DNA from: Leptonemataceae bacterium | Lineage (GTDB): Bacteria > Spirochaetota > Leptospiria > Leptospirales > Leptonemataceae | Direction of reading: 5' to 3' | Assembly: GCA_965227295.1 (NCBI GenBank) | Contig: OZ245742.1 | Coordinates: 480,001-544,000, forward strand | DNA: 64,000 bases | Part shown: piece by piece, positions 1 through 64,000 of the stretch | Position numbering within the stretch: the first letter of the stretch is position 1 | Layout: the number at the start of each line of letters is the position of its first letter | Notes under the pieces: generated by a model | The model's database searches: none | What the model saw: only the letters and a program-made list of their open reading frames with translations | What the model was told of the DNA's origin: nothing | Made by a program: the position numbers and the translations under genes

Positions 1-1
1 C

Positions 2-625
2 ATCGGCGCGCACCACGGCTTCATCGACAAGTACATCGGCGACGCCATTATGGCGCTCTTTCCCGCGGACGCGGAGAACGCCCTCCTCGCGGCCGTCGAA
101 ATGCACCGCACCCTGCACGGCTACAACGCCATGCGCGTGGAACGCGGCGACGAGGCCGTGCGCATCGGCATCGGCATGAACACCGGCGAGTTGATGCTCG
201 GCTGCATCGGCGGGCGCAATCGCATGGAAGGTACGGTAATTTCCGACGCGGTGAACTTAGCGTCACGCATCGAAGAACTGAACAAAATCTACCAGACCCG
301 CATCCTCATCGGCGAGGCCATGCGCGCCCGGCTCGTGGACCCCGAGCGTTACCACATCCGCATGATCGATCGTGTGAAAGTGAAAGGCAAGTCCAAAGCC
401 GTGACGGTCTACGAGGTCTTCGACGCGGACCCGGACGAGCTGCGCGATCGCAAACAGGAAGGCCGCCGGGATTTCGAGCGCGGCTTCGCCACGTACCGCA
501 AACGCGAGTTCTCGGAAGCGCGACGAATTTTCGAAGATGTGCTCGGCCGCAATCCCGACGACACCGCGGCGGCAGTCTACATCAAACGCTGCGAAAAACT
601 GCTCAGCCAGGGGGTGGGGGTGTAA
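2..625 (+). CDS. Class III adenylate/guanylate cyclase, C-terminal part (5' end outside window)
   Basis: Frame open from window start: FIDKYIGDAIMALF, IGIGMNTG, TVISDAVNLASRIE, VKVKGK motifs, then a TPR-like tail. Confidence 0.93.
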   Translation: MGAHHGFIDKYIGDAIMALFPADAENALLAAVEMHRTLHGYNAMRVERGDEAVRIGIGMNTGELMLGCIGGRNRMEGTVISDAVNLASRIEELNKIYQTRILIGEAMRARLVDPERYHIRMIDRVKVKGKSKAVTVYEVFDADPDELRDRKQEGRRDFERGFATYRKREFSEARRIFEDVLGRNPDDTAAAVYIKRCEKLLSQGVGV

Positions 626-730
626 GATGAGTGATCGACTCGCAAATAAGGAAATCAAAAAATGATCACCAGGCAACAACGGAACCGTGGTGTATGAGAG
701 ACCCGAATTGTTTGTCGGCTCTTCGCGCAA

Positions 731-830
731 GGGATTGGAAGGGTCGCGAAGCGAGTCTCGCGTCTTCGCGAGACCGAAGCCGAAGGCGGAGCCCTGGAAA
801 GCCCGGTCGTCGCGCAGCGACGATGCGCCC
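731..830. repeat. REP-like palindromic element, homologous to the 3' part of the 420-bp elements at 43.2 and 49.6 kb
   Basis: gggtcgcgaagcgagtctcgcg...cgcgagaccgaagccgaaggcggagccctggaaagcccgg...cgccc aligns with 43481-43580; contains nested hairpins. Confidence 0.75.
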
Positions 831-982
831 AAAAAAGTCTCTCATCGTCGCGCCCGCGTGTTCCACGCCCGATTCCTCGAAGTCCGGCGACGCACCGGGC
901 GTTTATGAAGTCACCGGCCGCGCAAGCCGGCGCGGCATTTCTCTTGCGCTCAAATGCCGGAACGTGTTCTGTTAAACCTATT

Positions 983-1753
983 ATGAACGGTCAAATCATC
1001 GGCATCCTCGGACTCATTGCCGGCCTCGCGGCCGTTCTCGTCGGCGCCGTCGTTGGATTCCTGTACGCCGGCATCGTTTTCGGCGCGATCATGACCGCGG
1101 TGGCCGTGCTCTACGTTGTCATCGTCTGGTTTTTCTGGCTCGGTCCCACCCTGGAACACAACCGTCTCACGCGCGACGGCGTCCCGGCCCGGGGAACCAT
1201 CCTCGAAGTCCACGACACCGGAACGTCCGTGAACAAGGATCCCCTGGTTAAACTTCTGATCGAAGTACGTTTACCGGACACGGCGCCGTACAAAGTCCAA
1301 TCGCGCACGGTCATCTCCCGGCTGAACGTGGCGCACTTTACGCCCGGCACGCCCGTGGGCCTGCGGGTGGATCCGAAGAATCAGAAAAAGGTCATCATCG
1401 AAAGCGTGGGCGACGCTTCCGCCGCGACTCCGGGCGGCGTCCCGCAACAGATCCAGGAACTGCTCGCCGCGGCGGCGCAGCGCAATCGTAGAATTCTCGA
1501 CACCGGCGAGGCGGCTGCGGCGATCATCCTGGAATGCCTGCCGTTGAACGTTCATGTCGACGGCGACAACCCGGCCATGGAATTCCGCCTTAAGGTTTTG
1601 CCCGCAAACGACGCGCCCTTCGAAGCCCGGGCCACGGCGGTCATCATGCAGGAGTCCGCATCGCGCTACCAGCCCGGCAGCGAAATCGACGTGAAGTTCG
1701 ACCCGAACGATCGCGAACACGCCGCCATCGTCTCCCGTCCCCCGCCGGGCTGA
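983..1753 (+). CDS. Membrane protein with two tandem DUF3592-like beta domains
   Basis: Two N-terminal TM helices; internal duplication GVPARGTILEV..VNKDP..DPKN versus GEAAAAIILEC..VDGDNP..DPND; ATG 983 preferred over 905. Confidence 0.65.
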   Translation: MNGQIIGILGLIAGLAAVLVGAVVGFLYAGIVFGAIMTAVAVLYVVIVWFFWLGPTLEHNRLTRDGVPARGTILEVHDTGTSVNKDPLVKLLIEVRLPDTAPYKVQSRTVISRLNVAHFTPGTPVGLRVDPKNQKKVIIESVGDASAATPGGVPQQIQELLAAAAQRNRRILDTGEAAAAIILECLPLNVHVDGDNPAMEFRLKVLPANDAPFEARATAVIMQESASRYQPGSEIDVKFDPNDREHAAIVSRPPPG

Positions 1754-1799
1754 ACACGCCCGCACGGCACCGTCTGCCTTAACTTTTGCACAGGTTAAG

Positions 1800-4700
1800 T
1801 TAAATTTCTCGCGGCAGAACCCGCGACTTGCGGCCCTGGATCTCGCTTCCCCGGCGCCGGAACCGCAGCAAGGCCCGCATTCGATCCAGCGCATGCCCGG
1901 CGTCCGCGACCAACAGATACAAACACGGCAGCAATACCAACACCAGCGGCGTCGCAAAGACCAGGCCCCAGCCCAGGGCCAGGGCCATGGGCGCGTTCGA
2001 AGGATCCTCGCCGCCGAGACCGTAGGCCAGGGGCAACAGGCCCGCGGCGGTGGTGACCGTGGTCATCACGATCGCCCGCAGACGATCCGCCGAGGCGCGG
2101 GCCACAAGATCGTTAAGTTTCATCTCTGGGAAGTTACGGCGTAAACGATTGATGCGATCCACGAGCACCAGGGAATCGTTCACCACCACGCCGGCCAGAC
2201 CGATGGTTCCGAGCATGGCCATGAAACTCAGCGGTTCGCCGTGCAACGCGAAGATGATCACCACACCGGTGAGCCCGAAGGGCACGGCGGCGAGAACGAT
2301 CAACGGTTGCGTGAAGGACTGAAACAACAGCACGAGCAGAAAATAAATTCCCAGGATTGCGAGCAAAAACGCACGCAGAGCATGGCCGGTGGATTCCTGC
2401 TCCTGTTTCGCGGCGCCCTCGATACGCAGCCGCATGCCTGGAAACTTCGAGAGATCCACACTTGCCGCCACGTCCCGCGCGGCGACCGTGGGCGCGATGA
2501 TCGTTTCATCCGTGCGCGCCTGGACCTTCGTGGTTCGTTCGCCGTCCACATGGGCGTAACCGGCCGGCCCCGGCCGAACGGGAAACCGCGCCACGTGTTT
2601 TAACGGTACCAGCATACCGGTGTTGTTCGGCACCGGCAGCTCACGCAAATAACGCAGATCGCGGCGCAGGCGATCCGGCAACTTCAATCGAAAGCGCGTA
2701 TCGTCTTCGCCGTACTGGACCCGCGTGACCTCCTCACCGTCGTACGCGATGCGCACCGTGCGCATGATCGTCGCCGTATCCAGACCGAAGCGCGCCACGG
2801 CCTCGTAGTCCAGGGCCACCTCGATCTGCTCTTTGCCGCGGTGGTCGTCACGGTCGACGTCGTGCACGCCTTCCATGGCCTCCAGTTTTGCGAAGACCTC
2901 GTCCGTAAGCCGGCGGCGCACGACATCGTCGGCGCCGCTAATGTGCAGCGAGATGGGCTTCTCCGGCGACGGGCCGCTGTCGCCGATGTCCAGAGTAACA
3001 CGATCCATGCCGTGTTCCAGACGCAGCCCTTCGAAGGCCCGGCGTAATTCCGTACCGATCTCGTCGGCGCTGCGATCGCGTTTCGCGTACGGCGTTAAGT
3101 TGACATAAATCGTAGCTACGTAAGATTGTGAGACCGCTCCCTTGACACCGACGATGGACAGAAACGAATCCAGCTCCGTGTCGGGCAGAGCGCTCAGGGC
3201 ATCCTCGACGGCCGAGACGGCGTCCGAGGTCTTAGCGAGGGACGTGCCGACAGGCATGTCCACGTAGACCTGGAAATCCTCCGCGCCTTCCGAGGGAAAG
3301 AGCTTCATCGGCATGAACACGACGGCGTAGATCGCCGCGAGCATGAGCGCCGCAACGAATCCGCCAGGCCACCAGGCGCGGTACTCCAGGGCCGTGCGCA
3401 GCCAGGTCTCAAATCGGCCGCGCACGGGAGAAAACCAATCGTGCTCGATCGAAGCGTCCGCCCCGGCCGACGTTTTGCTCCCGCGACCCTGCCGGCCCTC
3501 GAGACCGTGGGCGACGTGAGCCGGCAGAGCGATCAAACTCTCCACGAGTGAGAGCAACAACGCCACGGTTACGACGAGCGGCACCACAAAGATGAACTTT
3601 CCGATGTCGCCGGGTATGAAAAACATGGGCAGGAACGCGAGGATCGTCGTCGCCACCGTCGTGAGCACCGGCAAAAATACGATCTGCAAGCCGCGCCCCG
3701 CCGCGTGCACCGGTGAACGCCCGGCCTGCCACTCGGCGTAGATCGTCTCGGATACGATGATCGCGTCGTCCACGATGATGCCGAGTACAAGGATCATCGC
3801 AGTTAATGTTACGACGTCGAGATGCACGTCGAAGAACGGCAACACCGCGATCGTTCCCAGCAGCGTAACGGGAATGCCCAGGGCGACCCAGTAGGCCGTG
3901 CGAAAGTTCAGAAAGATCGTCAGGATCACCACGACCAGAAGAAAGCCGGTGAGGCCGTTCACCAGGACCACGCTGAAACTCGCGCGCACGTACCGGGACA
4001 AATCGTGCGAGTACGTAAACTCCACGTCACCGGCGAACGGCTCCTCGGCATTCACCAGCTCACGCACGGCTTCCACGGTTCGAATGATGTCCGCGGATTC
4101 CTTTTTGCGAATACTGAAGACAATCATGTTATCACGGCCGTCAATGCGTGCCAGCACTGTTTCGTCTTCGAAATCGTCACGCACTACGGCGACGTCCTTC
4201 AGTTTGACGCCGTGATAGAAGTTACTCCGCACGATGACGTCGCCGACCTCCTCCGGCTCGCGAAATTGCGCGAGGGTTACCACGTTGCGCTCGGCGGTGT
4301 ACGACTCCAGGGTGCCCCCGGTGCCGCGCACGTTGCGCGCCTGAACGGCGTGCAGGATCTCCACGGGCGACATCTGGTATTCTTCGAGTTTTTGCGGATC
4401 GATTTCGATCTTCACTTCCCGCGCGCGAAAGCCGTATTTCTCCACGCCGGAGACGCCGTCCACTTCCAGGATCTTCTTCTCGAACGTGCGCGCGTATTCA
4501 CGTAACTTGCGATAGATTAATGTTTGCGAGGAGAGGCCGACTTCGATGATGGGCAGTTCCGAGGCGCGAATGCGGGACACCACCGGCGGCGCCGGCAGAG
4601 ACGACGGCAACCGCGGCGTGCGTCCCACGGCCTCGCGCACTTCCTGGATGGCATTGTCCGTTTCCCGTCGACCGAGGTCCGGTTCGAAGTGTACTGTAAT

Positions 4701-5021
4701 GGAAGAAACCCCTTCGAACGAAAGCGAGGTGAGCTTATCGACGCCCGACACGGCGCGCAATTCCCGCTCCAGGCGATTCGTCACGTTCAGCTCCACATCC
4801 TCCGGCGAGGCCCCGGGATAGTAGGTCTGCACGATCACCCGGTCCAGTTCCACGCGCGGAAAGAGGTCCCGCCGTGCCGTGAGTACCGCGCTCAACCCGG
4901 CGACGAGAATCATCACCGTCAAAAGATTCGCGAAGAGTCGCTGTTCGGCAAAAAATCGAAAGATACGCGCGAGCACAGGTTTCTCCTCGTTAACGTCCGG
5001 TGGATCTGCGATAGTCCGCAA
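1800..5021 (-). CDS. RND (AcrB/AcrD/AcrF family) efflux permease
   Basis: 1073 aa; YPGASPEDVE, LGIIVDDAIIVSE, GVVVNDSLVLVD and RLRAIVMTTVTT motifs; exact start uncertain. Confidence 0.95.
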   Translation of the reverse strand: MRTIADPPDVNEEKPVLARIFRFFAEQRLFANLLTVMILVAGLSAVLTARRDLFPRVELDRVIVQTYYPGASPEDVELNVTNRLERELRAVSGVDKLTSLSFEGVSSITVHFEPDLGRRETDNAIQEVREAVGRTPRLPSSLPAPPVVSRIRASELPIIEVGLSSQTLIYRKLREYARTFEKKILEVDGVSGVEKYGFRAREVKIEIDPQKLEEYQMSPVEILHAVQARNVRGTGGTLESYTAERNVVTLAQFREPEEVGDVIVRSNFYHGVKLKDVAVVRDDFEDETVLARIDGRDNMIVFSIRKKESADIIRTVEAVRELVNAEEPFAGDVEFTYSHDLSRYVRASFSVVLVNGLTGFLLVVVILTIFLNFRTAYWVALGIPVTLLGTIAVLPFFDVHLDVVTLTAMILVLGIIVDDAIIVSETIYAEWQAGRSPVHAAGRGLQIVFLPVLTTVATTILAFLPMFFIPGDIGKFIFVVPLVVTVALLLSLVESLIALPAHVAHGLEGRQGRGSKTSAGADASIEHDWFSPVRGRFETWLRTALEYRAWWPGGFVAALMLAAIYAVVFMPMKLFPSEGAEDFQVYVDMPVGTSLAKTSDAVSAVEDALSALPDTELDSFLSIVGVKGAVSQSYVATIYVNLTPYAKRDRSADEIGTELRRAFEGLRLEHGMDRVTLDIGDSGPSPEKPISLHISGADDVVRRRLTDEVFAKLEAMEGVHDVDRDDHRGKEQIEVALDYEAVARFGLDTATIMRTVRIAYDGEEVTRVQYGEDDTRFRLKLPDRLRRDLRYLRELPVPNNTGMLVPLKHVARFPVRPGPAGYAHVDGERTTKVQARTDETIIAPTVAARDVAASVDLSKFPGMRLRIEGAAKQEQESTGHALRAFLLAILGIYFLLVLLFQSFTQPLIVLAAVPFGLTGVVIIFALHGEPLSFMAMLGTIGLAGVVVNDSLVLVDRINRLRRNFPEMKLNDLVARASADRLRAIVMTTVTTAAGLLPLAYGLGGEDPSNAPMALALGWGLVFATPLVLVLLPCLYLLVADAGHALDRMRALLRFRRRGSEIQGRKSRVLPREI

Positions 5022-5229
5022 ACACGCAACTGGAACGCACCGTCCCTTCGAAGTTTACGAGGGGCAGTGGTTGTGCGGTAATGCGGCCGGCCTCCCGGTC
5101 CTGGTTCCTCGCGGCCAGGGCCACGGCTTTTTGCCAGAGCGGATCATCCACCGCCGCGGAAGCGGAAGAGGACACGGCAAAGATCACTGAAGCGGTTGTT
5201 AGTAAGATGAGCCGGCGTGTTGCGAACAT
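4990..5229 (-). other. Short ORF with signal peptide, possibly a deleted remnant of a secreted-protein gene
   Basis: Sec-type signal (RRLILLTTASVIFAVSSSASA) followed by only ~55 aa; overlaps the RND start. Confidence 0.35.
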
Positions 5230-5325
5230 GCGCAGAGTTTACGACACAGCCGGATCCTCTACAATCCGCCGGGAATCAGGCGTCGTTTTCGGGGAAAAAG
5301 ACGTCGTGGGATGGCACCGACTCTT

Positions 5326-6312
5326 TCACTGAGCCGCGAGCTTCGGCATTTCTGCTAACCCGCGCTCCACGGAAATTACCGGAGCGTAGCCCAGTTCTCG
5401 TTTCGCTTTATCGATGCGAAGCGTACAATCGCGCGAAGTGATGTCCGCGGCGAAACGTGTGAGCGGCGGCGCTTTGCGAATGCGAAAGAGCCGCCACGTG
5501 CCTTCGATAATGCGCGCCAGGAAACGCACCAGGCCGCCCGGCATGGACTTCTCCGGCACGGCCACGCCCTGGGTCGCCACCAGCCCGCCCAGAAAATCGC
5601 GGAAGCTGTGAATCTCGTCGTCGGTAATGAAATACGCTTCCCCGCCCCGACCTTTTTCCAGCGCGAGCACGATGCCCTCGACGACGTTGTCGATGTGACT
5701 CGTCGAAGTTTTTGCCCGCCCGCCGTCGATCCACAGGAACGAACCCGCTTCGATCATCTGTAAGATTTCCGGAAGTATGGTTTCATCCCCCGGCCCCCAG
5801 ACCATGCGCGGTCGCACGGAAATCGTGGCGAAATTCGCGCCGGGATCGTTCGCGGCCAACACCCGTTTCTCCGCTTCCATTTTCGTTTCGCTGTACAGAT
5901 ACGGAGAACGGCGCGGCGGATACGGTTCCGTCTCGTCGATGTCGCGCATGTGTTCGCCGTAGAAGAGCGCCGCCTCGGTGCCCACGTGAACGAAACGTCG
6001 CACGCCCGCCGCCCGGGCCGCTGCTAACATCTGTTCGGTACCGGTTACGTTGGCCTCCCAGAAATCCTGGCGACTGCCCCATTGTTCCACGTAGGCCGCG
6101 CTGTGGACGACGCCCTGGCAGCCCTGGAGATGTTCCGCTGCCACGGCACCGAGGGAACAGCGCACCGGTTCAATGCTCGCATGCACGGCGCGGATCTTTT
6201 CGTCGCTTCGCTCGGAACGCGACATGGCGCGCACACTGTGTCCGTCTTTGATGAGCCGCCGGGCGACGGCACCGCCGATGAAACCGGACGCGCCGGTGAG
6301 GAAGATTTGCAT
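5326..6312 (-). CDS. NAD-dependent epimerase/dehydratase (3-beta-HSD-like extended SDR)
   Basis: TGASGFIG Rossmann motif, YSETK catalytic motif; start at MQIFLTG. Confidence 0.92.
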   Translation of the reverse strand: MQIFLTGASGFIGGAVARRLIKDGHSVRAMSRSERSDEKIRAVHASIEPVRCSLGAVAAEHLQGCQGVVHSAAYVEQWGSRQDFWEANVTGTEQMLAAARAAGVRRFVHVGTEAALFYGEHMRDIDETEPYPPRRSPYLYSETKMEAEKRVLAANDPGANFATISVRPRMVWGPGDETILPEILQMIEAGSFLWIDGGRAKTSTSHIDNVVEGIVLALEKGRGGEAYFITDDEIHSFRDFLGGLVATQGVAVPEKSMPGGLVRFLARIIEGTWRLFRIRKAPPLTRFAADITSRDCTLRIDKAKRELGYAPVISVERGLAEMPKLAAQ

Positions 6313-6418
6313 GATGAGATCCTGAAGCGGCCCCGGAACGCAACAAGTCCTTTTTTGCGACCCGGCGGCGGGATATTTTTCTTGTCTTCGAGTGCACTCC
6401 AGGTGGTTCACTGGGAAC

Positions 6419-6865
6419 ATGAGTACACGGAAAAGGACCCTGACGATCGGCGAACTGGCCTCGCGTACCGGGCGCAGTGCACACACGCTTCGCTACTACG
6501 AATCCGCCGGCCTCATTCCGGGAGTCGTCCGGGATGAAGAAGGGCGGCGGGTTTACTCGCATCGGCACGTCGGCTGGCTGGAATTACTACAGCGTTTGCG
6601 GCAGTCCGGCATGTCGATCCAGGAGATGAAGCAATACGCGGAACTCGTGGAACGGGGCGAAAGTACGGTCGGAAATCGCAAAGACTTCCTGCTCGAACAC
6701 GGGCGCAACATTCAGCAAAAGATTGATGAACTGCAACAATGCCTCGCACTCGTGAAAGACAAGGTTAAATTCTACGATCGCTGGCTGAGCCTCGGTCATA
6801 GGCCGAGGCGACCGCCGCGCCTCTCGGGATCGGAGCAGCCCGGGACCCACGAAAAGATTTGCTGA
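6419..6865 (+). CDS. MerR family transcriptional regulator
   Basis: LTIGELA...HTLRYYESAGLI...GRRVY...GMSIQEMK. Confidence 0.93.
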   Translation: MSTRKRTLTIGELASRTGRSAHTLRYYESAGLIPGVVRDEEGRRVYSHRHVGWLELLQRLRQSGMSIQEMKQYAELVERGESTVGNRKDFLLEHGRNIQQKIDELQQCLALVKDKVKFYDRWLSLGHRPRRPPRLSGSEQPGTHEKIC

Positions 6866-6899
6866 ATAGAATTTGATTCAAAATAACGGGAGCCGCACA

Positions 6900-7307
6900 A
6901 TGAGCGCAATCGAAAACAAAAAACTCATGGAAAACGTATTTGCGGGGCTCGCGACGGGCGATCAAAAACCGCTTCTTCGCAGCCTGGGCGAGAACATTCG
7001 CTGGCATATCATCGGCGAGACGCCGTGGTCCGGTACTTACGAAGGCAGACGCGCCGTACTCGGTGAACTCCTCGGCCCGCTCACGGCGCAGTTTGCGACT
7101 CGCTACAAGAATGACGCGCAGCGGATCCTCGCGACGGACGACTATGTGATCGTAGAAAGCCGGGGCCGGGTTCAAACCAGGGCCGGCAAATCTTACAACA
7201 ACACCTATTGCTGGGTTTGTCGAATTTCAGACAACAAGATTCAAGAATTAAACGAATACCTTGATACGGAGTTACTCGCCGGCCTGGAAGGGCCGCCCCC
7301 GGCGTAG
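6900..7307 (+). CDS. SnoaL/NTF2-like protein
   Basis: ENKKLMENVF, WSGTYEGR, GKSYNNTYCWV, IQELNEYLDT pattern. Confidence 0.85.
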   Translation: MSAIENKKLMENVFAGLATGDQKPLLRSLGENIRWHIIGETPWSGTYEGRRAVLGELLGPLTAQFATRYKNDAQRILATDDYVIVESRGRVQTRAGKSYNNTYCWVCRISDNKIQELNEYLDTELLAGLEGPPPA

Positions 7308-7316
7308 AAGCGGTCC

Positions 7317-9137
7317 TCAGCCCGCGCGTTTCCCGGCTTCGCCCGATTGCACGCGCCACAGATCCGCATAGACTCCGTTCTGCGCCACGAGATTGTCGTG
7401 GCGCCCGTCTTCCACGACCCGGCCGTTCTGCAACACGAGAATGCGATCCGCGCCGCGAATGGTCGATAGGCGGTGGGCAATGATCAAGGCCGTTTTGCCG
7501 CGAGTGAACTCGTTCAGGTTTTCCTGGATCTCGCGCTCCGTTTCCGTGTCCACCGACGACGTGGCCTCGTCGAAGATCATCAGCGGGGCGTCTTTTAAGA
7601 TGGCCCGGGCGATACTTAAGCGCTGGCGCTGGCCGCCGCTGAGTTTGATGCCCTTCTCGCCGACCATCGTCTCGTAACCGTCCGGCAACGTAAGCACAAA
7701 GTCGTGCAGGCGCGCCAGGCGGGCGGCCTCTTCGACGGCAGTCCGCAGTTCGCCGGCATCCTGCTCATCCACGAAACTTCCGTAGGCGATGTTCTCCGCA
7801 ATGGTGCCGTGAAAGAGATAGACGTCCTGGCTCACGAGCGCAATATTCCGTCGCAGATCCACTAACTTTAGATCACGAACATTTACTTCGTCCAGACAGA
7901 CGCGACCGGACGTCGCATCGTAAAAACGTAACAGCAGCTTGATCAACGTCGACTTGCCCGCGCCGGTGGAACCGGCGATGCCCACGGTCTGCCCCGGCTC
8001 CACGCGAAAGTGCAGGCCGTCGAGCACCGGCACGCCGTTGCCGTACTCGAAGCGCACGTTCTCGAAGGCGAAACCGCCCTGCGCCCGGCCGATCTCCCGG
8101 TGTTGCTCCGGGTCGCGAATCTTACTTTCGCTGGCGAGCAATCCGAACGTGCGCCGCGCACTGGCCTTCGCCCGTTCGTATTCGTCGAGCACGTTCCCCA
8201 GACGCGTGAGCGGCCAGAGCAGGCGCTGAATCATCATGGAAAAAAGTACCAGGCCGCCCACGCTTAGAATGCCGTCGTCGCGCAGAACCCAGTAGGAGCC
8301 CACCAGCAGGACGCCGCCGAATCCCAGGGCCACGCCCATGCGAATGAGCGGCACGTACAACGCACTGAGTTTAATTGCCTGGAAGTTAGCGGAGCGATAT
8401 TCGTCCGAGGCCTCGTCCACCCGCCGCGATTCAAAGCGCTCCGCCGTGAAGCTCTTGATCACCGCCACCCCGGCGATGTTGTTCTCCAGGCGCGCGTTGA
8501 GTTCGCCCACGGCCTTGCGCACGCGAGCGTAGCGCGGCGAGATCACTTTCTGGTAACGAAGGCTGCCCCAGAGGATGAGCGGGATCGGGAGAATGCCGAG
8601 GATGGCCAGTTGCCAGGAGACGCCGAGCAGTACAACGCCGGTAAAGAGAAACAGGACCAGTAGTTGCAGGAGTTCGTTGAAGCCGGTGTTCAGGAATCGT
8701 TCGAGTTGGTTGACGTCGTCGTTCAGCATCGTCATGGTTTCGCCCATGCGATGGTTTTCAAAGAACTCCAGTTCCCGGGACTGAATGTGATCGTAAGCGT
8801 CGGTGCGCAGGCGATGCTGAACCTTTTGCGCGAGCGTCATGAAACCGTACTGGTACCACCACTGAAAGAACGACTCCAGCGCGAAGATCAACACGCCGAG
8901 CACCGCCAGAAACGAAGCCATGGCCAGGGGCGTGCCCGTGCCGAAGGCGAAACCGACGAAGTTCGCAATCCAGTTCGGCGGCTCGCCGCGTACGGAATCG
9001 ATGACCCAGCCCACGAGCACCGGCGGCATGAGATCCAAGACCTTGTTACAGACCGAAGCAAAACACGCGCGATACAACTCCAGACGATGAGGACTGAGGT
9101 AGCGCCGTAGTTCGTGCAGGGCGTTCGGACCGTTCAT
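7317..9137 (-). CDS. ABC exporter, fused permease/ATP-binding protein
   Basis: N-terminal TMD; Walker A GSTGAGKST, LSGGQRQR signature, IFDEATS Walker B, IAHRLST. Confidence 0.96.
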   Translation of the reverse strand: MNGPNALHELRRYLSPHRLELYRACFASVCNKVLDLMPPVLVGWVIDSVRGEPPNWIANFVGFAFGTGTPLAMASFLAVLGVLIFALESFFQWWYQYGFMTLAQKVQHRLRTDAYDHIQSRELEFFENHRMGETMTMLNDDVNQLERFLNTGFNELLQLLVLFLFTGVVLLGVSWQLAILGILPIPLILWGSLRYQKVISPRYARVRKAVGELNARLENNIAGVAVIKSFTAERFESRRVDEASDEYRSANFQAIKLSALYVPLIRMGVALGFGGVLLVGSYWVLRDDGILSVGGLVLFSMMIQRLLWPLTRLGNVLDEYERAKASARRTFGLLASESKIRDPEQHREIGRAQGGFAFENVRFEYGNGVPVLDGLHFRVEPGQTVGIAGSTGAGKSTLIKLLLRFYDATSGRVCLDEVNVRDLKLVDLRRNIALVSQDVYLFHGTIAENIAYGSFVDEQDAGELRTAVEEAARLARLHDFVLTLPDGYETMVGEKGIKLSGGQRQRLSIARAILKDAPLMIFDEATSSVDTETEREIQENLNEFTRGKTALIIAHRLSTIRGADRILVLQNGRVVEDGRHDNLVAQNGVYADLWRVQSGEAGKRAG

Positions 9138-9141
9138 GCGG

Positions 9142-11673
9142 TCACGATTTCACATCGTTCTGCGAACGCGCGAACTTTTGTTTTTGCACGGCGCCAAGAA
9201 TGGCGTTCAGGAGCGTTTGTTTGCCCACGGGTTTCGTGAGATAACCGTCGAAGCCCATTGCCTCGGTCCGGCGAATGTCCTCGTTCGTCGCGTTCGCCGT
9301 CAACGCCAGCACCGGCGTATGGGCGCGCCCCGACTCCTGCTCGAATTCGCGGATGAGCCCGGTCGCCGCGTAACCGTCCATCTCCGGCATTTGAATATCC
9401 ATGAGCACAAGATCGTATGACGCCAGGCGAAACATCTCCACGGCCAGCCGACCGTTCTCGGCCAGCTCCAGTTCCAGCGACGTATCTTTCAAAAAACGCT
9501 GAATCAAAAACTGATTATCCGGATTATCTTCGGCCAGCAGAATGCGCAGCTTCAAATCCGCGGGGAAGGCCTCGGCTTCCTGCCGGGGACCGGCGTGCAG
9601 CATGGAGAACTGCGCGGCCTCATCCGCGGCCACCCGCGGAAAGATCGCCGTAAACGAAAAGCGACTGCCCTGCCCCGGCCGCGACTCCACGTGAATGTCG
9701 CCGTGCATGAGTCGCACCAATCGCCTGGAGATGGCCAGGCCGAGCCCCGTACCTTCATGACGACGCGCGTTGGAAGAGTCCGCCTGGGAAAACGTGTCGA
9801 AGATCTTTTCGAGTTTATCCGCGGGGATGCCGACGCCGGTGTCCCGCACCGCGAACTCGAACTCCACCCGATCCCCCAGGTCCCGCAGCACCTTCGCTTC
9901 GACGACGACTTCGCCCCGTTCCGTAAACTTCACCGCGTTGCCGGTTAAGTTGATGAGCACCTGTTGCAGGCGCGCCGCGTCCCCGCGTACGATCAACGGC
10001 GGTTCACCGGAGGCGGCATCGAAGTCGAGATCCATGGATAGTTTCAGTTCGCCCTCGTCCAGCCGGACCGAGTCCTTACGGGCGGCGGCGCGAAATCGAA
10101 AAACGGCGATGGTATCCTCAACAACAGAGATGGGATCGAAGGGCGATTCGTCCATCTCCAGTTTGCCGGCTTCGATGCGCGAAAAATCCAGGATGTCGTT
10201 TACCTGATGCAAAAGATTCCGGCCGGCGCGGTCCAGAACGCGGACGTACTGGCGCTGTTCGTTTTCGAGGTTCGACTCTTCCAGGAGTTCGGCGATGCCG
10301 ACGATGGAGTTCAACGGCGTGCGGATCTCGTGGGACATGACGGCCAGGAAGTCGGACTTCGCCCGGCTGGCTTCTTCGGCCTGGCGTCGGGATTCTTCCA
10401 GTTCTCGCGTGCGTTCCACTACACGATCTTCCAGATCTTCCGAGAGACGTTCCGCCGTCGCGAAAGCCCGCGCGGACTTGCGCGATACGATGTAAGCCTG
10501 GAACAGGATCAGGATGATCAAACCGTACGGCCCGGTGTTGCGATAGAAATCCAGCCAGTTGCGGCTGGTAATGATGTCCAGGATGACCGTAGCACTGAAC
10601 AGACTGCCGCCGATCAGTATGCTGCCGGCTCCTTCCCGGCCGCGCCAGAGCGCCACGGCAGTCGTGGCGATGCCGTACAGAATCGTACTGACGGAAACGA
10701 TTTGCAATAACGTCAGCCCGATGCTGTAGACTATGAGCGGGGTACTCAGAATGAGCACGATGTAAGCCGCGGCATAAAATAGAATCAAGCGCAGAACAGT
10801 GCGGGACCATTCCCGCGCGAAGAGATGATACAGGAACATCGCCGCGGCGGCGAGACCGATGGCGAATGTCGAGTACTCGATCTTCAACAATAGTTCGAAT
10901 GGGATCTCCGGGAACATCCGCACGAGATAGTACTCGCCCGTAACAAGATTGCGCAGACCCAGGGCGAAACAGAAGACCGCGAACCACAGGTTCAGCCGCT
11001 CCTGGCGGCGCAGCAGAAAGAGAATCGCCTGGTAAAAACCCATGATCCCGAGGGCGCCGGAAACAAACAGAGCCAGGTTGCGATCATTCTCGTGCCGGCG
11101 GCGCAGATCCCGTTCCGTGCCGAGCGTCAACGGCTCGTCAAAGCCGCCGCGACGGTGCGCGAAGTTCGCAATGTGTACTACGATGTGCAGCTCCGCGGCC
11201 CGGGGAATGACCACAAGATCCGGATAAAAGGCCGGCTGCGTTTCCGCTGCGGTGGTGCCGGGATTGCCGGCGCGGTAAACCTCGACGCCGTTGACGTAGG
11301 CCACGGTCGCCGTGTTCAGATCCAGAAACTTCAGGGCGTAGAAGCGGTGGCGCTGCGCATCACTAATATCGGGTGCGTGCACATTAACATAGTAGGTGCC
11401 GTAACGCACCTCCGCCGGCCAGGCCGAAGGTACACGCAGGTACGCCGATTCGGGGTTCTCGAGGACCAACGCACCGCCGACGAAACGCTCCGGCGGAACG
11501 AACTCACCTGCAAAGAACAGCCAATCCCCGTTCAGGCTAACGGAGCCGCGGCGATCGAACTCGTAGCCGCGCAGGTCCAGCCGGCCCTGCCGGACTTCGG
11601 GAACCGCTTCGTCGCCGGCCGGCAGCGATGCCGGTAGAATCAGCACGAACAACACGGCCGCCGCTATGCGCAT
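9142..11673 (-). CDS. Hybrid sensor histidine kinase (7TM-DISM sensor, HisKA, HATPase, receiver)
   Basis: MSHEIRTPLN H-box, NLTGNAVKFT, DTGVGI, GTGLGL, receiver LMDIQMPEMDG; start uncertain (11673 or 11709). Confidence 0.93.
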   Translation of the reverse strand: MRIAAAVLFVLILPASLPAGDEAVPEVRQGRLDLRGYEFDRRGSVSLNGDWLFFAGEFVPPERFVGGALVLENPESAYLRVPSAWPAEVRYGTYYVNVHAPDISDAQRHRFYALKFLDLNTATVAYVNGVEVYRAGNPGTTAAETQPAFYPDLVVIPRAAELHIVVHIANFAHRRGGFDEPLTLGTERDLRRRHENDRNLALFVSGALGIMGFYQAILFLLRRQERLNLWFAVFCFALGLRNLVTGEYYLVRMFPEIPFELLLKIEYSTFAIGLAAAAMFLYHLFAREWSRTVLRLILFYAAAYIVLILSTPLIVYSIGLTLLQIVSVSTILYGIATTAVALWRGREGAGSILIGGSLFSATVILDIITSRNWLDFYRNTGPYGLIILILFQAYIVSRKSARAFATAERLSEDLEDRVVERTRELEESRRQAEEASRAKSDFLAVMSHEIRTPLNSIVGIAELLEESNLENEQRQYVRVLDRAGRNLLHQVNDILDFSRIEAGKLEMDESPFDPISVVEDTIAVFRFRAAARKDSVRLDEGELKLSMDLDFDAASGEPPLIVRGDAARLQQVLINLTGNAVKFTERGEVVVEAKVLRDLGDRVEFEFAVRDTGVGIPADKLEKIFDTFSQADSSNARRHEGTGLGLAISRRLVRLMHGDIHVESRPGQGSRFSFTAIFPRVAADEAAQFSMLHAGPRQEAEAFPADLKLRILLAEDNPDNQFLIQRFLKDTSLELELAENGRLAVEMFRLASYDLVLMDIQMPEMDGYAATGLIREFEQESGRAHTPVLALTANATNEDIRRTEAMGFDGYLTKPVGKQTLLNAILGAVQKQKFARSQNDVKS

Positions 11674-11814
11674 TCCGCCGCCCCGTCGTCGCAGGCTGCT
11701 CCGAATCATCTCCACACCCGGTTGTCCACCCACGGACGATCGAGAGCAAGCCCTTTTGCTGGCCTGCGCGCACATCGCTTGACATGAATCTTACGGAACG
11801 CAGGCTCGGATTGC

Positions 11815-12897
11815 ATGGCCTCGTCCTCTCCCCGCAGCCGTCTGCTCGTTTTCTACGGCATAACCGTGCTGTTTTTTCTCGTGTTCTTTCTTGTGATCGC
11901 GGAGCTGCTCGTACGCATTCAGGGAGCCTACGCCACCTGGACCGAAAAGAGCGGCGGCGTCTTCGTTTCGTCATACATGGCCGTCCACGACAGTTGGTAC
12001 TTCACGCACGGACCGAACGCAACGTTCTCGTACAATCAGCCGGAGTTCGACTACGATCGCAGTACGAACTCCGAGGGCCTCCGTGGTCCGGACGTGCCGC
12101 AGGCGAAGCCGGCCGGGGAGTATCGCATCCTGTTGCTGGGTGATTCTTTTGCCGAGGGCCAGGGCGCACCGCTGGAACGTACCGTATTAAGTACCCTGGT
12201 CCGCAGCCTGAACGCGGAATCGTACAAAGGGCTGCGCTACCGCGGCATTCCCGGCGGCATGGTAGGCAGCGATCCGTTTTTCTGTTACGTCCTGCTGCGC
12301 GACCGCCTGCTGAAGTACGGTCCGGACCTCGTCCTGCTGATGGTGAATGAAAGCGACATGGGCGACATCATCGGCCGGGGCGGCATGGAGCGATTTCACG
12401 AGGACGGCAGAATGCGCGGACCGCACCCGCCGGCCATCGAAGGGTTGTTCGCGCGCAGCCATCTGGCGCGTTTTTTTCTAATTAAAGTGCTCGGCTACGA
12501 CTGGCGCCTGCTGTCACCGTCCGACCAGGACGAGACCAACACCAACGCACAGATCATGATCGCGGAGCTGGCCCGGGAGTTCGAGGCGCTGGGAGACAAG
12601 CACGGCTTCGAGTTCATGCTGATTTTTCATCCGTTGAAACATGAGGTGGTACCGGACGCACCGCCGATTTATCCGCACGCGAAGCGACGCCTGGACGAAC
12701 TCAACGCCGCAACGAGCAAAAACGACATCGTCTATGGCGACGTTACGCCGGCCATGCGCGCGGCCTTCGGCGAACCGTTCAACTTCCACCGCATGGACGA
12801 TCTATACTGGCCCGTCGACAATCATTACACCGGCGAAGGTTACGAAGTCGTTGCCCGGGCCGTTGAATCATTCCTGAAAGAAAACCAGGTCCTCTGA
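11815..12897 (+). CDS. SGNH/GDSL hydrolase family membrane-anchored protein
   Basis: N-terminal TM; LLGDSF block I; C-terminal DNH catalytic motif. Confidence 0.85.
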   Translation: MASSSPRSRLLVFYGITVLFFLVFFLVIAELLVRIQGAYATWTEKSGGVFVSSYMAVHDSWYFTHGPNATFSYNQPEFDYDRSTNSEGLRGPDVPQAKPAGEYRILLLGDSFAEGQGAPLERTVLSTLVRSLNAESYKGLRYRGIPGGMVGSDPFFCYVLLRDRLLKYGPDLVLLMVNESDMGDIIGRGGMERFHEDGRMRGPHPPAIEGLFARSHLARFFLIKVLGYDWRLLSPSDQDETNTNAQIMIAELAREFEALGDKHGFEFMLIFHPLKHEVVPDAPPIYPHAKRRLDELNAATSKNDIVYGDVTPAMRAAFGEPFNFHRMDDLYWPVDNHYTGEGYEVVARAVESFLKENQVL

Positions 12898-12900
12898 TCC

Positions 12901-13977
12901 GTGGAACTCCAGTTAGGTTCTCTGCGCATCGGCCGGCCGCGCCTGGGCATCGCTCTCGGCAGCGGCGCTGCTCGCGGCTGGGCTCATGTCGGAATCCTGC
13001 AGGCCTTTCAACAGGCCGGCGTAAGCATCGACATTATCACCGGGACCTCGGCCGGCGCCGTGGTCGGAGCGTTCTATGCGGCCGACGCCCTGGACAGCCT
13101 CGAACGCTTCGGCGAAGAATTGAAGTCCTTTCGGGCGACGTTCAACTACATGGATTTTACTCTGCCCGCCCGCGGCCTGATCGGCGGGCGTAAGTTCATC
13201 GGCTTTCTCGAAGAATACCTGCCGGTGCGGCGCTTCGAAGAATTGCAAAAACCCTTAGGTATTGTTGCTACGAACTTAATGGATCTGGGCGAAGTGCACA
13301 TCTCCGCGGGCGCGTTAATTCCGGCGATACGTGCTTCGGTAGCGGTGCCCGGCTTCCTGGCGCCGCAAGATGCAGGTGAAATGCAATTAGTAGACGGCGG
13401 TCTGGTGAATCCGGTGCCGGTGAGCCTGGCGCGCAAACTCGGCGCGGACCTGGTGATCGGCGTGGACCTGGATGCGAAGGTCGCCCTGGACAAACGCCGA
13501 CGCGCCGAGTCCATGGGCGCGATTTTTGATCGCACCATCGCGGCCATGATGAATCGCGTGCGCCTGGCGAATCGTTTTTTTCATCCGGCGGATTTGTGGA
13601 TCGAGCCGCATCTGCCCGACTACGGCTTTCTGGATTTTCACCGCACCGAAGAAGCCATCGAGGCCGGCCGAAAGATCGGCGCGGACATCATTGACGACGT
13701 ACGTAAGTTAACGAAACCGCATTTGATTACGGGCGACCGCGTGGTCCGCGTGCCGGAGTTTCTGGGCCGCGCGCTGTCGCCGAGTTTGCCGGAGCAACGC
13801 TCGCCCGAGATGATGGACGAAGAAGTCGCCGACGGGGAACAGACGGATGCGGTACTGGAGGATGCGAGTACTGACGGCGCGCAAGACGTGGATGACGACG
13901 ACGCCATGCGCGAAGAGTACGATCGCATGCAGAAGATGTGGGATTTTCTGGGCGCCGCGTTTCGGGAGAAGGAGTGA
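12901..13977 (+). CDS. Patatin-like phospholipase (RssA-like) with acidic tail
   Basis: GSGAARG, GTSAG and DGG motifs. Confidence 0.92.
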   Translation: MELQLGSLRIGRPRLGIALGSGAARGWAHVGILQAFQQAGVSIDIITGTSAGAVVGAFYAADALDSLERFGEELKSFRATFNYMDFTLPARGLIGGRKFIGFLEEYLPVRRFEELQKPLGIVATNLMDLGEVHISAGALIPAIRASVAVPGFLAPQDAGEMQLVDGGLVNPVPVSLARKLGADLVIGVDLDAKVALDKRRRAESMGAIFDRTIAAMMNRVRLANRFFHPADLWIEPHLPDYGFLDFHRTEEAIEAGRKIGADIIDDVRKLTKPHLITGDRVVRVPEFLGRALSPSLPEQRSPEMMDEEVADGEQTDAVLEDASTDGAQDVDDDDAMREEYDRMQKMWDFLGAAFREKE

Positions 13978-15198
13978 TCAACGCAACGTGGGATAGGTAC
14001 CGGAGGTCGGCGGATTCCAGACGTTCGTGAAGTCCCAACCCACATAAGTACCTTCCACCCGTAACGTTGTAGTCGAATAACCCTCTACTTCCGTGCCGCC
14101 CGGTGCGGCCCCGGCACCGGCCGTGGGTCCGGTGTACGAGGAGTTGTAGTAGTTCCGGGACCAGGTCGTTGCACCGGCCACGTTTCCCGCGGCCGCGCCC
14201 TCGTTCGCGGTTCCCGAAACATTAGAAACAACGTAGTTGCGGCTCACAGTGCCGCCGGACACGGTTCCGATCAAGCCGCCCACGTTTGTATCGCCGCTCA
14301 CAGGACCGCCGATCATAAACGAATCCTCCAACGTACAGGAAATGCACTGGCCGATCAAACCGCCCACGTTGCTGGCACCGCCGTGAGGATGATGGTTCGC
14401 ACTGGACCGCTGAATCGTAGACAGATTCGCATAACCGGCGAGCCCGCCGCAATTATTCGTGGTACAGATCACGTTGCCCCGCCGGTCACAATCGCTGATC
14501 GTCGATGAGATGAGGCGACCGACGATACCGCCGCCGTCGCTCTGGGAACTCACGGCTCCAGGCGTCAGCGTGACGGAGATGGATTCGAACGTTGATCCGA
14601 TGCCATAGGCCGCAACAGCCCCCACCCGATCCTTGCCGGTAATCGTAGGTGCCGGCAGGGTAAAGTTACGAATCGTGGAGCCGTTAACAACGCCGAACAA
14701 TCCTACGTCGTCGCTACCGACATAGACGGCCCACAAGGATGTGATCGTGTGCCCCTCCCCGTCGAAATTTCCCGTAAAGTGAGTCGTACTGTTACCGATG
14801 GGCGTGTGATTCGGCACCGAAGACATATCCAGATCGCTTTTCAAAGCGAAGCTTGAGGACCACAGGGACGGCGTGAGACTGAGAATCTGCAGTTGCGAAG
14901 TCGTACAGATCCAGTACGGATTGCTTGCGCTGCCGTCGCCGGTATCGGAAGTTCCGGACAGTGGAAAACTTGTCGCCGACGTCAGCGAGGAGCACTCGGG
15001 CGAGGTGGTGGTATCCGCATCTGCCTCCCCCGCAACGGGAGAAGCCGGCTGCAACAGAGCCAGCAGTGCGAGGCTGAGGCCGTCCGCCCCACCGGACGCG
15101 CTGTCGCTTCCGCTCGCCGCCGCACTCAACAACAAACAGTTGGAGAAACCGGCCAGAATGAAAATGAGAGTGAGGCGAGCAATGCGTACCGGGTTCAT
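13978..15198 (-). CDS. GLUG-motif surface lipoprotein
   Basis: Lipobox-like LAGFSNC; GDGSASNPY, FTGNFDGEGHTI, repeated VGGLIG motifs, WDFTNVW...YPTLR end. Confidence 0.8.
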   Translation of the reverse strand: MNPVRIARLTLIFILAGFSNCLLLSAAASGSDSASGGADGLSLALLALLQPASPVAGEADADTTTSPECSSLTSATSFPLSGTSDTGDGSASNPYWICTTSQLQILSLTPSLWSSSFALKSDLDMSSVPNHTPIGNSTTHFTGNFDGEGHTITSLWAVYVGSDDVGLFGVVNGSTIRNFTLPAPTITGKDRVGAVAAYGIGSTFESISVTLTPGAVSSQSDGGGIVGRLISSTISDCDRRGNVICTTNNCGGLAGYANLSTIQRSSANHHPHGGASNVGGLIGQCISCTLEDSFMIGGPVSGDTNVGGLIGTVSGGTVSRNYVVSNVSGTANEGAAAGNVAGATTWSRNYYNSSYTGPTAGAGAAPGGTEVEGYSTTTLRVEGTYVGWDFTNVWNPPTSGTYPTLR

Positions 15199-15342
15199 AA
15201 ATATAGAATAGTAAAACATCGAAAGAACGACAGGCAGACAAGCCTTTTTCGAGACAGGCCCATCTGTGGATTGTTAAGCTTTTGTTAGCGCAATACTAGC
15301 GAGCCGGGACCCCGCGCCCCCGCGGACCGGACGCTCCGAAAC

Positions 15343-16899
15343 TTACTCCACCACGGCCTGCACCAGGCCGCTTACCGTACGCATCACGACATCCGTCCCC
15401 GCCGGCAACTCCGCGTCACTCGTGCACATCTCTCCGTTGCGAAACACGTTGCACACGCAATAATCCGGGCCGCTCTCGTTTTCGACAATCGCCAGGACGT
15501 ACGGCGCCTCGACGGGGCCGCCCGTTTGAAAATGCACCACCGTCGTGAGCACAATACGCCCGCGCTCGCCTTCACGCAGGACGTTCGCCGGATTGTTGTG
15601 ACTCAGCTTCGGCCGCACAAACTGCGCGCCACTAGAATCTTGTGTATCACCACTACGGGGCCTCTCCACCGCGATCAACACGAGTCCGTTCACCGCGTCG
15701 ATCCCGCCGTTCCCGCCGAGCAGCGCGTACCGCGGGCGTTCCGCCGGCGACGGCACCACCGGGTCCGCGGCGAGGCCGTATTGCGAGAGCACGTCCATCA
15801 AACCGACGCCGCTCGAAAGCATGAGCGCCGCCTGGTAATTCAGAATGCCGCCGCCCTGATTCACCGGGATCGTCTTCGTGTTACCGGCGGCATCTTTCAC
15901 GCGCACGCAGCCTTCGCCGAGGTCACGCGCCGCGTCTTTCTGCGAGATGCCGAAGTAATTCGAAGCCTGCTCGATGATCATACCCACGAAACAATCATAG
16001 ATCCAGGCGTAGTCCACGTCCACGGGCGTGAGGCCGTTGCGGGCGAGCACGGCGGGACCGGTAATGCGCGACGGACTTTCCAGGTTCCCCTTCAACGAAA
16101 AGTAGGCGGCATGATGGGCCGTCACACCCTGGCCGATATAAACCGGCGCGGCCGGCGGAGTCAGCACGCCCCGCAGTTCGTCTAACATATCTTCGCCGCA
16201 TACTAACGTGGCCACGGCGTGGTCCGTCAAAAGAGCGATCATGGGCGACGAGTACGGCTCCGCGAAGTAACGCTGCAGCTCTTTGTCTTCCAGGGTCTTC
16301 CCGTAGTTCGCAGCGCGTGGATTGTCCTGGACGGCCTTGTGAAAGTAACGCGCAATCGCCCGCAGTTCGTCCTCGGTGATGTCGTGGTCGCGCATCTGGC
16401 GCTTCGCGAGTAGCGCATAGAACGCGATCAACTGGCCGCCGTAGGGCGTCTCGTAGAGCGGATGCATGGCCCCGGCGTTCAACGTCTGATAGTCCGCCTT
16501 GCCCTGGAAGCCAGCGCGGAGAATGTCCGCCGCCGCGATCAACACGCACGCGCGCGGATTCTGTTGCACCAGGGCGTGCGCCTGAACCAACGCCGACGTG
16601 ATCGACGCGCCGCCCTGATCGATAAACTGACAGTTTGTACCGGTTAAGCCCAGGCGATCGGCCTTGTGCATGGTGTCGTGGTACTTCAGCGGATTGTAGA
16701 CGGCCGGGCCGCAACTCAGGAAATCCGTAATGTACGGTCGCAGTTTCGCAAAGTCCGTCTGCAGATAGTCGCAGAGTTTGTCGACGACGGTTTCCAGGAA
16801 ACGTTCCACGCGTTCGTTGCGGTCGGCGCGGCGTTTTTTGATTTCGGGCAGCTCGTCCGCGATGAGATCGGCGGCGCCGAGCAGGAGTGCATGCGGCAT
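15343..16899 (-). CDS. Thiolase-like (SCP2-thiolase/Ltp2 type) protein with C-terminal OB-fold-like extension
   Basis: GGAS, DVDYAWIYDCF and PVNQGGG motifs; C-terminal TVVH...EAPYVLAIVE resembles the DUF35/ChsH2 OB domain. Confidence 0.7.
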   Translation of the reverse strand: MPHALLLGAADLIADELPEIKKRRADRNERVERFLETVVDKLCDYLQTDFAKLRPYITDFLSCGPAVYNPLKYHDTMHKADRLGLTGTNCQFIDQGGASITSALVQAHALVQQNPRACVLIAAADILRAGFQGKADYQTLNAGAMHPLYETPYGGQLIAFYALLAKRQMRDHDITEDELRAIARYFHKAVQDNPRAANYGKTLEDKELQRYFAEPYSSPMIALLTDHAVATLVCGEDMLDELRGVLTPPAAPVYIGQGVTAHHAAYFSLKGNLESPSRITGPAVLARNGLTPVDVDYAWIYDCFVGMIIEQASNYFGISQKDAARDLGEGCVRVKDAAGNTKTIPVNQGGGILNYQAALMLSSGVGLMDVLSQYGLAADPVVPSPAERPRYALLGGNGGIDAVNGLVLIAVERPRSGDTQDSSGAQFVRPKLSHNNPANVLREGERGRIVLTTVVHFQTGGPVEAPYVLAIVENESGPDYCVCNVFRNGEMCTSDAELPAGTDVVMRTVSGLVQAVVE

Positions 16900-16985
16900 G
16901 ATTTTCAGTTTCAGAGGACATCGTCCTCCGGCGAGAACTTTTTATGTTGAGGTTTGCCTGTGATTTCCAGGATACCGAAGTCGGC

Positions 16986-18758
16986 TTACTTGCCTTTCAT
17001 AGCCCACACGCCGTTCCAGTCCGTCGGCGGCGGCATCTGCTGAAAGTGCGCGACGCGTTTTACGAGCACCCGGGACGGCCCGTCGTTCTCTTTGATCTTC
17101 AAACAATCCTTCAGACGCGCTTCCGCCGTGCTCCAGTTCTGTTCGCGATACTCAGCCAGGGCGTCCTCGTAAACATCGCGCAGTTCCGCGGCGTCGGCCT
17201 CCAGCCCGCCCTGTTCGGCGAGCAACTGAAAGATGCGCACGGGTTCGCTCTTGCCGACGACGATTATGTTGTCGATTTCGCGCACCTCGAACTCTTCGCC
17301 GATCATGTTGCGCGTGGCCTCGGCCATTAAGATGCGCGTGCCGTACTGTTTGTTCGCGCTCTCGAGGCGCGCGGCAATGTTCACCGTATCGCCCATCACC
17401 GTAAACGAACGCGAACGATCCGAGCCAATGTTGCCGGCCAGAAGTTCGCCGGTGGCCAGGCCCACACGGATGCGCACCTGCGGCAGTCCCGTGCGCATGC
17501 CCATCGTATCCGCCATGGATGCGTTGAGTTCCCGCAGCGCCGCGAACTGTTTCAACGTGGCGCGACACGCACGGCGAGCGTGTTCTTCTTCGCTCGTAAA
17601 CGGAGGGCCCCAGAAGGCCATCACCGCGTCGCCGATGTACTTGTCGATGACGCCGTTCTCGTCGGCGATGGGCTCCGACACCTTGCTGAAGTAGCGGTTC
17701 ATCAGCGTGACGAGACCGCCCGGCGTCAGACTTTCCGAAATGGTGCTGAACTTCTGCACGTCCGAGAAGAACACCGTCATAACGCGGCGTTCGCCCTCGA
17801 AGCCCAAACGATCTTCGTCGTCGATCAACGACGCGACGATGCGCGGATCTAAGTATTTCCCGAAAGTATCTTTGATGCGTTCCTTTTGCCGCAGCTCTTC
17901 GGCCATATGATTGAACGCCGCGCCCAATCGACCGACCTCGTCCTCGGAAGTAATCTCCACCTCGACGTCCAGCTTGCCGCCGGCCAGTTCTTCCGTGCGC
18001 TCGGTCAACGCGCGCACCGGCCGTACAATGCGCGACGTTACGAACGCGCTCACCACGGCGCCGGTAATCAGAGCAAGGAGCGTCCACGCTAAGTTCTGAA
18101 GAAACACAATGAAGAGCCGCTGCTCGCCGGCCACGATCATCTCGGCCTGGTGTTTGTTGAACTCTTCCAGTTCGATGAGCACTGCCTCCAGGCGCGCGTC
18201 CAGATCTTCCTCTTCTTCGGCGAGCCGCTCTTCCAGCGCGCGCAGGCTGCCGTTGCGCCCGGAGCGCAACTTCGCGACGACTCCCAGGGCGTGATCATGG
18301 TACTCCTGGTGCTGGACCTCGATCTCCCGCAGCGCCGGCTGTAGCCGCGAGAAACGAATCGCTTCTTCGACCTGCAGCCCGTCCTCGTCGGCGAGGGCGC
18401 CCTCCAGGATTTTCTCGGATTCACGGAGCTCCTCATCCACACGTTCGTTCAACGCTTCGAATAGTTTCGTTTCTTTATTGATTGCCGCCGCATTGTTTCC
18501 GCGACTCTCGTAGAAACGCAGCACGCGTTCGAGGTGGATCTCCTGTTGCAGGGCGTGCGCGTCGATGTTCGCCACGGAGTTCAGCAGCGGGATGATGCGG
18601 CTGGAAAGATTGTCCACGCGCGCCCGGACGAGGCGAATCTCGTAGAGCGATGTGGCGAAACTGATCGCGGCCACCAGGAGCATGAGCCCCAACAACACCG
18701 CCGTGAACCCGAAAATCTTTTGCCAGAGCGACAATCTGCGCCAGAATCCTCGAAACAT
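16986..18758 (-). CDS. Membrane adenylate/guanylate cyclase with 4-helix sensor and HAMP domain
   Basis: Two TMs; HAMP EDEVGRLGAAFNHM; FFSDVQKFST, IDKYIGDAVMAFWG, GDTVNIAARLE; start MFRGFW. Confidence 0.93.
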   Translation of the reverse strand: MFRGFWRRLSLWQKIFGFTAVLLGLMLLVAAISFATSLYEIRLVRARVDNLSSRIIPLLNSVANIDAHALQQEIHLERVLRFYESRGNNAAAINKETKLFEALNERVDEELRESEKILEGALADEDGLQVEEAIRFSRLQPALREIEVQHQEYHDHALGVVAKLRSGRNGSLRALEERLAEEEEDLDARLEAVLIELEEFNKHQAEMIVAGEQRLFIVFLQNLAWTLLALITGAVVSAFVTSRIVRPVRALTERTEELAGGKLDVEVEITSEDEVGRLGAAFNHMAEELRQKERIKDTFGKYLDPRIVASLIDDEDRLGFEGERRVMTVFFSDVQKFSTISESLTPGGLVTLMNRYFSKVSEPIADENGVIDKYIGDAVMAFWGPPFTSEEEHARRACRATLKQFAALRELNASMADTMGMRTGLPQVRIRVGLATGELLAGNIGSDRSRSFTVMGDTVNIAARLESANKQYGTRILMAEATRNMIGEEFEVREIDNIIVVGKSEPVRIFQLLAEQGGLEADAAELRDVYEDALAEYREQNWSTAEARLKDCLKIKENDGPSRVLVKRVAHFQQMPPPTDWNGVWAMKGK

Positions 18759-18922
18759 GCAGCGACGCTGACACGGAGCGGAAAATATCGCAAGACGGAA
18801 TTCACGCGGCCGCGGCGTTAAAATGCGCGCGGCGAGAGAATTTTCGCCGGCCCGCCACCGATAATCGAAGAATGCAGGGAATTCGCTTGCGAACGCAAGG
18901 CGAACCGGCTTCAGTCTCCGCA

Positions 18923-19246
18923 ATGTCGGAACACGACGACAGCGACGACGTCTCCGTGGTGCGCCTGCCGAACTTCGAAGAGCTCGACCGCGACCTCGAA
19001 GAACTCTTTCACACGATCTCCTACGAAGTTCGTGACCGGATCGACGCGCGCGCGGCCGGTGCATCGGCCGGCCTCGTGTCGAACTACGGAACCGAACTCA
19101 TCGGCGAACTGGAGCGCCGCCGCGAGGCCGGCGAAATCGACAAGGGACAGTTCCTGTACTGCCTCGAGGCGGCGAACGAGATATTGAGGATGGAGATGAT
19201 CTACTTCGAACGCGAGTTCGAGATGAGCCGGGACGAGTCGTCCTGA
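18923..19246 (+). CDS. Small acidic hypothetical protein
   Basis: Fills intergenic space, typical codon usage, helical acidic sequence. Confidence 0.6.
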   Translation: MSEHDDSDDVSVVRLPNFEELDRDLEELFHTISYEVRDRIDARAAGASAGLVSNYGTELIGELERRREAGEIDKGQFLYCLEAANEILRMEMIYFEREFEMSRDESS

Positions 19247-19247
19247 C

Positions 19248-20243
19248 TCAGAGCGCGCCCGTCGTCCGCAAATGCTCGATCGTCCGCCGCACGCCTTCTT
19301 CGGCGGGTATCGGCTCCCAGTCCAGCACCGCCCGGGCGCGGTCGTTCTTCGGAATCGCCTGCCACAGAAGAAATTCCAGCTGGCCCCGGGGCAACAGCGG
19401 CGGACGACCGGAGAAACCGGACAGGACTTCGCCCATGGCCGCGAAGATGATCGCGAACCATTGCGGCATGATGCGCGGAATCTTCGGTACGCCGTGCACG
19501 CGATCCACCAGCTCCGCGAACTCTCTTAATGTATGATAGCTTTCACTTAGTATAAAACGATCCCCGGCCGCGCCCCGTTCCGCCGCCAGGATATGCCCCC
19601 GCGCGCAGTCCTCGGAGTATACGATGGGAAAACCGCCGGGCAGCAGCATGGGGACTTTGCCGCGGATGAGATCGGCGACCAGACCGTTGGGCCCCGGCGA
19701 ACCCACGGGGCCGGGCCCGTAAACCCCGGAGGGATGGAGAAAGACGATGTCCATCCCCTCTTCCAGGTACTCCACCGCCACACGATCCGCGTCCTGCTTG
19801 GAGCGTTCGTAAAACGTGTTCTTTTGTTCGGGATCAATGACGCTTTCATCGTAGGTCTCGTGCGCCCGGCCCGCAAACACGTCGATGGTACTGGTGTAGA
19901 CCACGCGACGGACACCGGCGTCCCGGGCCGCGGTGAGAACGTTCCGCGTTCCCTGGACGTTTACTTTCTGAAAAATGCCGGGATTCGGAAACCACTGCTC
20001 CGGCAACCCGGCCGCGTGATACACTAACTCACACTCACCATCCTCTAAGGCTTCCACAAGGCTGCCGGGGTCGATGACGTCCCCCGGGACCAGTTCGCAT
20101 TCGGGAGGCAGGAGGCCCTGGGCCTTTTCCAGGCTCTGCTCGCGCACCAGGGCCCGGACGTTCCGCCCGCGCTCCACCAGTTGTTTGACGATGTTCGCGC
20201 CCACGAGGCCGGTGGCGCCGGTAACAAAGATGGTTCCGCTCAT
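19248..20243 (-). CDS. NAD-dependent epimerase/dehydratase (dihydroflavonol reductase-like)
   Basis: TGATGLVG, YERSK motifs. Confidence 0.92.
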   Translation of the reverse strand: MSGTIFVTGATGLVGANIVKQLVERGRNVRALVREQSLEKAQGLLPPECELVPGDVIDPGSLVEALEDGECELVYHAAGLPEQWFPNPGIFQKVNVQGTRNVLTAARDAGVRRVVYTSTIDVFAGRAHETYDESVIDPEQKNTFYERSKQDADRVAVEYLEEGMDIVFLHPSGVYGPGPVGSPGPNGLVADLIRGKVPMLLPGGFPIVYSEDCARGHILAAERGAAGDRFILSESYHTLREFAELVDRVHGVPKIPRIMPQWFAIIFAAMGEVLSGFSGRPPLLPRGQLEFLLWQAIPKNDRARAVLDWEPIPAEEGVRRTIEHLRTTGAL

Positions 20244-20256
20244 GACGGCAAATAAG

Positions 20257-20300
20257 TGACCTCGGGTCATTTGCACAAGAAAATTAATGACCGCGGGTCA
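20257..20300. promoter_or_regulatory. Two palindromic operator sites (TGACCnCGGGTCA), probable TetR binding sites
   Basis: TGACCTCGGGTCA 20257-20269 and TGACCGCGGGTCA 20288-20300 between divergent SDR and TetR genes. Confidence 0.75.
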
Positions 20301-20345
20301 GTTATTTTCTTGTCCTGGACGGCGCAGGGATTCTCATGAACATAC

Positions 20346-20984
20346 ATGAAACACAGGGCCCGCAGCGAGGACGAAAAAGAACACCGCCGCCTGAGCATTC
20401 TACGGAGCGCTCGCCGGCTGTTCGAAAAAAAACGCGGCGGCGAACTGCCGGCGGTGGCGACCATCGCACAGTCCGCCGGCGTCGCGAAAGGAACCATCTA
20501 CTTATACTATGCGAGCCGGGAGAGTATCTTCCTGGAGCTGGCGGCACATCTCCTGAACGAATGGTTCGCCGACGCCGCCAAAATGCTGCAACGCATGCGC
20601 AGCCCCACCCCGCACCGCGTGGCGCGGGCCGTGGCGCGCTTCCCGCTGAAACACCCGGCGCTCTTTCATCTGCACGCCATCAAACCGCAACTGGAACAGA
20701 GCCTCACTGCGGCGGAAATCGAAGCGGGCATGCGTGAAACGGCGCAGCGCTTCGTCGACGGCGCCGCCCTGTTACGAAACGCACTGCCCGGCTTCGACGA
20801 TCGCACGTCTCGCGACGCCATGATCCGTGTCTACGCGATGCTTGCGGGACTCTGGCAGACGCACTACGATTTGCTCGTGCGCCTCCGGCATCCGGAGCGC
20901 CCGAAGGAATCCGTGTACGGGCGGAGCTTCGAGGCCATGGTCGTAGGTTCGATCGAGGCGGTGCTGGTGGGTTCGATGGAATGA
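20346..20984 (+). CDS. TetR family transcriptional regulator
   Basis: HTH VATIAQSAGVAKGTIYLYYASRESIF. Confidence 0.93.
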   Translation: MKHRARSEDEKEHRRLSILRSARRLFEKKRGGELPAVATIAQSAGVAKGTIYLYYASRESIFLELAAHLLNEWFADAAKMLQRMRSPTPHRVARAVARFPLKHPALFHLHAIKPQLEQSLTAAEIEAGMRETAQRFVDGAALLRNALPGFDDRTSRDAMIRVYAMLAGLWQTHYDLLVRLRHPERPKESVYGRSFEAMVVGSIEAVLVGSME

Positions 20985-21060
20985 AAAAGTCCGCAGGAAT
21001 GACGATACGTGCCGCCGGTTTTTTGCTTGAACGCCGATTTACGTTGACGCGGATGTACTC

Positions 21061-21732
21061 ATGCTCTACGTCTCTGAACCGTATAACTCTCTACGATCTT
21101 CACGACTTCGTTATCTGTTCGGCTCTGCCTGGTTCCTGCTCCCGCTAATGCTGATGGCCGGCTGTAGCCTGGGGCCGATCCGGGAATACAGCTCCGGCAC
21201 CGCACTTAAGCCGGGCGAGTCCATTCTGTTCCTCGTCATTCGCGCGGAAGATCACGAAGGCCAGGAAGTCGATCCACTCGGCTCCGCCACTACCTTCGCG
21301 TCAGCCTACACCGCAGAGTTTTTCTTCCGCAAATCCGACGGCGGTGTAGGACGCGACGACGATAGTATTCAGAATCCTCTCAAACTTTCACAAAACGATC
21401 GCGTCTACTGGCCGTTGCTGCTCCCGGCTTCATCGGAAGTTCTGCTGGGCATCCTGGAGGTCTCTTCCACCGACGGGATCACCTCGGTCCGAACCTCGAT
21501 CCCGCTCAAGCTCATGCTCCCTGTCGCCGCCGATCGCATTGTGTACCCGGGTGATATCGTTTTGAGGGGCAAAGAACGCCGGCTCGGTCCGGAGTCGATT
21601 CGCATGGAAGAAAACGCCGGATCGATCAAATACATCCGCAAATGGCAGGCCCGACAAAAGGGCGGTCTCGCGGATTTTGAACTCGTTACCCGGGTACCAA
21701 AATGTAAACCGCAGGGGCCGTGCTCGTATTGA
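21061..21732 (+). CDS. Putative lipoprotein
   Basis: Lipobox LMAGC; VYPGDI motif shared with the lipoprotein at 50210. Confidence 0.6.
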   Translation: MLYVSEPYNSLRSSRLRYLFGSAWFLLPLMLMAGCSLGPIREYSSGTALKPGESILFLVIRAEDHEGQEVDPLGSATTFASAYTAEFFFRKSDGGVGRDDDSIQNPLKLSQNDRVYWPLLLPASSEVLLGILEVSSTDGITSVRTSIPLKLMLPVAADRIVYPGDIVLRGKERRLGPESIRMEENAGSIKYIRKWQARQKGGLADFELVTRVPKCKPQGPCSY

Positions 21733-21883
21733 AGGCTAACCGTCCACACGCAGCCGCGGTGGAGAAGATGCGCGGAAAATCTACGTACTGATAGGCACTG
21801 CTCACTTAAAGTTATCCACAAGATCTTAATGCCCACATGTTAAGAAATTGTTGCGGATCCATCTTGCATGGCCTCCCTGAGGC

Positions 21884-23533
21884 ATGGCCCGCAAGAAAAT
21901 CCGAACACGTTCGTCTGCATTCAAATTTGAAAAGCTCGACCGGCGCGGAATGCGCTTCTACTTCAAAGAGACCTGGCCGAAACAACGCCTGGAAGCGGCG
22001 GTGATCATCGGCCACACAACCGGCCGTAGCGTCCGGATCTGGAGCCGGGTTACGGCGCCCGGAAAGTACGAGCTGCTGTTGTCCACGTCCCCGCTCGAAG
22101 CTGACGGCGGCGCGGTTGAATTTCGCGCGGATATCAAGCACGACATCGCGGAAGCGCGAAAGAAACCCACCATCGACTGCACCAGGGTTACGGACGTCGA
22201 CGGCCTCAAGCCGGAGACACGCTACTACTATGCCATACGCAAAGAGGACGGTGATTTCGAAATCGCCCCGGACTCCGAACGTTCCTTTCGCACGTTCGCC
22301 GCGCAGCCCGAGCGAGTCGTCTTCGGTTTGTTCAGTTGCCACCAACCGTTCAAGGACGGCAGCAAGAGAACGAAGCCGACCGGGAACGCGGCCATGTTCC
22401 AGGAAATGCTCGCAAAGTTACAGGAACGCAACGCCGACTTCGTCATTGCCGCCGGCGATCAGATCTACTCCGACGGCCCGGATCGCCTGAATGTCTGGAA
22501 GTGGCTGCGTAAAAAGTCCGCGGCGAAACCGAAACACATGCGTGATTGGTTCCGTGATCTCTATCGCACTTATTGGGGCGATGCGCACATGCAACGATTG
22601 ATGGCTTCGTATCCAACGTACATGATCTGGGACGATCATGAGATTATGGACGGCTGGGGTTCGCGGAACGACCGCGAACTACATAAACACATTCGGGTGA
22701 CGAGCTCCCGAACACAGAGCAACAAAATCGTCCACAAGCTGGCGCAGGCGGCGAAAGACGTTTACTTCGAGTACCAGCACTCGCACAATCCACCGACCGA
22801 TAGCGGCCGGTACGATTATCACTTTCGCTGCGGCGGCTGCGCGTTTTATGTCTGGGACATGCGCGGCCATCGCGACTACAATCGCAAACACCAGATCGTC
22901 CTCGGCTCCGACCAGGCCGAACGTTTTCGCCTCTGGCTTACCGGACTGCGCTCCGATCCCTCCGTGCGCGCGGTCTTTATCGTATCACCGGTTCCCGTGG
23001 TGCACTGGCCGTGTTTTGTTGCGAACACGATCGATGTCTCCGGCGCCGCGGACGATTTCCGCGACGAATGGGAACATACATCCAACTGGACCGAGCGCAA
23101 CCTGTTACTCTATCCGCTGTTCGATTACTCTCACGACATGAAGGTTCCGGTGATGTTTCTGAGCGGCGACGTACATATGGCCGGCGGCTTCGTGCTGGCG
23201 CGCAGGGATCCGGAACTCGCTCAGGCCCGGGTCTACCAGTTTACGTCGAGCGGAGTTACGCACGGCTCCGCGAAGAAGGCCTACGTGAAGCTGGGCAGCA
23301 AGGTTATACGCAGCAGCGGCGACCTGGGCGATCACGCCGCGGAGCAGTACCGTTATCGTTTCCAGGGAGCCTTCCCGAACCAGGTGCCGGTCGTCAACGG
23401 ACTGAACTTCGGGATCGTTACGGTGGACCTGAGCGAACAAAATGCGCGGGTACGATTCGAAGTCTTCTACAAGACCAGGACCGGCGAAGAGTTATCTTCG
23501 GCGGCGATAGAAGTCCCACTGCCCGATCGATAG
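21884..23533 (+). CDS. Alkaline phosphatase D (PhoD) family protein
   Basis: GLKPETRYYY, FSC, GDQIYSD, IWDDHE, LSGDVH motifs. Confidence 0.9.
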   Translation: MARKKIRTRSSAFKFEKLDRRGMRFYFKETWPKQRLEAAVIIGHTTGRSVRIWSRVTAPGKYELLLSTSPLEADGGAVEFRADIKHDIAEARKKPTIDCTRVTDVDGLKPETRYYYAIRKEDGDFEIAPDSERSFRTFAAQPERVVFGLFSCHQPFKDGSKRTKPTGNAAMFQEMLAKLQERNADFVIAAGDQIYSDGPDRLNVWKWLRKKSAAKPKHMRDWFRDLYRTYWGDAHMQRLMASYPTYMIWDDHEIMDGWGSRNDRELHKHIRVTSSRTQSNKIVHKLAQAAKDVYFEYQHSHNPPTDSGRYDYHFRCGGCAFYVWDMRGHRDYNRKHQIVLGSDQAERFRLWLTGLRSDPSVRAVFIVSPVPVVHWPCFVANTIDVSGAADDFRDEWEHTSNWTERNLLLYPLFDYSHDMKVPVMFLSGDVHMAGGFVLARRDPELAQARVYQFTSSGVTHGSAKKAYVKLGSKVIRSSGDLGDHAAEQYRYRFQGAFPNQVPVVNGLNFGIVTVDLSEQNARVRFEVFYKTRTGEELSSAAIEVPLPDR

Positions 23534-23537
23534 TTGA

Positions 23538-24128
23538 CTAACCGAACAGCTTCGCCGCGCTGATTTGCAGCCCCGGGAACACCCGGCTCTCCAGCACGTC
23601 GCCGCGCACCTCTTCCCATGCACGTTCGCCGCGACCGTCCGCCACGGCGTAACGTACGATCAACACATGTTTGTGCGGATCGGCCGTCCAGTACTCCGGC
23701 ACCCCGCCCTGAAGATAACGTTCGTGTTTGAATACCAGGTCGCGCCGCGCATTCGACGGTGAGACGACCTCGGCGATCAAATCCGGCGCGCCCTCGATGC
23801 GTTTGCCCTGCGCGATGTGCAGGTTCTCGGCCTTGATGGCGCAGACGTCTGGACCGAGGGTATCCTCATGCTCATAGGGGAGCTTAAGATAGGTGTCGGT
23901 AAAGACCTTCCCGGGCGGCTCTTCGAACGTGTCGAAGTAGCGCATGATGAGATGCGCGAACATGGGATGGGCGCTTCCATGCCCGGTGGAAACTGGCGGA
24001 TTCAAATGCAGGACTCCGGCGATCATTTCGTAACTGTAACCGTCGTCCGGAAGCTCGAGCCATTCCTCGAACGTCACCCTGCGGCCGACATACTGCGGCT
24101 TTTGTCCTGCAAGTCGGTAAATGCCCAT
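23538..24128 (-). CDS. Uma2 family (PD-(D/E)XK) endonuclease-like protein
   Basis: YEMIAG, GPDV, GAPDLIAEVVSPS, GVPEYW, SRVFPGL. Confidence 0.9.
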   Translation of the reverse strand: MGIYRLAGQKPQYVGRRVTFEEWLELPDDGYSYEMIAGVLHLNPPVSTGHGSAHPMFAHLIMRYFDTFEEPPGKVFTDTYLKLPYEHEDTLGPDVCAIKAENLHIAQGKRIEGAPDLIAEVVSPSNARRDLVFKHERYLQGGVPEYWTADPHKHVLIVRYAVADGRGERAWEEVRGDVLESRVFPGLQISAAKLFG

Positions 24129-24250
24129 GGTTTTCCCCGGAGATTCTACCGCGGCCCCGAATTTCGGTCAAGTCGATCGCGGTATACACGTCTCAAAAGT
24201 GCGAATCGTTGCGCAAAAAAATCATGCGGAATCCACGTCGCCGGCAGCGT

Positions 24251-24430
24251 TCATCTTCGCAATAGCCACAGCCACAGCCCCAACTTCACCACGTTCACAA
24301 GCGCCAGCACCCCCAGCGTCATCGGAAAGAGCACAATAAACAACCCAAAGTTAAACTCCTCGTATGTTAGCCCCAGAAGATTCGCCGCGTTGATGCAGAA
24401 GTCCGTTAAGTACCAGTAGAGCCCCCTCAC
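24251..24430 (-). CDS. Small membrane protein (59 aa)
   Basis: GTG start overlapping the upstream stop; TDFCINAANLLGLTYEEFN followed by a TM helix. Confidence 0.6.
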   Translation of the reverse strand: MRGLYWYLTDFCINAANLLGLTYEEFNFGLFIVLFPMTLGVLALVNVVKLGLWLWLLRR

Positions 24431-24786
24431 GATCGGCCTCCTCGCCGCCGTGGCCAGAGCGCTCCCAGGAGCAGCAAACTCACGAGCAACGGAAAGAGGA
24501 CCACGTACACGAGCAGATTCATGTTCGCGTACGATACTCCGCCGCGGCCCAGCGCCCGGATGTTCGCGTCGTAGACCTGCTTCGCAAAACGCGCCGCGGT
24601 ATCGTTTTTGAAATCGTAGCGTTGTTGCACGTGGGGGCAACCGTGATCGTGACAGTAGCGCGTGCAGCGCGCGGGATCGTAACGATGATGCGACGGCCCC
24701 ATGGCCTCGTTCACCGCAACGAGCACGAGGAACGGCGAGGCCATGAGTACGATCCACATGGCGAAGGTATTCAGCAGGCGCATCAT
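24427..24786 (-). CDS. Small two-TM protein with CTRYCHDHGCPH motif
   Basis: Start coupled to the MBOAT stop codon; two hydrophobic helices. Confidence 0.65.
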   Translation of the reverse strand: MMRLLNTFAMWIVLMASPFLVLVAVNEAMGPSHHRYDPARCTRYCHDHGCPHVQQRYDFKNDTAARFAKQVYDANIRALGRGGVSYANMNLLVYVVLFPLLVSLLLLGALWPRRRGGRS

Positions 24787-26207
24787 CAGAACTGAAAGTA
24801 GAAGAACTGCTCCGGATTTTCGAACGACCCGAACATCACAAACAGCAGCAATCCGATCGAGTACACCAACCACCGCACCGGGCCCGGCCACTCGCCGATG
24901 ATTTCCAGTTCCCCGCGCCGGACCTGCAACCACTGCATCATAATCAGCGGCGACGCGTAAAACAATACCTGCAGCACCAACGCCCCGGACACCCAGGGCA
25001 CATCCGCGCCGAACACGGGGACCACGTTCTCCACGACAAACCACAGATGCTCCGGCGACTCCACGCGAAACAGCAGCAATCCGTGCGCGAATGTTAAAAA
25101 CGTAAACACACGCCCGCCGTACATTAACGCGCGCTCCACAAGCGGCCCCCGCGCGGCGATGCGCGCAATCCAGGGCGCGCACGCCCCGTACATCACCACC
25201 AACACGCCGCAATAAAAACCCCACACCAGAAATCCGATGCTCGCCCCGTGCCAGAGCCCGCCCAGGGTCCACACGATCAACACGTTCCGCGCCTGCATCA
25301 GCGGGCCGATGCGATTGCCGCCCAGCGGAATATACACATAGTCGCGCAGGAAAGCGCCCAGCGTGATGTGCCAGCGACGCCAGAACTCGGCGGGGTTGCT
25401 CGAAAGAAACGGCAGATTAAAATTGCGCACGAGTTCAATGCCGATCATGCGCGAAACGCCGCGGGCGACGTCGGTGTATCCGGAGAAGTCGGCGTAGATC
25501 TGCACCGCGAACGCGCAGGCGCCGAGAAAGTACGCGCCCGCCGGCGGTTGCACGCCGGGGACCAGCACCAGATCAACAAAGCGCGACAGGTTGTCGGCGA
25601 TGAATACCTTCTTAAAAATGCCGCCGGCCGCCAGAAGCATGCCGCTGCGAAACTCCGCGAACGTCGGCGTGGCCGGATCTTTCAAATGCGGCAGCAATCG
25701 CCCCGCGCGTTCGATGGGACCGGCGACCAACTGCGGAAAGTAGGTCGTGAACAACAGGAGCGCCGGGAAGGATCGCTCCGCCCGGGTCTCCCCGCGACTT
25801 ACGTCCACGATATACGACGTAATCTGGAACGTATAAAAGCTGATGCCCACGGGCAGCAGGACGTCCAGCACGGGCAGCGGTCCGCCGCTGTCGAAGTACG
25901 CAAAGAGTCCGTCGAGCAGACCCTGGGTGAACATGTAGTATTTAAAGAAGCCGAGGAACGCCAGGTTCAGTACGACGGCGGCGGCCAGGGTCAGCCGATC
26001 GCCGCGCCGTGTTTCCAGGCGCAGCGCGGCCAGGTAGTTCACGGCGACGGTGAAGATTAACAGGAGCAGGATGCGCCAGTCCCAGTACCCGTAAAAAAAG
26101 AGCGACGCGGCCAGAAGCCAGGGACTCCGCCAGGTCCGGGGGACGGCAAAACGAACCGCAAGAACGATCGTCCCGAAGACGAGAAAATCCAGGGTGTTGA
26201 AAAGCAT
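24786..26207 (-). CDS. MBOAT family O-acyltransferase (AlgI/DltB-like)
   Basis: LPVGISFYTFQ, FPQLVAGPIER, DFSGYTD, FWRRWHITL, GLWHGA. Confidence 0.95.
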   Translation of the reverse strand: MLFNTLDFLVFGTIVLAVRFAVPRTWRSPWLLAASLFFYGYWDWRILLLLIFTVAVNYLAALRLETRRGDRLTLAAAVVLNLAFLGFFKYYMFTQGLLDGLFAYFDSGGPLPVLDVLLPVGISFYTFQITSYIVDVSRGETRAERSFPALLLFTTYFPQLVAGPIERAGRLLPHLKDPATPTFAEFRSGMLLAAGGIFKKVFIADNLSRFVDLVLVPGVQPPAGAYFLGACAFAVQIYADFSGYTDVARGVSRMIGIELVRNFNLPFLSSNPAEFWRRWHITLGAFLRDYVYIPLGGNRIGPLMQARNVLIVWTLGGLWHGASIGFLVWGFYCGVLVVMYGACAPWIARIAARGPLVERALMYGGRVFTFLTFAHGLLLFRVESPEHLWFVVENVVPVFGADVPWVSGALVLQVLFYASPLIMMQWLQVRRGELEIIGEWPGPVRWLVYSIGLLLFVMFGSFENPEQFFYFQF

Positions 26208-26309
26208 TGCGCGGGGAAATTTTTCCTTTCCCGATTTGACAGTCCGGGCGGATACTGTAAATTAAAGATTGAATGCCGTAACGCGCATTCTTCTCTCCCG
26301 GAGGTGTAA

Positions 26310-27596
26310 ATGGGCGAAACCGCCAATCTCAAGTACGACGGCCAGGACTACGAACTCCCGATCATCGAAGGTTCCGAAGGCGAACGCGCCCTCGACATCA
26401 GCAAGCTGCGCGCGGCCAGCGGCGCCATCACTCTGGACGAAGGCTTCGTCAACACCGGCGCCACCACCAGCGGCGTTACCTTTCTGAACGGTGAAAAAGG
26501 CATTCTTCGTTACCGCGGTTATCCCATTGAACAACTCGCCGAGCAATCATCCTTTCTTGAAGTTGCGTATCTTCTAATTTACGGCGAGCTTCCGTCCAAA
26601 GACGAGTTCGAAACGTTCCGTCACAACATCACCATCCACACCATGATCCACGAAGACCTCAAGCGGCTCTTCGACGGTTTCCCCAAGGACTCGCATCCCA
26701 TGGCGATCCTCTCCTCGATGGTGGTGGCGATGTCCGGCTACTACACGGACTCCAGCGATCCGCTGAACCCGCGACACCGCGAAATCTCGCTCACGCGCCT
26801 GCTCGCGAAGACGCCGACCATCGCGGCCTATTCTTACAAGAAGTCCATCGGCCAGCCGTTCGTGTATCCGCGCAACTCGCTCTCCTACGTCGCGAACTTT
26901 TTGAACATGATGTTCTCCGTTCCGGCCACCACGTACGAAATCGATCCGGTGATCGAGAAGGCCCTGGACCAGTTGTTGATTTTGCACGCGGACCACGAAC
27001 AGAACTGCTCGGCGTCCACCGTACGGCTCGTGGGTTCGTCTCGCGCCAATGTCTATGCCACGATCGCCAGCGGCGTCTGCGCGTTGTGGGGACCGTTGCA
27101 CGGCGGCGCCAACCAGGCCGTCATCGAAATGCTCGAACGCATTCACGAGGACGGCGGCGACGTCGCCAAGTACGTGCGTCTCGCCAAGGACAAGGACTCG
27201 ACGTTCCGGCTCATGGGCTTCGGCCACCGCGTCTACAAGAACTTCGATCCGCGCGCGAAGATCATCAAGAAGTCCTGCGACGAGGTGCTCAAGAAACTCG
27301 GCGTCAAAGACCCGCTGCTCGACATTGCGAAGCAGCTCGAAGAGGCCGCACTGAACGACGACTACTTCGTCGAACGCAAGTTGTACCCGAACGTGGACTT
27401 TTACTCGGGCATCATCTATCGCGCCATCGGCATTCCCACGGAGATGTTCACCGTCATGTTCGCCCTCGGCCGCATGCCCGGCTGGATCGCGCAGTGGAAA
27501 GAGATGATCGAGAACCCGCACTCGCGCATCGGTCGTCCGCGGCAGATCTACACGGGCTCCACGGTGCGGGACTACACCGCGCTCGACAAACGCTGA
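26310..27596 (+). CDS. gltA: Citrate synthase (type II)
   Basis: [54 protein letters not shown]. Confidence 0.98.
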
Positions 27597-27656
27597 CTTT
27601 TCGGCAAACGTTTACACAGAGAAACTTAAGGCGGCTCCGGCCGCCGCACTGTTATC

Positions 27657-28043
27657 ATGCGAATGAAGCTGACGGAAATCCGGATCGGCAACCGAATCCG
27701 AAGGAACCCGGGCGACCTGTCCGAGCTCAAGGACAGTATGCGCCGCCTGGGTTTGCTCCAGCCGATCTTAGTGGACACCGACAACAACCTGGTGGCCGGC
27801 TTTCGTCGCCTGGAAGCCGCGAAGGAGCTGGGCTGGGAGACCATCGACGCCCGGCTCATTGAAGTCAAAGATCGCAAAGAACGCCTCATCATCGAGGCGG
27901 ACGAAAACGTCACCCGCCGGGACTTCAGCCCCGAAGAATTGCAGAAGGCCGACGAGTTGCTGGATCGCTACAGCCGCGAGGGCATCTTCTGGCGCATCTG
28001 GTCCTGGATCCTGGACATCATCGATCGCATCTTCCGCCGCTGA
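27657..28043 (+). CDS. ParB/Srx N-terminal domain protein (stand-alone)
   Basis: LKDSMRRLGLLQPILV, LVAGFRRLEAAKELGW, EADENVTRRD. Confidence 0.85.
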   Translation: MRMKLTEIRIGNRIRRNPGDLSELKDSMRRLGLLQPILVDTDNNLVAGFRRLEAAKELGWETIDARLIEVKDRKERLIIEADENVTRRDFSPEELQKADELLDRYSREGIFWRIWSWILDIIDRIFRR

Positions 28044-28049
28044 AAACCT

Positions 28050-29135
28050 GCACGCCCCGAATCGTGGTGTAAGTGGCGGCCAGTGTACATTAAGCCTTTT
28101 ATGGTCACGGCTGGTTCCAGCAGATGAACGGAGGTCATGCCGGGGATGTGGTAAGGCGCACCGGAACGGCGTCTTCGCCGTAAGAAACGTTACGATAGCT
28201 GAGTCGCACACCCAGCGTCCGGGTCGAACGCAGCATTCTTAACAAAACGAAAAGCCACAACTCCCGCTTCGCCGTAGCCATACAAATCCCTTTACCGTTG
28301 CGCAACTTACTTCATGTTTCTTGCAGCAACCGTTACGAATCGCCGCTCCTGGATTACCGGAAAGCTTTATTCGTTCGAGCATGCCCCGAATCGTGGTGTA
28401 AGTGGCGGCCAGTGTGCATTAAGCCTTTTATGGGTACGGCTGGTTCCAGCAGATGAACGGAGGTTATGCCGGGGAGCGTGGTAAGGCGCACCGGAACGGC
28501 GTCTTGATTTTAAGATACGGCAAGCGAAGGTGCGCTCCGGAGCCCCGCTCTATTCGCGGGGCGGAGCGGGTGCGGATTCGCGATAGCTGAGTCACAAACC
28601 GACGTCCGGGTCGAAGTCGGCGTTCTTTGCAAAACGAAATTCCACAACTCCCGCAAAGCCGTAGCCATACAAATCCCTTTACCGTTGCGCAACTTACTTC
28701 ATGTTTCTTGCAGCAACCGTTACGAACCGCGGCTCCTGGACTACCGGAAAGCTTTATTCGTTCGAGCATGCCCCGAATCGTGGTGTAAGTGGCGGCCAGT
28801 GTACATTAAGCCTTTTTTGGGTACGGCTGGTTCCAGCAGATGAACGGAGGTTGTACCGGGGAAATTTGGGGCGCGCACCGGAACGGCGTCTTCGCCGTTA
28901 GAAACGGTACGGTAGCTGAGTCGCAAACCGACGTCCGGGTCGATGCGGACTAACTTAGCAAAACGAACCACCACAACTCCCGCTCAGCCGTAGCCAAAAG
29001 ATCCCCTTCACTATATTGCAACTTACTTCATGTTCATCACGGCAAACGCCGCGAACCGCGGCTCTTGAACTACCGGGAAGTTTTGTTCGTTCGAGCACGC
29101 TCTGAATCTTGGCGTAAATTACAGGCAAATCAACT
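28050..29135. repeat. Non-coding tandem array: three ~329-bp units plus a degenerate start of a fourth
   Basis: gcaYgccccgaatcgtggtgtaagtggcggccagtg recurs at 28050, 28379 and 28766, degenerate at 29095; periods 329, 387, 329. Confidence 0.95.
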
Positions 29136-30229
29136 TAAGGTTCCCACGCGGCGTCGTTGTCGCGGAGGAGCGTCAGCACGCGACGCAGGGTCATCTTCTC
29201 TCGTAAGATCACGTCCAGATTTTTCGCTTCGCTCAGGCTTTTGTGCAGCGGCGCGCGCAGGGGGCCGGCGTGCGAAAAAAAGAAGAACCAGGCGTTTTTG
29301 CGAAGGGACACGCTTACGCCGCGACGATGCACGTCGTCGAGGTCCAGGAACGCGCGGCGCAGTTCCGGCGTAAGCAGCTCCGCGGCAAGGGCCGGGTCCG
29401 TAGATTGAACGGGAAACGCACTCAGGAAGACGGCGTCGTCGACGCTCACGTCCTCGAGTCCGGGAAGCTCCCGGCCCGCGGCCAGTTCCAGACGTGTGCG
29501 AAAGCGGCGCGCGGGAAACGTGACCTCGATGAGCCGGCCGGTCCAGGTATCCTTGAGGTGGCGCACCGTCGTTCCGGCGGCGGCGCTGAGCGGCAGGACC
29601 TCCATCTCCCGGCCGACGACGTAGGCCGATCGCACGGTGTACTCCGGGTAACTTCCGGTGAGTAGATCTTTGCTGCGAAAGTCCTGGATCACGGTCCCAT
29701 CTGTACCAAGATAGTCGGCGAGCGTTTCGGGCTCGAATCCGCGGCCGGGATGATACGTATACGACACGAGCCGCTTCCGAAAGAACGCGGGGACGTACTG
29801 CGTGGTGTACTGCACGCCGTAGGCCTGGAACTCGGCCTGGGTGGGGGAGGCATTCCATTGCGGGCCGTAGAAGGCGATCAGCGCCGTAACGGCGGCAACG
29901 GTCAGCGGATAGGCCAGCGAAACACCGAAATATGCGTGGCCCACCAGGCCGAGGAGAAAGACGATCCCGCCGAATCCCAGGATACGGAGCGCGAACGTAC
30001 CAGATGACTCGCCGGCAATCCGCCGACGCTTACGCTCCAGAACGGCGTGGAGTTGCTTCGGATCGTTTAGAGACGGCAGCGCGCCGGAGCCGGCCGGGGC
30101 CGCTGCCGGCGGCTTCGGCTCCGGCTTCTGCTGAACGTTTTTTCGCGCTTCGGCTTCACCGGCCTCCGGCACTTCGCCGTGCTTCAACGGCAGCCAGCGA
30201 TCTTCTTCGTCTTCGGGCGGACGAGTCAC
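29135..30229 (-). CDS. Membrane protein, DUF3137-like
   Basis: Two TMs, then a soluble domain with F...F.V.STDP..A..LLTP motif. Confidence 0.55.
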   Translation of the reverse strand: MTRPPEDEEDRWLPLKHGEVPEAGEAEARKNVQQKPEPKPPAAAPAGSGALPSLNDPKQLHAVLERKRRRIAGESSGTFALRILGFGGIVFLLGLVGHAYFGVSLAYPLTVAAVTALIAFYGPQWNASPTQAEFQAYGVQYTTQYVPAFFRKRLVSYTYHPGRGFEPETLADYLGTDGTVIQDFRSKDLLTGSYPEYTVRSAYVVGREMEVLPLSAAAGTTVRHLKDTWTGRLIEVTFPARRFRTRLELAAGRELPGLEDVSVDDAVFLSAFPVQSTDPALAAELLTPELRRAFLDLDDVHRRGVSVSLRKNAWFFFFSHAGPLRAPLHKSLSEAKNLDVILREKMTLRRVLTLLRDNDAAWEP

Positions 30230-30495
30230 GCGTGCGGCGCCAGGGCTTTGAGATCCGGTCGCCGGACAAAGACGAGCGGTTTGCGTATGGTGAACACCCG
30301 TTCATGTTCTCCGCCGCGCACAGTCAGCACGGTCTCCGCGTGAGGGCAGTTCGGGCCGCAGTTGTCCGTCGTTTCGACGACGGTTGCCAGGGATTCGCCA
30401 TCGGCCAGGAGTTCCAGTTCGCGCATCCACTCCTCGAACTTCGCGCGCACGGCGGTGTTGTTCGGATCGCGTGGGTTCTGGAATTGCAGGCTCAT
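30226..30495 (-). CDS. Small hypothetical protein with CGPNCPH motif
   Basis: Stop overlaps the next start; CxxxCPHxET...IRKPL. Confidence 0.6.
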   Translation of the reverse strand: MSLQFQNPRDPNNTAVRAKFEEWMRELELLADGESLATVVETTDNCGPNCPHAETVLTVRGGEHERVFTIRKPLVFVRRPDLKALAPHA

Positions 30496-30619
30496 GGGTA
30501 TTGAGAAGCGCTCATTGAGAATGAGTTACATTTGTAGATTCGCATACAGTATTGCACGGATGGCTGGTCTGCAAGTGAAAAGACTTGCATGATTCGCACG
30601 GAATTGAGAGAAATCCGCC

Positions 30620-31165
30620 GTGCGATTCTTGATAGACCTGGCCCGGCCCGTGTTGCACAGCCGCGTGGCGGCGATTGCGCTGGCGGTGGGGTTTTGTGCG
30701 GTGGGGATGTATCAGACGATTTTCACGGGTGTCATGTACGCGGAGTACGAGACCTACGTATCCACGCCGCTCAAGCAATTAGAGGCCGTGATTTTCGATC
30801 CGGAAAGCTACCCTCAGTGGCTGGAACTTCCAGACATTGAAGGCGAGCTTGTGATTCAACAAAACCGTGAGGACGGCTCGTTTGCATGTTCCATCGGCGG
30901 AAAACCCTGGGAATGTCACTTTGCCAGTGGCAGCCACCGGGCTTCCATCGCGACGCTCTCCATGGCGTCGCCGGAGGGGGAACTGCGCCGGGCGAACTTC
31001 GAAGTATGGCCGGTGAACGACGGGGAGTTTAGCGGTGTCCATATATATTTGCTGCAAAACGCCAGCCCGTATGAGCGCAGCTTCGGCGCCCCGGCTTTTA
31101 ACGAGAGACTACGCAACACACTTATGAAGAACTATCACAGTCTCACGGAGCGCGCTGCGCAATAA
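30620..31165 (+). CDS. Membrane-anchored SRPBCC/START-like protein (pair 1)
   Basis: N-terminal TM, then YETYVSTPLKQLEAVIFDPESYPQW, similar to the ORFs at 51649 and 53513. Confidence 0.55.
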   Translation: MRFLIDLARPVLHSRVAAIALAVGFCAVGMYQTIFTGVMYAEYETYVSTPLKQLEAVIFDPESYPQWLELPDIEGELVIQQNREDGSFACSIGGKPWECHFASGSHRASIATLSMASPEGELRRANFEVWPVNDGEFSGVHIYLLQNASPYERSFGAPAFNERLRNTLMKNYHSLTERAAQ

Positions 31166-31180
31166 TTCCAGATTCAATCT

Positions 31181-32458
31181 ATGCAAGTACGATCCATCCT
31201 CGGTAAGCGCAGAGAATTCCTGTTTTTCTTCTGCCTCTCTCTGCTCGCAGGCCTCCCCGCATTGTACGAAATCATGGTGATGCCGACTCCGAAGGCTCAG
31301 ACGGATCTTTATCCCATGATTGTCGCCGCTCGCCTCTATCAGGCCGAGAAGTACGAGGGTGTCTACGCCAACGAACCATTCGGCGGTTACCGCCATCCGG
31401 ACTGGGTACGCGAAGAACAGAAGATTCCCCTGGGAAGCTGGCGGACGGTTTTCCCGTACATGCCGGTATACATGCTACCATTTGTGGTGCTCGAACGAAA
31501 CTTTACGGTACTGCAACTCGCTCTCGGTTGGGCCGTGCTAAATGCGCTCATTATGACCGCGTTTGTCGCCAGTATCGGCGCGGGCCTGCGTGCACCGGTA
31601 CTCGTGAAAGGCCTGATCACGTGCCTCATGGCCTATGCAAACATCACCTGGTTTCCAGTACACTTCGGGAATAACATCCTGCTGTGCGTGACATCCCTCT
31701 GGTTCTTCGTGGGTTTTTACATACGCGGCCGGCTCGCCCCTGCGGTTCTCTTTTATGTACTGGCCACGCTCATGAAACCCTGGGCCGTTTTGTTCGGATT
31801 GTTGCCGCTGTTTCGACTGGACTGGCGCGCCTGCTTTACGATGGGTTTTGCGTACGTCGGCGTGCTCGCCGCCCATGCATTGTGGAACTTTGACCTCTTG
31901 ATGGGCTACTTCGAACTCACCCTGGCCCACGCGAAAATGGGCGTCGTACATTACGCGAACTATTCTCCCTCTGCGGCCCTGGAACGTTTCAACATGGGCT
32001 ACTGGTTTCACTACGCCGGCGGCGCTGCATCTCCGCCGATTTCTGCCCGAGTCCGCGCCGTCGCCTATCTCGGGGTTCTCGCGGTAGTGATCGTCGGATT
32101 TCGTTCACGACGCACCGGGACGAAACTCTGGTGTACGATCATGGCCATCTTCCTGGCCGCGAACGTCTTCTGGAATCATTACGTAGCTTTGTTTCTTCCG
32201 GTGTTTGCCCCCGCCCTGCTCGGCCTCCGTCGCGAACATCCCATTTGGTTCGTCATCATATCGATCCTGGCACTGTTCACGTTTTTATTCAATCCGAACA
32301 CGCAGGTTCTGGATCTAATGAACATGATTCGTCCGATCGTGCCGCCGGATTACCTGGAACGTGTTGCGGCCATCCCGGGACTCTTTGCGCCGATAGCCTT
32401 GATCGCTACGTTCATCCTGCATATTCGGCGACGGCCGGCACGCCTCAACGTCACCTGA
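31181..32458 (+). CDS. GT-C glycosyltransferase, family 87 (DUF2029)-like (pair 1)
   Basis: Multi-TM; TDLYP, FPYMP, GNN, KPW, NYS and WNHY motifs. Confidence 0.78.
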   Translation: MQVRSILGKRREFLFFFCLSLLAGLPALYEIMVMPTPKAQTDLYPMIVAARLYQAEKYEGVYANEPFGGYRHPDWVREEQKIPLGSWRTVFPYMPVYMLPFVVLERNFTVLQLALGWAVLNALIMTAFVASIGAGLRAPVLVKGLITCLMAYANITWFPVHFGNNILLCVTSLWFFVGFYIRGRLAPAVLFYVLATLMKPWAVLFGLLPLFRLDWRACFTMGFAYVGVLAAHALWNFDLLMGYFELTLAHAKMGVVHYANYSPSAALERFNMGYWFHYAGGAASPPISARVRAVAYLGVLAVVIVGFRSRRTGTKLWCTIMAIFLAANVFWNHYVALFLPVFAPALLGLRREHPIWFVIISILALFTFLFNPNTQVLDLMNMIRPIVPPDYLERVAAIPGLFAPIALIATFILHIRRRPARLNVT

Positions 32459-32598
32459 CTCTGCGGACTCAGTGTTCAATCAGGGCAGCGATGTACGGCT
32501 TGACCCGCACTAACTCGTCCTCTAACTTGACGATATTAGCGACTCCCCGCTAATAGTTTGCTAACACGGCCGGCTACGCCTGCCGGAAGAGTCCGTCC

Positions 32599-35500
32599 AT
32601 GCGAATTCCGTCCAATTTCCGCCGCATCACCAGTGCCATCACCGCCGTCGCGCTGGCCCTGGCCACCGTCATCCCGCACCCGTCCCTGCTCGCGCAAACC
32701 CCGGTGCCATCCCTCACCCCGCAAGGATTCGACGAGGCCGAGTACGCGGCCCTCTATAATAGTGCGGCGGGCGCGGGCAGTGTCTCCGAATGGCAGGCGT
32801 TGATCGACCAGGGCCTGGCCACGTCGCCGCCCTGGGAGGCGACACTGGACACGGAAATCGCCGGCCACGTAGGCGCGGTGACGGACTCGGACGCGTACAA
32901 CAACACCGCCGCCTATCAGGACTATCTGGCCGCCCAGCTCGAATTGCAGAAGGGCGCGGACGTGGCGCAGTGGAACGCGGGCTTGAGCGCGCAGGAGGAG
33001 TACCAGCGACAGGTGTATCTCGCCGCGCTCATGAGCAACTACAGCGACGAGATGGAGCAGGAGGCGAACGCCGCGGGCTCGAACGCAAGCTGGCAGGATC
33101 AGTTCGATTACGATTACTACCAGGGCTTAAGAGAATTTGAAACGGCCTTAAGCGCCGTGGACCAGGAGTACGCAACGACGATCAGCGAGCTGGATCAGCA
33201 GGATGCAATCTTCCAACAACGCCTGGCGGAGATCCAGCAGTACGAAGACACCGTGCGTTCGAACATTACGGCGCAGGTGACGAACCTCACGAACTTTCTT
33301 TCGAGCAGCGGCATGTTCTACGACGGCGGCGGCAACCTGAACGCCGCCGGCCTGCAATTGCAGACGCTCCTCGACGACGTCAACGACGGCCTGAACAACG
33401 GCACGGCACTGTCGACGATCAGCGATCAGATTGCCACGTACATGGAAGCGCGGGAAACGGACGCGTTGCAGGAGCAGGCGGACTGGACCGCGGCAAGCAC
33501 GTGGAACGCGAACACTTCGAACACGATCGCCATCGGCAGCCTGAGCGTCTGGTTGGATAGCTATCCGGAAGTCGTCGGGATCATGAACTACGTTCTCGAC
33601 GGGGATGCATCCACGGCCATCGACCAGATTCGCGGGTACATGGGATACGACTCGGCCGTTGATATTACCATCACCGGCGCGGACGCGATCGGTTTTTCGT
33701 ACAGCTATCCTCCTACGGCCCAATGGGGCGGCGAGACGCTTTCGAGTCTGCCTGATAACCCGCATGATTACTACGGAACGACCATCAGCACGAAGTGGGC
33801 GGCGTTCACGTACATCGCATCCGGCTGCTTCGGGCCGAACGTCTGGAATCCGGGGCCCTGCGGTTATCCGGCGAGCCTGCCGGAACAATACACGACAATC
33901 ACTTACGATTTCACCGCCACCGACACCAACGCCGTCGCCAACGCCGCCACCTGGGGCGGTTACGCTGCGGCGCTGGGGCCGATGGCAAACACCTGGCGAA
34001 ACGACGTCATCCCCGCGATTCAGAACTGGGAATCCCAGACCGCCGCCCTCGAAGCGAACTACAGCGCCTGGCAGGCCGAGGCGTCGTCGTTGCGTTCCCA
34101 GGCGGAGTCGCAGTACGCGCAGAGCCGCACGGCGATCCTGGGCGAACGCTCGCAGTGGCTCGGTGAGGTTACACGCATTGCGAACGCCGGCGAAAGCCTC
34201 AGTCGCTCGGCACAAACTTCTACGGAAGAAGAGTTAGCACCGGCGCCGTTACCGGTCGTTCCCCGCGTTACGGCGCAGAGCATCTATAACCGCAATCGCG
34301 ATTCGGAGAACAGCCTCGCCGCGGCCCGCAGCCTGGGCCGGGACACGCTGAGTAATCTTACTTCACCGGATACGAGCGCCCTCGAAAACTTTCTCGAAAC
34401 CACGCAACGCAGCCTCACCGGCCTGCAAAACCTCGCATATACCGAGTCGATTCAGCTCCAGGCCGAAGAGGCGCGGCAACAGACCATCGACATGCTCGTG
34501 GGTATGGTGACGCAGGACAACGTCCAGGAAGAACGCCAGGAGATCGATTACAACCCGTACGAAGACGTGCCGGTATTGCTGCGTCCGGAGGGCTGGGAGA
34601 ACGTCAAAGCGACGCGCCTCGAAACGAACGAGGAGATGCAGGAACGTATCGAGAACCAGCGCGCGCGAAACTACACCGACGTCAAGGTCGGCAAAGACGG
34701 CACGATCATTGCCAGCCGCGCGATCAAGACGGGCGAGGCCGTGTGGAACGGCGGCGATCTTACGAACACGGACGGCTACAGCGCCGCCTACGAAACCCAG
34801 ACCGTCACGATTCGCCCGCCCCAGGCCATCAAACTCGCGAGCGGCGGTGATTTGTTCGCGAGCTGGGACTACGACGAGCTACAAGAATCACATGAAGAGA
34901 ACTTAAGCGACTTCTACGCCGGTCTGGATCGCAAGGTCCAGGCGGCCCAGGGTCAACTCGCAAACGCGAACGAACTGTTCACCGCCCGCGAAACGGCCTT
35001 CCAGCAAAACGCGGCAAGCCAGGCGCAGACCTGGTCCATGATCAAGTCCCTCGTGACTTCGATGATGGGCGGCATGGACCTCGGCTCCGCCCTTGTTGAT
35101 TACGCGAAGAATCAGATCATCGGCCAGGTGGCTTCGCAGATCGAAACGATGACCGGCATTCCCGCGGGTTTCATGTCGAGTATTCTCGGCGGCGCAAATA
35201 TTGAGCAGGCGATGCAATCTTACGCCTGGCAGGTCGTGGGCAGTCACATCGATGAAGTCACCGGCATCTCGGGCCTCGGCTCACAACTCACGGGCATGCT
35301 GCAAAAGCAGATGGCGAAGAAAGCCGCGCGCAACGGGCCGATGGGCAAACTCGCGAACAGCATGGCCGCGATGACGATGGGCGGCGGTTTCGGCGCGATG
35401 GCCGGCTTTATGATGGGCGGGCCGATGGGCATGCTTGCGGGTGCGGCGATGGGTGCGGCTACCGGCGGCGCGATGAACGAGGCCGGCGCGGCCGGATTCG

Positions 35501-38415
35501 CGGCACCGATGGCGGATGTGTTTTATGAAAACCCCATGTTGATGGATGCAACGGCTTACGCAACGGCCAGCGCAACCGGCAACCCGGGCGTCTGGTACGG
35601 CTACCAGGCGATGAAGGGAAGTTACATGGGCGGCACTGTGGGTGCGCTAACGAGCATGGCGGACTCCGCGTTGATGGCGACGCAGTTGGTTGGGGTCGAT
35701 GCGAGTATTTCGTATACGTTCGATGACGGCTTCGGTGGGAGTCTGGGGATTGGCGGAGAGTACGGTAGCATCGGTGTTAATTACAGCGAGAGGAACGGCG
35801 TGGGGGCGTACGGACGCCTCGGCCAGGGTGAGGGATTGAGCATTGGGTTCAGCGTGAGTGAGCACGGCGGGAATTCGATTAACGCCGGATACAGCAGTGG
35901 TGGTGTGAACCTCGGGGTGAGTTATAGTGATCAGACGGGCTTTGGTGCGAACGCGGGATTTGGTGGCGAAATTGCGGATGGTGTGAACGGCAACCTCGGG
36001 TTGAGCTGGAGTGAGACGGAAGGTGTTGGAGCGAATGCGGGAATAACTTACGGCAACGGCGATATCGACAGCATGCTCGGCGGCGGACTCAGTTATACGC
36101 AGAACAGCGGGCTGTCCGCGAGCTTAACTGTCGCCGGTGGTACGTTAGGGACGATTACGGCGGACGGGTTTCAATACAACGCCAACTTCGCAAAAGACGC
36201 GGCCGGGGCGGCGTTGAAGAAGAAGTACGTGGAGGATCGGAAGGCGGAGCGGGCGGAGGAGTTGGAGAAGACGCTTGAGGAGAACCGCAAGAACATGTCG
36301 CCCGAAGAGCGGGCGGCATTCGATAAGCTGAAATCTGTGGAAGATAAGGTCGCGTTCTTGAAGGAGAAGGCCGAGCAAGGCGGCGATGATGCGGTGGTGA
36401 ATGATGCGTATGGGGAGTCGTGGGATAGTCAGGACGGGCTGACAGGATTGCTGGGGAGCTTTGATCTCGGGCAGGATATGCTCAATTTCGCGAATGAAAT
36501 CACAGGTACAAACAGCGACAATACCGGATACATTGATGAGCGAGGAGACTTTCATGTGCGGACATGTTTTCCGGCATGGATGCCCGTCACTGTGGAAGGC
36601 GGCCATCTCGAAGAAATTCAGAACGTGAGAGCCGGCGACCGCGTCCTGACCTTCAATGAAAAAACCGGCGAGTTCGAGTACAAACCAGTCCGCACAGTGT
36701 GGGAGCGCCAGACACACGAGTTCCACGAACTAACATTCGAAGACGGCGTTTTTGTCGAGACGACCTGGTCTCACCCTTTTTATGTAAAAGATCGCGGCTG
36801 GGTGCCGGCTCATAAGCTTCAGCCTGGAGATCTTGTACATACGCGCGCGAGCCTGGCCGCCCAGCAAAGACAGGACAATCTCATCCATAATATTCAACTC
36901 GCAAGTCTTAGCGAAGATAATCTGCGTGAGAGCGGCCTGGACCCGCCGTTGCGCCTGTTAACAGTGAATGTCACGCTGCGCTCGGAAACGGTCTATAACC
37001 TGGACGTCGAAGATAACGATAACTTCTTCGTAAGCTCGGCCCGCATCCTCGTTCACAACCAGAACCACTACGATGATGCCGGCTACGGCGGCGCAACGTT
37101 CTCCGCGGACGGCACCAGCGGATATGGAAACGAGGAGCGCGTCGGCGATGACTCCGGACCTACGGAATACGAACAATTCATCCGCGCTACGAACCAGCCG
37201 ATCATCGAAATCTTCCCGAACGAAGATGAGAACACGAGCACTCCCGCCGCGGAGCCGGAAGATACCGGGTCAGCCACCGCCGGCACCGATGGCGTACCGG
37301 CCGAAACCACTGACGCATCCCGACAACCAGACAATCCGCGCCCTCAGGAGCCGCGCGAAAATGCAACACCGGAATCATCCGCTCCTCAACCCGAAAAGGT
37401 GACTCCAGGCACTACTCTCTGGGAAGATGTCACTGAGTTCTTTACCGCGCCGATTGTGGGTAGCTCATCCATCGCAGACCTGGCTCTGGATTCGGTAGAA
37501 TTTATTCCGGTCGTGGGAGACATTGTGGGTGCGGCTCGCTCCGGAATCGAACTGGCAACGGCAGTCTCAAATGGTGATTGGCCCTCCGCCGGTTGGGCGG
37601 CCGCAGGCGTCGGGCTGAGTATCGTAGGATTGATTCCAGGCATTGGCGATGCCGCGACAGCGATTAAGCATAGCATGAAGCATGGCGCCGATGTTCTGAA
37701 ACACGGCGATGATGTTCTTAAGCACGGCGATGATGTTCTTAAGCACGGAGACGATATCATTCGGCATGCGGACGACTTGCCTACACGCGCCGGCCCGGAT
37801 GTGGCTCCCGGCGCGAATCGCCCGGGCGGCGAAGCGGCCCAGGAACTTCAAGATCGCCAGCGACGCGAGCAGATCGAGCGACAGGAGCGGTATGGTTCCG
37901 ATGAGGGTTCCGGGCAGACACAGCCGCAACCGCAACAACAGCAGCAGGCACCGGATGGAAGGCCGGAGTTTGGCCAGCGTGCGAATCAAGGCGCAATAGG
38001 AACTCAGAATGAACAATTGGGCCGTGGTAATGCTGGCGATCCCACAGGGCCAGGGTACACGCAAGCCCAAAGCCCGGGAGAGCCGAGACAACAAATCCCT
38101 GCAACTCCGAGCGACAATGTAAATCGCGGCGAGATTCCTCCTGCACGTGGATCGCAAAGCCCGACGGGGCGCAGCGAGAATACGAAATCTCAAGATGCAA
38201 CGACCACCGGTAGTGATCGCACGCAAGAGATGCGGGCACAACAACAACATCAGAAACAGGAGCAAATGCGACGCGAGGCCCAAAAAAAAGCGATAGAGCA
38301 GGAGCAACGGAGGCGGCAACAAAATGAGCTAATACAACAGCAAGAGAAACTGCGGAAAGCGCGAGAGCGGCAACAGCAATGGGAGAGCCAACAAAGGCAA
38401 AATATGCAAGACTAA
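32599..38415 (+). CDS. Giant secreted polymorphic-toxin-like protein (Leptospira TIGR04388-like) with HINT domain, PT-TG-like region and Q/E/R-rich tip
   Basis: Sec signal ending SLLAQ; coiled coils; Gly-zipper; Gly-rich beta repeats; HINT from CFPA (36565) to LVHN (37059); FIPVVGDIVG...LIPGIGD. Confidence 0.85.
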   Translation: MRIPSNFRRITSAITAVALALATVIPHPSLLAQTPVPSLTPQGFDEAEYAALYNSAAGAGSVSEWQALIDQGLATSPPWEATLDTEIAGHVGAVTDSDAYNNTAAYQDYLAAQLELQKGADVAQWNAGLSAQEEYQRQVYLAALMSNYSDEMEQEANAAGSNASWQDQFDYDYYQGLREFETALSAVDQEYATTISELDQQDAIFQQRLAEIQQYEDTVRSNITAQVTNLTNFLSSSGMFYDGGGNLNAAGLQLQTLLDDVNDGLNNGTALSTISDQIATYMEARETDALQEQADWTAASTWNANTSNTIAIGSLSVWLDSYPEVVGIMNYVLDGDASTAIDQIRGYMGYDSAVDITITGADAIGFSYSYPPTAQWGGETLSSLPDNPHDYYGTTISTKWAAFTYIASGCFGPNVWNPGPCGYPASLPEQYTTITYDFTATDTNAVANAATWGGYAAALGPMANTWRNDVIPAIQNWESQTAALEANYSAWQAEASSLRSQAESQYAQSRTAILGERSQWLGEVTRIANAGESLSRSAQTSTEEELAPAPLPVVPRVTAQSIYNRNRDSENSLAAARSLGRDTLSNLTSPDTSALENFLETTQRSLTGLQNLAYTESIQLQAEEARQQTIDMLVGMVTQDNVQEERQEIDYNPYEDVPVLLRPEGWENVKATRLETNEEMQERIENQRARNYTDVKVGKDGTIIASRAIKTGEAVWNGGDLTNTDGYSAAYETQTVTIRPPQAIKLASGGDLFASWDYDELQESHEENLSDFYAGLDRKVQAAQGQLANANELFTARETAFQQNAASQAQTWSMIKSLVTSMMGGMDLGSALVDYAKNQIIGQVASQIETMTGIPAGFMSSILGGANIEQAMQSYAWQVVGSHIDEVTGISGLGSQLTGMLQKQMAKKAARNGPMGKLANSMAAMTMGGGFGAMAGFMMGGPMGMLAGAAMGAATGGAMNEAGAAGFAAPMADVFYENPMLMDATAYATASATGNPGVWYGYQAMKGSYMGGTVGALTSMADSALMATQLVGVDASISYTFDDGFGGSLGIGGEYGSIGVNYSERNGVGAYGRLGQGEGLSIGFSVSEHGGNSINAGYSSGGVNLGVSYSDQTGFGANAGFGGEIADGVNGNLGLSWSETEGVGANAGITYGNGDIDSMLGGGLSYTQNSGLSASLTVAGGTLGTITADGFQYNANFAKDAAGAALKKKYVEDRKAERAEELEKTLEENRKNMSPEERAAFDKLKSVEDKVAFLKEKAEQGGDDAVVNDAYGESWDSQDGLTGLLGSFDLGQDMLNFANEITGTNSDNTGYIDERGDFHVRTCFPAWMPVTVEGGHLEEIQNVRAGDRVLTFNEKTGEFEYKPVRTVWERQTHEFHELTFEDGVFVETTWSHPFYVKDRGWVPAHKLQPGDLVHTRASLAAQQRQDNLIHNIQLASLSEDNLRESGLDPPLRLLTVNVTLRSETVYNLDVEDNDNFFVSSARILVHNQNHYDDAGYGGATFSADGTSGYGNEERVGDDSGPTEYEQFIRATNQPIIEIFPNEDENTSTPAAEPEDTGSATAGTDGVPAETTDASRQPDNPRPQEPRENATPESSAPQPEKVTPGTTLWEDVTEFFTAPIVGSSSIADLALDSVEFIPVVGDIVGAARSGIELATAVSNGDWPSAGWAAAGVGLSIVGLIPGIGDAATAIKHSMKHGADVLKHGDDVLKHGDDVLKHGDDIIRHADDLPTRAGPDVAPGANRPGGEAAQELQDRQRREQIERQERYGSDEGSGQTQPQPQQQQQAPDGRPEFGQRANQGAIGTQNEQLGRGNAGDPTGPGYTQAQSPGEPRQQIPATPSDNVNRGEIPPARGSQSPTGRSENTKSQDATTTGSDRTQEMRAQQQHQKQEQMRREAQKKAIEQEQRRRQQNELIQQQEKLRKARERQQQWESQQRQNMQD
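37678..37779 (+). repeat. 21-bp coding tandem repeat (KHGDDVL x~5)
   Basis: KHGADVL-KHGDDVL-KHGDDVL-KHGDDII-RHADDL. Confidence 0.9.
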
Positions 38416-38445
38416 CTATGGTTTAATGTCCAACGTGACGCAAGT

Positions 38446-39465
38446 ATGGATCGCCAACACAGAATCTCAGAACTACGCGAGATTGTTCGCGCGAATCCAA
38501 ACGATGTAGAAAACTGGCTGGAGCTGGGTCTTGCACTAACGCAAGCCGGGCTTTATGACGAAGGAATCCTGGCGCTGACCAAGGCCTATGAACTTGCTCC
38601 GCATAATGCTGAGATCGGAAATTGGCTGGCATATTCTCTGAACGAAAGCGGTCAGTTCAAGGAGTCCTTATCCATCTCAACAGCTCTCGTATCTCAAACA
38701 CAGTCCGCAACTGCCCTTTACTATATGGGTTGGTCGTTACGAGAGCTGGGAGAATGGGAAGCAGCACTCAAGGCCTTTGAGAAAGGCATTCAGCAGGAAC
38801 CGGAGAGTCAGAACCTCTTCGGCGCTGCAACGGTATTTATACATCAGGGACGTCATGCAGAAGCCGCAGAGTACTTACGGAAGGCTCTGCAAGTAGATGG
38901 GGGGGAGAATCCAGAGATACTCTACTTGCTTGCCATGTCGGAAATTGAATTGGGTCAGCGCGAACAGGCCGTACAAAGCCTGGAACAATGTCTACAGGCC
39001 GCCCCAGACCACATAGCTGCAGCCAATGAATTGGGTCTTTTGTATACACAAGTCAATCGCATCCCGGATGCTTTGACACTCTTGAATGATACTCTGAAGC
39101 GCGATTCTGAGCACATTGTGACCCTCAACAATCTCGGCTATGCCTATTTCCTGGCGAGGTTATATAAGAAAAGTGAATTTTATCTGCGAAAGGCATTAGA
39201 TCAAGATCCGGATTACTCCAATGCCCTTTATGGACTCGGCAGTGTCTATGCAGAATCCGGGAACTACGAGGCTGCCGTCATAGAACTGGAGAAACTGGTC
39301 TCCGTGGCGCCGGACTTCATCCCCGGCTGGATCAGCTTGATTAACAGCTATGTGCAGAATAAGGATAGTAGGGAAGCCTCGGCAACCTTAAAGCGAGCAC
39401 TGCAGAGACACCCGGAATCCGAACAATTGAAAGGCCTGTCGCTGGAACCGGATTCCCAAGACTGA
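38446..39465 (+). CDS. TPR protein, type A (candidate immunity)
   Basis: About 9 TPR motifs; starts 30 bp after the toxin stop; lower GC. Confidence 0.88.
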   Translation: MDRQHRISELREIVRANPNDVENWLELGLALTQAGLYDEGILALTKAYELAPHNAEIGNWLAYSLNESGQFKESLSISTALVSQTQSATALYYMGWSLRELGEWEAALKAFEKGIQQEPESQNLFGAATVFIHQGRHAEAAEYLRKALQVDGGENPEILYLLAMSEIELGQREQAVQSLEQCLQAAPDHIAAANELGLLYTQVNRIPDALTLLNDTLKRDSEHIVTLNNLGYAYFLARLYKKSEFYLRKALDQDPDYSNALYGLGSVYAESGNYEAAVIELEKLVSVAPDFIPGWISLINSYVQNKDSREASATLKRALQRHPESEQLKGLSLEPDSQD

Positions 39466-39491
39466 ACCTTGAGTCCCCATAGTGAACCCCT

Positions 39492-40505
39492 ATGGATTTC
39501 GATAGGCGCATTTCTAAACTGAGAAGCCGGCTACAGGAATTTCCGGATGATCCGGAAAACTGGGTCGAGTTAGCGTTGGCTCTCGGAGAAAGTGGTGACC
39601 ACGCTAGCGCCGCCTTCGCGTTTACCAAGGCAAGCGAATTAGCCCCGGATTCCACGGTTCTTAGACTACGCCTGCTGACATCGCTGCGTAACGCTGAGCA
39701 ATATGAAGAAGCAGTGGCGTTGGCTGACAAAATTCTGGCAGAACACGAGTGCCCGGACGCCACCTATATAAAAGCGTGGAGCCTGAGAGAACTCGGGGAG
39801 CTGGAAAAAGCACTCGATCTATTTTTATCCGGCATTAATGATTATGGAGATGGACGCAACTTTACGGGGGCTGGAACAGCACACGCCCGAATGGGCAACT
39901 ATGAAGATGCCCTGCGTTGCTATGAGAAGGCAATAGAGGTTGAGCCTGCAAATCTCTCCGACTCTGAATTTTTATATACTGTAGCCATTGCCAAAATCGA
40001 AACAAACAACCCGACAGAAGCAATCCAATTGCTTTCACAAGCCCTTACACTTGATCCAGAGCACAGGGAGGCGGGAAATGAATTGGGCAAGCTCCTGGCA
40101 TATGAAGGGAAATACGATGCGGCCATTCAAACTTTTCTCAGGGTTCTTGATCATTATCCTTCTGATTCTGTCACCTTAAACAACATCGGTCATGCATACC
40201 TTTATGCGGGAATGCCGCAGAAGAGCCTAACGTACTTTGACGAAGCGATTGAAACGGCTCCGGACTATGTAAACTCCAGATTTGGAAGGGGTTCCGCCAG
40301 AATCTCGATCCACGATTTTGCCGGAGCTGTAGAAGACTTTAAGACGTGCATTGAACTTATGCCTGAGGAGGAATCCGGCTGGATAAACCTGGCCCGATGC
40401 CAACTTGAGCTAAGTGACACAGAAGCCGCCGAAGCAACAATCCAGAAGGGACTGGAGCTACACAATGATGCGCAAAAACTAAGGAGCCTTCTTAAGTATA
40501 TTTGA
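39492..40505 (+). CDS. TPR protein, type B
   Basis: TPR motifs; paralogue of 42032 (shared LNN.xHAYLYAGMP.KSL.YFD..IE.APDY.NSRFGRG). Confidence 0.88.
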   Translation: MDFDRRISKLRSRLQEFPDDPENWVELALALGESGDHASAAFAFTKASELAPDSTVLRLRLLTSLRNAEQYEEAVALADKILAEHECPDATYIKAWSLRELGELEKALDLFLSGINDYGDGRNFTGAGTAHARMGNYEDALRCYEKAIEVEPANLSDSEFLYTVAIAKIETNNPTEAIQLLSQALTLDPEHREAGNELGKLLAYEGKYDAAIQTFLRVLDHYPSDSVTLNNIGHAYLYAGMPQKSLTYFDEAIETAPDYVNSRFGRGSARISIHDFAGAVEDFKTCIELMPEEESGWINLARCQLELSDTEAAEATIQKGLELHNDAQKLRSLLKYI

Positions 40506-40571
40506 GAAGGCCATCCTGTTCACAGAATTTGCACGTCACCAATCCCCATCTTCCGCGCCCCTACCCGTCAC

Positions 40572-41594
40572 ATGGATCGCCAACACAGAATCTCAGAACT
40601 ACGCGAGATTGTTCGCGCGAATCCGAACGATCCAGAAAACTGGCTGGAGCTGGGTATTACTCTGACTCAGGCTGGCATATACGACGAAGCGACGGTGTCA
40701 CTCACCAAAGCCTATGAGATTGACCCCGATCAGATAGAGGCTGGCTACTGGTTGGCTTACACGTTAAACGAAATCGGCAATTTTGACGAATCCTTGCGAG
40801 TATCCAGCGATCTCGCGGCGCGAATCGGGTCTCCCTCGGCTTTCTACTATATGGGCTATTCCCTCCGGGAACTGGGGCGATTCGATGCCGCGCTTAAAGC
40901 GTTCGAGGACGGCATACAAGCAGGACCGGATAGCCGGAACCACTTCGGCGCAGCGACAGTTTACGCTCGTCAGGGTCTACATAGAAAAGCAGTAGATCTC
41001 ATGCGACAGGCCAGGGAAATGGAAGGAGGCGAAAGTCCAGAATTGCTCTACACACTCGCCATGTCTGAAATTGAACTGGGCCAAAAAGATCGCGCAGTGA
41101 GCAGCCTGGAGCGATGTCTCGACTTAGCACCGGGCCACATATCTGCCGCAAATGAGCTGGGTCTTCTTTACGCTCAGGTAAACAGAATTTCAGACGCACT
41201 GAGCCTGCTAAATACAATTCTGCGCTACGATACTGATAACATAATGACGATCAACAATCTCGGATACGTGTATTACCTGGCGGGACTCTATCAGAAGAGC
41301 GAGATTTTTCTGAAAGCGGCGCTGGAACAAAACCCAAACTATCCGAATGCTCACCTGGGATTAGGTCTCGTCTACGAAGCAATGGATAACTATTCGGCTG
41401 CCGTCGCCGAACTTGAGAAATTTGTTGCGATTAATCCTGGTTCCGCCGATGGATGGGCCAGTCTGGTGAAAGCATACATGCGCAAGGGTGATCTCCCCGG
41501 TGCACGAGAAACATTGGAACGAGCTTTGCAACGTCATCCGGAATCCACGCAATTGCAGGAACTATTGTCGGACCTACGCGCCAGCGATTCATAG
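40572..41594 (+). CDS. TPR protein, type A
   Basis: Paralogue of 38446; first 53 nt identical. Confidence 0.88.
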   Translation: MDRQHRISELREIVRANPNDPENWLELGITLTQAGIYDEATVSLTKAYEIDPDQIEAGYWLAYTLNEIGNFDESLRVSSDLAARIGSPSAFYYMGYSLRELGRFDAALKAFEDGIQAGPDSRNHFGAATVYARQGLHRKAVDLMRQAREMEGGESPELLYTLAMSEIELGQKDRAVSSLERCLDLAPGHISAANELGLLYAQVNRISDALSLLNTILRYDTDNIMTINNLGYVYYLAGLYQKSEIFLKAALEQNPNYPNAHLGLGLVYEAMDNYSAAVAELEKFVAINPGSADGWASLVKAYMRKGDLPGARETLERALQRHPESTQLQELLSDLRASDS

Positions 41595-41636
41595 CGACCC
41601 GGTAACTTCCATGCGAAGACCCAGGGTTCCAATGAA

Positions 41637-42002
41637 ATGAATACTGACTTCAACTCTCTGCCATGGCATGATGCCACGCTGCTATCCATAAGCATAGATC
41701 GCTCTGATCCGGGCCACATAGACACCGTCTCGCTCGCCGTTCATTGGCCGAATGGCAGCAAGAACAACGTAGTCTTTCAGGATTGCTACATGCTGAATGC
41801 CCGAATGAATTTCGGGGTCGTCGCGGCGGAGAGCATTCTGAAAGGCGAGCATCTGGACGACGACCCTGAAATCACTGCGATCAAGAATAGATGGGAGCCG
41901 CTGGGAGTTCCTTTGCATAATTTGAGTTGCTATAGAATCGTCACAAATTCTACCAACAGCCAGATCCATATCTATTCCCTATCATATGCGCTGACGGCGT
42001 AA
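41637..42002 (+). CDS. Small hypothetical protein, orphan immunity-like
   Basis: 121 aa, low GC, LPWHDATLLSISIDR N-terminus; inserted in the TPR array. Confidence 0.65.
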   Translation: MNTDFNSLPWHDATLLSISIDRSDPGHIDTVSLAVHWPNGSKNNVVFQDCYMLNARMNFGVVAAESILKGEHLDDDPEITAIKNRWEPLGVPLHNLSCYRIVTNSTNSQIHIYSLSYALTA

Positions 42003-42031
42003 ATCTCTATTAGAACCCGCACATTTCGGCC

Positions 42032-43039
42032 ATGGACCGGCAAATTCAAGAACTACGAGACGCAGTTCGTCAGGATCCGAACGATCCGGAGAACTGGTTG
42101 GAACTCGGCATTGCACTTCGAGAGTCTGGAGACGCAGAGGAAGCGATACTGGCGCTATCGAAGGCGCACGAACTCGCGCCTGAACATGACTTAACGGCAC
42201 TCAATCTCGCGTTAGCCCTGGGAGACGTCGATCGGCATCAGGAAGCCATTCGTGTCGCGGATGGTATTCTCGGTCGCAAAGATTCTGCCGATGCCCGTTA
42301 TCTGAAGGCCTGGTCATTGAATCAACTCGGGCAGTCCCAGGAGGCCCTGGAGATATTCCTGCGGGGTATCCAGAGCGAAGGGGATGCACGCAGCCACTCG
42401 GGCGCAGCCTCGGCCTATGCCCGACTCGGACGGTATCGAGAATCACTCAATGCCTATGAGCATGCCCTCGAACTGGACCCGGATTTCAACGAAGACGCTC
42501 AGTTTCTGTACGGCCTGGCATTGGCTCAATCTGCGCTGGGACAACGATCTGTCGCGATAGAAACCCTCACCCGCGCCTATGCGATGGCACCCCAAAACCG
42601 GAGCATCGGCAATGAATTAGGCAAGCTTCTCGGGTTGAGCGGCCAGTATACGAAAGCAATCGAGGTCCTGACTGAGGTATCGGAAAATTTTCCTGACGAT
42701 TACTTCCCCCTGAACAATCTCGCGCATGCATATCTCTACGCAGGTATGCCGCGCAAGAGCCTCCCGTACTTCGACCGCACGATCGAACTCGCCCCCGACT
42801 ATCCGAACTCCCGATTCGGCCGCGGTGATGCCCTGATGCAAGTCAAAGACTACGGCAGCGCAATTGATGATTTTCTCCAGGCCACACGAATCATGCCGGA
42901 AGTCGTCTACGGCTGGAAAAGCCTTGTGCAATGCTATCTTGAGCTGGGAAAAGTCAATGAGGCAAAGTCCGCGCTCGGTGAAGCACTACAACTTCATCCG
43001 GATGCCCGGGACCTGCTGGACATGCAACAGATCCTGTAG
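42032..43039 (+). CDS. TPR protein, type B
   Basis: TPR motifs; paralogue of 39492. Confidence 0.88.
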   Translation: MDRQIQELRDAVRQDPNDPENWLELGIALRESGDAEEAILALSKAHELAPEHDLTALNLALALGDVDRHQEAIRVADGILGRKDSADARYLKAWSLNQLGQSQEALEIFLRGIQSEGDARSHSGAASAYARLGRYRESLNAYEHALELDPDFNEDAQFLYGLALAQSALGQRSVAIETLTRAYAMAPQNRSIGNELGKLLGLSGQYTKAIEVLTEVSENFPDDYFPLNNLAHAYLYAGMPRKSLPYFDRTIELAPDYPNSRFGRGDALMQVKDYGSAIDDFLQATRIMPEVVYGWKSLVQCYLELGKVNEAKSALGEALQLHPDARDLLDMQQIL

Positions 43040-43159
43040 CACTGAGACAGTTCGTTTCATCGGAGATCCTCGAATGGAAGCCGGGTGTTGGCTGGTACCG
43101 CGAAGAGAAAGGCCGTATCATCTTGCAGTTGGTCAAGGGCGAGAAGCAGCTCGTCGACG

Positions 43160-43580
43160 TCCACCAATCCGGGGAGCCCACCCAAGAACTTCCCCTACCT
43201 GGGCCCAGATCCTTAATTTTTCGCGAGCATTGTCTTGCAAAAATTCATTCCCCAATCCATTCTGTGCTTTCCGCGCTCAACAAGCGCACCGGAATCTCGG
43301 TTCGTAACCGAACTCCGGCCATCCGTTCTTTAACAGAACGCAACGATTCTCGAACGGGTCCGTTGCGTAAAAGGCAAGCCCGCCTGGGCCGATACAAGCA
43401 ATTCCGCACACGTGTGCGGAATTCAAGGTCGCGCGCATCGCCACTGCTAACCTGTGAATAACAAGCGTTAGGGACACGCAGGGTGGCGAAGCCAGTCTCG
43501 CGCAGCGAGACCGAAGCGAAGCGGAGCCCGGAGTGGCCCGACGGCCCGCCGCCTCCGCGGCGCGGCGGGCCGGAACGCCC
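43160..43580 (+). repeat. ~420-bp structured non-coding element, copy 1
   Basis: Direct repeat of 49555-49974; multiple hairpins including the palindrome aattccgcacacgtgtgcggaatt; REP-like 3' end. Confidence 0.92.
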
Positions 43581-43608
43581 AATCAAACATCGTTACTGCT
43601 TCACCTCG

Positions 43609-46600
43609 TTCAGCTCCAGGCCGAAGAAGCCCGGCAACAGACCATCGACATGCTCGTGGGTATGGTGACGCAGGACAACGTCCAGGAAGAACGCCAGGAG
43701 ATCGATTACAACCCGTACGAGGACGTGCCGGTGTTGCTGCGTCCGGAGTGCTGGGAGAACGTCAAAGCGACGCGCCTCGAAACGAACGAGGAGATGCAGG
43801 AACGCATCGAGAACCAGCGCGCGCGAAACTACACCGACGTCAAAATCGGCAAGGACGGCACGATCATTGCCAGCCGCGCGATCAAGACCGGCGAGGCCGT
43901 GTGGAACGGCGGTGATCTTACGAACTCGGACGGCTACAGCGCCGCCTACGAAACCCAGACCGTCACGATTCGCCCGCCCCAGGCCATCAAACTCGCGAGC
44001 GGCGGTGATTTGTTCGCGAGCTGGGACTACGACGAGCTACAAGAATCACATGAAGAGAACTTAAGCGACTTCTACGCCGGTCTGGATCGCAAGGTCCAGG
44101 CGGCCCAGGGTCAACTCGCAAACGCGAACGAACTGTTCACCGCCCGCGAAACGGCCTTCCAGCAAAACGCGGCGAGCCAGGCGCAGACGTGGTCCATGAT
44201 CAAGTCGCTTGTGACTTCGATGATGGGCGGCATGGATCTCGGCTCCGCCCTCGTGGATTACGCGAAGAATCAGATCATCGGCCAGGTGGCTTCGCAGATC
44301 GAAACGATGACCGGCATTCCCGCGGGTTTCATGTCGAGTATTCTCGGCGGCGCAAATATTGAGCAGGCGATGCAATCTTACGCCTGGCAGGTCGTGGGCA
44401 GTCACATCGATGAAGTCACCGGCATCTCGGGCCTCGGCTCACAACTTACGGGCATGTTGCAAAAGCAGATGGCAAAGAAGGCCGCGCGCAACGGACCCAT
44501 GGGCAAACTCGCAAACAGTATGGCCGCGATGACGATGGGCGGCGGTTTCGGCGCGATGGCCGGCTTTATGATGGGCGGGCCGATGGGCATGCTTGCGGGT
44601 GCGGCGATGGGTGCGGCTACCGGCGGCGCGATGAACGAGGCCGGCGCGGCCGGTTTCGCGGCACCGATGGCGGATGTGTTTTATGAAAACCCGATGCTGA
44701 TGGATGCGACGGCCTACGCAACGGCCAGCGCAACCGGTAACCCTGGCGTCTGGTACGGCTACCAGGCGATGAAGGGAAGTTACATGGGCGGCACCGTTGG
44801 TGCGCTAACGAGCATGGCGGACTCGGCGCTGATGGCGACGCAGTTGGTGGGCGTGGATGCGAGTATTTCGTATACGTTCGATGACGGCTTCGGTGGAAGC
44901 CTGGGTTTCGGCGGGGAATACGGCAGCGTTGGTGTGAGTTACAGTGAGCGGGACGGCATGGGGGCGTACGGGCGTCTGGGGTCCGGCGACGGCTTGAGCA
45001 TTGGGTTTAATGTGAGTGAGCACGGCGGGAATTCGATTAACGCCGGATACAGCAGCGGCGGTGTGAACCTCGGGGTGAGTTATAGTGATCAGACCGGCTT
45101 TGGTGCGAATGCTGGGTTTGGTGGTGAAATTGCGGATGGCTTAAACGGCAATCTCGGGTTGAGCTGGAGTGAGACGGAAGGTGTTGGAGCGAATGCGGGA
45201 TTAACTTACGGTAACAGTGACTTAGGGAATGCCATGGGCGCGGGCCTGAGTTATACGCAGAACAGCGGACTCAGCGCGAACGTGAGTCTGGCCGGCGCCA
45301 CACTGGCCTCGATCGCCCAGGGCGGAAATTTGCAGTTTAACAGCAATTTCGCGAGCGATGCCGGGCGCGGGGTGTTGAAAGAAGAGTACGTTAAGCAACG
45401 GAAAGAAGAACGCCTCGATGGTCTGGAGGAAGCGCTGGATGACGCCGGTGAGCTGACGGAAGAAGAGAAGCAGTTTTTGAAAGAGAATCCTGGTAAACGA
45501 CAGGCGTTTTTGGAGAAGAAGGCGGCGGAGATTAAGGATCGCGTTGAGAAGCTTGGTGATAAGTCCTCGGAAGCGGATGATTACGGCAGCTCCTGGGATA
45601 ATCAAGGCGGCCTCACAGGGCTCCTCAGTTCGTTCGACCTTGGCAAAGATATTCTCAATTTCGCGAATGAGATTACGGGCACGAATAGCGATAATACCGG
45701 TTTCGTTGACTCCGAAGGTAAGTTCCACGTTCGGACTTGTTTTGTCGCCGGGACCCTGGTTCGTGTACGCAAAGATGCTCCTGGCGCTTTTGAAGAAGGC
45801 GGAGAATGGTTTAAGAAAATTGAGGATGTGGGTGTCGGCGATCATGTCCTGAGCTGGGACGAAAAATCCGGTGCCGTTAGCTTCCAGCCCGTGACGGAGC
45901 TGTTCCGACATGATGTGGAATTGATCTTCGAGATCGCGTACGTAGACGGCACGATAATTGAGACGACGTGGAACCACCCGTTCTTTGTGCCGGATGTCGG
46001 TTGGGTGGAAGCACGCCACCTTCGCGGCGGGGATCGCTCTTTGTCTGCGGCCGGGGAGATGCTGGTGATTGCGAGCGTGCGCGAAATGCGGCGTGAGGCG
46101 CGGGTATTTAACTTTGAGGTGAAGCGGAATCATACTTATTTTGTAGGGCCAGCGGGCGTGCTGGTGCATAACTATGATTTGCGGACCGGAACCGTGGATG
46201 AGGAACGTGACCTCAAAGAGGTCCTTGCCAAAGTTAATGAAGAATTGGGCCTTGATTATACTTTAGAGGAACTGGCCGATTTGAATGGTATTGAGCCGCA
46301 AGGTCATTGCCTGACATATGCCAGTGTCACATGCGATTATCCTATAGTTGAGGGACAACAGATCCTGACTGAGGAGCAATACAAGGACTTATCAGAAGAT
46401 GAGCGCACGAGCTTCTTTGATAACCCTAAGAATCCTAAGGAAACTGGAGTCTACCAGGTCACCCTAAGTGCAGGCGCGATGTTTTTTTCAGGGCATTACT
46501 GGGACATCGGGTTTGTCGATGAAACGACACATATTGGACGATTCACACAATCGCGGGGGCTACCGATCCAATCATATACTCGCACTATTGGCGAGGGCGG

Positions 46601-46952
46601 AGATATTACGGCGGGTATGACCATTCAAATGGTGGAAAACACAACAATTGAGGATTTTGTTTTTGGGAACGAACTATTCATGACTTCAGAAGTCGATGGC
46701 GGCCTTCCGTTCTGGAATCCAGGATTGATTATGCGTGCGAATAATAGCTACGCGGGTTGGCTCGCGAATTTCGGCCTGACCCCAGGCCTCGGAGTAGCGG
46801 TATCAAGTAACCAGACACCGGACCTGGCTGGAAATACAACTGCGCCCCTTGGAACAGGATGGTGGCCGGGTGGCCCCGCGACAATTTCAACGGAGCATTG
46901 TATCCTGAGTACGTCTCAAAAAACGGGACCAATAAGCGTGGATTGCCTTTGA
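43609..46952 (+). pseudogene. Orphan (5'-truncated) toxin cassette: duplicated mid-region, different HINT, LysM-like domain, new C-terminal domain
   Basis: 43609-~45270 is nearly identical to 34451-~36112; no signal peptide; HINT CFVAG (45738) to LVHN (46172); frame intact to the stop. Confidence 0.85.
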
Positions 46953-46965
46953 TTCGGTTGCATGA

Positions 46966-47322
46966 ATGATGAACCTGGGGACAAGACGAATTCTATGCAT
47001 TACGGGTTTTGGATTGAGCCTGTTTCTAGCCAGCCAGTGGGCTTCTCCGCAGCAGATTGAGACCAATGCATTACTTGTCGTGCCAGGTGGCTATTGTATC
47101 GTCGGAGCATACGAATACAATGGGATACTAGAGAAAGAACAGGCTTTCTCTTACTGTGCTTCAGGCGTGCTGCAAGGTGGCGATGGGCACGGGATTCGAG
47201 AGTATCATAAGATTGCGGAAATCTGGGTTCCTTATCCAAAGGTTGTCGAAATCCGTGATTTCCCGGAGTGCTTACATGTACTAGCCAACACCCGATCTGA
47301 CACTCCTGCCTGTCAGATATGA
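46966..47322 (+). CDS. Candidate immunity protein of the orphan cassette, 3' end interrupted by IS481
   Basis: Starts 13 bp after the cassette stop; N-terminal hydrophobic helix; removing the IS rejoins the frame to 48444-48492. Confidence 0.7.
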   Translation: MMNLGTRRILCITGFGLSLFLASQWASPQQIETNALLVVPGGYCIVGAYEYNGILEKEQAFSYCASGVLQGGDGHGIREYHKIAEIWVPYPKVVEIRDFPECLHVLANTRSDTPACQI

Positions 47323-48431
47323 TCAGGTCGATACCTGATGCTGTTTATGCAGCATCTTTTCACGCGCCACGGCGATGGATTCAGCGAACGTTTGCGCCGG
47401 CGTCTTGCCGAAGCAGTACTTGCCGCTGTGCGTCCGTTCCTGGTTATACTCGAGCATCCATTCATCCAGATCGGCTTGCAGCTCCTCGATGCTTGAGTAA
47501 AGTTTCTTGCGAAACGCGACGGCGTAGAATTCTTCCTGAATCGTCTTGTGAAAGCGTTCGCAGACGCCGTTCGTTTGCGGATGCCGCGCTTTGGTTTTGG
47601 TGTGATCGATGTCCTCCATCGCGAGGTACAACTCGTACTCGTGATTCTCCGGCTTGCCGCAGTACTCCGTGCCGCGATCGGTGAGCACGCGCAGCAGCGG
47701 GATGTTGTAGTCCGCGTAGAACGGCAACACACGATCGTTCAGCAAGTCGGCCGCCGTCAGTGCGTTCTTGCGATCGTAAAGTTTTGCAAAGCCGACCTTA
47801 GCGTACGTGTCGATGAAGGTCTGCTGGTAGATCCGCCCCACGCCCTTGATATTGCCCACGTAATACGTGTCCTGCGAGCCCAGATAGCCGGGGTGGTGCG
47901 ATTCGACCTCGCCGTGCGCTTCTTTGTCCTGGCGGCCTTTCTCAAGCGCCGCGACCTGTGCCTCGGTGAGAATGATCCCCTCTTGCGCGACGCGGGCTTC
48001 CAGGGCCTTCAGACGCTTCTTGAACGTCTCCATGTCGTGCCGCAACCAGACCTGACGCACGCCGCCCGGTGAGATCGAAACGCCGCGCTTGCGCAGCTCA
48101 TTCGACACGCGCAATTGACCGTGCGCCGGCTTCTCGAACGTGAACTCGATCACCGCGTCTTCCACATCCGCCGGAATCCGGTTCTTCTTGTTCGGCTTGC
48201 GCCGCGTGAGATCCTTCAGGGCCTCTTCGCCTCCGGTCTCGTACAACCGCTGATACCGGTAGAACGTATCGCGTGATACGCCCATCACCCGGCAAGCCTC
48301 TGCAACGTTATTCAGAGTACGGGCCAGCCTCAAGATGCCCACCCGGTGCTTTACGATTTTTTGTTCTGCTGTCATCTCTTTCCTCCGATACAAATTATAT
48401 CGGAGTGTCAGATGGAATCTTGACTATTTCA
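47277..48431 (-). mobile_element. IS481 family insertion sequence
   Basis: Imperfect 30-bp terminal IRs TGTACTAGCCAACACCCGATCTGACACTCC / TGAAATAGTCAAGATTCCATCTGACACTCC; gcttaca repeated at 47270-47276 and 48437-48443. Confidence 0.9.
47323..48375 (-). CDS. IS481 family DDE transposase
   Basis: NVAEACRVMGVSRDTFYRY HTH, HPGYLGSQDTYYVG, LTDRGTEYCG, PQTNGVCERFHKT. Confidence 0.96.
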   Translation of the reverse strand: MTAEQKIVKHRVGILRLARTLNNVAEACRVMGVSRDTFYRYQRLYETGGEEALKDLTRRKPNKKNRIPADVEDAVIEFTFEKPAHGQLRVSNELRKRGVSISPGGVRQVWLRHDMETFKKRLKALEARVAQEGIILTEAQVAALEKGRQDKEAHGEVESHHPGYLGSQDTYYVGNIKGVGRIYQQTFIDTYAKVGFAKLYDRKNALTAADLLNDRVLPFYADYNIPLLRVLTDRGTEYCGKPENHEYELYLAMEDIDHTKTKARHPQTNGVCERFHKTIQEEFYAVAFRKKLYSSIEELQADLDEWMLEYNQERTHSGKYCFGKTPAQTFAESIAVAREKMLHKQHQVST

Positions 48432-48707
48432 AGTGAGCTTACAAAGCGTCTTGCTCAAGCACGCTTTACCGGTTGGCGCCTTATTGGAATAGCAGATCTG
48501 ACGGCGTATCCAGTTTCATTACACATATCCAGTATAGCTTTAGCTACTCTTGAAAAAGAAGGAACGACACTGACATTGTTGTTTGAAATTTCTCATAAAA
48601 GGGCTCTCCGAATTCGAGCGTTTGCAGCTGATTTTAGCAATCAAACGCATTTTGTAGCATCGGAGGGGCTCTTCTACCCATGAGACGGCCAGAGATCTCG
48701 TGCAGTT

Positions 48708-48760
48708 TTACGCCACTTTCCTTAATTTTTTCCCGGCCATTTTCTTGCAGAAATTCATTC
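48708..48760 (+). repeat. Partial third copy of the 5' (promoter-like) part of the 420-bp element
   Basis: ttacgccactttccttaatttttt...cattttcttgcagaaattcattc matches ~49594-49646 and ~43211-43250. Confidence 0.7.
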
Positions 48761-48942
48761 TAAAGTGCGACTAGTATATTTCATCTCTGAACAAATGGAG
48801 AAAGGTGTACTTATTGAAAAAACACAGATACTTACTTTGCATGGCGACAGGCTCCAGAGGCTGGAATCATATCCGGGAAATTTTGGAGGGGCCAGTGCTT
48901 ATTTCATGATCCCACTCGTTCTCTTGGGTCAGAGCGAGAAGG

Positions 48943-49392
48943 GTGCTAAGGAACCATAACGTGACGCTCAAAGCATCCCGATTTTGCTTCTTTATTGGTT
49001 TGGGTCTTGTTTTTACGGGCATAGTATATTTCCTCCAAGGCTTGCGGACGGCAGAAGTGCAAAGTCCCGAAAGCCTTCTGTTGCAGCCCGGAATTTACTG
49101 CGTTTTCCAGTCTGGCAAACTGCCTTCGCAGGGCTCTCAATTTTGTATGAAAGGTTACTGGAACAAGAGCTATGGAACTCTCTACTACCATCATACACTG
49201 CTTGTCATTGTGCCGCAGGTGTGGCCCGGGAGGCAAAGTCGGATCGGAAGGCAGATTAAGCACGAGCCTCTTTATGTCAGTGCGTCTATGTATCATTCTG
49301 GGTTCGGTCTGTCGATTCTCGTTCTGGGGCTTTTCTTGCTGAGGCGAGGGTATGAATTTTTTAAGTGGCTCCTCATTCGGCTACTTAGCTGA
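48943..49392 (+). CDS. Small membrane protein, probable paralogue of the 46966 gene (orphan immunity-like)
   Basis: LLLQPGIYCV...FCMKG versus LLVVPGGYCI...YCASG; low GC; start may be 48961. Confidence 0.6.
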   Translation: MLRNHNVTLKASRFCFFIGLGLVFTGIVYFLQGLRTAEVQSPESLLLQPGIYCVFQSGKLPSQGSQFCMKGYWNKSYGTLYYHHTLLVIVPQVWPGRQSRIGRQIKHEPLYVSASMYHSGFGLSILVLGLFLLRRGYEFFKWLLIRLLS

Positions 49393-49554
49393 GGATAACG
49401 TCCCGAATCTTTCGCGAAAAGGTGGGTTCTCCTCACCTGACCTCCGGCGATCATTTGTTCCTTCAGCACCTCCCGCAACAGGTCGATGTTGAGATACTTG
49501 CGTGAACTCCAGTTCGTCGCCGCCACATGCCGCGCCGCGACCAACGCCAGGCCA
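49393..49554 (-). mobile_element. IS256 family remnant (transposase C-terminus and right end)
   Basis: DGLALVAARHVAATNWSSRKYLNIDLL resembles IS256-family transposase C-termini; IR-like end ggataacgtcccgaatctttcgcgaa. Confidence 0.65.
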
Positions 49555-49974
49555 TCCACCAATCCGGGGAGTCCGCCCAAGGACTTCCCCCACTTACGCC
49601 ACTTTCCTGACATTTTTCGCAAGCATTGTCTTGCAAAAATTCATTCCCCAATCCATTCTATGTCTTCGCGCTCAACAAGCGCGCCGGATTCTCGGTTCGT
49701 AACCAAACTCCGGCCATCCGTTCTTTAACAGAACGCAACGAATCCCGAACGGGTCCGTTGCGTAAAAACAAGCCGCCCTCGCCCGGCGTTAGCAATTCCG
49801 CACACGTGTGCGGAATTCAAGGTCGCGCGCATCACCACTGCTAACCTGTGAATAACAAGCGTTAGGGACACGCAGGGTGGCGAAGCCAGTCTCGCGCAGC
49901 GAGACCGAAGCGAAGCGGAGCCCGGAGTGGCCCGACGGCCCGCCGCCTCCGCGGCGCGGCGGGCCGGAACGCCC
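49555..49974 (+). repeat. ~420-bp structured non-coding element, copy 2
   Basis: Direct repeat of 43160-43580; 3' third essentially identical. Confidence 0.92.
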
Positions 49975-49977
49975 AGA

Positions 49978-50071
49978 GAAGTCACCGGCATCTCCGGCCT
50001 CGGCTCGCAACTCACGGGCATGTTGCAGAAGCAGATGGCAAAGAAAGCCGCGCGCAACGGGCCGATGGGCA
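49978..50071 (+). pseudogene. 94-bp internal fragment of the toxin gene
   Basis: EVTGISGLGSQLTGMLQKQMAKKAARNGPMG; matches 35254-35347. Confidence 0.9.
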
Positions 50072-50209
50072 CCTTACCAGGCATCAGTCTTTTCTTTTCT
50101 CCGACGAAACTCGAAAGTACCGAAAGATTGACGTCCACGAAACCGTAGCACAAAAGATCCATCGGCGCGCCGATGAAGCCGTTGCCACGCCGAAGGAGAC
50201 GAACACGAA

Positions 50210-50923
50210 TTGCGCCACACCCTCCTCCCGGCCCTCCTCTTCCTCGTCGCCTGTCACGCCGGCAATCCCCTGGTCCGTCCGGACGATCCCGGAAATCCGG
50301 ACGCCGCTTACGTAGTCTTCCGCCTCGTCTACGGACACGGCGAGACGCCGTTGCATTTCGGAAACTACTTCCGCGAGCGCATGCGGCGTTACGTGCCCGT
50401 GTCGCAGCCCATCCACAATTACGCGTCAACCCTGGCGATCACCAGCCCGTACGGCCGCCGGCACAAACTCGAGGTCCAGAACGAATGGTACATCCTGCGA
50501 TTTGAGGACGGCGGCAGCGGACGCAGCGTCTATCTGCGCGAACTACAGGCACAACTCACGTACAGCGGCAGCGAAATCGCCGGGAACCCGTTCACCGAAC
50601 TATTCACGGCGGAACGATCCTTTCGTTACGAAGAAGTACGCCAGGGCGAAACAACCGTACGCCAGGAAGTTCCCATCGTGCGGTTCACAAAAACGATTCC
50701 CATTCATACAACCATCGCCGTACTCCCGCGCACCCTGGTCTACGGCGGCGATCTCTACATCAGCGAAGATCCGCAACGACCGAATACAGACTTGCGCTGT
50801 AGATGGGAACCGGGTATGAATGACGAAACTCTGCGCCGCTTCTTAAGCGAACGTTATCTTTACACCGGGCTCGCGGACTTACCCCGCCGGCACCGTCCCA
50901 TGCAGAGCCCCTGTCAGTCATGA
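50210..50923 (+). CDS. Putative lipoprotein
   Basis: Lipobox LFLVAC; LVYGGDLYI motif; TTG start. Confidence 0.65.
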   Translation: MRHTLLPALLFLVACHAGNPLVRPDDPGNPDAAYVVFRLVYGHGETPLHFGNYFRERMRRYVPVSQPIHNYASTLAITSPYGRRHKLEVQNEWYILRFEDGGSGRSVYLRELQAQLTYSGSEIAGNPFTELFTAERSFRYEEVRQGETTVRQEVPIVRFTKTIPIHTTIAVLPRTLVYGGDLYISEDPQRPNTDLRCRWEPGMNDETLRRFLSERYLYTGLADLPRRHRPMQSPCQS

Positions 50924-51582
50924 AGCATCTCAACTTTCTCATCCAACCATCCGCGTACTTCGCAAACACCCACACGCCGCGCGCCGGCTTTCTCATCGTC
51001 GGTATCGTCATCGGCGTCATGACGCTGCTCGTGCTCATCAGCGAGTTTCTGCCGCGCGTGGAGTCCTCCGCGACGGACGGCTCCGCAAATTCAGAACAGT
51101 TCGAGGAAATCCGCAACTCCGCGGACTTCGATCTGCCGCCGACTGCCGGTGCTTCGCGCTGGTACGTGAAGCCGTTGTTCTTTCCAATTTTGTGGATGAT
51201 CTTTCTTGCGTACTGCAGTGGGGCGCGTCTGCTCTTCGCAACGATTCTCGGCGAAACGAAGGCCGCGGGCCGCGGCCTGCTTGCGAGCGGCAGCGTCAGC
51301 GTTCTCGCCGCCGTGCCCATCGTCATTGCCGGCGGTCTCCTGAGCGCGTACACCACAATCGTCCCGCACGGCAGCCTGGCCGGCGGCGACGTTGCGGACC
51401 TGGCCGCGCGGCTCTCGCTCAGCTTCGGCGCGTTGTTTCTCGCGTTTCTGTGGGAAGGGCTGATCGCCGTCGCCGGTTACCGCGCGGTACTGGAACAGAA
51501 TCGCGGCCGGGCCGTGCTCATGTGGCTCGTCCCGTACTTCGGCTGCGTCGGAATTGCGATTCTGTTGAATCTCTTCACATAA
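50920..51582 (+). CDS. Yip1-like multi-pass membrane protein
   Basis: LIQPSAYF N-terminus, about 5 TMs, GRAVLMWLVP. Confidence 0.55.
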   Translation: MKHLNFLIQPSAYFANTHTPRAGFLIVGIVIGVMTLLVLISEFLPRVESSATDGSANSEQFEEIRNSADFDLPPTAGASRWYVKPLFFPILWMIFLAYCSGARLLFATILGETKAAGRGLLASGSVSVLAAVPIVIAGGLLSAYTTIVPHGSLAGGDVADLAARLSLSFGALFLAFLWEGLIAVAGYRAVLEQNRGRAVLMWLVPYFGCVGIAILLNLFT

Positions 51583-51648
51583 TCCGGGACGCTCCGTCCC
51601 CTAAAAGAACGCTTGCATCGGCCGTGTACACGCCGGACATTGGAACGG

Positions 51649-52221
51649 ATGCGGAAGATCCTGCTCCTCGTCGCCGCGGCGCTCACGGCCGCCGTCTCCC
51701 TCGTTGCCGACTACGGAAGCTCCCGCTACCTCAATCACGACTACAGCGTCTACGTACCGGCCCATCCGGAGACCGTCGCGAGTTTCATCCTCGATCCGTC
51801 CCGGCAGGCCGAGTGGGTCCGCGTGCCGCGCTTTCGTCTACAGCGGGTCGAGGTCGTCGACGCCGACGCCGGCCAATTGATCTACCACCTCAATCCCGAA
51901 TCCCCGGGGCCCGGCACGCCTCCGAACGTTGCGGTTCCCGTCGAAAGCCGACGCGTGGATCTGCCCGGACGCGTGCGCATTCTCTTCATATTACAGTATC
52001 CGGGCGGACCGAACGGCGAGACGATGCTGGTCTATCAGTTCCAGTTAAAACAGGTCAACGATCTCACCTACGTGAACCTCCTGTTAAGTGAGGACCAGAA
52101 GGAGTACGCCCTGGCTTACAAGATTCTGCAACGCAAGCCACGCCTGGACGAACTCGAACCGGCCGGCCGGGCCACTCAGAAAAATCTGCTGCGCATCATT
52201 GAAGCCGGAGCCGCGCGGTGA
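51649..52221 (+). CDS. Membrane-anchored SRPBCC/START-like protein (pair 2)
   Basis: Signal/TM, then YSVYVPAHPETVASFILDPSRQAEW; stop overlaps the GT87 start. Confidence 0.55.
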   Translation: MRKILLLVAAALTAAVSLVADYGSSRYLNHDYSVYVPAHPETVASFILDPSRQAEWVRVPRFRLQRVEVVDADAGQLIYHLNPESPGPGTPPNVAVPVESRRVDLPGRVRILFILQYPGGPNGETMLVYQFQLKQVNDLTYVNLLLSEDQKEYALAYKILQRKPRLDELEPAGRATQKNLLRIIEAGAAR

Positions 52222-53516
52222 ACGAAGTCCCGAACAAAACCGTGCGCCCCCTGGACGTAATCTTGCTCATCGCCTGCGGGCTGATCGCGCTCTCCGCCAT
52301 TACGCATCGTTTCGCCACGACGTTCATGGGCGGCCAGCCGGACTTCATCCCCGTCTACGTCGCCGCACAACTCTACAATCGCGGGGACATCGCGGCGATC
52401 TACGATCACACACCCTACGGAACGCACAAGGCCGACGAGTGGGTCGAGGTGGAAAGCCAGGTGCCTAACGGCAACTGGCAGACGGTTTATCCGTACGCGC
52501 CGGTCTATCTGCTGCCCGTCGCGGCGCTGGTACAGTTCGTCAGTTATCATACCGCGGTCATCGTGCTCTACAGCTTCAACGCGGCCCTGGTGCTCGGGCT
52601 CTCCGTGGGCCTGGCCTTATATCTGCCGTTGCCGAACATTACGGCCCGGGCGGCCCTGGTCATCTTTCTCTGCACGGCCCATGCCGCGGTGAACGTGCTC
52701 TGGCTCGGCCAGAACTTCATGGTCTGCCTGCTGGGACTCGCGCTCTTCGGACGGGATTATCTGCACGGACAAACCTGGCGCGCCGCGCTCTGGTTTTTAC
52801 TGGCCAACGTTTCGAAACCCTGGGCCGCCGCGTTTCTCCTGTTGCCGTTCCTGCGCCGCGACTACAAAAGCACCGCGCTCTACGGCGGCGCGTTGCTGTT
52901 CTTCTTTGGCGTCCAGTACCTCTGGCAACCCGAGCTCGTACAGGGATACATCGAAATCACGCGATCGCATACGGGCATTACGATTCTGGCCGCGAACAAT
53001 CACAGCCTCTCCGCCGGACTCACGCGTTTGCTGGTCCCGGGCTGGACCGCGTTCTACGACTGGACCAACGCCGGGGCGGAGTTTTTCAGCGCGAAGTTCA
53101 TTCGCTACGCGCTGATTCCGCCGGTGGTGCTGGTCGGCTGGATCACCCGGGACGATCGCCTGCGCGCCCATGCCACGGTGCTCACGCTCTTTTTACTCGG
53201 GAACGTATTCTGGGATTTTTACGGCCTGCTCATGTTGCCCTTCGTCATGTACACGATCGTCGAAACCAGACAGCCCGCCTACCGCGTATTGCTTCTGATC
53301 GGCGTGTTCATCACCTACTGGCTTTCCCACATCGTCGTGTATCAAATCGCCGCGGAGACTTTGCTCAGTCGCGTTAGCTTACGCCAGGCAGAAGTTACCG
53401 TCGCACTCTACTCATTGGTACCCGCCGCGCTCTACGGTTTCTCGTTCGTGCATCACATCCGGCGGAGCGGCAAACTCAACTGGCGCGAGCGCCTCTTTGA
53501 TTTTCGGTCCGCATGA
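52218..53516 (+). CDS. GT87-like glycosyltransferase (pair 2)
   Basis: PDFIPVY, YPYAP, LGQN, KPW, NHSL, FWDFY. Confidence 0.8.
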   Translation: MNEVPNKTVRPLDVILLIACGLIALSAITHRFATTFMGGQPDFIPVYVAAQLYNRGDIAAIYDHTPYGTHKADEWVEVESQVPNGNWQTVYPYAPVYLLPVAALVQFVSYHTAVIVLYSFNAALVLGLSVGLALYLPLPNITARAALVIFLCTAHAAVNVLWLGQNFMVCLLGLALFGRDYLHGQTWRAALWFLLANVSKPWAAAFLLLPFLRRDYKSTALYGGALLFFFGVQYLWQPELVQGYIEITRSHTGITILAANNHSLSAGLTRLLVPGWTAFYDWTNAGAEFFSAKFIRYALIPPVVLVGWITRDDRLRAHATVLTLFLLGNVFWDFYGLLMLPFVMYTIVETRQPAYRVLLLIGVFITYWLSHIVVYQIAAETLLSRVSLRQAEVTVALYSLVPAALYGFSFVHHIRRSGKLNWRERLFDFRSA

Positions 53517-54061
53517 TGCAGCGTTATCTGCCGACATACCTCATCGTGCTCGCCGTCTGCGGTGGCACCTACGCGGTGACGAACTACCAGCAGGCCGGTA
53601 TGTTCATGGATCGCCGGGTCTACGCCGATGTCGCACCGGCCGTCGTCGCGGATACGATCTTCGACGTACGCACGCACCGGAACTGGCTGCGTATTCCGGA
53701 GCATACGATCACGAGCGCCGCACGTACCGAGGCCGGGCACGGCGTCGATTACACCCTGGCACCGAACGACGGCGGGGCGGAAATTACGGCGCGGGCGGAG
53801 CTCCAGGCCATCAACGAGGATCGACACCACATCGCACTGATCCTTCCCGTAGCCGACCGGCGCTACGCCTACCGCTTCGTACTCAAGGCCGTGGGCGAGC
53901 GCACCGTCATCCAGATGCTGCTCAGTGAAGACCTGAGCCGCACGTCCGCGGAGCGCCGGTTGTTTCCGCATCTCGTTTTGCCCCTGCTCGAAGACGTCAC
54001 CGAAGACAGCCAGAACGCCCTGCTGGAATTCCTGGCGACACGCTCCGGAGACAACGAATGA
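53513..54061 (+). CDS. Membrane-anchored SRPBCC/START-like protein (pair 3)
   Basis: TM, then RRVYADVAPAVVADTIFDVRTHRNW; translationally coupled on both sides. Confidence 0.55.
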   Translation: MMQRYLPTYLIVLAVCGGTYAVTNYQQAGMFMDRRVYADVAPAVVADTIFDVRTHRNWLRIPEHTITSAARTEAGHGVDYTLAPNDGGAEITARAELQAINEDRHHIALILPVADRRYAYRFVLKAVGERTVIQMLLSEDLSRTSAERRLFPHLVLPLLEDVTEDSQNALLEFLATRSGDNE

Positions 54062-55338
54062 GCGCGCAATTCCGTCAGAACGCGTTCTTGCTGGCGTGCG
54101 TACTCACGGCCTTAGCTCCGTTTCTGTACAACTTAAGCTACTCCCGCAGCGTCGGCCAGACGGACCTCGTGCCCGTCATCACCGCGGCGCACCTCTTTAA
54201 CGCGGGGGAGTACGCCGCCATCTACGACCACGCCCCGTACGAAAATACCACGCCCGAGGCCTGGATCGCAGTCGAAAAGACGCTGCCCAACGGCACCTGG
54301 CAGACGGTCTATCCGTACACCCCGGCCTACCTGCTGCCGTTCGCGCTGCTGGTCCGTCTGTTCGAGTACATGACCGTCGTACAAATCGTATTTCTCCTGA
54401 ACTTAGCGATCGTCGGCGCCGGGGCCGTCCTCGCCGCGCGTCGGCTGAGTGATCGGCCGCTGGTCCAGGGCCTGGTCATCTGGTTCATTTGCTCGTCCAC
54501 GGCGGCCGGCGCGCCGGTAAAACTCGGACAGAATTTTCTCATCTGTGCGGCGGCGCTCTACGGATTCACGACGGCCTACCTGAACGATCGCCGCGGCCGG
54601 GCCGTGCTCTGGTTTCTCATCGCCGCCGCGGCGAAACCCTGGGCCGCCGCGTTCTTAATGTTGCCGTTTCTGCGCCGCGACTACAAAAGCACCGCTCTCT
54701 TCGCCGGAACGCTCTGCGCTTTCGTCGGCGCCCAGTATCTCTGGAACCCCGAACTCTTTCACGGCTACATTCACATCACACGCTCGCATACGGCGCTGTC
54801 GATTCTCGCCGCGAACAATCACAGCCTCTCCGCCGGACTCACGCGCCTGCTCACTCCCGGCTGGCCCGCTTTTAACACCTACGCAAACGCCGGCGCCGAA
54901 ATGCTCGCCACGAAACTCATTCGTTACGCGCTCATCCTGCCGGTCATTGCGGCCGGCTGGATTGCCCGCCATGATCGCATCCGGGTGCAGGCGACGGTGA
55001 CGGTGATCTTTCTGCTCGGCAACGTGTTCTGGGATTTTTACGGCCTGCTGCTCATGCCGTTCTTTTTACTGACGGCGCTGGAAACGCGACATCGCGGCGC
55101 GGCCGTCCTGTGGTGGCTGCTCGGTTTCGCGACGTTGTGGATCTGGCACGCGCACATCTACGAGGCCGCCGCCCGACACCTGGTGTATCGCATGGAACTG
55201 CGCAGTGTCGAAATCATTGTGGCGTTGTACTCGCTGCTGCCCGCGGCCCTTTATCTGGGCATGTTCGTCGAACAATGCCGGCGCAACGACGTGTTTTCAC
55301 GGGGCTGGTTGCAGAGATTGTTTGTATTGCGAGATTAA
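54058..55338 (+). CDS. GT87-like glycosyltransferase (pair 3)
   Basis: Close paralogue of 52218 (KPWAAAFL.LPFLRRDYKSTAL, ILAANNHSLSAGLTRLL). Confidence 0.8.
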   Translation: MSAQFRQNAFLLACVLTALAPFLYNLSYSRSVGQTDLVPVITAAHLFNAGEYAAIYDHAPYENTTPEAWIAVEKTLPNGTWQTVYPYTPAYLLPFALLVRLFEYMTVVQIVFLLNLAIVGAGAVLAARRLSDRPLVQGLVIWFICSSTAAGAPVKLGQNFLICAAALYGFTTAYLNDRRGRAVLWFLIAAAAKPWAAAFLMLPFLRRDYKSTALFAGTLCAFVGAQYLWNPELFHGYIHITRSHTALSILAANNHSLSAGLTRLLTPGWPAFNTYANAGAEMLATKLIRYALILPVIAAGWIARHDRIRVQATVTVIFLLGNVFWDFYGLLLMPFFLLTALETRHRGAAVLWWLLGFATLWIWHAHIYEAAARHLVYRMELRSVEIIVALYSLLPAALYLGMFVEQCRRNDVFSRGWLQRLFVLRD

Positions 55339-55353
55339 GTTTGCAGGGTTGAT

Positions 55354-56283
55354 TCATCGCGCAATCGCTTCGTAAAAAACGCCCGGGTGTTCCCGGTACA
55401 TCGCCTCGCGGCCGTAGCGCTGCACGAAGTTCGCCCGTGCGTAGTTCGCGTTGCGCTCGTGATCCTCGTAAGCGACGGCGAACGTAAGTTTAGAGCGCGT
55501 CCAGTCGAACACGAAGAAGTAGTCGTCCGTATTCGCGGGACGCAGCGCCGCGGCCAGGGCGCCGTCGCTGAAGAACGCGATGGGCGTCGGCGGCAGACCG
55601 CGGCGGCGATAGGCGTTGTACGGCGAGTCGAACTTCAGATCGTCCAGCAACAGGAACGCGCGATGATAACCCAGGGCATACTCCACGGTCGGGCACGACC
55701 CCAGGTAATCGTTCTTCGCCAGGCGATTCACAAAAACCGAGGCCACACGTTCGTAACGCCGATTCGCCACGGCCTCTTTCTCGACGATGCTCGCGAGGAC
55801 CAGGCGTTCGTACGGGCTCAGTTGCAATCGCGGCGCGCCGGCACCGGCGGCGTTCTCCATTCCCGCGAATCGAGCGGCACCGCGTTCCAGCATCGCGCGC
55901 AGCATGTCCGGCGCGCGCTCCCCGGCTTCGAAACGATATCGTCCGGGTACAAACAATCCTTCGAAGCGAGCCAGGGCGTCCGGCGCGCCCTCCGTGAGAG
56001 CCGGCGGCGTGTAGGGCAGGCCGTCGAAGATCGCGTTGTCCCGCGCGATTTCGGCGACGACGGAACAACGGAGCGGCGTATCATCCAGGCGCGCGCACCA
56101 TCGCGAGACTCGTTCGCCCGCGCGGATTTCGAAATCCAGCGGGCCTCCGGCAATGTACTCCGGCGGATCGGCCTCGCCGCAGGTACACAGTGCGATCAGC
56201 AGAAAAATCGGACCGGTGGTCCACTTTTTCCGGGATTCGGACCACCTGGTAAAAAAACGGTTGCATCGAAACGGAAACATCAT
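55354..56283 (-). CDS. mltG: Endolytic transglycosylase MltG (YceG-like)
   Basis: FEGLFVPGRY, LASIVEKEA, VASVFVNRL, SPYNAY...GLPPTPI. Confidence 0.85.
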   Translation of the reverse strand: MMFPFRCNRFFTRWSESRKKWTTGPIFLLIALCTCGEADPPEYIAGGPLDFEIRAGERVSRWCARLDDTPLRCSVVAEIARDNAIFDGLPYTPPALTEGAPDALARFEGLFVPGRYRFEAGERAPDMLRAMLERGAARFAGMENAAGAGAPRLQLSPYERLVLASIVEKEAVANRRYERVASVFVNRLAKNDYLGSCPTVEYALGYHRAFLLLDDLKFDSPYNAYRRRGLPPTPIAFFSDGALAAALRPANTDDYFFVFDWTRSKLTFAVAYEDHERNANYARANFVQRYGREAMYREHPGVFYEAIAR

Positions 56284-56317
56284 TCTATTCCGGGTAACAT
56301 CTTTCCGGGAGACCAGC

Positions 56318-57787
56318 GTGGCAAACGAAACTCACAAGCAACACGGCATCGCCGTTGCCGGCGTACCGAACACTTCCGCCGATGATATCCGGCGCACCTT
56401 CGAGCTACAGCGTCCCGTGCGCATCGCCCTGCGTTCCAGCACGGCGAAGCAGCGCATCCGGAAACTCAAGGCCCTCAAGAAAGCCGTCCTGTCCACGAAA
56501 CACGAACTCGAACAGGCCCTGGTGGACGACTTCCGCAAACCGCCCGTGGAAACCGACCTCACCGAAACCATGCTGGTCATCTCCGAAATCAACGCCGCCG
56601 TGCGCGAGCTGCGCCACTGGATGCGTCCGCAACGCGTGGGCACGCCCATGACCCTGCTGGGCACCCGTTCCGAGCTGCGCTACGAACCCCGCGGCACCGT
56701 GCTCATCATCGCCCCGTGGAACTATCCGTTCCAGCTCGCGCTCGCGCCGCTGGTGGCGTCCATCGCCGCGGGCAACACAAACATCGTCAAACCGTCCGAG
56801 TTTACGCCGCATACGTCGGCCTACATTAAGAAACTCATCGCCATGGTTTTTACGGAGGACGAGTGCGCCGTCCTGGAAGGCGACCACACGGTTTCGCAGG
56901 AACTGCTCAAGCTCCCGTTCGATCACATCGTGTTCACCGGCTCCACGAACATCGGCAAAGTGGTCATGGAGGCCGCCTCTAAACATCTGTCCACCGTAAC
57001 CTTAGAACTGGGCGGCAAATCACCGGCAATCATCGACGACACGGCGGACCTCAAGACCGCGGCGAAACGCATCATGTGGGGTAAGTTCGTGAACGGCGGA
57101 CAAACCTGCGTGGCCCCGGACTACGTGCTCATCCCCGACGATCGCGTCGACGAGTTCGTGCAGCACGCGTCATACTGGACCGAGGAATACTACGGCAAAC
57201 ACGGCGCGGAGCTCCAGCAGAGCGCCGACTTCTGCCGCATCATCAGCAAGAAGCACTACCAGCGTCTCACCGGTCTTTTGCACGAGGCCATGGAAGGCGG
57301 CGCGAAGGTCGCCATGGGCGGCGAAACGGACGGCGACGAAAACTACATCGCGCCCACCATCCTCACCGGCATCACACCGGACGCGAAAATCATGCAGGAA
57401 GAAATCTTCGGGCCCATCCTCCCGGTGCTCACGTACCGCAAGCTGGAAGATGCGCTGGCCTTCATCAACGAACGCGACAAACCCCTGGCCATGTACATCT
57501 TTTCGCACAGGGACCGAACCATCGAAACCATGCTTAAGGCCACGTCCTCGGGCGGCACGGTAATCAACGACACGCTCATCCACGCGGCGAACCACCACCT
57601 GCCCTTCGGCGGTGTCAACCACAGCGGCCACGGCTCGTATCACGGCTTCTTCGGATTCCGGGAGCTCTCCCACGAACGCGCGGTATTGCGGCAGTCCCGT
57701 TTCTTTTCGGCGCTGGACCTCCTGTACCCGCCGTACACCGGTTTCGCAAAACGCGTGGCTGATCTCACCCGGCGCTTCTTAGTTTAA
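56318..57787 (+). CDS. Aldehyde dehydrogenase (ALDH3/coniferyl-type)
   Basis: IAPWNYP, FTGS, LELGGKSP, GQTCVAPDY, EEIFGP; GTG start at 56318. Confidence 0.95.
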   Translation: MANETHKQHGIAVAGVPNTSADDIRRTFELQRPVRIALRSSTAKQRIRKLKALKKAVLSTKHELEQALVDDFRKPPVETDLTETMLVISEINAAVRELRHWMRPQRVGTPMTLLGTRSELRYEPRGTVLIIAPWNYPFQLALAPLVASIAAGNTNIVKPSEFTPHTSAYIKKLIAMVFTEDECAVLEGDHTVSQELLKLPFDHIVFTGSTNIGKVVMEAASKHLSTVTLELGGKSPAIIDDTADLKTAAKRIMWGKFVNGGQTCVAPDYVLIPDDRVDEFVQHASYWTEEYYGKHGAELQQSADFCRIISKKHYQRLTGLLHEAMEGGAKVAMGGETDGDENYIAPTILTGITPDAKIMQEEIFGPILPVLTYRKLEDALAFINERDKPLAMYIFSHRDRTIETMLKATSSGGTVINDTLIHAANHHLPFGGVNHSGHGSYHGFFGFRELSHERAVLRQSRFFSALDLLYPPYTGFAKRVADLTRRFLV

Positions 57788-57813
57788 GCTGCTTCGTAGT
57801 TAGCAACGGAACG

Positions 57814-58653
57814 ATGGGTTTTCGCTTCCGAACCGGCGCCGACGTTCCGCGCGAAGTGTACGGCGAGAACGGCGACGCAGCCTACCGCATCGTCTTCGTC
57901 TTCCAGAACGGCGCGCGCCTCATAGACCGCGAGCAGGGCGTAGAACAGGACGTCCCCGCCCCCGGCGCGGCCGCAATTCCACCGCACTGCGACGCGCGCA
58001 TCGAACTCACCGAACCGGCCGGCGCCGTGGTTCTCGAGTACACCGAGGATTTCTTCTGCCTGGGCGACGATCCGGCCGGCCGGCGTTCCACGCTGCTGGA
58101 GCATCCCGTCTTCCGGCAACCCACCGCCCTCGGGCTTCCGGAAACGTCCGTGACGTACCTGCGCGACGTCCTCGAACGATTGCGTGAGGACTGCGAAGAC
58201 GACGGCGAGCAGCGCGACGAACTCAGCCGGGCGCATCTTACAATCATCTTACTAAAACTCAGCAAGCTGGTACTAACGCCGCAACCGCTCACCGGCGACG
58301 CCGCCCTCGCTTCGAACCAGGACCGCGGCCGCTTCGAGGAATTTCGTCGATTGGTCGACGCCTCGTTTCGTGAACTGCACCGCCCGGGCGAGTACGCGGA
58401 TCGCCTCTTTTTATCGACGAAGTGCCTGAACGAAATCGTTCGCAAAATCGCCGGCAAGAATCCCACGCAGATGATTCAGGATCGTATCGTGCTGGAAGCG
58501 AAACGCGAACTGCGCAACGGAACGGCGGGAATAAAAGAGATCGCGCGCGACCTGGGCTTCGATGATCCGCAGTACTTCAGTCGTTGGTTCAAAAAAGCGA
58601 CCGGCCTCTCGCCCATGGAGTATCGAGACGATATTGTCCGCGGACGAGCATGA
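57814..58653 (+). CDS. AraC family transcriptional regulator
   Basis: C-terminal IKEIARDLGFDDPQYFSRWFKKATGLSP. Confidence 0.93.
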   Translation: MGFRFRTGADVPREVYGENGDAAYRIVFVFQNGARLIDREQGVEQDVPAPGAAAIPPHCDARIELTEPAGAVVLEYTEDFFCLGDDPAGRRSTLLEHPVFRQPTALGLPETSVTYLRDVLERLREDCEDDGEQRDELSRAHLTIILLKLSKLVLTPQPLTGDAALASNQDRGRFEEFRRLVDASFRELHRPGEYADRLFLSTKCLNEIVRKIAGKNPTQMIQDRIVLEAKRELRNGTAGIKEIARDLGFDDPQYFSRWFKKATGLSPMEYRDDIVRGRA

Positions 58654-58754
58654 CCTCCCGGAATTCGTCCACGTAAAACTCCGATTCGTCCATGTCCGCT
58701 AATGCGACGTCCTCGTATCTTAAGCATCATAACGGCTGACAAACGGAGGACGTC

Positions 58755-59471
58755 ATGAAAACCATCGTACACAAAAGCGAAAGCCGCGGGGCCGCGGACT
58801 TCGGCTGGCTCAAAAGCCGCCACACGTTCAGCTTCGCGAACTACTACAATCCCGAGCGGATCCACTTCGGCATGCTGCGCGTTCTCAACGATGATCACGT
58901 CGCTCCCGGCGCCGGCTTCGACGCGCACCCGCACCGGGACATGGAAATCGTTTCGATTCCGCTGGCCGGGGCGCTGGAGCACAAGGACAGCATGGGCACC
59001 GGTTCGATCATCCGGCCGGACGAGGTGCAGATCATGTCGGCGGGCACGGGCATCGTGCACTCGGAGTACAACGCGTCCAGCGAAGAAGAAGTGAACTTCC
59101 TGCAAATCTGGGTGCTGCCGAAGCGCGCCGGCATCCCGCCGCGGTACGAACAAAAGCAGTACGCGCCGGAGGATCGCAAGAATCGTTTCGTCACCGTGGT
59201 GTCGCCGGAAGAAAACAGCGGCGGCGTCTGGATCAACCAGGACGCCTACTTTTCTCTGGGCGATTTCGACGCGGGCACGTCAACGGAGTACACGCTCAAG
59301 AACGCCGGCCACGGAGCGTACGTTTTCGTCATCCACAGTGACGGCGAGGTGCTTATCGCCGGAGAGTCCGCGGGCAAACGCGACGCCGTGGGTGTCTACG
59401 ACACCGAACGGTTCACCATCGAAGCGAAAGCCGCAAGCAGGCTGTTGGTGATCGAAGTGCCCATGAACTGA
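58755..59471 (+). CDS. Pirin family protein (YhhW-like)
   Basis: WLKSRHTFSFA, LRVLNDD, HPHRDMEI, MSAGTGIVHSEYN, LQIW. Confidence 0.95.
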   Translation: MKTIVHKSESRGAADFGWLKSRHTFSFANYYNPERIHFGMLRVLNDDHVAPGAGFDAHPHRDMEIVSIPLAGALEHKDSMGTGSIIRPDEVQIMSAGTGIVHSEYNASSEEEVNFLQIWVLPKRAGIPPRYEQKQYAPEDRKNRFVTVVSPEENSGGVWINQDAYFSLGDFDAGTSTEYTLKNAGHGAYVFVIHSDGEVLIAGESAGKRDAVGVYDTERFTIEAKAASRLLVIEVPMN

Positions 59472-59518
59472 GGCGAATAAACCTTGCATCAATCAGGCAT
59501 CCGGGCCTTATTGCCCGG

Positions 59519-60538
59519 ATGTCTTCCGATCAACGGAGTCTCCTCCTGGAAGCCCACGTCGCTTACGAACTGGCGCGTTTTCAGGACGATCGCCTGGCGC
59601 TGCTCTTCGATACCGAAGCCGGCGCACTCTACGATCATGTCGCAAGTGTCAGCGTTCGAAACCTGCTCCCCCGCGACGTTCTGCGACCGGCCATCATCGC
59701 GCGGCTCACCGAAAACCGCGAACCGCCGCCGGAAATCGCGGCCTTCGTACAAACATGCGCCGGGAAACTCTTAGCGTCTCTGGAGCAGCGCACGGAAAGC
59801 GGGGCGGATCTGCTCTCCCGGGAGGCCTACGATCTGCTCGTGGAAGATTTTTCCGGAGACGAGAACCTGCGCAACGCCGCGCTTCACGGCACGCTGAACA
59901 ACGCCGTGTTCTCGCTGCTCATCTCCGAAATCCTCTACACCGGCATCACCGAGTTCATGACCGAGTCCCGCGTGGCGAAGAACCTGCCGGGCATGCAGGC
60001 CATGTTGAAGTTCGGCACGAGCCTGCTCAATCAGGCCGCGCCGGGCCTCACCGAAACCATGGGCAAGTCCATCAAAGAGTTCATCCGCGAAAACGCCGGC
60101 AGCATCGTCCGTAGTTCCGAGGCCGTGTTGCACAAGAGTCTCACGCCGCAAACCATTCGCGAAGCCGCGGACCAGCTCTGGAACGATCTTGCGTCGCGAC
60201 GGGTGAGCGAGACCACGCAGTTTCTTTCGGGCAGCGGCAAGCTGAATCGGTACCGCGCGGCCCTTACGGCCGCCCTCGAGTTCTTTCGCCGCACCGATCT
60301 CTTTCGCGAACACACCGGCCTGCTCATCGATACGTTCTACGAAAGCTACGGGGATGCGCCGCTCGCAAAGTTGATCACGGACGCCGGACTGGACCGCGAA
60401 CGCATTCTGGACGATCTGCGCGAACCATTGCTGCACGGCCTGCGTTCGCTGCGTGACGACGGTTATCTCGAAAGTGTGATTCGCCGCAACTTAAGCGAGT
60501 TCTACGAATCCGAAGCGGCGCGATCCGTTCTGGATTAA
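59519..60538 (+). CDS. Conserved helical hypothetical protein
   Basis: 339-aa ORF with typical codon usage, LLEAHVAYEL N-terminus. Confidence 0.7.
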   Translation: MSSDQRSLLLEAHVAYELARFQDDRLALLFDTEAGALYDHVASVSVRNLLPRDVLRPAIIARLTENREPPPEIAAFVQTCAGKLLASLEQRTESGADLLSREAYDLLVEDFSGDENLRNAALHGTLNNAVFSLLISEILYTGITEFMTESRVAKNLPGMQAMLKFGTSLLNQAAPGLTETMGKSIKEFIRENAGSIVRSSEAVLHKSLTPQTIREAADQLWNDLASRRVSETTQFLSGSGKLNRYRAALTAALEFFRRTDLFREHTGLLIDTFYESYGDAPLAKLITDAGLDRERILDDLREPLLHGLRSLRDDGYLESVIRRNLSEFYESEAARSVLD

Positions 60539-61608
60539 CGTCCCCGCCCGAAGGCCGTAACTTCGTTCTTGTTCTCACTGAGCCGCCGCAGAAAAAACTC
60601 GGCCGCGTGTTCCGCGAGCATCGCTTTGAACTTACCCAGCACGGCGTAATCTTCGGCGCCGCGAAACTTAACGGTAACACAAAAGTTCCGGCACCGGCCC
60701 CGGCTTAACCAGCGCTCAAGCAGCGTAAAAATCCGATCCGGAAAGGCGATTACGTCCGAAAGCAACCAGTCCACGGGGCGCTCCGGTTCGAACGCGAAGG
60801 CGTCGCCCTTTACAAAACGCAGCCCCTCGTGCTGCATGAGATCCTTCCGCAACTCGCTCCGGTCCACGGCGATCACGGAAGCGCCGGCCTGCAGGGCCAC
60901 CCAGGTCCAGCCGCCCGGGCTCGCCCCCAGATCCGCGCAAACTTCTCCTGCCTGGATCTTACGGCCGAACTGGAGCTGCGCCTCTTCCAGCTTGCGGTAC
61001 GCCCGGGACGGCGGCACCTTGTTCTCCGGCAGCTCGCACCATCCGGCGAGACACGGCGAAAGATTCATGCGTTGTTCGTGCTCCCGCACGTTCGGAACGA
61101 TCGACAGATAACCGCGGTCTTCGGCAATCAGCACAAGTTGAACCAGACCCTCGCGTTCCGTGAAGGCCGCGTCGGCGGCGTCGGCCGGGCGCAGTTGCTT
61201 CAACAAAGATCGGCGGCGTTTCTTGAGGGTATCGCGCACGGCGGCCTCAATCAACTTCGTGCGCCGGGACCGCCGCGGATAGCCCCCGGCGCCGTAGACG
61301 TGCAGGCGCCAGGGAGATGTGTCTGCCAGCCCGGCGATCAGTCGATCACTAACATCTCGTGCGACAACATTAATCGAGGGAACCGCAAGCTCAGCGGCTT
61401 CCGGCAAACACTGCGAAGCGAAGGCCGCGGGTCCCGGCGCACCGTCCGCTGCGAACAGGTCCGGCGCAAGTTCGCGCGCGGTGCGGGACAGTTCGCTCTG
61501 CAATGCGCCGGCATCGGAATGACTCAAGAAGATGTGCACGAGAATCCAGGGCGCCGGAAATTGAAGGAACTCGCAAGCGGTTTCCACCACGTTCGTGTTG
61601 ACAATCAT
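60535..61608 (-). CDS. RlmM-like SAM-dependent RNA methyltransferase (FtsJ domain)
   Basis: PPSRAYRKLEEA, DLGASPGGWT, VDWLLSD. Confidence 0.85.
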   Translation of the reverse strand: MIVNTNVVETACEFLQFPAPWILVHIFLSHSDAGALQSELSRTARELAPDLFAADGAPGPAAFASQCLPEAAELAVPSINVVARDVSDRLIAGLADTSPWRLHVYGAGGYPRRSRRTKLIEAAVRDTLKKRRRSLLKQLRPADAADAAFTEREGLVQLVLIAEDRGYLSIVPNVREHEQRMNLSPCLAGWCELPENKVPPSRAYRKLEEAQLQFGRKIQAGEVCADLGASPGGWTWVALQAGASVIAVDRSELRKDLMQHEGLRFVKGDAFAFEPERPVDWLLSDVIAFPDRIFTLLERWLSRGRCRNFCVTVKFRGAEDYAVLGKFKAMLAEHAAEFFLRRLSENKNEVTAFGRGR

Positions 61609-61631
61609 CCACAAGCCACGGGAGTTACGAT

Positions 61632-62522
61632 ATGAGCGAAACTCCCTCGAACCCATATTCGGCGCCCGACGCCCCCCTCGACACACCCTCCGGCGGAAAG
61701 AACCGGGGCGGCGCCGACTTTAACATCAGCGAGACCATGCGCCTTGCCTGGGATGCGACCACGACGCACTGGCTCTACGGATCCCTGGCCATGTTTGTGT
61801 TGATGGTTCTCATCGTGTTGGTGTACATCGTCGCGGCCCTGGCAGCCAGCCCGCTGAATCCGTCCTTTACGGAAGAAAGCCTCTACGGCTCCCTCGTTAC
61901 GAACGTGTTGCAGACCATTATGCAGGCGCCGATTTCCATGAGCATCATCTGGGTTTGTTACCTCGCGGTCTTCAGTTATCGCAAAGCCGTCACCACCGAA
62001 TTTTCGGTGGGGGCCATCAGCAAAGGTTTCGAAATGATCGGCGCGGCCGTGTTGATCGTCCTGCTCATTAACTTCGTTTACCTCGTCGTGGCGCTGCCCG
62101 GCGGTATCATCACCGGCATTCTGGCCTACGCCATGCTGGACGGGAATCTGGAAAACCTGGCCAACCCCGCGGGCGACCCTGGCTCCTTCGGTCTCATCTA
62201 TCTCGCCATCTTTATTCTGGTCGGTCTTCCGGCCATTTACGTGGGCTTGCGTCTGCTCTTTTCCATGTACATCTGCGCCGAACGCAACCTGGGCGTCGTG
62301 GATTCGGTGAAAGCCAGTTGGGCGTTGACCGAGGGACGCGTGCTTCAAATGTTCCTGTACTATCTGCTCATCGCAGTGCTTTTTATCGTCGCTTCGCCGC
62401 TGCTCGCCATCGGCATCCTCCTTACGTGCGGCCTCGGCATTCTGCCCCTCACGTTTCTGACGGGCAATCTCACGGCGGCGCTTTATTACAACCTCAGCCG
62501 CGGCGGGAGCGAGAAATATTAA
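61632..62522 (+). CDS. Multi-pass membrane protein
   Basis: NPYSAP N-terminus, VDSVKASWALTEG, TCGLG. Confidence 0.75.
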   Translation: MSETPSNPYSAPDAPLDTPSGGKNRGGADFNISETMRLAWDATTTHWLYGSLAMFVLMVLIVLVYIVAALAASPLNPSFTEESLYGSLVTNVLQTIMQAPISMSIIWVCYLAVFSYRKAVTTEFSVGAISKGFEMIGAAVLIVLLINFVYLVVALPGGIITGILAYAMLDGNLENLANPAGDPGSFGLIYLAIFILVGLPAIYVGLRLLFSMYICAERNLGVVDSVKASWALTEGRVLQMFLYYLLIAVLFIVASPLLAIGILLTCGLGILPLTFLTGNLTAALYYNLSRGGSEKY

Positions 62523-63328
62523 CGTACACTCAGTACATCTTTAAGGATCGCCCGCGTTATGTCCTTGCGCGCGGCGGCGAATTTCTCGAACTCTACAGCT
62601 TCCACCGGCGCCGCAATGTTCAACGCGAACAGCACGGCGCCGGACTTCGTTTCCACCCAGCCGACCCACCAGCCGATCCAACCGCCGTCCTGTTTCGTAA
62701 GACCGGTCTTCGCATGCCAGGTACGATCGCCGTCTTGCTCCACGATCATCATCTCGCGCACGATCGCCTGACTGCGTTCCGAAAACGGCAGCGTGCCGCG
62801 ACGCAGCTTGCGCAAAAAATCCAACTGTTCTTCCGGTGAAATGCGAAAGTCCCCGCGCAACCAGAACTGATCGATGCCCGCCCTGAGGGCATCGTTACCG
62901 TACTTCGCCCGCCGCAAATGTTCCAGCATGCGCTCTTCCCCGATACGCCGCGCGATCTCCTGATAGTACCACACCGTGGAATCGCGCATGGCCGTGTGCA
63001 ACGTATGATCGCGGTTCCAGGCCTCGTACTCGCGGCGCACGCCGTCCCAGGCAATCTTAAAGTCGGCGCTCTCCGCAACGCCGGTATCGAGGGCAATGAG
63101 GGCGTTCATGACCTTGAACGTGGACGCGGGCAGGTATCCCTGCCGGCAATGATCGGCGTTGTAGTGATGTTTCTTTTGTGAACGCGTGTCGTAGAGGGTG
63201 ATGCAGCCGCGAACGTTGCGCGAAGTGAAGTGTTCTTCCCAGGCGGGATGATCACTGGAGGCTGGAGTGCAGGTTGTCAGGACGATGCAGATCGAAACAA
63301 AAATGAACGTGGAAAGACGAAAACGCAT
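62519..63328 (-). CDS. Class D beta-lactamase-like protein
   Basis: PASTFK, STV, YGN, FWL, KTG and GWWVGWVE motifs; lipoprotein-like signal. Confidence 0.9.
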   Translation of the reverse strand: MRFRLSTFIFVSICIVLTTCTPASSDHPAWEEHFTSRNVRGCITLYDTRSQKKHHYNADHCRQGYLPASTFKVMNALIALDTGVAESADFKIAWDGVRREYEAWNRDHTLHTAMRDSTVWYYQEIARRIGEERMLEHLRRAKYGNDALRAGIDQFWLRGDFRISPEEQLDFLRKLRRGTLPFSERSQAIVREMMIVEQDGDRTWHAKTGLTKQDGGWIGWWVGWVETKSGAVLFALNIAAPVEAVEFEKFAAARKDITRAILKDVLSVR

Positions 63329-63427
63329 GCGCTAAGAAATTTCATTGGGATGCATCGTCGAGCGAATTCAGTGCGCCAGAAACCCGCTTGACTCATCACC
63401 CCGCCGCATCTAAACTTCGCCTGCCCC

Positions 63428-64000
63428 ATGCATCCCGACATCAGCATTCGCAGCTTCCCCGACGATCCCCATCCCCCTGTCGAAGTGGCCTGGTTCTCCG
63501 ATCTCTGCAACGGCGACTATGAATTCCTCGGCGTGCCCGACGGCGACCTCCGCTCGTCCTTCGAGCACTGTCGGGACATTGTAACCACCGCCGATCGTCT
63601 GGGTTACGAAAACATCTTATTGCCGTCTTCGTATCAAGTGGGCCAGGACGTTACGGCCTTCGCGTCCGCCGTCGGTCCCATGACGCAACAAATCTCGCTG
63701 CTTACGGCGTTGCGCATGGGCGAGAATCATCCGCCCATGCTCGCGCGCTCCATCTCCACGCTGGATCACATCCTGAAAGGTCGGCTTACGGTCAACATCA
63801 TCTCCTCCGATCTCCCGGGCACTAAGGTTTCTTCAGAAGAACGTTACGCACGGTCCCGCGAGGTCATTCAGATCCTGCTCCAGGCCTGGGAACCCGGTCG
63901 CGAACGCATTCAGTTCAAAGGCGACTTCTACGACATCGATCTGCCCACGGATCCGGTGAAGCCCTACCAGCAAAACGGCGGCCCGCTCCTGTACTTCGGC
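63428..64000 (+). CDS. LLM class flavin-dependent monooxygenase (3' end outside window)
   Basis: [48 protein letters not shown]; not in the ORF track because it is truncated. Confidence 0.9.

Follow-up and report, generated by a model that had tools for sequence, protein, structure and literature searches.

A probable TIGR04388-family polymorphic toxin locus in a spirochaete, with a predicted membrane barrel in its trunk and a spare C-terminal cassette

Polymorphic toxins influence which bacteria can be neighbours, and mechanistic work on them has nearly all been carried out on proteobacterial (CDI, Rhs/T6SS, MafB) and Gram-positive (LXG/T7SS) systems. In many spirochaetes, among them members of the order to which the bacterium considered here belongs, no protein is larger than the TIGR04388 one; a literature search found no paper using the TIGR04388 name. 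The family model is called 'Lepto_longest', and one example, LA_3725 of Leptospira interrogans, was named by 2 papers in the literature searched. It is described as very large, has a transmembrane or signal segment at its N-terminus and a PT-HINT domain close to its C-terminus, and has been interpreted as a possible polymorphic toxin (PMC4751964). The accessible portions of the literature found report no function, structure or export route for LA_3725.

The closest Sec-dependent polymorphic toxin is MafB, which requires a separate protein, MafA, that was not predictable as a barrel (PMC7738311). The locus described below resembles the MafB/MafA loci of Neisseria in its Sec signal, conserved trunk, Hint domain (optional in MafB) and variable C-terminal toxin, as well as in its candidate immunity genes, its alternative 3' cassettes downstream and its lack of a T5b, T6 or T7 machine (PMC7738311, PMC3482391). 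CdiA/CdiB systems likewise combine a large exported protein that ends in a variable toxin with orphan toxin-immunity modules truncated at the 5' end, and their immunity gene, for which the locus below has candidates, lies downstream. A C-terminal fragment of CdiA assembles into a receptor-containing membrane and then autoproteolytically releases the toxin (PMC13625785). In autotransporters of types Va and Ve, export depends on Sec, and one polypeptide contains both the exported part and a barrel of the 12-strand class. The passenger of type Ve proteins (intimin and invasin) follows the barrel on its C-terminal side, the position that HINT and tip take relative to the predicted barrel here. Rhs loci consist of a conserved core whose tip is preceded by a self-cleaving element, with displaced orphan tips and immunity genes downstream and insertion sequences nearby. 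The Rhs comparison draws in part on Table 1 of PMC3482391.

The locus lies in a Leptonemataceae bacterium (GCA_965227295.1), in a window of 64,000 nucleotides (OZ245742.1:480001-544000) from whose first letter all positions are counted. It is read here as a spirochaete TIGR04388-family polymorphic toxin locus, with a probability of roughly 70%. Its main gene, gene A, has the following parts:

32599-38415, plus strand: gene A, an uninterrupted frame of 1938 aa; full-length TIGR04388-family polymorphic toxin candidate
32599-32694, plus strand: predicted Sec signal peptide, residues 1-32, proposed cleavage between LLA and QTPVP, from heuristics only
32704-34509, plus strand: TIGR04388 region at the N-terminus (residues 36-637), largely helical and found only in the full-length gene
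34447-36110, plus strand: duplicated trunk segment, 94% identical to 43606-45268 over 1668 nt
35296-35598, plus strand: 'Met/Gly zipper', a hydrophobic segment rich in Ala, Gly and Met, about residues 900-1000
35695-36189, plus strand: Gly-rich amphipathic beta region, residues 1033-1197, predicted to form a 12-14-strand membrane-type beta-barrel
36190-36552, plus strand: charged helical linker, the start of the variable cassette, with helices modelled at B614-676 of the orphan copy
36553-37059, plus strand: PT-HINT (bacterial intein-like) domain, a predicted autoprotease spanning residues 1319-1487; Cys1 (RTCF), TxxH (TWSH) and terminal HN are present
37060-38412, plus strand: tip 1, 451 aa, made up of a T/E/P-rich linker, a G/A-rich part and a 210-aa Q/R/E-rich tail

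A preliminary description of this DNA had proposed a full-length 1938-aa gene that is TIGR04388-like, with a cleavable Sec signal, a Met/Gly zipper, Gly-rich beta repeats and a HINT domain, and these proposals are borne out, the signal by prediction. The TIGR04388 model matches gene A at 291.1 bits (E 1.7e-86), with residues 36-637 on model positions 16-665, and matches the orphan cassette, ORF B, at 100.3 bits, against a cut-off of 45. By Kyte-Doolittle scan and inspection, the N-terminus of gene A shows an n-region, a hydrophobic stretch at residues 7-32 and an A-Q junction, on which heuristic grounds a cleavable signal is predicted; the n-region, the h-region and an A/S/T-Q-PVPVP pattern recur in all 13 of 13 paralogues. 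The N-terminal region matches no Pfam family and gave no usable match in an Atlas search, and long helices are present in the trunk model. Residues 900-1030 are 23% A, 18% G and 15% M, a segment that is modelled with low confidence and varies in sequence among paralogues, while residues 1030-1200 are 25% G and are modelled as 12-13 strands. PT-HINT (PF07591) scores 53.5 bits in gene A and 74.3 bits in ORF B (gathering threshold 27.7), and Intein_splicing scores 45.6 bits against the gene A domain. Genes for a GT87 glycosyltransferase and a DUF3137 protein lie upstream. Among 30 relatives the closest non-self match to gene A is 33% identical, and no close orthologue is found there.

The HINT domain appears intact. 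Its motifs RTCF, TW(S/N)HPF and LVHN are present in both gene A and ORF B, and RTCF, TTWxHPF and LVHN are conserved in a 32-sequence consensus. The best structural match to the ORF B domain model is 2lwy, a type A bacterial intein-like (BIL) domain from C. thermocellum (TMt 0.93, E 4.6e-13, rmsd 1.1, 33% identity), which shares Cys1 and the terminal His-Asn; unlike 2lwy, the domain here stands before the toxin part in a family of spirochaete toxins. With Cys1, TxxH and the terminal His-Asn in place, it would be expected to cut off the C-terminal tip, the putative variable payload.

Evidence that the tips belong to a polymorphic toxin family comes from the rest of the genome and from relatives. 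TIGR04388 has 24 matches over the cut-off in this genome, with 13 genes carrying the N-terminal region, an expansion of the family to 13 genes plus orphans, and every trunk matches TIGR04388. The tails after HINT in 14 HINT-bearing frames fall into 12 unrelated groups and are hypervariable among paralogues. Two of 18 tails in this genome match DUF6973, and a ParB-like DGHHR motif occurs in two tails at E 0.002-0.011, below the cut-off; the same ParB-like tip as that of an orphan in this genome is found on P0004, a metagenomic TIGR04388-like protein without HINT. In relatives, 4 of the 10 tails scanned match Tox-REase-7, CdiA_C, Phage_lysozyme or DUF6883, and the Tox-REase-7, CdiA_C and lysozyme domains, together with the diversity of tips, point to a polymorphic toxin family. 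A trunk with hypervariable C-termini and stand-alone 3' cassettes sharing that trunk, both of which characterise polymorphic toxins (PMC3482391), are found here. That the payloads are toxic we infer from the family, not from tip 1 or tip 2.

Downstream of gene A lie the orphan cassette and its surroundings:

43160-43592, plus strand: first copy of the junction element, in which a structured non-coding unit precedes a dispersed repeat of 130 nt at 43457-43586
43533-46952, plus strand: ORF B, orphan cassette, an uninterrupted frame of 1139 aa without signal peptide and without the N-terminal region
43606 onwards, plus strand: trunk homology of ORF B, with its beta region at 44853-45347, HINT at 45738-46172 and tip 2 at 46173-46949
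46173-46949, plus strand: tip 2, 259 aa, a domain without credible homologue
47277-48431, minus strand: intact IS481-family insertion sequence, with its transposase (356 aa) at 47323-48393
49555-49980, plus strand: junction element, copy 2, 91.7% identical to 43160-43581
49978-50071, plus strand: trunk stub, remnant of a third cassette, 94 nt, 94.7% identical to 35254-35347, with a different junction point

The orphan cassette with a different post-HINT region, and with it a layout like that of CDI, Rhs and MafB loci, had also been proposed and is present. Gene A residues A618-A1487 align to ORF B residues B26-B880 at 75% identity, and the alignment stops exactly at the end of HINT ('...LVHN'); the regions that follow, of 451 aa in gene A and 259 aa in ORF B, are unrelated. 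Amino-acid identity is 96-100% to residue 1000 and 87-92% to residue 1170, past which it drops to 40-57% (50-57% in the linker), and third-codon-position identity drops from 90-95% to 35% at about the same residue. From this breakpoint to the tip the distance is about 320 residues. ORF B has neither signal peptide nor N-terminal region and should therefore be silent as a secreted protein. It forms a spare cassette in which the last beta strands, the linker and HINT are joined to a different tip, with a small gene for a candidate exported partner of its own behind them, and homologous recombination over the 1.67 kb of 94% identity could place tip 2 on the expressed gene; the layout is what is observed, and the exchange would follow from it.

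The junction element may be what delimits such cassettes. Copy 1 contains a 20-nt perfect palindrome at 43402-43421 and ends 14-20 nt before the start of trunk homology; a covariance model, R1, matches at 43265-43427 with 111.7 bits and at 49661-49821 with 114.9 bits. The stub starts within 5 nt of the end of the repeat. Across the genome, the element is found upstream of most orphan cassettes and is confined to toxin loci, and all orphan cassettes start a few bases past the last base of the 130-nt dispersed repeat. Nine truncated trunk fragments are present, in four loci. The element would consist of a structured unit of about 190 nt that contains a 7-6-7 palindrome and then the 130-nt repeat, whose last base would mark every cassette boundary, and, more speculatively, it could serve as a site of cassette capture or recombination, in logic like integron attC sites. 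The locus offers a clean natural arrangement for the study of how spare tips are stored and delimited.

The insertion sequence had been described as debris, a description that does not hold: the IS481-family element is intact, and its transposase matches NF033577 at 284.6 bits (cut-off 224). It has 5 further copies in the genome at 94-99.9% identity, and the rest of the supposed debris is the 94-nt cassette stub. It is inserted at the 3' end of a 118-aa ORF behind ORF B, with a 7-bp target duplication. This insertion and the stub show the locus decaying in places, which favours a reading of gene A as a structural protein or adhesin of the surface or periplasm whose C-terminus would serve antigenic or binding variation, with ORF B and the stub as decaying duplicates. 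That reading, which could also point to a tip 1 that is largely low-complexity and has no enzymatic domain, to a tip 2 without homologues and to TPR genes outside the known immunity families, is nevertheless considered very unlikely. Decay does not predict that ORF B should retain a frame of 1139 codons and 96-100% trunk identity, an intact HINT domain stands immediately before each tip, and sister genes within the genus and family have tips that bear the bona fide antibacterial toxin domains Tox-REase-7, CdiA_C and lysozyme. Closely coupled small downstream ORFs also argue against it: in 12 of 18 genes or cassettes a same-strand ORF starts between -49 and +31 nt from the stop.

The preliminary description had reported no recognisable delivery system. 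As regards separate machines this stands. Genome-wide searches, in a genome of 93.55% completeness, gave 0 matches to TssC (PF05943) and to WXG100 (PF06013), with positive controls for both, and 0 matches to POTRA_2 (TpsB-type), with positive controls in 5 genomes; ShlB also gave 0 matches, in a search in which the ShlB control was itself silent. The claim does not extend to the trunk itself, in which the beta region is predicted to be an outer-membrane-type barrel and so becomes a candidate export or translocation device.

Several lines of evidence bear on the barrel. The region previously described as Gly-rich beta repeats is predicted to be an amphipathic sheet of 12-14 strands. In an AlphaFold2 model of the ORF B copy, built on an alignment of 31 sequences only, pLDDT is 73.6 overall and 71-91 in the 13 strands, all of which alternate hydrophobic residues with G/S/N and carry aromatic residues at their ends. 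The 50 top entries of a VIA-align search are, 50 of 50, outer-membrane or mitochondrial barrels (Z 8.2-11.7, 133-213 residues aligned), to be read against the tool's own statement that Z 7-8 is common for unmatched models. Among them are the autotransporter barrels BrkA, NalP, AIDA-I and EspP (Z 8.2-10.1), and the fold matches span outer-membrane barrels generally, so that the classes of barrel are not told apart. The top Foldseek rows are barrels too, yet at E of at least 1.7e-3, and none reaches E 0.001 or below; the intimin beta domain 4e1s stands at rank 27 (E 0.023). By sequence, Pfam and profile searches assign the region to no outer-membrane protein family, Porin_4 matches 2 of 31 beta-region homologues (best E 4.8e-4), and a profile search against PDB sequences returned helical proteins only. 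DSSP counts 13 strands in the model, an odd number that is absent from bacterial barrels. The beta region is the most conserved part of the trunk across the 31 homologues. On the predicted structure, it is somewhat probable that the Gly-rich beta region is a built-in membrane barrel, and the fold suggests a built-in membrane step that would be autotransporter-like or CdiA-like.

Gene A would cross the inner membrane by means of its cleavable Sec signal. If the barrel were then lodged in the outer membrane of the producing cell itself, it might pass the C-terminal passenger to the outside in the manner of inverse autotransporters, an autotransporter-like topology that is possible but doubtful. 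Alternatively, the predicted barrel might insert into the outer membrane of the target, as has been proposed for the C-terminal half of CdiA; the order of beta region, autoprotease and tip in gene A parallels that of CdiA. The outer-membrane step could also be performed by a separate, unrecognised partner, for instance a lipoprotein resembling MafA, a secretin of type II or vesicles, with the toxin family the same and the beta region a soluble or fibrous module, acting as spacer or in receptor binding. This is judged unlikely. No outer-membrane family is recognised in the region by sequence, and the Foldseek values, the odd strand count and the shallow alignment all leave room for a soluble module, while MafB, with its need for MafA, provides a parallel (PMC7738311). 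On the other side stand the strict amphipathicity of every strand with aromatic residues at its ends, the finding that all of the top 50 structural matches are membrane barrels and the conservation of the region above the rest of the trunk. Also on that side, across 18 paralogous loci no neighbouring gene is conserved upstream or downstream except small downstream ORFs.

The differences from each described system are as follows. Gene A does not have the DUF1020 trunk of MafB (Pfam), no MafA-like gene is conserved beside its paralogues, and its trunk is about four times longer, with a predicted beta-barrel. In contrast to CdiA, it has no TPS domain and no haemagglutinin repeats (Pfam), no POTRA_2 marker was found in the genome, and the boundary is a HINT domain rather than a VENN motif, with a breakpoint some 320 residues before the tip. 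Unlike Rhs/YD-repeat toxins, neither A nor B contains RHS repeats (Pfam), the genome has no TssC, and cleavage would be by HINT instead of an Rhs aspartyl protease. By Pfam and family HMMs, gene A matches neither autotransporter nor intimin barrel families in sequence; in contrast to autotransporters, the predicted barrel would be central in the protein, preceded by about 1000 residues, and the payload would be a HINT-released polymorphic toxin.

A wider joint reading, in which a spirochaete toxin would be delivered in a self-contained manner by an internal barrel while the junction element organises the spare tips, is rather unlikely to hold as a whole and is offered as speculation. A single Sec-exported polypeptide would then carry its own 12-14-strand outer-membrane barrel and make a partner machine unnecessary, forming a new type V-like branch of secretion dedicated to bacterial conflict. 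If the barrel is real, it would explain the passage of such toxins through the spirochaete outer membrane and would make available for study a compact delivery module encoded by one gene.

Both payloads of the locus lack known relatives; tip 1 is accompanied by a TPR array, tip 2 by a candidate exported partner. The genes downstream of the two tips are as follows:

38446-43039, plus strand: TPR array of four paralogous cytoplasmic genes (Pfam TPR families), candidate partners of tip 1 as immunity or chaperone proteins
38446-39465, plus strand: TPR gene A1
39492-40505, plus strand: TPR gene B1
40572-41594, plus strand: TPR gene A2
41637-42002, plus strand: 121-aa ORF inside the TPR array
42032-43039, plus strand: TPR gene B2
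46966-47322, plus strand: 118-aa ORF, 14 nt after ORF B, with a hydrophobic N-terminal segment at residues 9-27

Pfam recognises no known toxin domain in either tip. In residues 1483-1938 of gene A the sole Pfam match at E of 0.1 or below is a weak one to DUF4112 (E 0.0038), and the PT-TG domain, for which a search had been proposed, is not found in the post-HINT region at that threshold. Tip 1 has no homologues among long proteins or in the 30 relatives. Within its G/A-rich part are GDDVLKH repeats and, at 1625-1646 and 1664-1689, a pair of hydrophobic helices in which small residues abound; the tip is mostly hydrophobic or low-complexity, without an obvious globular domain, and for that reason may not be an enzyme, or a toxin at all. 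Another paralogue (5087454) terminates in a long R/E/Q-rich helix, so that such tails recur. A pre-toxin motif common to tip 1 and the tail of the 21783 gene was considered but is unsupported by BLAST at E 1e-3. Tip 2 has no Pfam match and gave 2 weak matches to repeat proteins among 1.84 billion representatives, a best Atlas score of 0.81, and a pLDDT below 50 when modelled without an alignment.

Small and TPR genes of lower GC had been noted downstream, and this is what is found: the four TPR genes and the 121- and 118-aa ORFs have a G+C of 0.48-0.56, against 0.59-0.65 in the trunk. GC3 is 0.75-0.80 in the trunk and 0.82 in a housekeeping gene, and 0.53 in tip 1, 0.47 in tip 2, 0.48-0.59 in the TPR genes and 0.47 in the 118-aa ORF. 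Because of this shared low GC3, the tips and their downstream genes look co-acquired, as judged from composition. The first TPR gene starts +31 nt from the gene A stop; pairwise identity is 62% for A1/A2, 45% for B1/B2 and 32-36% across the pairs, and within the genome the family is confined to the gene A locus, with 0 of 30 relatives having it. None of the downstream genes matches a known immunity family in Pfam or NCBIfam, and the 118-aa ORF belongs to no family in either; its last 15 or so codons are IS-derived, its native 3' end having been lost to the IS481 insertion. The four TPR genes are the best partner candidates, as immunity or chaperone proteins, for tip 1, and the 118-aa ORF is the best candidate for an exported immunity partner of tip 2. 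TPR proteins are unusual as immunity proteins.

It is possible, although it falls short of being probable, that the payload in tip 1 has degenerated or is no enzyme, being for example a membrane-inserting helical hairpin, that the TPR array encodes unrelated cargo or chaperones rather than immunity proteins, and that tip 2 alone is a toxin of the conventional kind, paired with an exported immunity protein. The two small-residue-rich helices and the lack of a globular domain would fit, as would the NCBIfam scores of the TPR proteins against SycD/LcrH-type chaperones, which serve hydrophobic translocators; these scores are 56-77 bits, below the cut-off of 104.8. So would the distribution of signals, the TPR proteins having no signal peptide while the 118-aa ORF, 14 nt behind tip 2, has one. 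Against it, the TPR array and tip 1 share their low GC3 and are both unique to this locus, which fits a co-acquired pair, and the long R/E/Q-rich tail has its counterpart in paralogue 5087454. The 121-aa ORF within the array has unnamed homologues in Proteobacteria at 60-66% identity.

The toxin locus lies in a genome that consists of a single contig of 5.94 Mb (59.8% G+C) and encodes four proteins of the FlaA family; FlaA is the sheath protein of the periplasmic flagellum and is typical of spirochaetes. The preliminary description had reported a full-length toxin gene, an orphan cassette with a different end, small or TPR genes downstream and IS debris, and this arrangement was confirmed.

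Features of the toxin locus and its flanks
31181-32458: GT87-family glycosyltransferase paralogue
32599-38415, plus strand: gene A, full-length candidate toxin, 1938-codon open frame
between gene A and ORF B: four TPR genes and a 121-codon ORF
43265-43427: structured unit of the junction element
43457-43586: 130-nt dispersed repeat
43533-46952, plus strand: ORF B, 5'-truncated orphan cassette, 1139-codon frame
behind ORF B, before the IS481-family element: 118-codon ORF
47277-48431: IS481-family element
49661-49821: structured unit of the junction element
49851-49980: 130-nt dispersed repeat
49978-50071: 94-nt trunk fragment, preceded by a non-coding stretch; end of the locus
52218-53516 and 54058-55338: GT87-family glycosyltransferase paralogues

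Because GT87 paralogues stand on both flanks, the 17.5-kb toxin locus may be an insertion into a glycosyltransferase cluster.

The family assignment proposed for these genes held in profile searches. Both genes passed the TIGR04388 cut-off of 45 bits, gene A with 291.1 and ORF B with 100.3, and PT-HINT was found in both (53.5 and 74.3 bits, cut-off 27.7); PT-TG, also considered at the outset, had no Pfam match on the post-HINT region. The HINT motifs Cys1 (RTCF), TxxH and the terminal His-Asn are present in both proteins and are kept in the consensus of 32 homologues. In an AlphaFold2 model the HINT domain of ORF B reaches a pLDDT of 95-98, and it is structurally closest to the bacterial intein-like domain 2lwy (TMt 0.93, E 4.6e-13). 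The trunk, the conserved part of the protein before the tip, has no Pfam family besides the PT-HINT and intein-type matches. Its N-terminal region gave no usable match in the Atlas, and the N-terminal 634 aa found no relative in a collection of genome contigs that possibly does not contain this genome. A word-based homologue search with ORF B returned only 5 matches.

ORF B lacks both the signal peptide and the N-terminal region, and its codons 1-25 read through the repeat element. It aligns with gene A from A618/B26 to the final HINT residue and not at all past HINT. Identity along this alignment changes sharply near residue 1170.

Identity between gene A and ORF B, by gene A residues
618-1000: amino acids 96-100%, third codon positions 90-95%
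1000-1170: amino acids 87-92%, third codon positions 72%
1170-1487: amino acids 40-57%, third codon positions 35-37%

This drop argues that the exchangeable unit starts inside the last beta strands and extends through linker, HINT domain and tip to take in the downstream gene as well. The two genes have 1.67 kb of 94%-identical DNA in common, which would be ample substrate for homologous recombination.

The earlier interpretation, a Sec-exported HINT polymorphic toxin of TIGR04388-like type with exchangeable tips and 'Gly-rich beta repeats' in its trunk, was largely right, though incomplete. Models of the beta region suggest a defined fold for these repeats. The whole model of ORF B, built with 32 homologues, contains 12-13 consecutive beta strands at a pLDDT of 75-89, and a model of B395-720 (31 homologues, mean pLDDT 73.6) consists of a 32-residue helix, 13 strands joined by turns of 2-6 residues, and then helices. 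In each strand, hydrophobic or aromatic residues alternate with G, S or N. Foldseek with the beta-region model gave no match at E <= 0.001; the matches listed were nearly all membrane barrels, including VDAC, Tom40, LptD, porins and the intimin beta domain. VIA-align against 48,161 chains placed 57 chains at Z >= 8, and the best 50 of these 57 were all barrels of the bacterial or mitochondrial outer membrane; Z-scores were 11.7 for PelB, 10.9 for FhaC, 10.6 for BamA, 10.3 for TamA, 10.1 for BrkA, 9.7 for CdiB, 8.7 for NalP and 8.2 for EspP. At the sequence level, no outer-membrane family was significant for the beta region (Porin_4 appeared in 2 of 31 members and PorP_SprF in one of 31), and the beta-region profile matched only helical proteins among PDB sequences. 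The models, the strand pattern and the structural matches lead us to interpret the 'Gly-rich beta repeats' as probably forming a membrane barrel; this prediction comes from a shallow alignment and is given a probability of roughly 0.6. The Ala/Gly/Met-rich segment before the predicted barrel was poorly modelled and its sequence is not conserved.

The start of the protein fits export through Sec. By inspection, all 13 paralogues start with a basic n-region that is followed by a hydrophobic h-region, and behind the hydrophobic core A, S or T at -1 followed by Q-PVPVP-x-L is strict in 13 of 13 (32680-32720 in gene A). The corresponding junction in P0004, a metagenomic TIGR04388-like protein, reads AQVPVP. 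These N-termini are consistent with a cleavable Sec signal, and the Q-PVPVP motif may have a role beyond that of a signal-peptidase site, perhaps in sorting or docking. Genome-wide searches for TssC, WXG100 and TpsB-type POTRA_2 found none, with positive controls in all three; ShlB had no match in a search whose control was silent too. No gene is conserved beside the paralogues except small downstream ORFs.

If the barrel prediction is right, two topologies could be envisaged. The barrel could sit in the outer membrane of the producer, with the C-terminal linker, HINT domain and tip as its passenger. Inverse autotransporters have this same order of barrel and then C-terminal passenger. Alternatively, the barrel could enter the outer membrane of the target, after which the tip would be freed by autoproteolysis. 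For a C-terminal fragment of CdiA, membrane insertion followed by autoproteolytic toxin release is reported from a recent reconstitution (PMC13625785).

The kind of system is already known, since a Sec-dependent route with HINT processing stands as a general class of polymorphic toxins in Table 1 of Zhang et al. 2012 (PMC3482391). The main text of that paper, as far as available, contains neither Leptospira nor Spirochaeta and has Treponema for immunity genes only, and TIGR04388 is not named in the literature searched. The closest characterised system is MafB/MafA, described in PMC7738311 as having a Sec signal, a trunk and a toxin, optionally a Hint domain, and a separate outer-membrane partner. 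The locus described here differs in that its trunk is TIGR04388, with no DUF1020; no partner gene was found; a barrel is predicted within the trunk; and a repeat element marks the limits of the cassettes. In the searchable text of one review the terms 'inverse autotransporter' and 'polymorphic toxin' co-occur, each once. Of most value as leads are the barrel predicted within the protein, the pair of payloads that lack relatives, and the cassettes bounded by repeats.

Judged by its genes, the TIGR04388 family in this genome behaves as a polymorphic toxin family. Its 24 matches represent 13 genes that have the N-terminal region, HINT is carried by 14 frames, and the post-HINT tails of these 14 sort into 12 unrelated groups. 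When 18 tails from the genome were compared with Pfam, DUF6973 was found in two and weak matches to ParB-like nucleases in another 2/18; HExxH motifs were seen by inspection in two further tails, and the remaining tails of the 18 had nothing from Pfam. Among 10 tails of relatives at genus or family level, 4 carried Tox-REase-7, CdiA_C, Phage_lysozyme or DUF6883. P0004 has the signal-peptide junction of the paralogues, no HINT domain, and the same ParB-like tip as one orphan of this genome, which argues that tips move between trunks. A same-strand ORF starts -49 to +31 nt from the stop in 12 of 18 genes or cassettes. Family matches were present in 24 of the 31 genomes searched, this one included; none of these matches is a close orthologue of gene A, and identity to the best non-self one is 33%. 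Outside the window, the paralogue at genome positions 5087454-5093723 has a long R/E/Q-rich helical tail behind its Gly-rich beta part, as does gene A. Given this resemblance to the tip of gene A, highly charged helical tails recur as tips in the family.

That tip (tip 1, 451 aa) opens with a T/E/P-rich linker, continues with a G/A-rich part that holds two hydrophobic helices and four GDDVLKH-like repeats, and closes with a 210-aa Q/R/E-rich tail. No homologue of it was found, and residues 1560-1730 against proteins of 1065-3392 aa returned the query alone. A pre-toxin motif that by eye seemed common to tip 1 and the tail of the toxin gene at genome position 21783 was rejected, as BLAST gave no link at 1e-3. 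The four TPR genes behind gene A form two pairs (62% and 45% identity), and their proteins lack a signal peptide; further copies of this TPR family were found neither elsewhere in the genome nor in 30 relatives. Modelling TPR1 and tip 1 (residues 1488-1938) as a complex gave a score of 0.01, which speaks neither for nor against binding. For the tip of ORF B (tip 2, 259 aa), there was no Pfam match and no credible homologue among 1.84 billion representatives; two weak matches (E 3.4e-7 and 6.5e-5) were dismissed as unrelated repeat proteins, and the best Atlas score was 0.81, with recognition under the usual level. The 118-aa ORF begins 14 nt behind tip 2. Because it has a hydrophobic segment at its N-terminus, action outside the cytoplasm is suggested if it encodes an immunity protein. 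The IS481 insertion replaced its last ~15 codons; the IS-free frame would have 119 codons.

Third-position composition ties each tip to its neighbours and sets both apart from native genes. GC3 is 0.53 in tip 1 and 0.48-0.59 in the TPR genes, and 0.47 in both tip 2 and the 118-aa ORF, against 0.75-0.80 in the trunk and 0.82 in citrate synthase; we infer from this that each tip was acquired together with its neighbours. The 121-aa ORF inside the TPR array (41637-42002) is 60-66% identical to unnamed homologues from distant bacteria, a Sneathiella MAG and a methanotrophic symbiont of Bathymodiolus. Such a distribution would suit a small gene that moves horizontally, for instance an orphan immunity gene. 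A 149-aa ORF at 48943-49392, which lies after the IS and ahead of the second junction element, has two hydrophobic segments and resembles the 118-aa ORF faintly (BLAST E 0.14); it could have served the lost third cassette as partner gene.

Cassette boundaries coincide with the end of the junction element and its repeat. The ~130-nt GC-rich dispersed repeat, which has internal hairpins, occurs in 200 copies in the genome by iterated nhmmer, frequently paired head to head or tail to tail as REP/BIME elements are, and always terminates at identical bases (...GGCCGGAACGCCCA). It belongs to no Rfam family, its folding z-score is -1.88, and the genome has no Y1 (RAYT-type) transposase. Behind nine of the 200 copies, 1-28 nt downstream and in the same orientation, stands a 5'-truncated trunk fragment whose identity to the nearest toxin gene of full length is 75-100%. 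All nine copies are within the 12 best-scoring and lie in four loci. The trunk is joined at differing points: residues 618 and 886 of gene A, 1235 and 1322 of the toxin gene at genome position 2291012, 1222 of that at genome position 21783, and 3265 of a 4255-aa protein.

Most cassette-bearing copies are preceded by a structured non-coding unit ~160-190 nt long with a palindrome at its end. The perfect 20-nt palindrome TTCCGCACACGTGTGCGGAA occurs eight times in the genome, always in toxin loci. A covariance model of the unit found nine full copies, the two in the window and others at genome positions 768049, 2285812, 2362823, 2367482, 2377242, 2381147 and 5008088, every one between cassettes in large toxin loci, which belong to two different protein families; the model found the unit in none of 30 relatives. 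Compensatory changes affect 9 of 49 predicted pairs, drawn from essentially two sequence groups. A promoter scan of 42900-43700 found none, and the candidate TTGCAA-N17-CATTCT in the junction element was rejected, with just 8 of 12 positions matching. The junction element may serve as a site of recombination, a terminator or a regulatory RNA, or may be the end of a mobile element.

The IS481-family element (transposase 284.6 bits, cut-off 224) has five further copies in the genome, 94-99.9% identical, one of which adjoins the toxin locus at genome position 21783; its target duplications of 6-7 bp suggest that it is probably active. Contigs from two public sequencing runs of one study (X1 and X2) are identical to the unique parts of the locus, with no differences, and break at repeats. 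From X3, a run of another study under the same species label, just 3 short pieces of low complexity could be aligned to the locus. An X2 contig joining 43287 to 49708, considered as a cassette excision, was not counted: one side is 33 letters long, and 24 foreign letters lie between.

Three giant proteins of 4255-4422 aa, encoded outside the window (genome positions 750677-763945, 2349489-2362256 and 5013499-5026602), have the Gly-rich beta region in common with gene A, and in one of them the match to gene A also covers part of the HINT domain. All three have downstream fragments of their own behind the same junction elements as in the locus of gene A.

Follow-up and report, generated by a model that had tools for sequence, protein, structure and literature searches.

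A composite junction module lies where truncated toxin cassettes begin in a Leptonemataceae genome

Introduction

What is the non-coding element of about 420 bp that stands directly in front of two truncated toxin copies in a Leptonemataceae genome, and why do the toxin sequences behind it start at different points? The stretch of DNA analysed here, the window, comprises 64,000 nucleotides (positions 480,001 to 544,000 of contig OZ245742.1, assembly GCA_965227295.1). A sequence-only reading had proposed that the element might be a cassette leader, that is, a promoter with a structured RNA, or else a recombination or capture site of an orphan toxin array. We find that it is composite and read it, tentatively, as a junction module belonging to orphan (silent) toxin cassettes rather than as a single RNA gene; sitting exactly where front-truncated toxin copies begin, it is probably a trace of the way in which these cassettes were cut and shuffled, and perhaps also transcribed.

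Results

The two copies, A (43160-43581) and B (49555-49975), are indeed direct repeats with 91.7% identity over 423 aligned positions, each adjoining a 5′-truncated toxin fragment at a differing toxin position, and all the hairpins named in the earlier reading, together with the perfect 24-bp palindrome, are present in the sequence (Table 1). That reading needs one correction here: the element is not homogeneous, its last 122 nt being a genome-wide repeat. Part 1 of the module (~230-290 bp) has a promoter-like segment at its left edge, together with four to six separate hairpins and the palindrome; part 2 is a single copy of the GC-rich, REP/MITE-like repeat of 122 nt that is dispersed across the genome. 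The GC-rich end of both copies runs to ...GAACGCCCA (43581 and 49975), and the repeat's 3′ end at the toxin junction of copy A reads ...GGCCGGAACGCCCA. A partial third copy, said to precede another immunity-like gene, does stand before a small ORF, but it matches merely ~53-70 nt of the promoter-like region (83% identity over 53 nt).

Table 1. Features of the module and of its surroundings in the window
Feature	Position	Strand	Remarks
Main toxin gene, full-length, 1938 aa	32599..38415	+	TIGR04388 'Lepto_longest' N-terminal region, variable C-terminus
Four tandem TPR-repeat genes	38446-39465, 39492-40505, 40572-41594, 42032-43039	+	Between main toxin and copy A
121-aa ORF among the TPR-repeat genes	41637-42002	+	From ORF list
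5′ extension, copy A	43160..43234	+	77% identical to that of copy B; absent from the other seven family members
Promoter-like segment, copy A	43235..43263	+	TTGCAA 43235-43240, 17-nt spacer, CATTCT 43258-43263; putative promoter
Hairpins, copy A	43272..43368	+	P1 43272-43288, loop CAACA; P2 43289-43318; P4 43338-43368, loop GAAC
Hairpin around invariant TCTTTAACAG, copy A	43325-43339	+	
Perfect 24-bp palindrome AATTCCGCACACGTGTGCGGAATT	43400..43423	none	Copy B: 49794-49817
CTAAC...GTTAG hairpin reaching into the repeat	43447..43471	+	Common to second sub-family of the genome-wide repeat
REP/MITE-like repeat, copy A	43461..43581	+	~122 nt; three hairpins closed by GCGTT...AACGC
Filler, copy A	43582..43608	+	27 nt, from repeat end to resumed toxin homology
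Orphan toxin cassette	43609..46952	+	Main-gene nt 1853-3539, 93.5% over 1689 aligned positions, then a different C-terminus
118-aa ORF directly 3′ of orphan toxin	46966..47322	+	
IS481-family insertion sequence	47277..48431	-	Transposase 47323-48393
Partial third copy	48708..48781	+	Promoter-like region only; 5′ of small ORF starting at 48796
Element copy B	49555..49975	+	5′ extension 49555-49630, TTGCAA 49631-49636, CATTCT 49654-49659, palindrome 49794-49817, repeat 49855-49975
Terminal toxin remnant, 99 bp	49978..50076	+	Main toxin aa 886-918, 97% protein identity

The main toxin has a match to NCBIfam TIGR04388 (E 1.7e-86) and a pretoxin-HINT domain at aa 1337-1414 (Pfam PT-HINT, E 3.9e-14), and the TPR-repeat genes that follow it (38446..43039) may have an immunity or accessory role. 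The orphan cassette behind copy A retains PT-HINT; no start codon or Shine-Dalgarno motif is conserved in it or in the other orphans, and two junctions contain stop codons, so that the cassettes are, as read from their sequence, silent by themselves. The 118-aa ORF 3′ of this cassette matches no Pfam or NCBIfam family and, from its position, might encode an immunity protein. The IS481-family element has six genome copies, two of them inside toxin arrays, and ~5x contig depth. Beyond the 99-bp remnant the sequence is unique and unrelated to the toxin.

Part 1 is present in only nine full copies (A to I) in the 5.94-Mb genome. All nine lie within five arrays of orphan TIGR04388/PT-HINT toxin cassettes and are oriented as the toxin, in a layout of main toxin, small genes, module, 5′-truncated toxin and small genes, which upholds the claim of a discrete structured non-coding element tied to orphan toxins. 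The palindrome likewise occurs nine times, eight times perfect and once with one mismatch, and always inside these arrays. The REP/MITE-like repeat part occurs genome-wide in both orientations (128 BLAST pieces, 47 with an intact 3′ end).

Against a background in which toxin homology makes up 1.57% of the genome, same-strand toxin homology begins -1 to +8 nt from the intact repeat end in 9 of 47 copies. By our own count, 12 of 17 5′-truncated toxin fragments start at most 25 nt from a repeat or module end; two others start at 113 and 272 nt, and three have no such end. Behind copies A and B the toxin resumes, as had been read, at the equivalents of 34451 and 35254 (here 43609 and 49978), the gaps being fillers of 27 and 2 nt. 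Toxin start points fall at nt 1853 and 2656 in this array and at 1805, 3058, 3277 and 3285 in another, and we count ~8-9 distinct repeat-end/toxin junctions, with fillers of 2-27 nt and a possible GAAG microhomology; the earlier argument that no single duplication explains the junctions therefore stands. At four orphan junctions the repeat occurs alone, and orphans can accordingly arise and persist without the leader; what forms the junction is the generic REP-like repeat. The idea of a cassette leader or capture site survives in its specific association with orphans, but is weakened by these four junctions.

Between subfamilies the leaders share only 40-45% identity (A versus C, A versus G, B versus I), yet the palindrome is kept at 24/24, and no copy deviates in TTGCAA, in the loops CAACA and GAAC or in TCTTTAACAG. 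Conservation sets in ~10 nt 5′ of TTGCAA; this hexamer and a gapless spacing of 17 nt to a -10-like hexamer, CAT(A/T)CT, are found in 9/9 copies, while the spacer sequence diverges. The stems pair in 93.5% of cells, as compared to 29-50% in slid controls. Checked by covariation, the proposed structure held, with seven pairs showing compensatory double changes (0/500 shuffles as high), a signal that rests on nine related sequences in two or three groups, since part 1 was found in this one genome only. A strand test on copies C-I gave 27 G-U cells versus 0 A-C cells, and folding z-scores were -4.6 and -4.8 on the plus strand versus -2.95 and -3.7 on the minus strand. That palindrome, loops, hexamer spacing and paired stems are kept between subfamilies so diverged would be hard to obtain without selection on part 1, unless gene conversion were very patchy.

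The sigma70-like segment of the earlier reading is present as TTGCAA-17 nt-CATTCT, but a sigma-70 consensus scan called no hexamer pair, as 7-8 of 12 consensus positions (7/12 in copy A, counted by hand) fall below its threshold of 9. Promoter activity of the module is thus putative, and a predicted RNA from it would run through 0.1-3.4 kb that is not translated; neither a terminator nor a ribosome-binding site or start codon was found 3′ of the module, and we count this against the reading favoured below.

Seven copies have an identical inner boundary, which fits the spread of one unit by recombination or duplication and not a series of separate insertions of part 1. Within an array the repeats agree at all aligned positions (100%; A-B 117/117, G-H 124/124) versus 87-93% identity for the leaders, and the family is mosaic: the same junction stands behind different repeat bodies (copy D versus 2279752), and variants of the terminal hairpin are distributed discordantly.

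No Rfam family matched the element, in agreement with the impression that it is undescribed, and a covariance model retrieved no copy from 150 other genomes of the order, while a search of 40 related genomes found the repeat in 13 of them. Same-genus genomes possess toxin genes, with no orphans among the 23 matches listed. In a genome of another genus (G014), two palindrome-like hairpins share the CAATT...AATTCAAG flanks with the palindrome of the element; in both, a C-G pair has been replaced by G-C in a compensatory change, and a TTGCAC stands 190 nt upstream. Both hairpins are situated 25-35 nt inside one end of a four-copy, ~1.9-kb repeat encoding an IS3/IS481-like transposase, an end made up of the initial 14 nt of a repeat-like sequence; no terminal inverted repeats are evident in the four-copy repeat. 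Similarity outside the palindrome and its flanks is weak (16.9 bits with the full-length model, and little else in a MAFFT alignment), and one of the two relatives points to the 3′ end of an oxidoreductase gene transcribed towards it and leads nothing there. The suggestion that the element could be the end of an insertion sequence thus holds in part, as an origin, by virtue of this distant relative at a transposase-bearing repeat end; it does not hold within the present genome, in which no homolog of that transposase was found and no module copy adjoins a transposase. Nor did the genome yield a linked partner of the kinds that had been proposed, with no recombinase next to the toxin arrays and no Y1 (HUH)/RAYT transposase or TnpB, and no candidate enzyme for a joining of repeat to toxin was found in it.

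Discussion

We tentatively favour, with a probability of about 0.42, the explanation that a junction module derived from the end of a mobile element came to cap truncated toxin genes, and that it now acts as a portable outward promoter or leader and as recombination homology. Both parts of the module would derive from the non-coding end of such an element, whose outer end would have been joined to internal toxin positions by insertion and adjacent deletion or, alternatively, by an illegitimate event at the terminal hairpin of the repeat. This joining would have deprived the toxin of its promoter and its N-terminal half, and the 3′ cassettes that remained would share long homology tracts with the main gene. 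Reading outward in the toxin direction, the module might restart transcription through the untranslated fragment into the immunity-like small genes that follow; repeated directly at the borders of cassettes, it could provide homology through which cassettes are excised, duplicated and reshuffled, while the toxin tracts themselves would permit swapping of the C-terminus of the main gene.

Alternatively, the element could be a neutral scar, i.e. passenger intergenic or mobile DNA that lay beside the first repeat-mediated deletion or duplication joint, was copied as the arrays grew and is functionless now. The repeat-only junctions, the inner boundary common to seven copies, the abundance of other mobile DNA in the arrays (IS481 copies, group II introns), the confinement of the family to one genome and the same-genus genomes with toxin genes and without orphans among the listed matches would all agree with this. 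We nevertheless regard it as unlikely, though the most serious of the alternatives, as subfamilies so far diverged keep the palindrome, the loops, the hexamer spacing and stems with double changes.

Somewhat less likely still is a stand-alone structured RNA of ~300-390 nt, either a non-coding RNA gene or a cis-regulatory leader of the processive-antitermination or the ligand- or protein-sensing type, tied to toxin/immunity expression and with the last hairpin of the repeat as its 3′ end or stabiliser. Besides the promoter-like edge, the plus-strand bias of G-U pairs, the covariation, the invariant loops and the folding scores, it could draw on a group II intron located just 3′ of the terminal hairpin of the repeat in two copies. 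Some bacterial group II introns insert after terminator-like hairpins, and the intron position hence suggests that this hairpin may end transcripts. However, no U-tract follows any hairpin and Rfam offers no match, the failure to find the element in 150 other genomes of the order argues against deep conservation, and the hairpins are independent 'beads' with no long-range pairs; the palindrome, moreover, shows no covariation in this genome and suits sequence recognition as well as an RNA stem.

An integron-like, site-specific system, in which the palindrome (read as 9-6-9) is a recombinase core site and the junctions are recombination products, appears very improbable. The palindrome is perfect, including its symmetric centre, in 8/9 copies, each cassette is bracketed by direct repeats, and the last module of an array has a short toxin remnant behind it, but the toxin junction lies 158-183 nt beyond the palindrome, at the repeat end and with those fillers of variable length. 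Only four tyrosine recombinases are encoded in the genome, none beside a module-bearing array, with no serine recombinase above cut-off; palindrome half-sites are not enriched, and a variant with the same arms is located ~100 nt upstream of the start of an efflux-pump gene. Related hairpins occur elsewhere, and together these variants would fit a more widely used motif for protein or hairpin recognition. That both junctions are mis-joined repeats of the assembly is scarcely credible: short-read contigs of two runs do break at 43255 and 49651 and leave the repeats unbridged, but such contigs are expected to break at repeats, the genome is one 5.94-Mb contig, and 13 junctions, spread over five loci with differing flanks, show this architecture.

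Under the favoured explanation, a mobile-element-derived junction module, several known systems offer parallels. The 3′ third of the module resembles REP/BIME and MITE repeats in being GC-rich, hairpin-forming, ~122 nt long and bounded by the short inverted ends GCGTT...AACGC, although here no autonomous partner was found. REP sequences have a role at duplication join-points in Salmonella; enrichment of their 3′ ends at toxin truncation points is, to our knowledge, not a described property. It is well known that the ends of insertion sequences can carry outward promoters, and the palindrome region in G014 points outward from such an end, unlike the module copies here, which have no transposase beside them.

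Orphan toxin-CT/immunity arrays (cdiA-CT/cdiI, rhs-CT, Neisseria mafB-CT), as outlined in two reports, contain 5′-truncated fragments 3′ of the full-length gene, and share with the present arrays the retained homologous tract, the missing translation starts and the small genes after each fragment (PMC3150448, PMC4287609). Cassettes of mafB-CT start at an intein-like, HINT-type region, and PT-HINT is found in the cassettes here; what sets the latter apart is the defined repeat end that caps the truncation in 12/17 and the promoter-like, hairpin-rich module in nine. Closest in function to the way in which the module is proposed to work are the promoter-early stem-loop (PeSL) cassettes of T4-type phages, in which, as far as the report describes them, a sigma-70-like promoter and stem-loops border gene cassettes and recombination between copies leads to modular shuffling, including mini-circle formation (PMC2839356). 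PeSLs are phage-borne, much shorter and, in that account, tested for promoter and terminator activity, in contrast to the ~400-bp module here, which is chromosomal, includes both a palindrome and a REP-like repeat, and is known from sequence.

Among spirochaetes, the silent antigen cassettes of Borrelia have non-coding extragenic homology elements at their borders that guide recombination into the expression site. Although the gene family and the purpose differ (antigenic variation there) and the sequences are not related, the arrays described here are likewise silent cassettes of a spirochaete with bordering non-coding repeats.

Results

The toxin locus and its two modules

Within the window (bases 480001-544000 of a single 5.94-Mb contig; G+C ~60%), the full-length toxin gene matches NCBIfam TIGR04388 (E 1.7e-86) and contains a pretoxin-HINT domain. 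Behind it lie four TPR genes, copy A of the module, an open frame of 1139 aa that combines main-toxin residues 618-1487 with a different C-terminus, and small ORFs; further 3', an IS481-family element precedes copy B, which a 99-bp toxin remnant follows. The TPR-repeat genes are tandem paralogues, and downstream of the toxin array two paralogous genes of ~430 aa (52218-53516 and 54058-55338; repeats D2, D5 and D7) share 72-78% DNA identity. The insertion sequence, located between the small genes of the first orphan (the 5'-truncated toxin cassette) and copy B, has a short-read contig depth ~5x that of its neighbours. Six IS481 copies are present in the genome, two of them in toxin arrays; the copy in the 2.36-Mb array lies ~0.9 kb upstream of module G. 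The genome encodes ~15 full-length toxin paralogues, plus fragments, and toxin homology covers 37 intervals or 1.57% of its sequence. No Pfam family matched the C-terminal toxin domains above cut-off, the best match being a sub-threshold one to a glutamine-deamidase toxin in orphan I (E 0.0016).

The sequence-only reading had reported two direct copies of a structured non-coding element in front of truncated toxin genes; both are present, 91.7% identical over 423 aligned positions, and each motif named there was located in the sequence (see table). Its partial third copy is reduced to 53-70 nt of the promoter-like region, before a small ORF.

Features of the toxin locus and of the orphan cassettes, with coordinates in the window
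Feature	Coordinates	Length or spacing	Remark
Main toxin ORF	32599-38415	1938 aa	full-length
Four TPR-repeat genes	38446-43039	335-340 aa each	between main toxin and first module
Module copy A	43160-43581		
Promoter-like pair, copy A	TTGCAA 43235-43240; CATTCT 43258-43263	17 nt between	
Hairpins, copy A	43272-43288; 43289-43318; 43325-43339; 43338-43368		
Perfect 24-bp palindrome, copy A	43400-43423		
CTAAC/GTTAG hairpin, copy A	43447-43471		
Repeat part of module	43461-43582	~122 nt	
GC-rich 3' end of module	43581 (copy A); 49975 (copy B)		terminates ...GGCCGGAACGCCCA
Toxin homology behind copy A	from 43609	27-nt filler	equals main-gene position 34451
IS481-family insertion sequence	47277-48431		
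Module copy B	49555-49975		
Toxin homology behind copy B	from 49978	2-nt filler	equals main-gene position 35254
Orphan tract A		1689 bp	93.5% identity to full-length gene of same locus
Orphan tract F		3340 bp	95.4% identity to full-length gene of same locus
Orphan tract E		1517 bp	90.2% identity to full-length gene of same locus
Orphan tract G		1886 bp	76.8% identity to full-length gene of same locus
Orphan remnants B, H		94-153 bp	

A genome-wide repeat joined to a restricted leader

The module is composite and nested, not homogeneous. Its last ~122 nt are a repeat that is dispersed over the whole genome as 128 BLAST pieces in both orientations, 47 of which include the 3' end, and a search of 40 related genomes matched it in 13. 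The 52 pieces covering at least 85 nt align as a hairpin-forming structure, a multi-copy palindromic repeat as in REP elements, with short imperfect inverted ends (GCGTy... / ...ACGC, in some copies TTCTTCGCGT / ACGCCCAAAAGAA). The 24-bp palindrome of the leader occurs at only nine sites in the genome, eight perfect and one with a single change, and alignment of these sites delimits a family that spans from ~10 nt upstream of TTGCAA through the repeat end. Copies A and B form one subfamily and seven copies (C to I, at 768k, 2.286M, 2.363M, 2.367M, 2.377M, 2.381M and 5.008M) the other. Copy E (2.363M) is without the repeat, toxin sequence being fused 5 nt into its expected start.

A covariance model of the hairpin/palindrome part (R1) recovered exactly the nine known copies in this genome; it matched upstream of no full-length toxin gene, and we therefore rejected the idea that the leader is the main toxin gene's own 5' region. 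A separate repeat of ~1.2 kb, at ~5237100-5237770 and at another five to seven related locations (38988-39631 and 5697357-5698001 among them), contains a sub-family of the GC-rich repeat preceded by the same CTAAC/GTTAG hairpin.

The repeat end as the border of truncated toxin genes

Our firmest result is that truncated toxin genes repeatedly have the 3' end of the repeat as their left border. The layout is common to all five loci: a full-length toxin gene and small genes are followed by a module or the repeat alone, a 5'-truncated toxin gene, small genes, and so on, all modules being oriented in the toxin's direction. At 9 of the 47 intact repeat 3' ends, toxin homology begins -1 to +8 nt away on the same strand. 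Behind copy F, whose repeat harbours a group II intron, the toxin tract restarts 24 nt past the repeat end. Copy C has behind it a toxin-type frame, rich in glycine, that the six toxin queries used did not score, and two further repeats lie 113 and 272 nt from toxin fragments. Seen from the toxin side, 12 of the 17 5'-truncated fragments (a set of our own classification, with copy C added) begin no more than 25 nt from the end of a repeat or module and two at 113-272 nt; the remaining three (132661, 3134239 and 5098431), which may not be orphans, have no repeat nearby. So precise and repeated a border points to a joining process tied to the repeat's 3' end.

The toxin start points vary (nt 1853 and 2656 in the window array; 1805, 3058, 3277 and 3285 in the 2.36-Mb array), fillers of 2-27 nt separate repeat end and toxin tract, and some junctions are duplicates (D equals 2279752, and 2282162 equals 2289573). 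The tracts that orphans keep are 77-95% identical to their own main gene over 1.5-3.3 kb, and small ORFs, putatively of immunity type by position, follow them. None of the 12 junctions examined has a conserved start codon or Shine-Dalgarno sequence at the orphan start, which, together with the homology tracts, marks the orphans as classical silent cassettes. We also discarded the possibility that the repeat supplies a translational fusion or a start codon, since all three frames are used, no start is conserved and stops occur at two junctions.

Signs of constraint on the leader

Conservation within the leader is uneven. In comparisons across the two subfamilies (A vs C, A vs G, B vs I), identity is 38-49% in the promoter-like segment and 40-45% in the leader, and 24/24 in the palindrome; TTGCAA, the loop CAACA of hairpin P1, TCTTTAACAG, GAACGG and TTGCG are invariant in all nine copies. 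When a seven-helix structure was drawn by hand on these copies, 93.5% of cells paired and seven pairs showed double changes; none of 500 column shuffles matched the pairing and double-change values, and sliding the partners lowered pairing to 29-50%. Coming from nine related sequences, this covariation of the hairpins is supportive, not proof. The palindrome shows no covariation among the copies of this genome, which fits recognition of its sequence, and the conservation pattern of the hairpin/palindrome part as a whole suggests a function.

The left edge of the module looks like an outward promoter, which would suit the expression of genes lying behind untranslated toxin fragments. The conserved block opens ~10 nt upstream of TTGCAA, and the distance from this hexamer to the -10-like one (CATTCT, CATACT, CATTAT, CCTACT or CAAACT) is ungapped in 9/9 copies across a diverged spacer; the pair matches the consensus weakly and was not called in a promoter scan. 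A sigma-54 reading of TTGCA was dismissed, as by eye no GG is located 10 nt upstream in the nine copies. Three further candidates failed: a small ORF in the leader is not conserved between subfamilies, a minus-strand terminator at hairpin P5 has a T-rich tail in copies E-H only, and presumed palindrome half-site remnants near copies F and H consist of GGAATTCGCG, which is found 43 times elsewhere in the genome and is not significant.

Exchange between copies and an intron in the repeat

Within arrays the repeats are identical (A-B 117/117, G-H 124/124) beside leaders that differ by 7-13%, and the distribution of two terminal-hairpin variants and of repeat bodies is discordant with that of leaders and junctions. 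Both patterns indicate exchange within the repeats.

Ten reverse-transcriptase genes are present in the genome. One group II intron type, which encodes a 471-aa reverse transcriptase and begins 5' GTGTGCCCGG..., is found in the repeat between ACG and CCCA (in the order ...GGAACG, intron, CCCA), once in module F of a toxin array (2367840-2369727) and once in an unrelated repeat copy (2020602-2022484); its homing site appears to be the base of the hairpin that terminates the repeat.

Relatives in other genomes

The exact 24-mer palindrome has no match in genome_contigs (185k species genomes), and its 20-mer core was found in three metagenome contigs, in which nothing but the hairpin fits model R1. 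Model R1 had no hit at E <= 0.01 with stricter filters in any of 150 other genomes of the order. In two same-genus genomes, all 23 toxin matches are in open frames of 1423-2768 aa, with no orphan among them.

A search for the palindrome arms with a free centre, for which the reversed-pattern control gave no match, returned one site in the present genome, two each in G014 and G061 (compared genomes of the same other genus) and single ones in G151 and G027. The site in the present genome (2279300-2279325) is a perfect 26-bp palindrome, AATTCCGCCACCGCGGTGGCGGAATT, with the module arms and a different centre; it lies where the 2.28-Mb array has its far end, and an efflux-pump-like gene (1065 aa) starts ~100 nt downstream of it. 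It may be an operator-type site of wider use.

Both G014 sites have a compensatory C-G to G-C stem change, TTGCAC 190 nt upstream and CAATT...AATTCAAG flanks as in copies A and B, and one of them contains the 11-mer TCTTTAACAGG; beyond the palindrome, similarity is weak (16.9 bits). A ~1.9-kb repeat present in four copies contains both sites, 25-35 nt in from one of its ends; it encodes an IS3/IS481-like DDE transposase on the opposite strand, and that end equals the first 14 nt of a repeat-like sequence. One of the two sites faces the 3' end of a convergent gene. For the sequence-only reading, the element being the end of a known insertion sequence would have spoken against a cassette leader. 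Such linkage is seen in G014, where both palindromes share a repeated unit with the transposase (2/2), but not in the present genome, where none does (0/9) and tblastn detected no homolog of that transposase, the only candidate autonomous partner of the MITE-like repeat.

In the G014 repeat (C25:21564-23440 and three further copies), terminal inverted repeats are not evident; its 5' region is long and rich in hairpins, and some copies carry a duplicated 27-nt motif at the other end. Its transposase is distant, with NCBIfam scores below cut-off, and the unit may represent an undescribed IS type. A minus-strand ORF in the window (49622-49293) was rejected as a transposase remnant, as it matches no family and is unlike the G014 transposase, the score of that comparison being equalled by 155 of 500 shuffles.

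Discussion

The observation made from the sequence alone is confirmed, and its interpretation is supported in part. We propose, with a probability of roughly 0.4, that the module unites repeat-end joining, homologous reshuffling and a functional leader with an outward promoter. Joining at the repeat's 3' end would occur through insertion of a mobile element and adjacent deletion, or through breakage at the terminal hairpin; the joined units would then be propagated and reshuffled by homologous exchange between copies, and the hairpin/palindrome part with its promoter-like edge would serve to express the genes behind untranslated fragments.

That the module is a neutral scar is unlikely. Four junctions at which the repeat stands without an upstream leader speak for it; against it stands the palindrome, kept 24/24 between subfamilies whose leaders diverged. 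Even as a mere scar, the module would be a record of gene truncation mediated by repeat ends, with 12-14 junctions that are independent or propagated.

We doubt somewhat more that the module acts as an RNA, either stand-alone or cis-regulatory. The plus strand has the better folding z-scores (-4.6, -4.8, against -2.95, -3.7 for the minus strand), and the seven copies C-I contain 27 G-U and no A-C cells, a count biased in part by helices having been drawn on the plus strand; RNAalifold energies (-81.09 plus vs -81.26 minus) do not separate the strands. The sequence-only reading had not recognised the element as a described family, and it matches none in Rfam: the whole window had no hit at gathering thresholds, and with relaxed thresholds the best hits in 43100-43700 were RAGATH-28 (E 1.4; 17.1 bits, where its threshold is 45.3) and ncS037 (E 9.1). 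An omega-RNA or guide of the TnpB/IscB kind was rejected, there being no TnpB and no Y1 transposase, and fillers split the scaffold from toxin sequence.

It is improbable that the module serves as a dedicated switch for silent cassettes, in which transcription through the hairpin/palindrome region, or a palindrome-bound protein, would trigger recombination, and cassettes would be excised as circles between neighbouring modules and exchanged with the expressed toxin gene. The logic would resemble that of integrons or pilin/vls silent-cassette systems, to which the device would be unrelated. No IntI-type tyrosine recombinase with attI is adjacent, and the junctions are located where the repeat ends, 158-183 nt away from the palindrome, not inside a recombination site. 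Such a device, if real, would exchange cassettes for the 3' ends of polymorphic toxins on the chromosome and would have arisen from a domesticated mobile-element end.

A site-specific system centred on the palindrome, whose conserved sequence would be its target, is more improbable still. None of the genome's four tyrosine recombinases (PF00589) lies beside a module-bearing array, and no serine recombinase exceeded the cut-off. Neither TnpA Y1 nor TnpB, the partners of IS200/IS605 elements, was found in the 5.94-Mb genome (PF01797 and PF07282, 0 matches each), the Y1/HUH REP-associated transposase control being positive in 6 of 14 genomes. An assembly artefact is hardly credible with one layout at five loci, even if short-read contigs end at the repeats (43255, 49651), short of both joints.

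Orphan toxin/immunity arrays are widespread, and to our knowledge the origin of their 5' truncation points and the continued expression of distal immunity genes are mostly unexplained. The array itself is of this known kind, with a 5'-truncated fragment sharing a tract with a full-length gene of the same locus, no translation start of its own and small putative immunity-type genes behind; new is the dedicated junction module, so far in one genome. A literature search found no description of a conserved element at orphan 5' edges and nothing under TIGR04388. According to PMC3150448, the orphans of E. coli EC93 depend on the main promoter, whereas here the module would bring a predicted promoter of its own. 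The nearest functional analogue is the phage PeSL cassette, which PMC2839356 describes as a promoter and stem-loop with recombination between copies and mini-circles.

The present genome, from a little-studied lineage of spirochaetes, is an unusually clean case, as a defined repeat end caps most truncation points and nine carry the promoter-like module with its invariant palindrome. If the module is indeed an outward promoter and a recombination handle, mobile-element ends would be tied directly to how silent toxin cassettes are made, expressed and shuffled. It offers concrete sites for further work, namely a predicted transcript start, the palindrome as a candidate binding site and module-to-module recombination.

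In one contig from short-read run X2, copy A continues into copy B (43287/49708), and hairpin P2 is replaced by 24 different letters that by eye could still form a hairpin; this would suggest that a related sample contains another variant copy or a recombinant.
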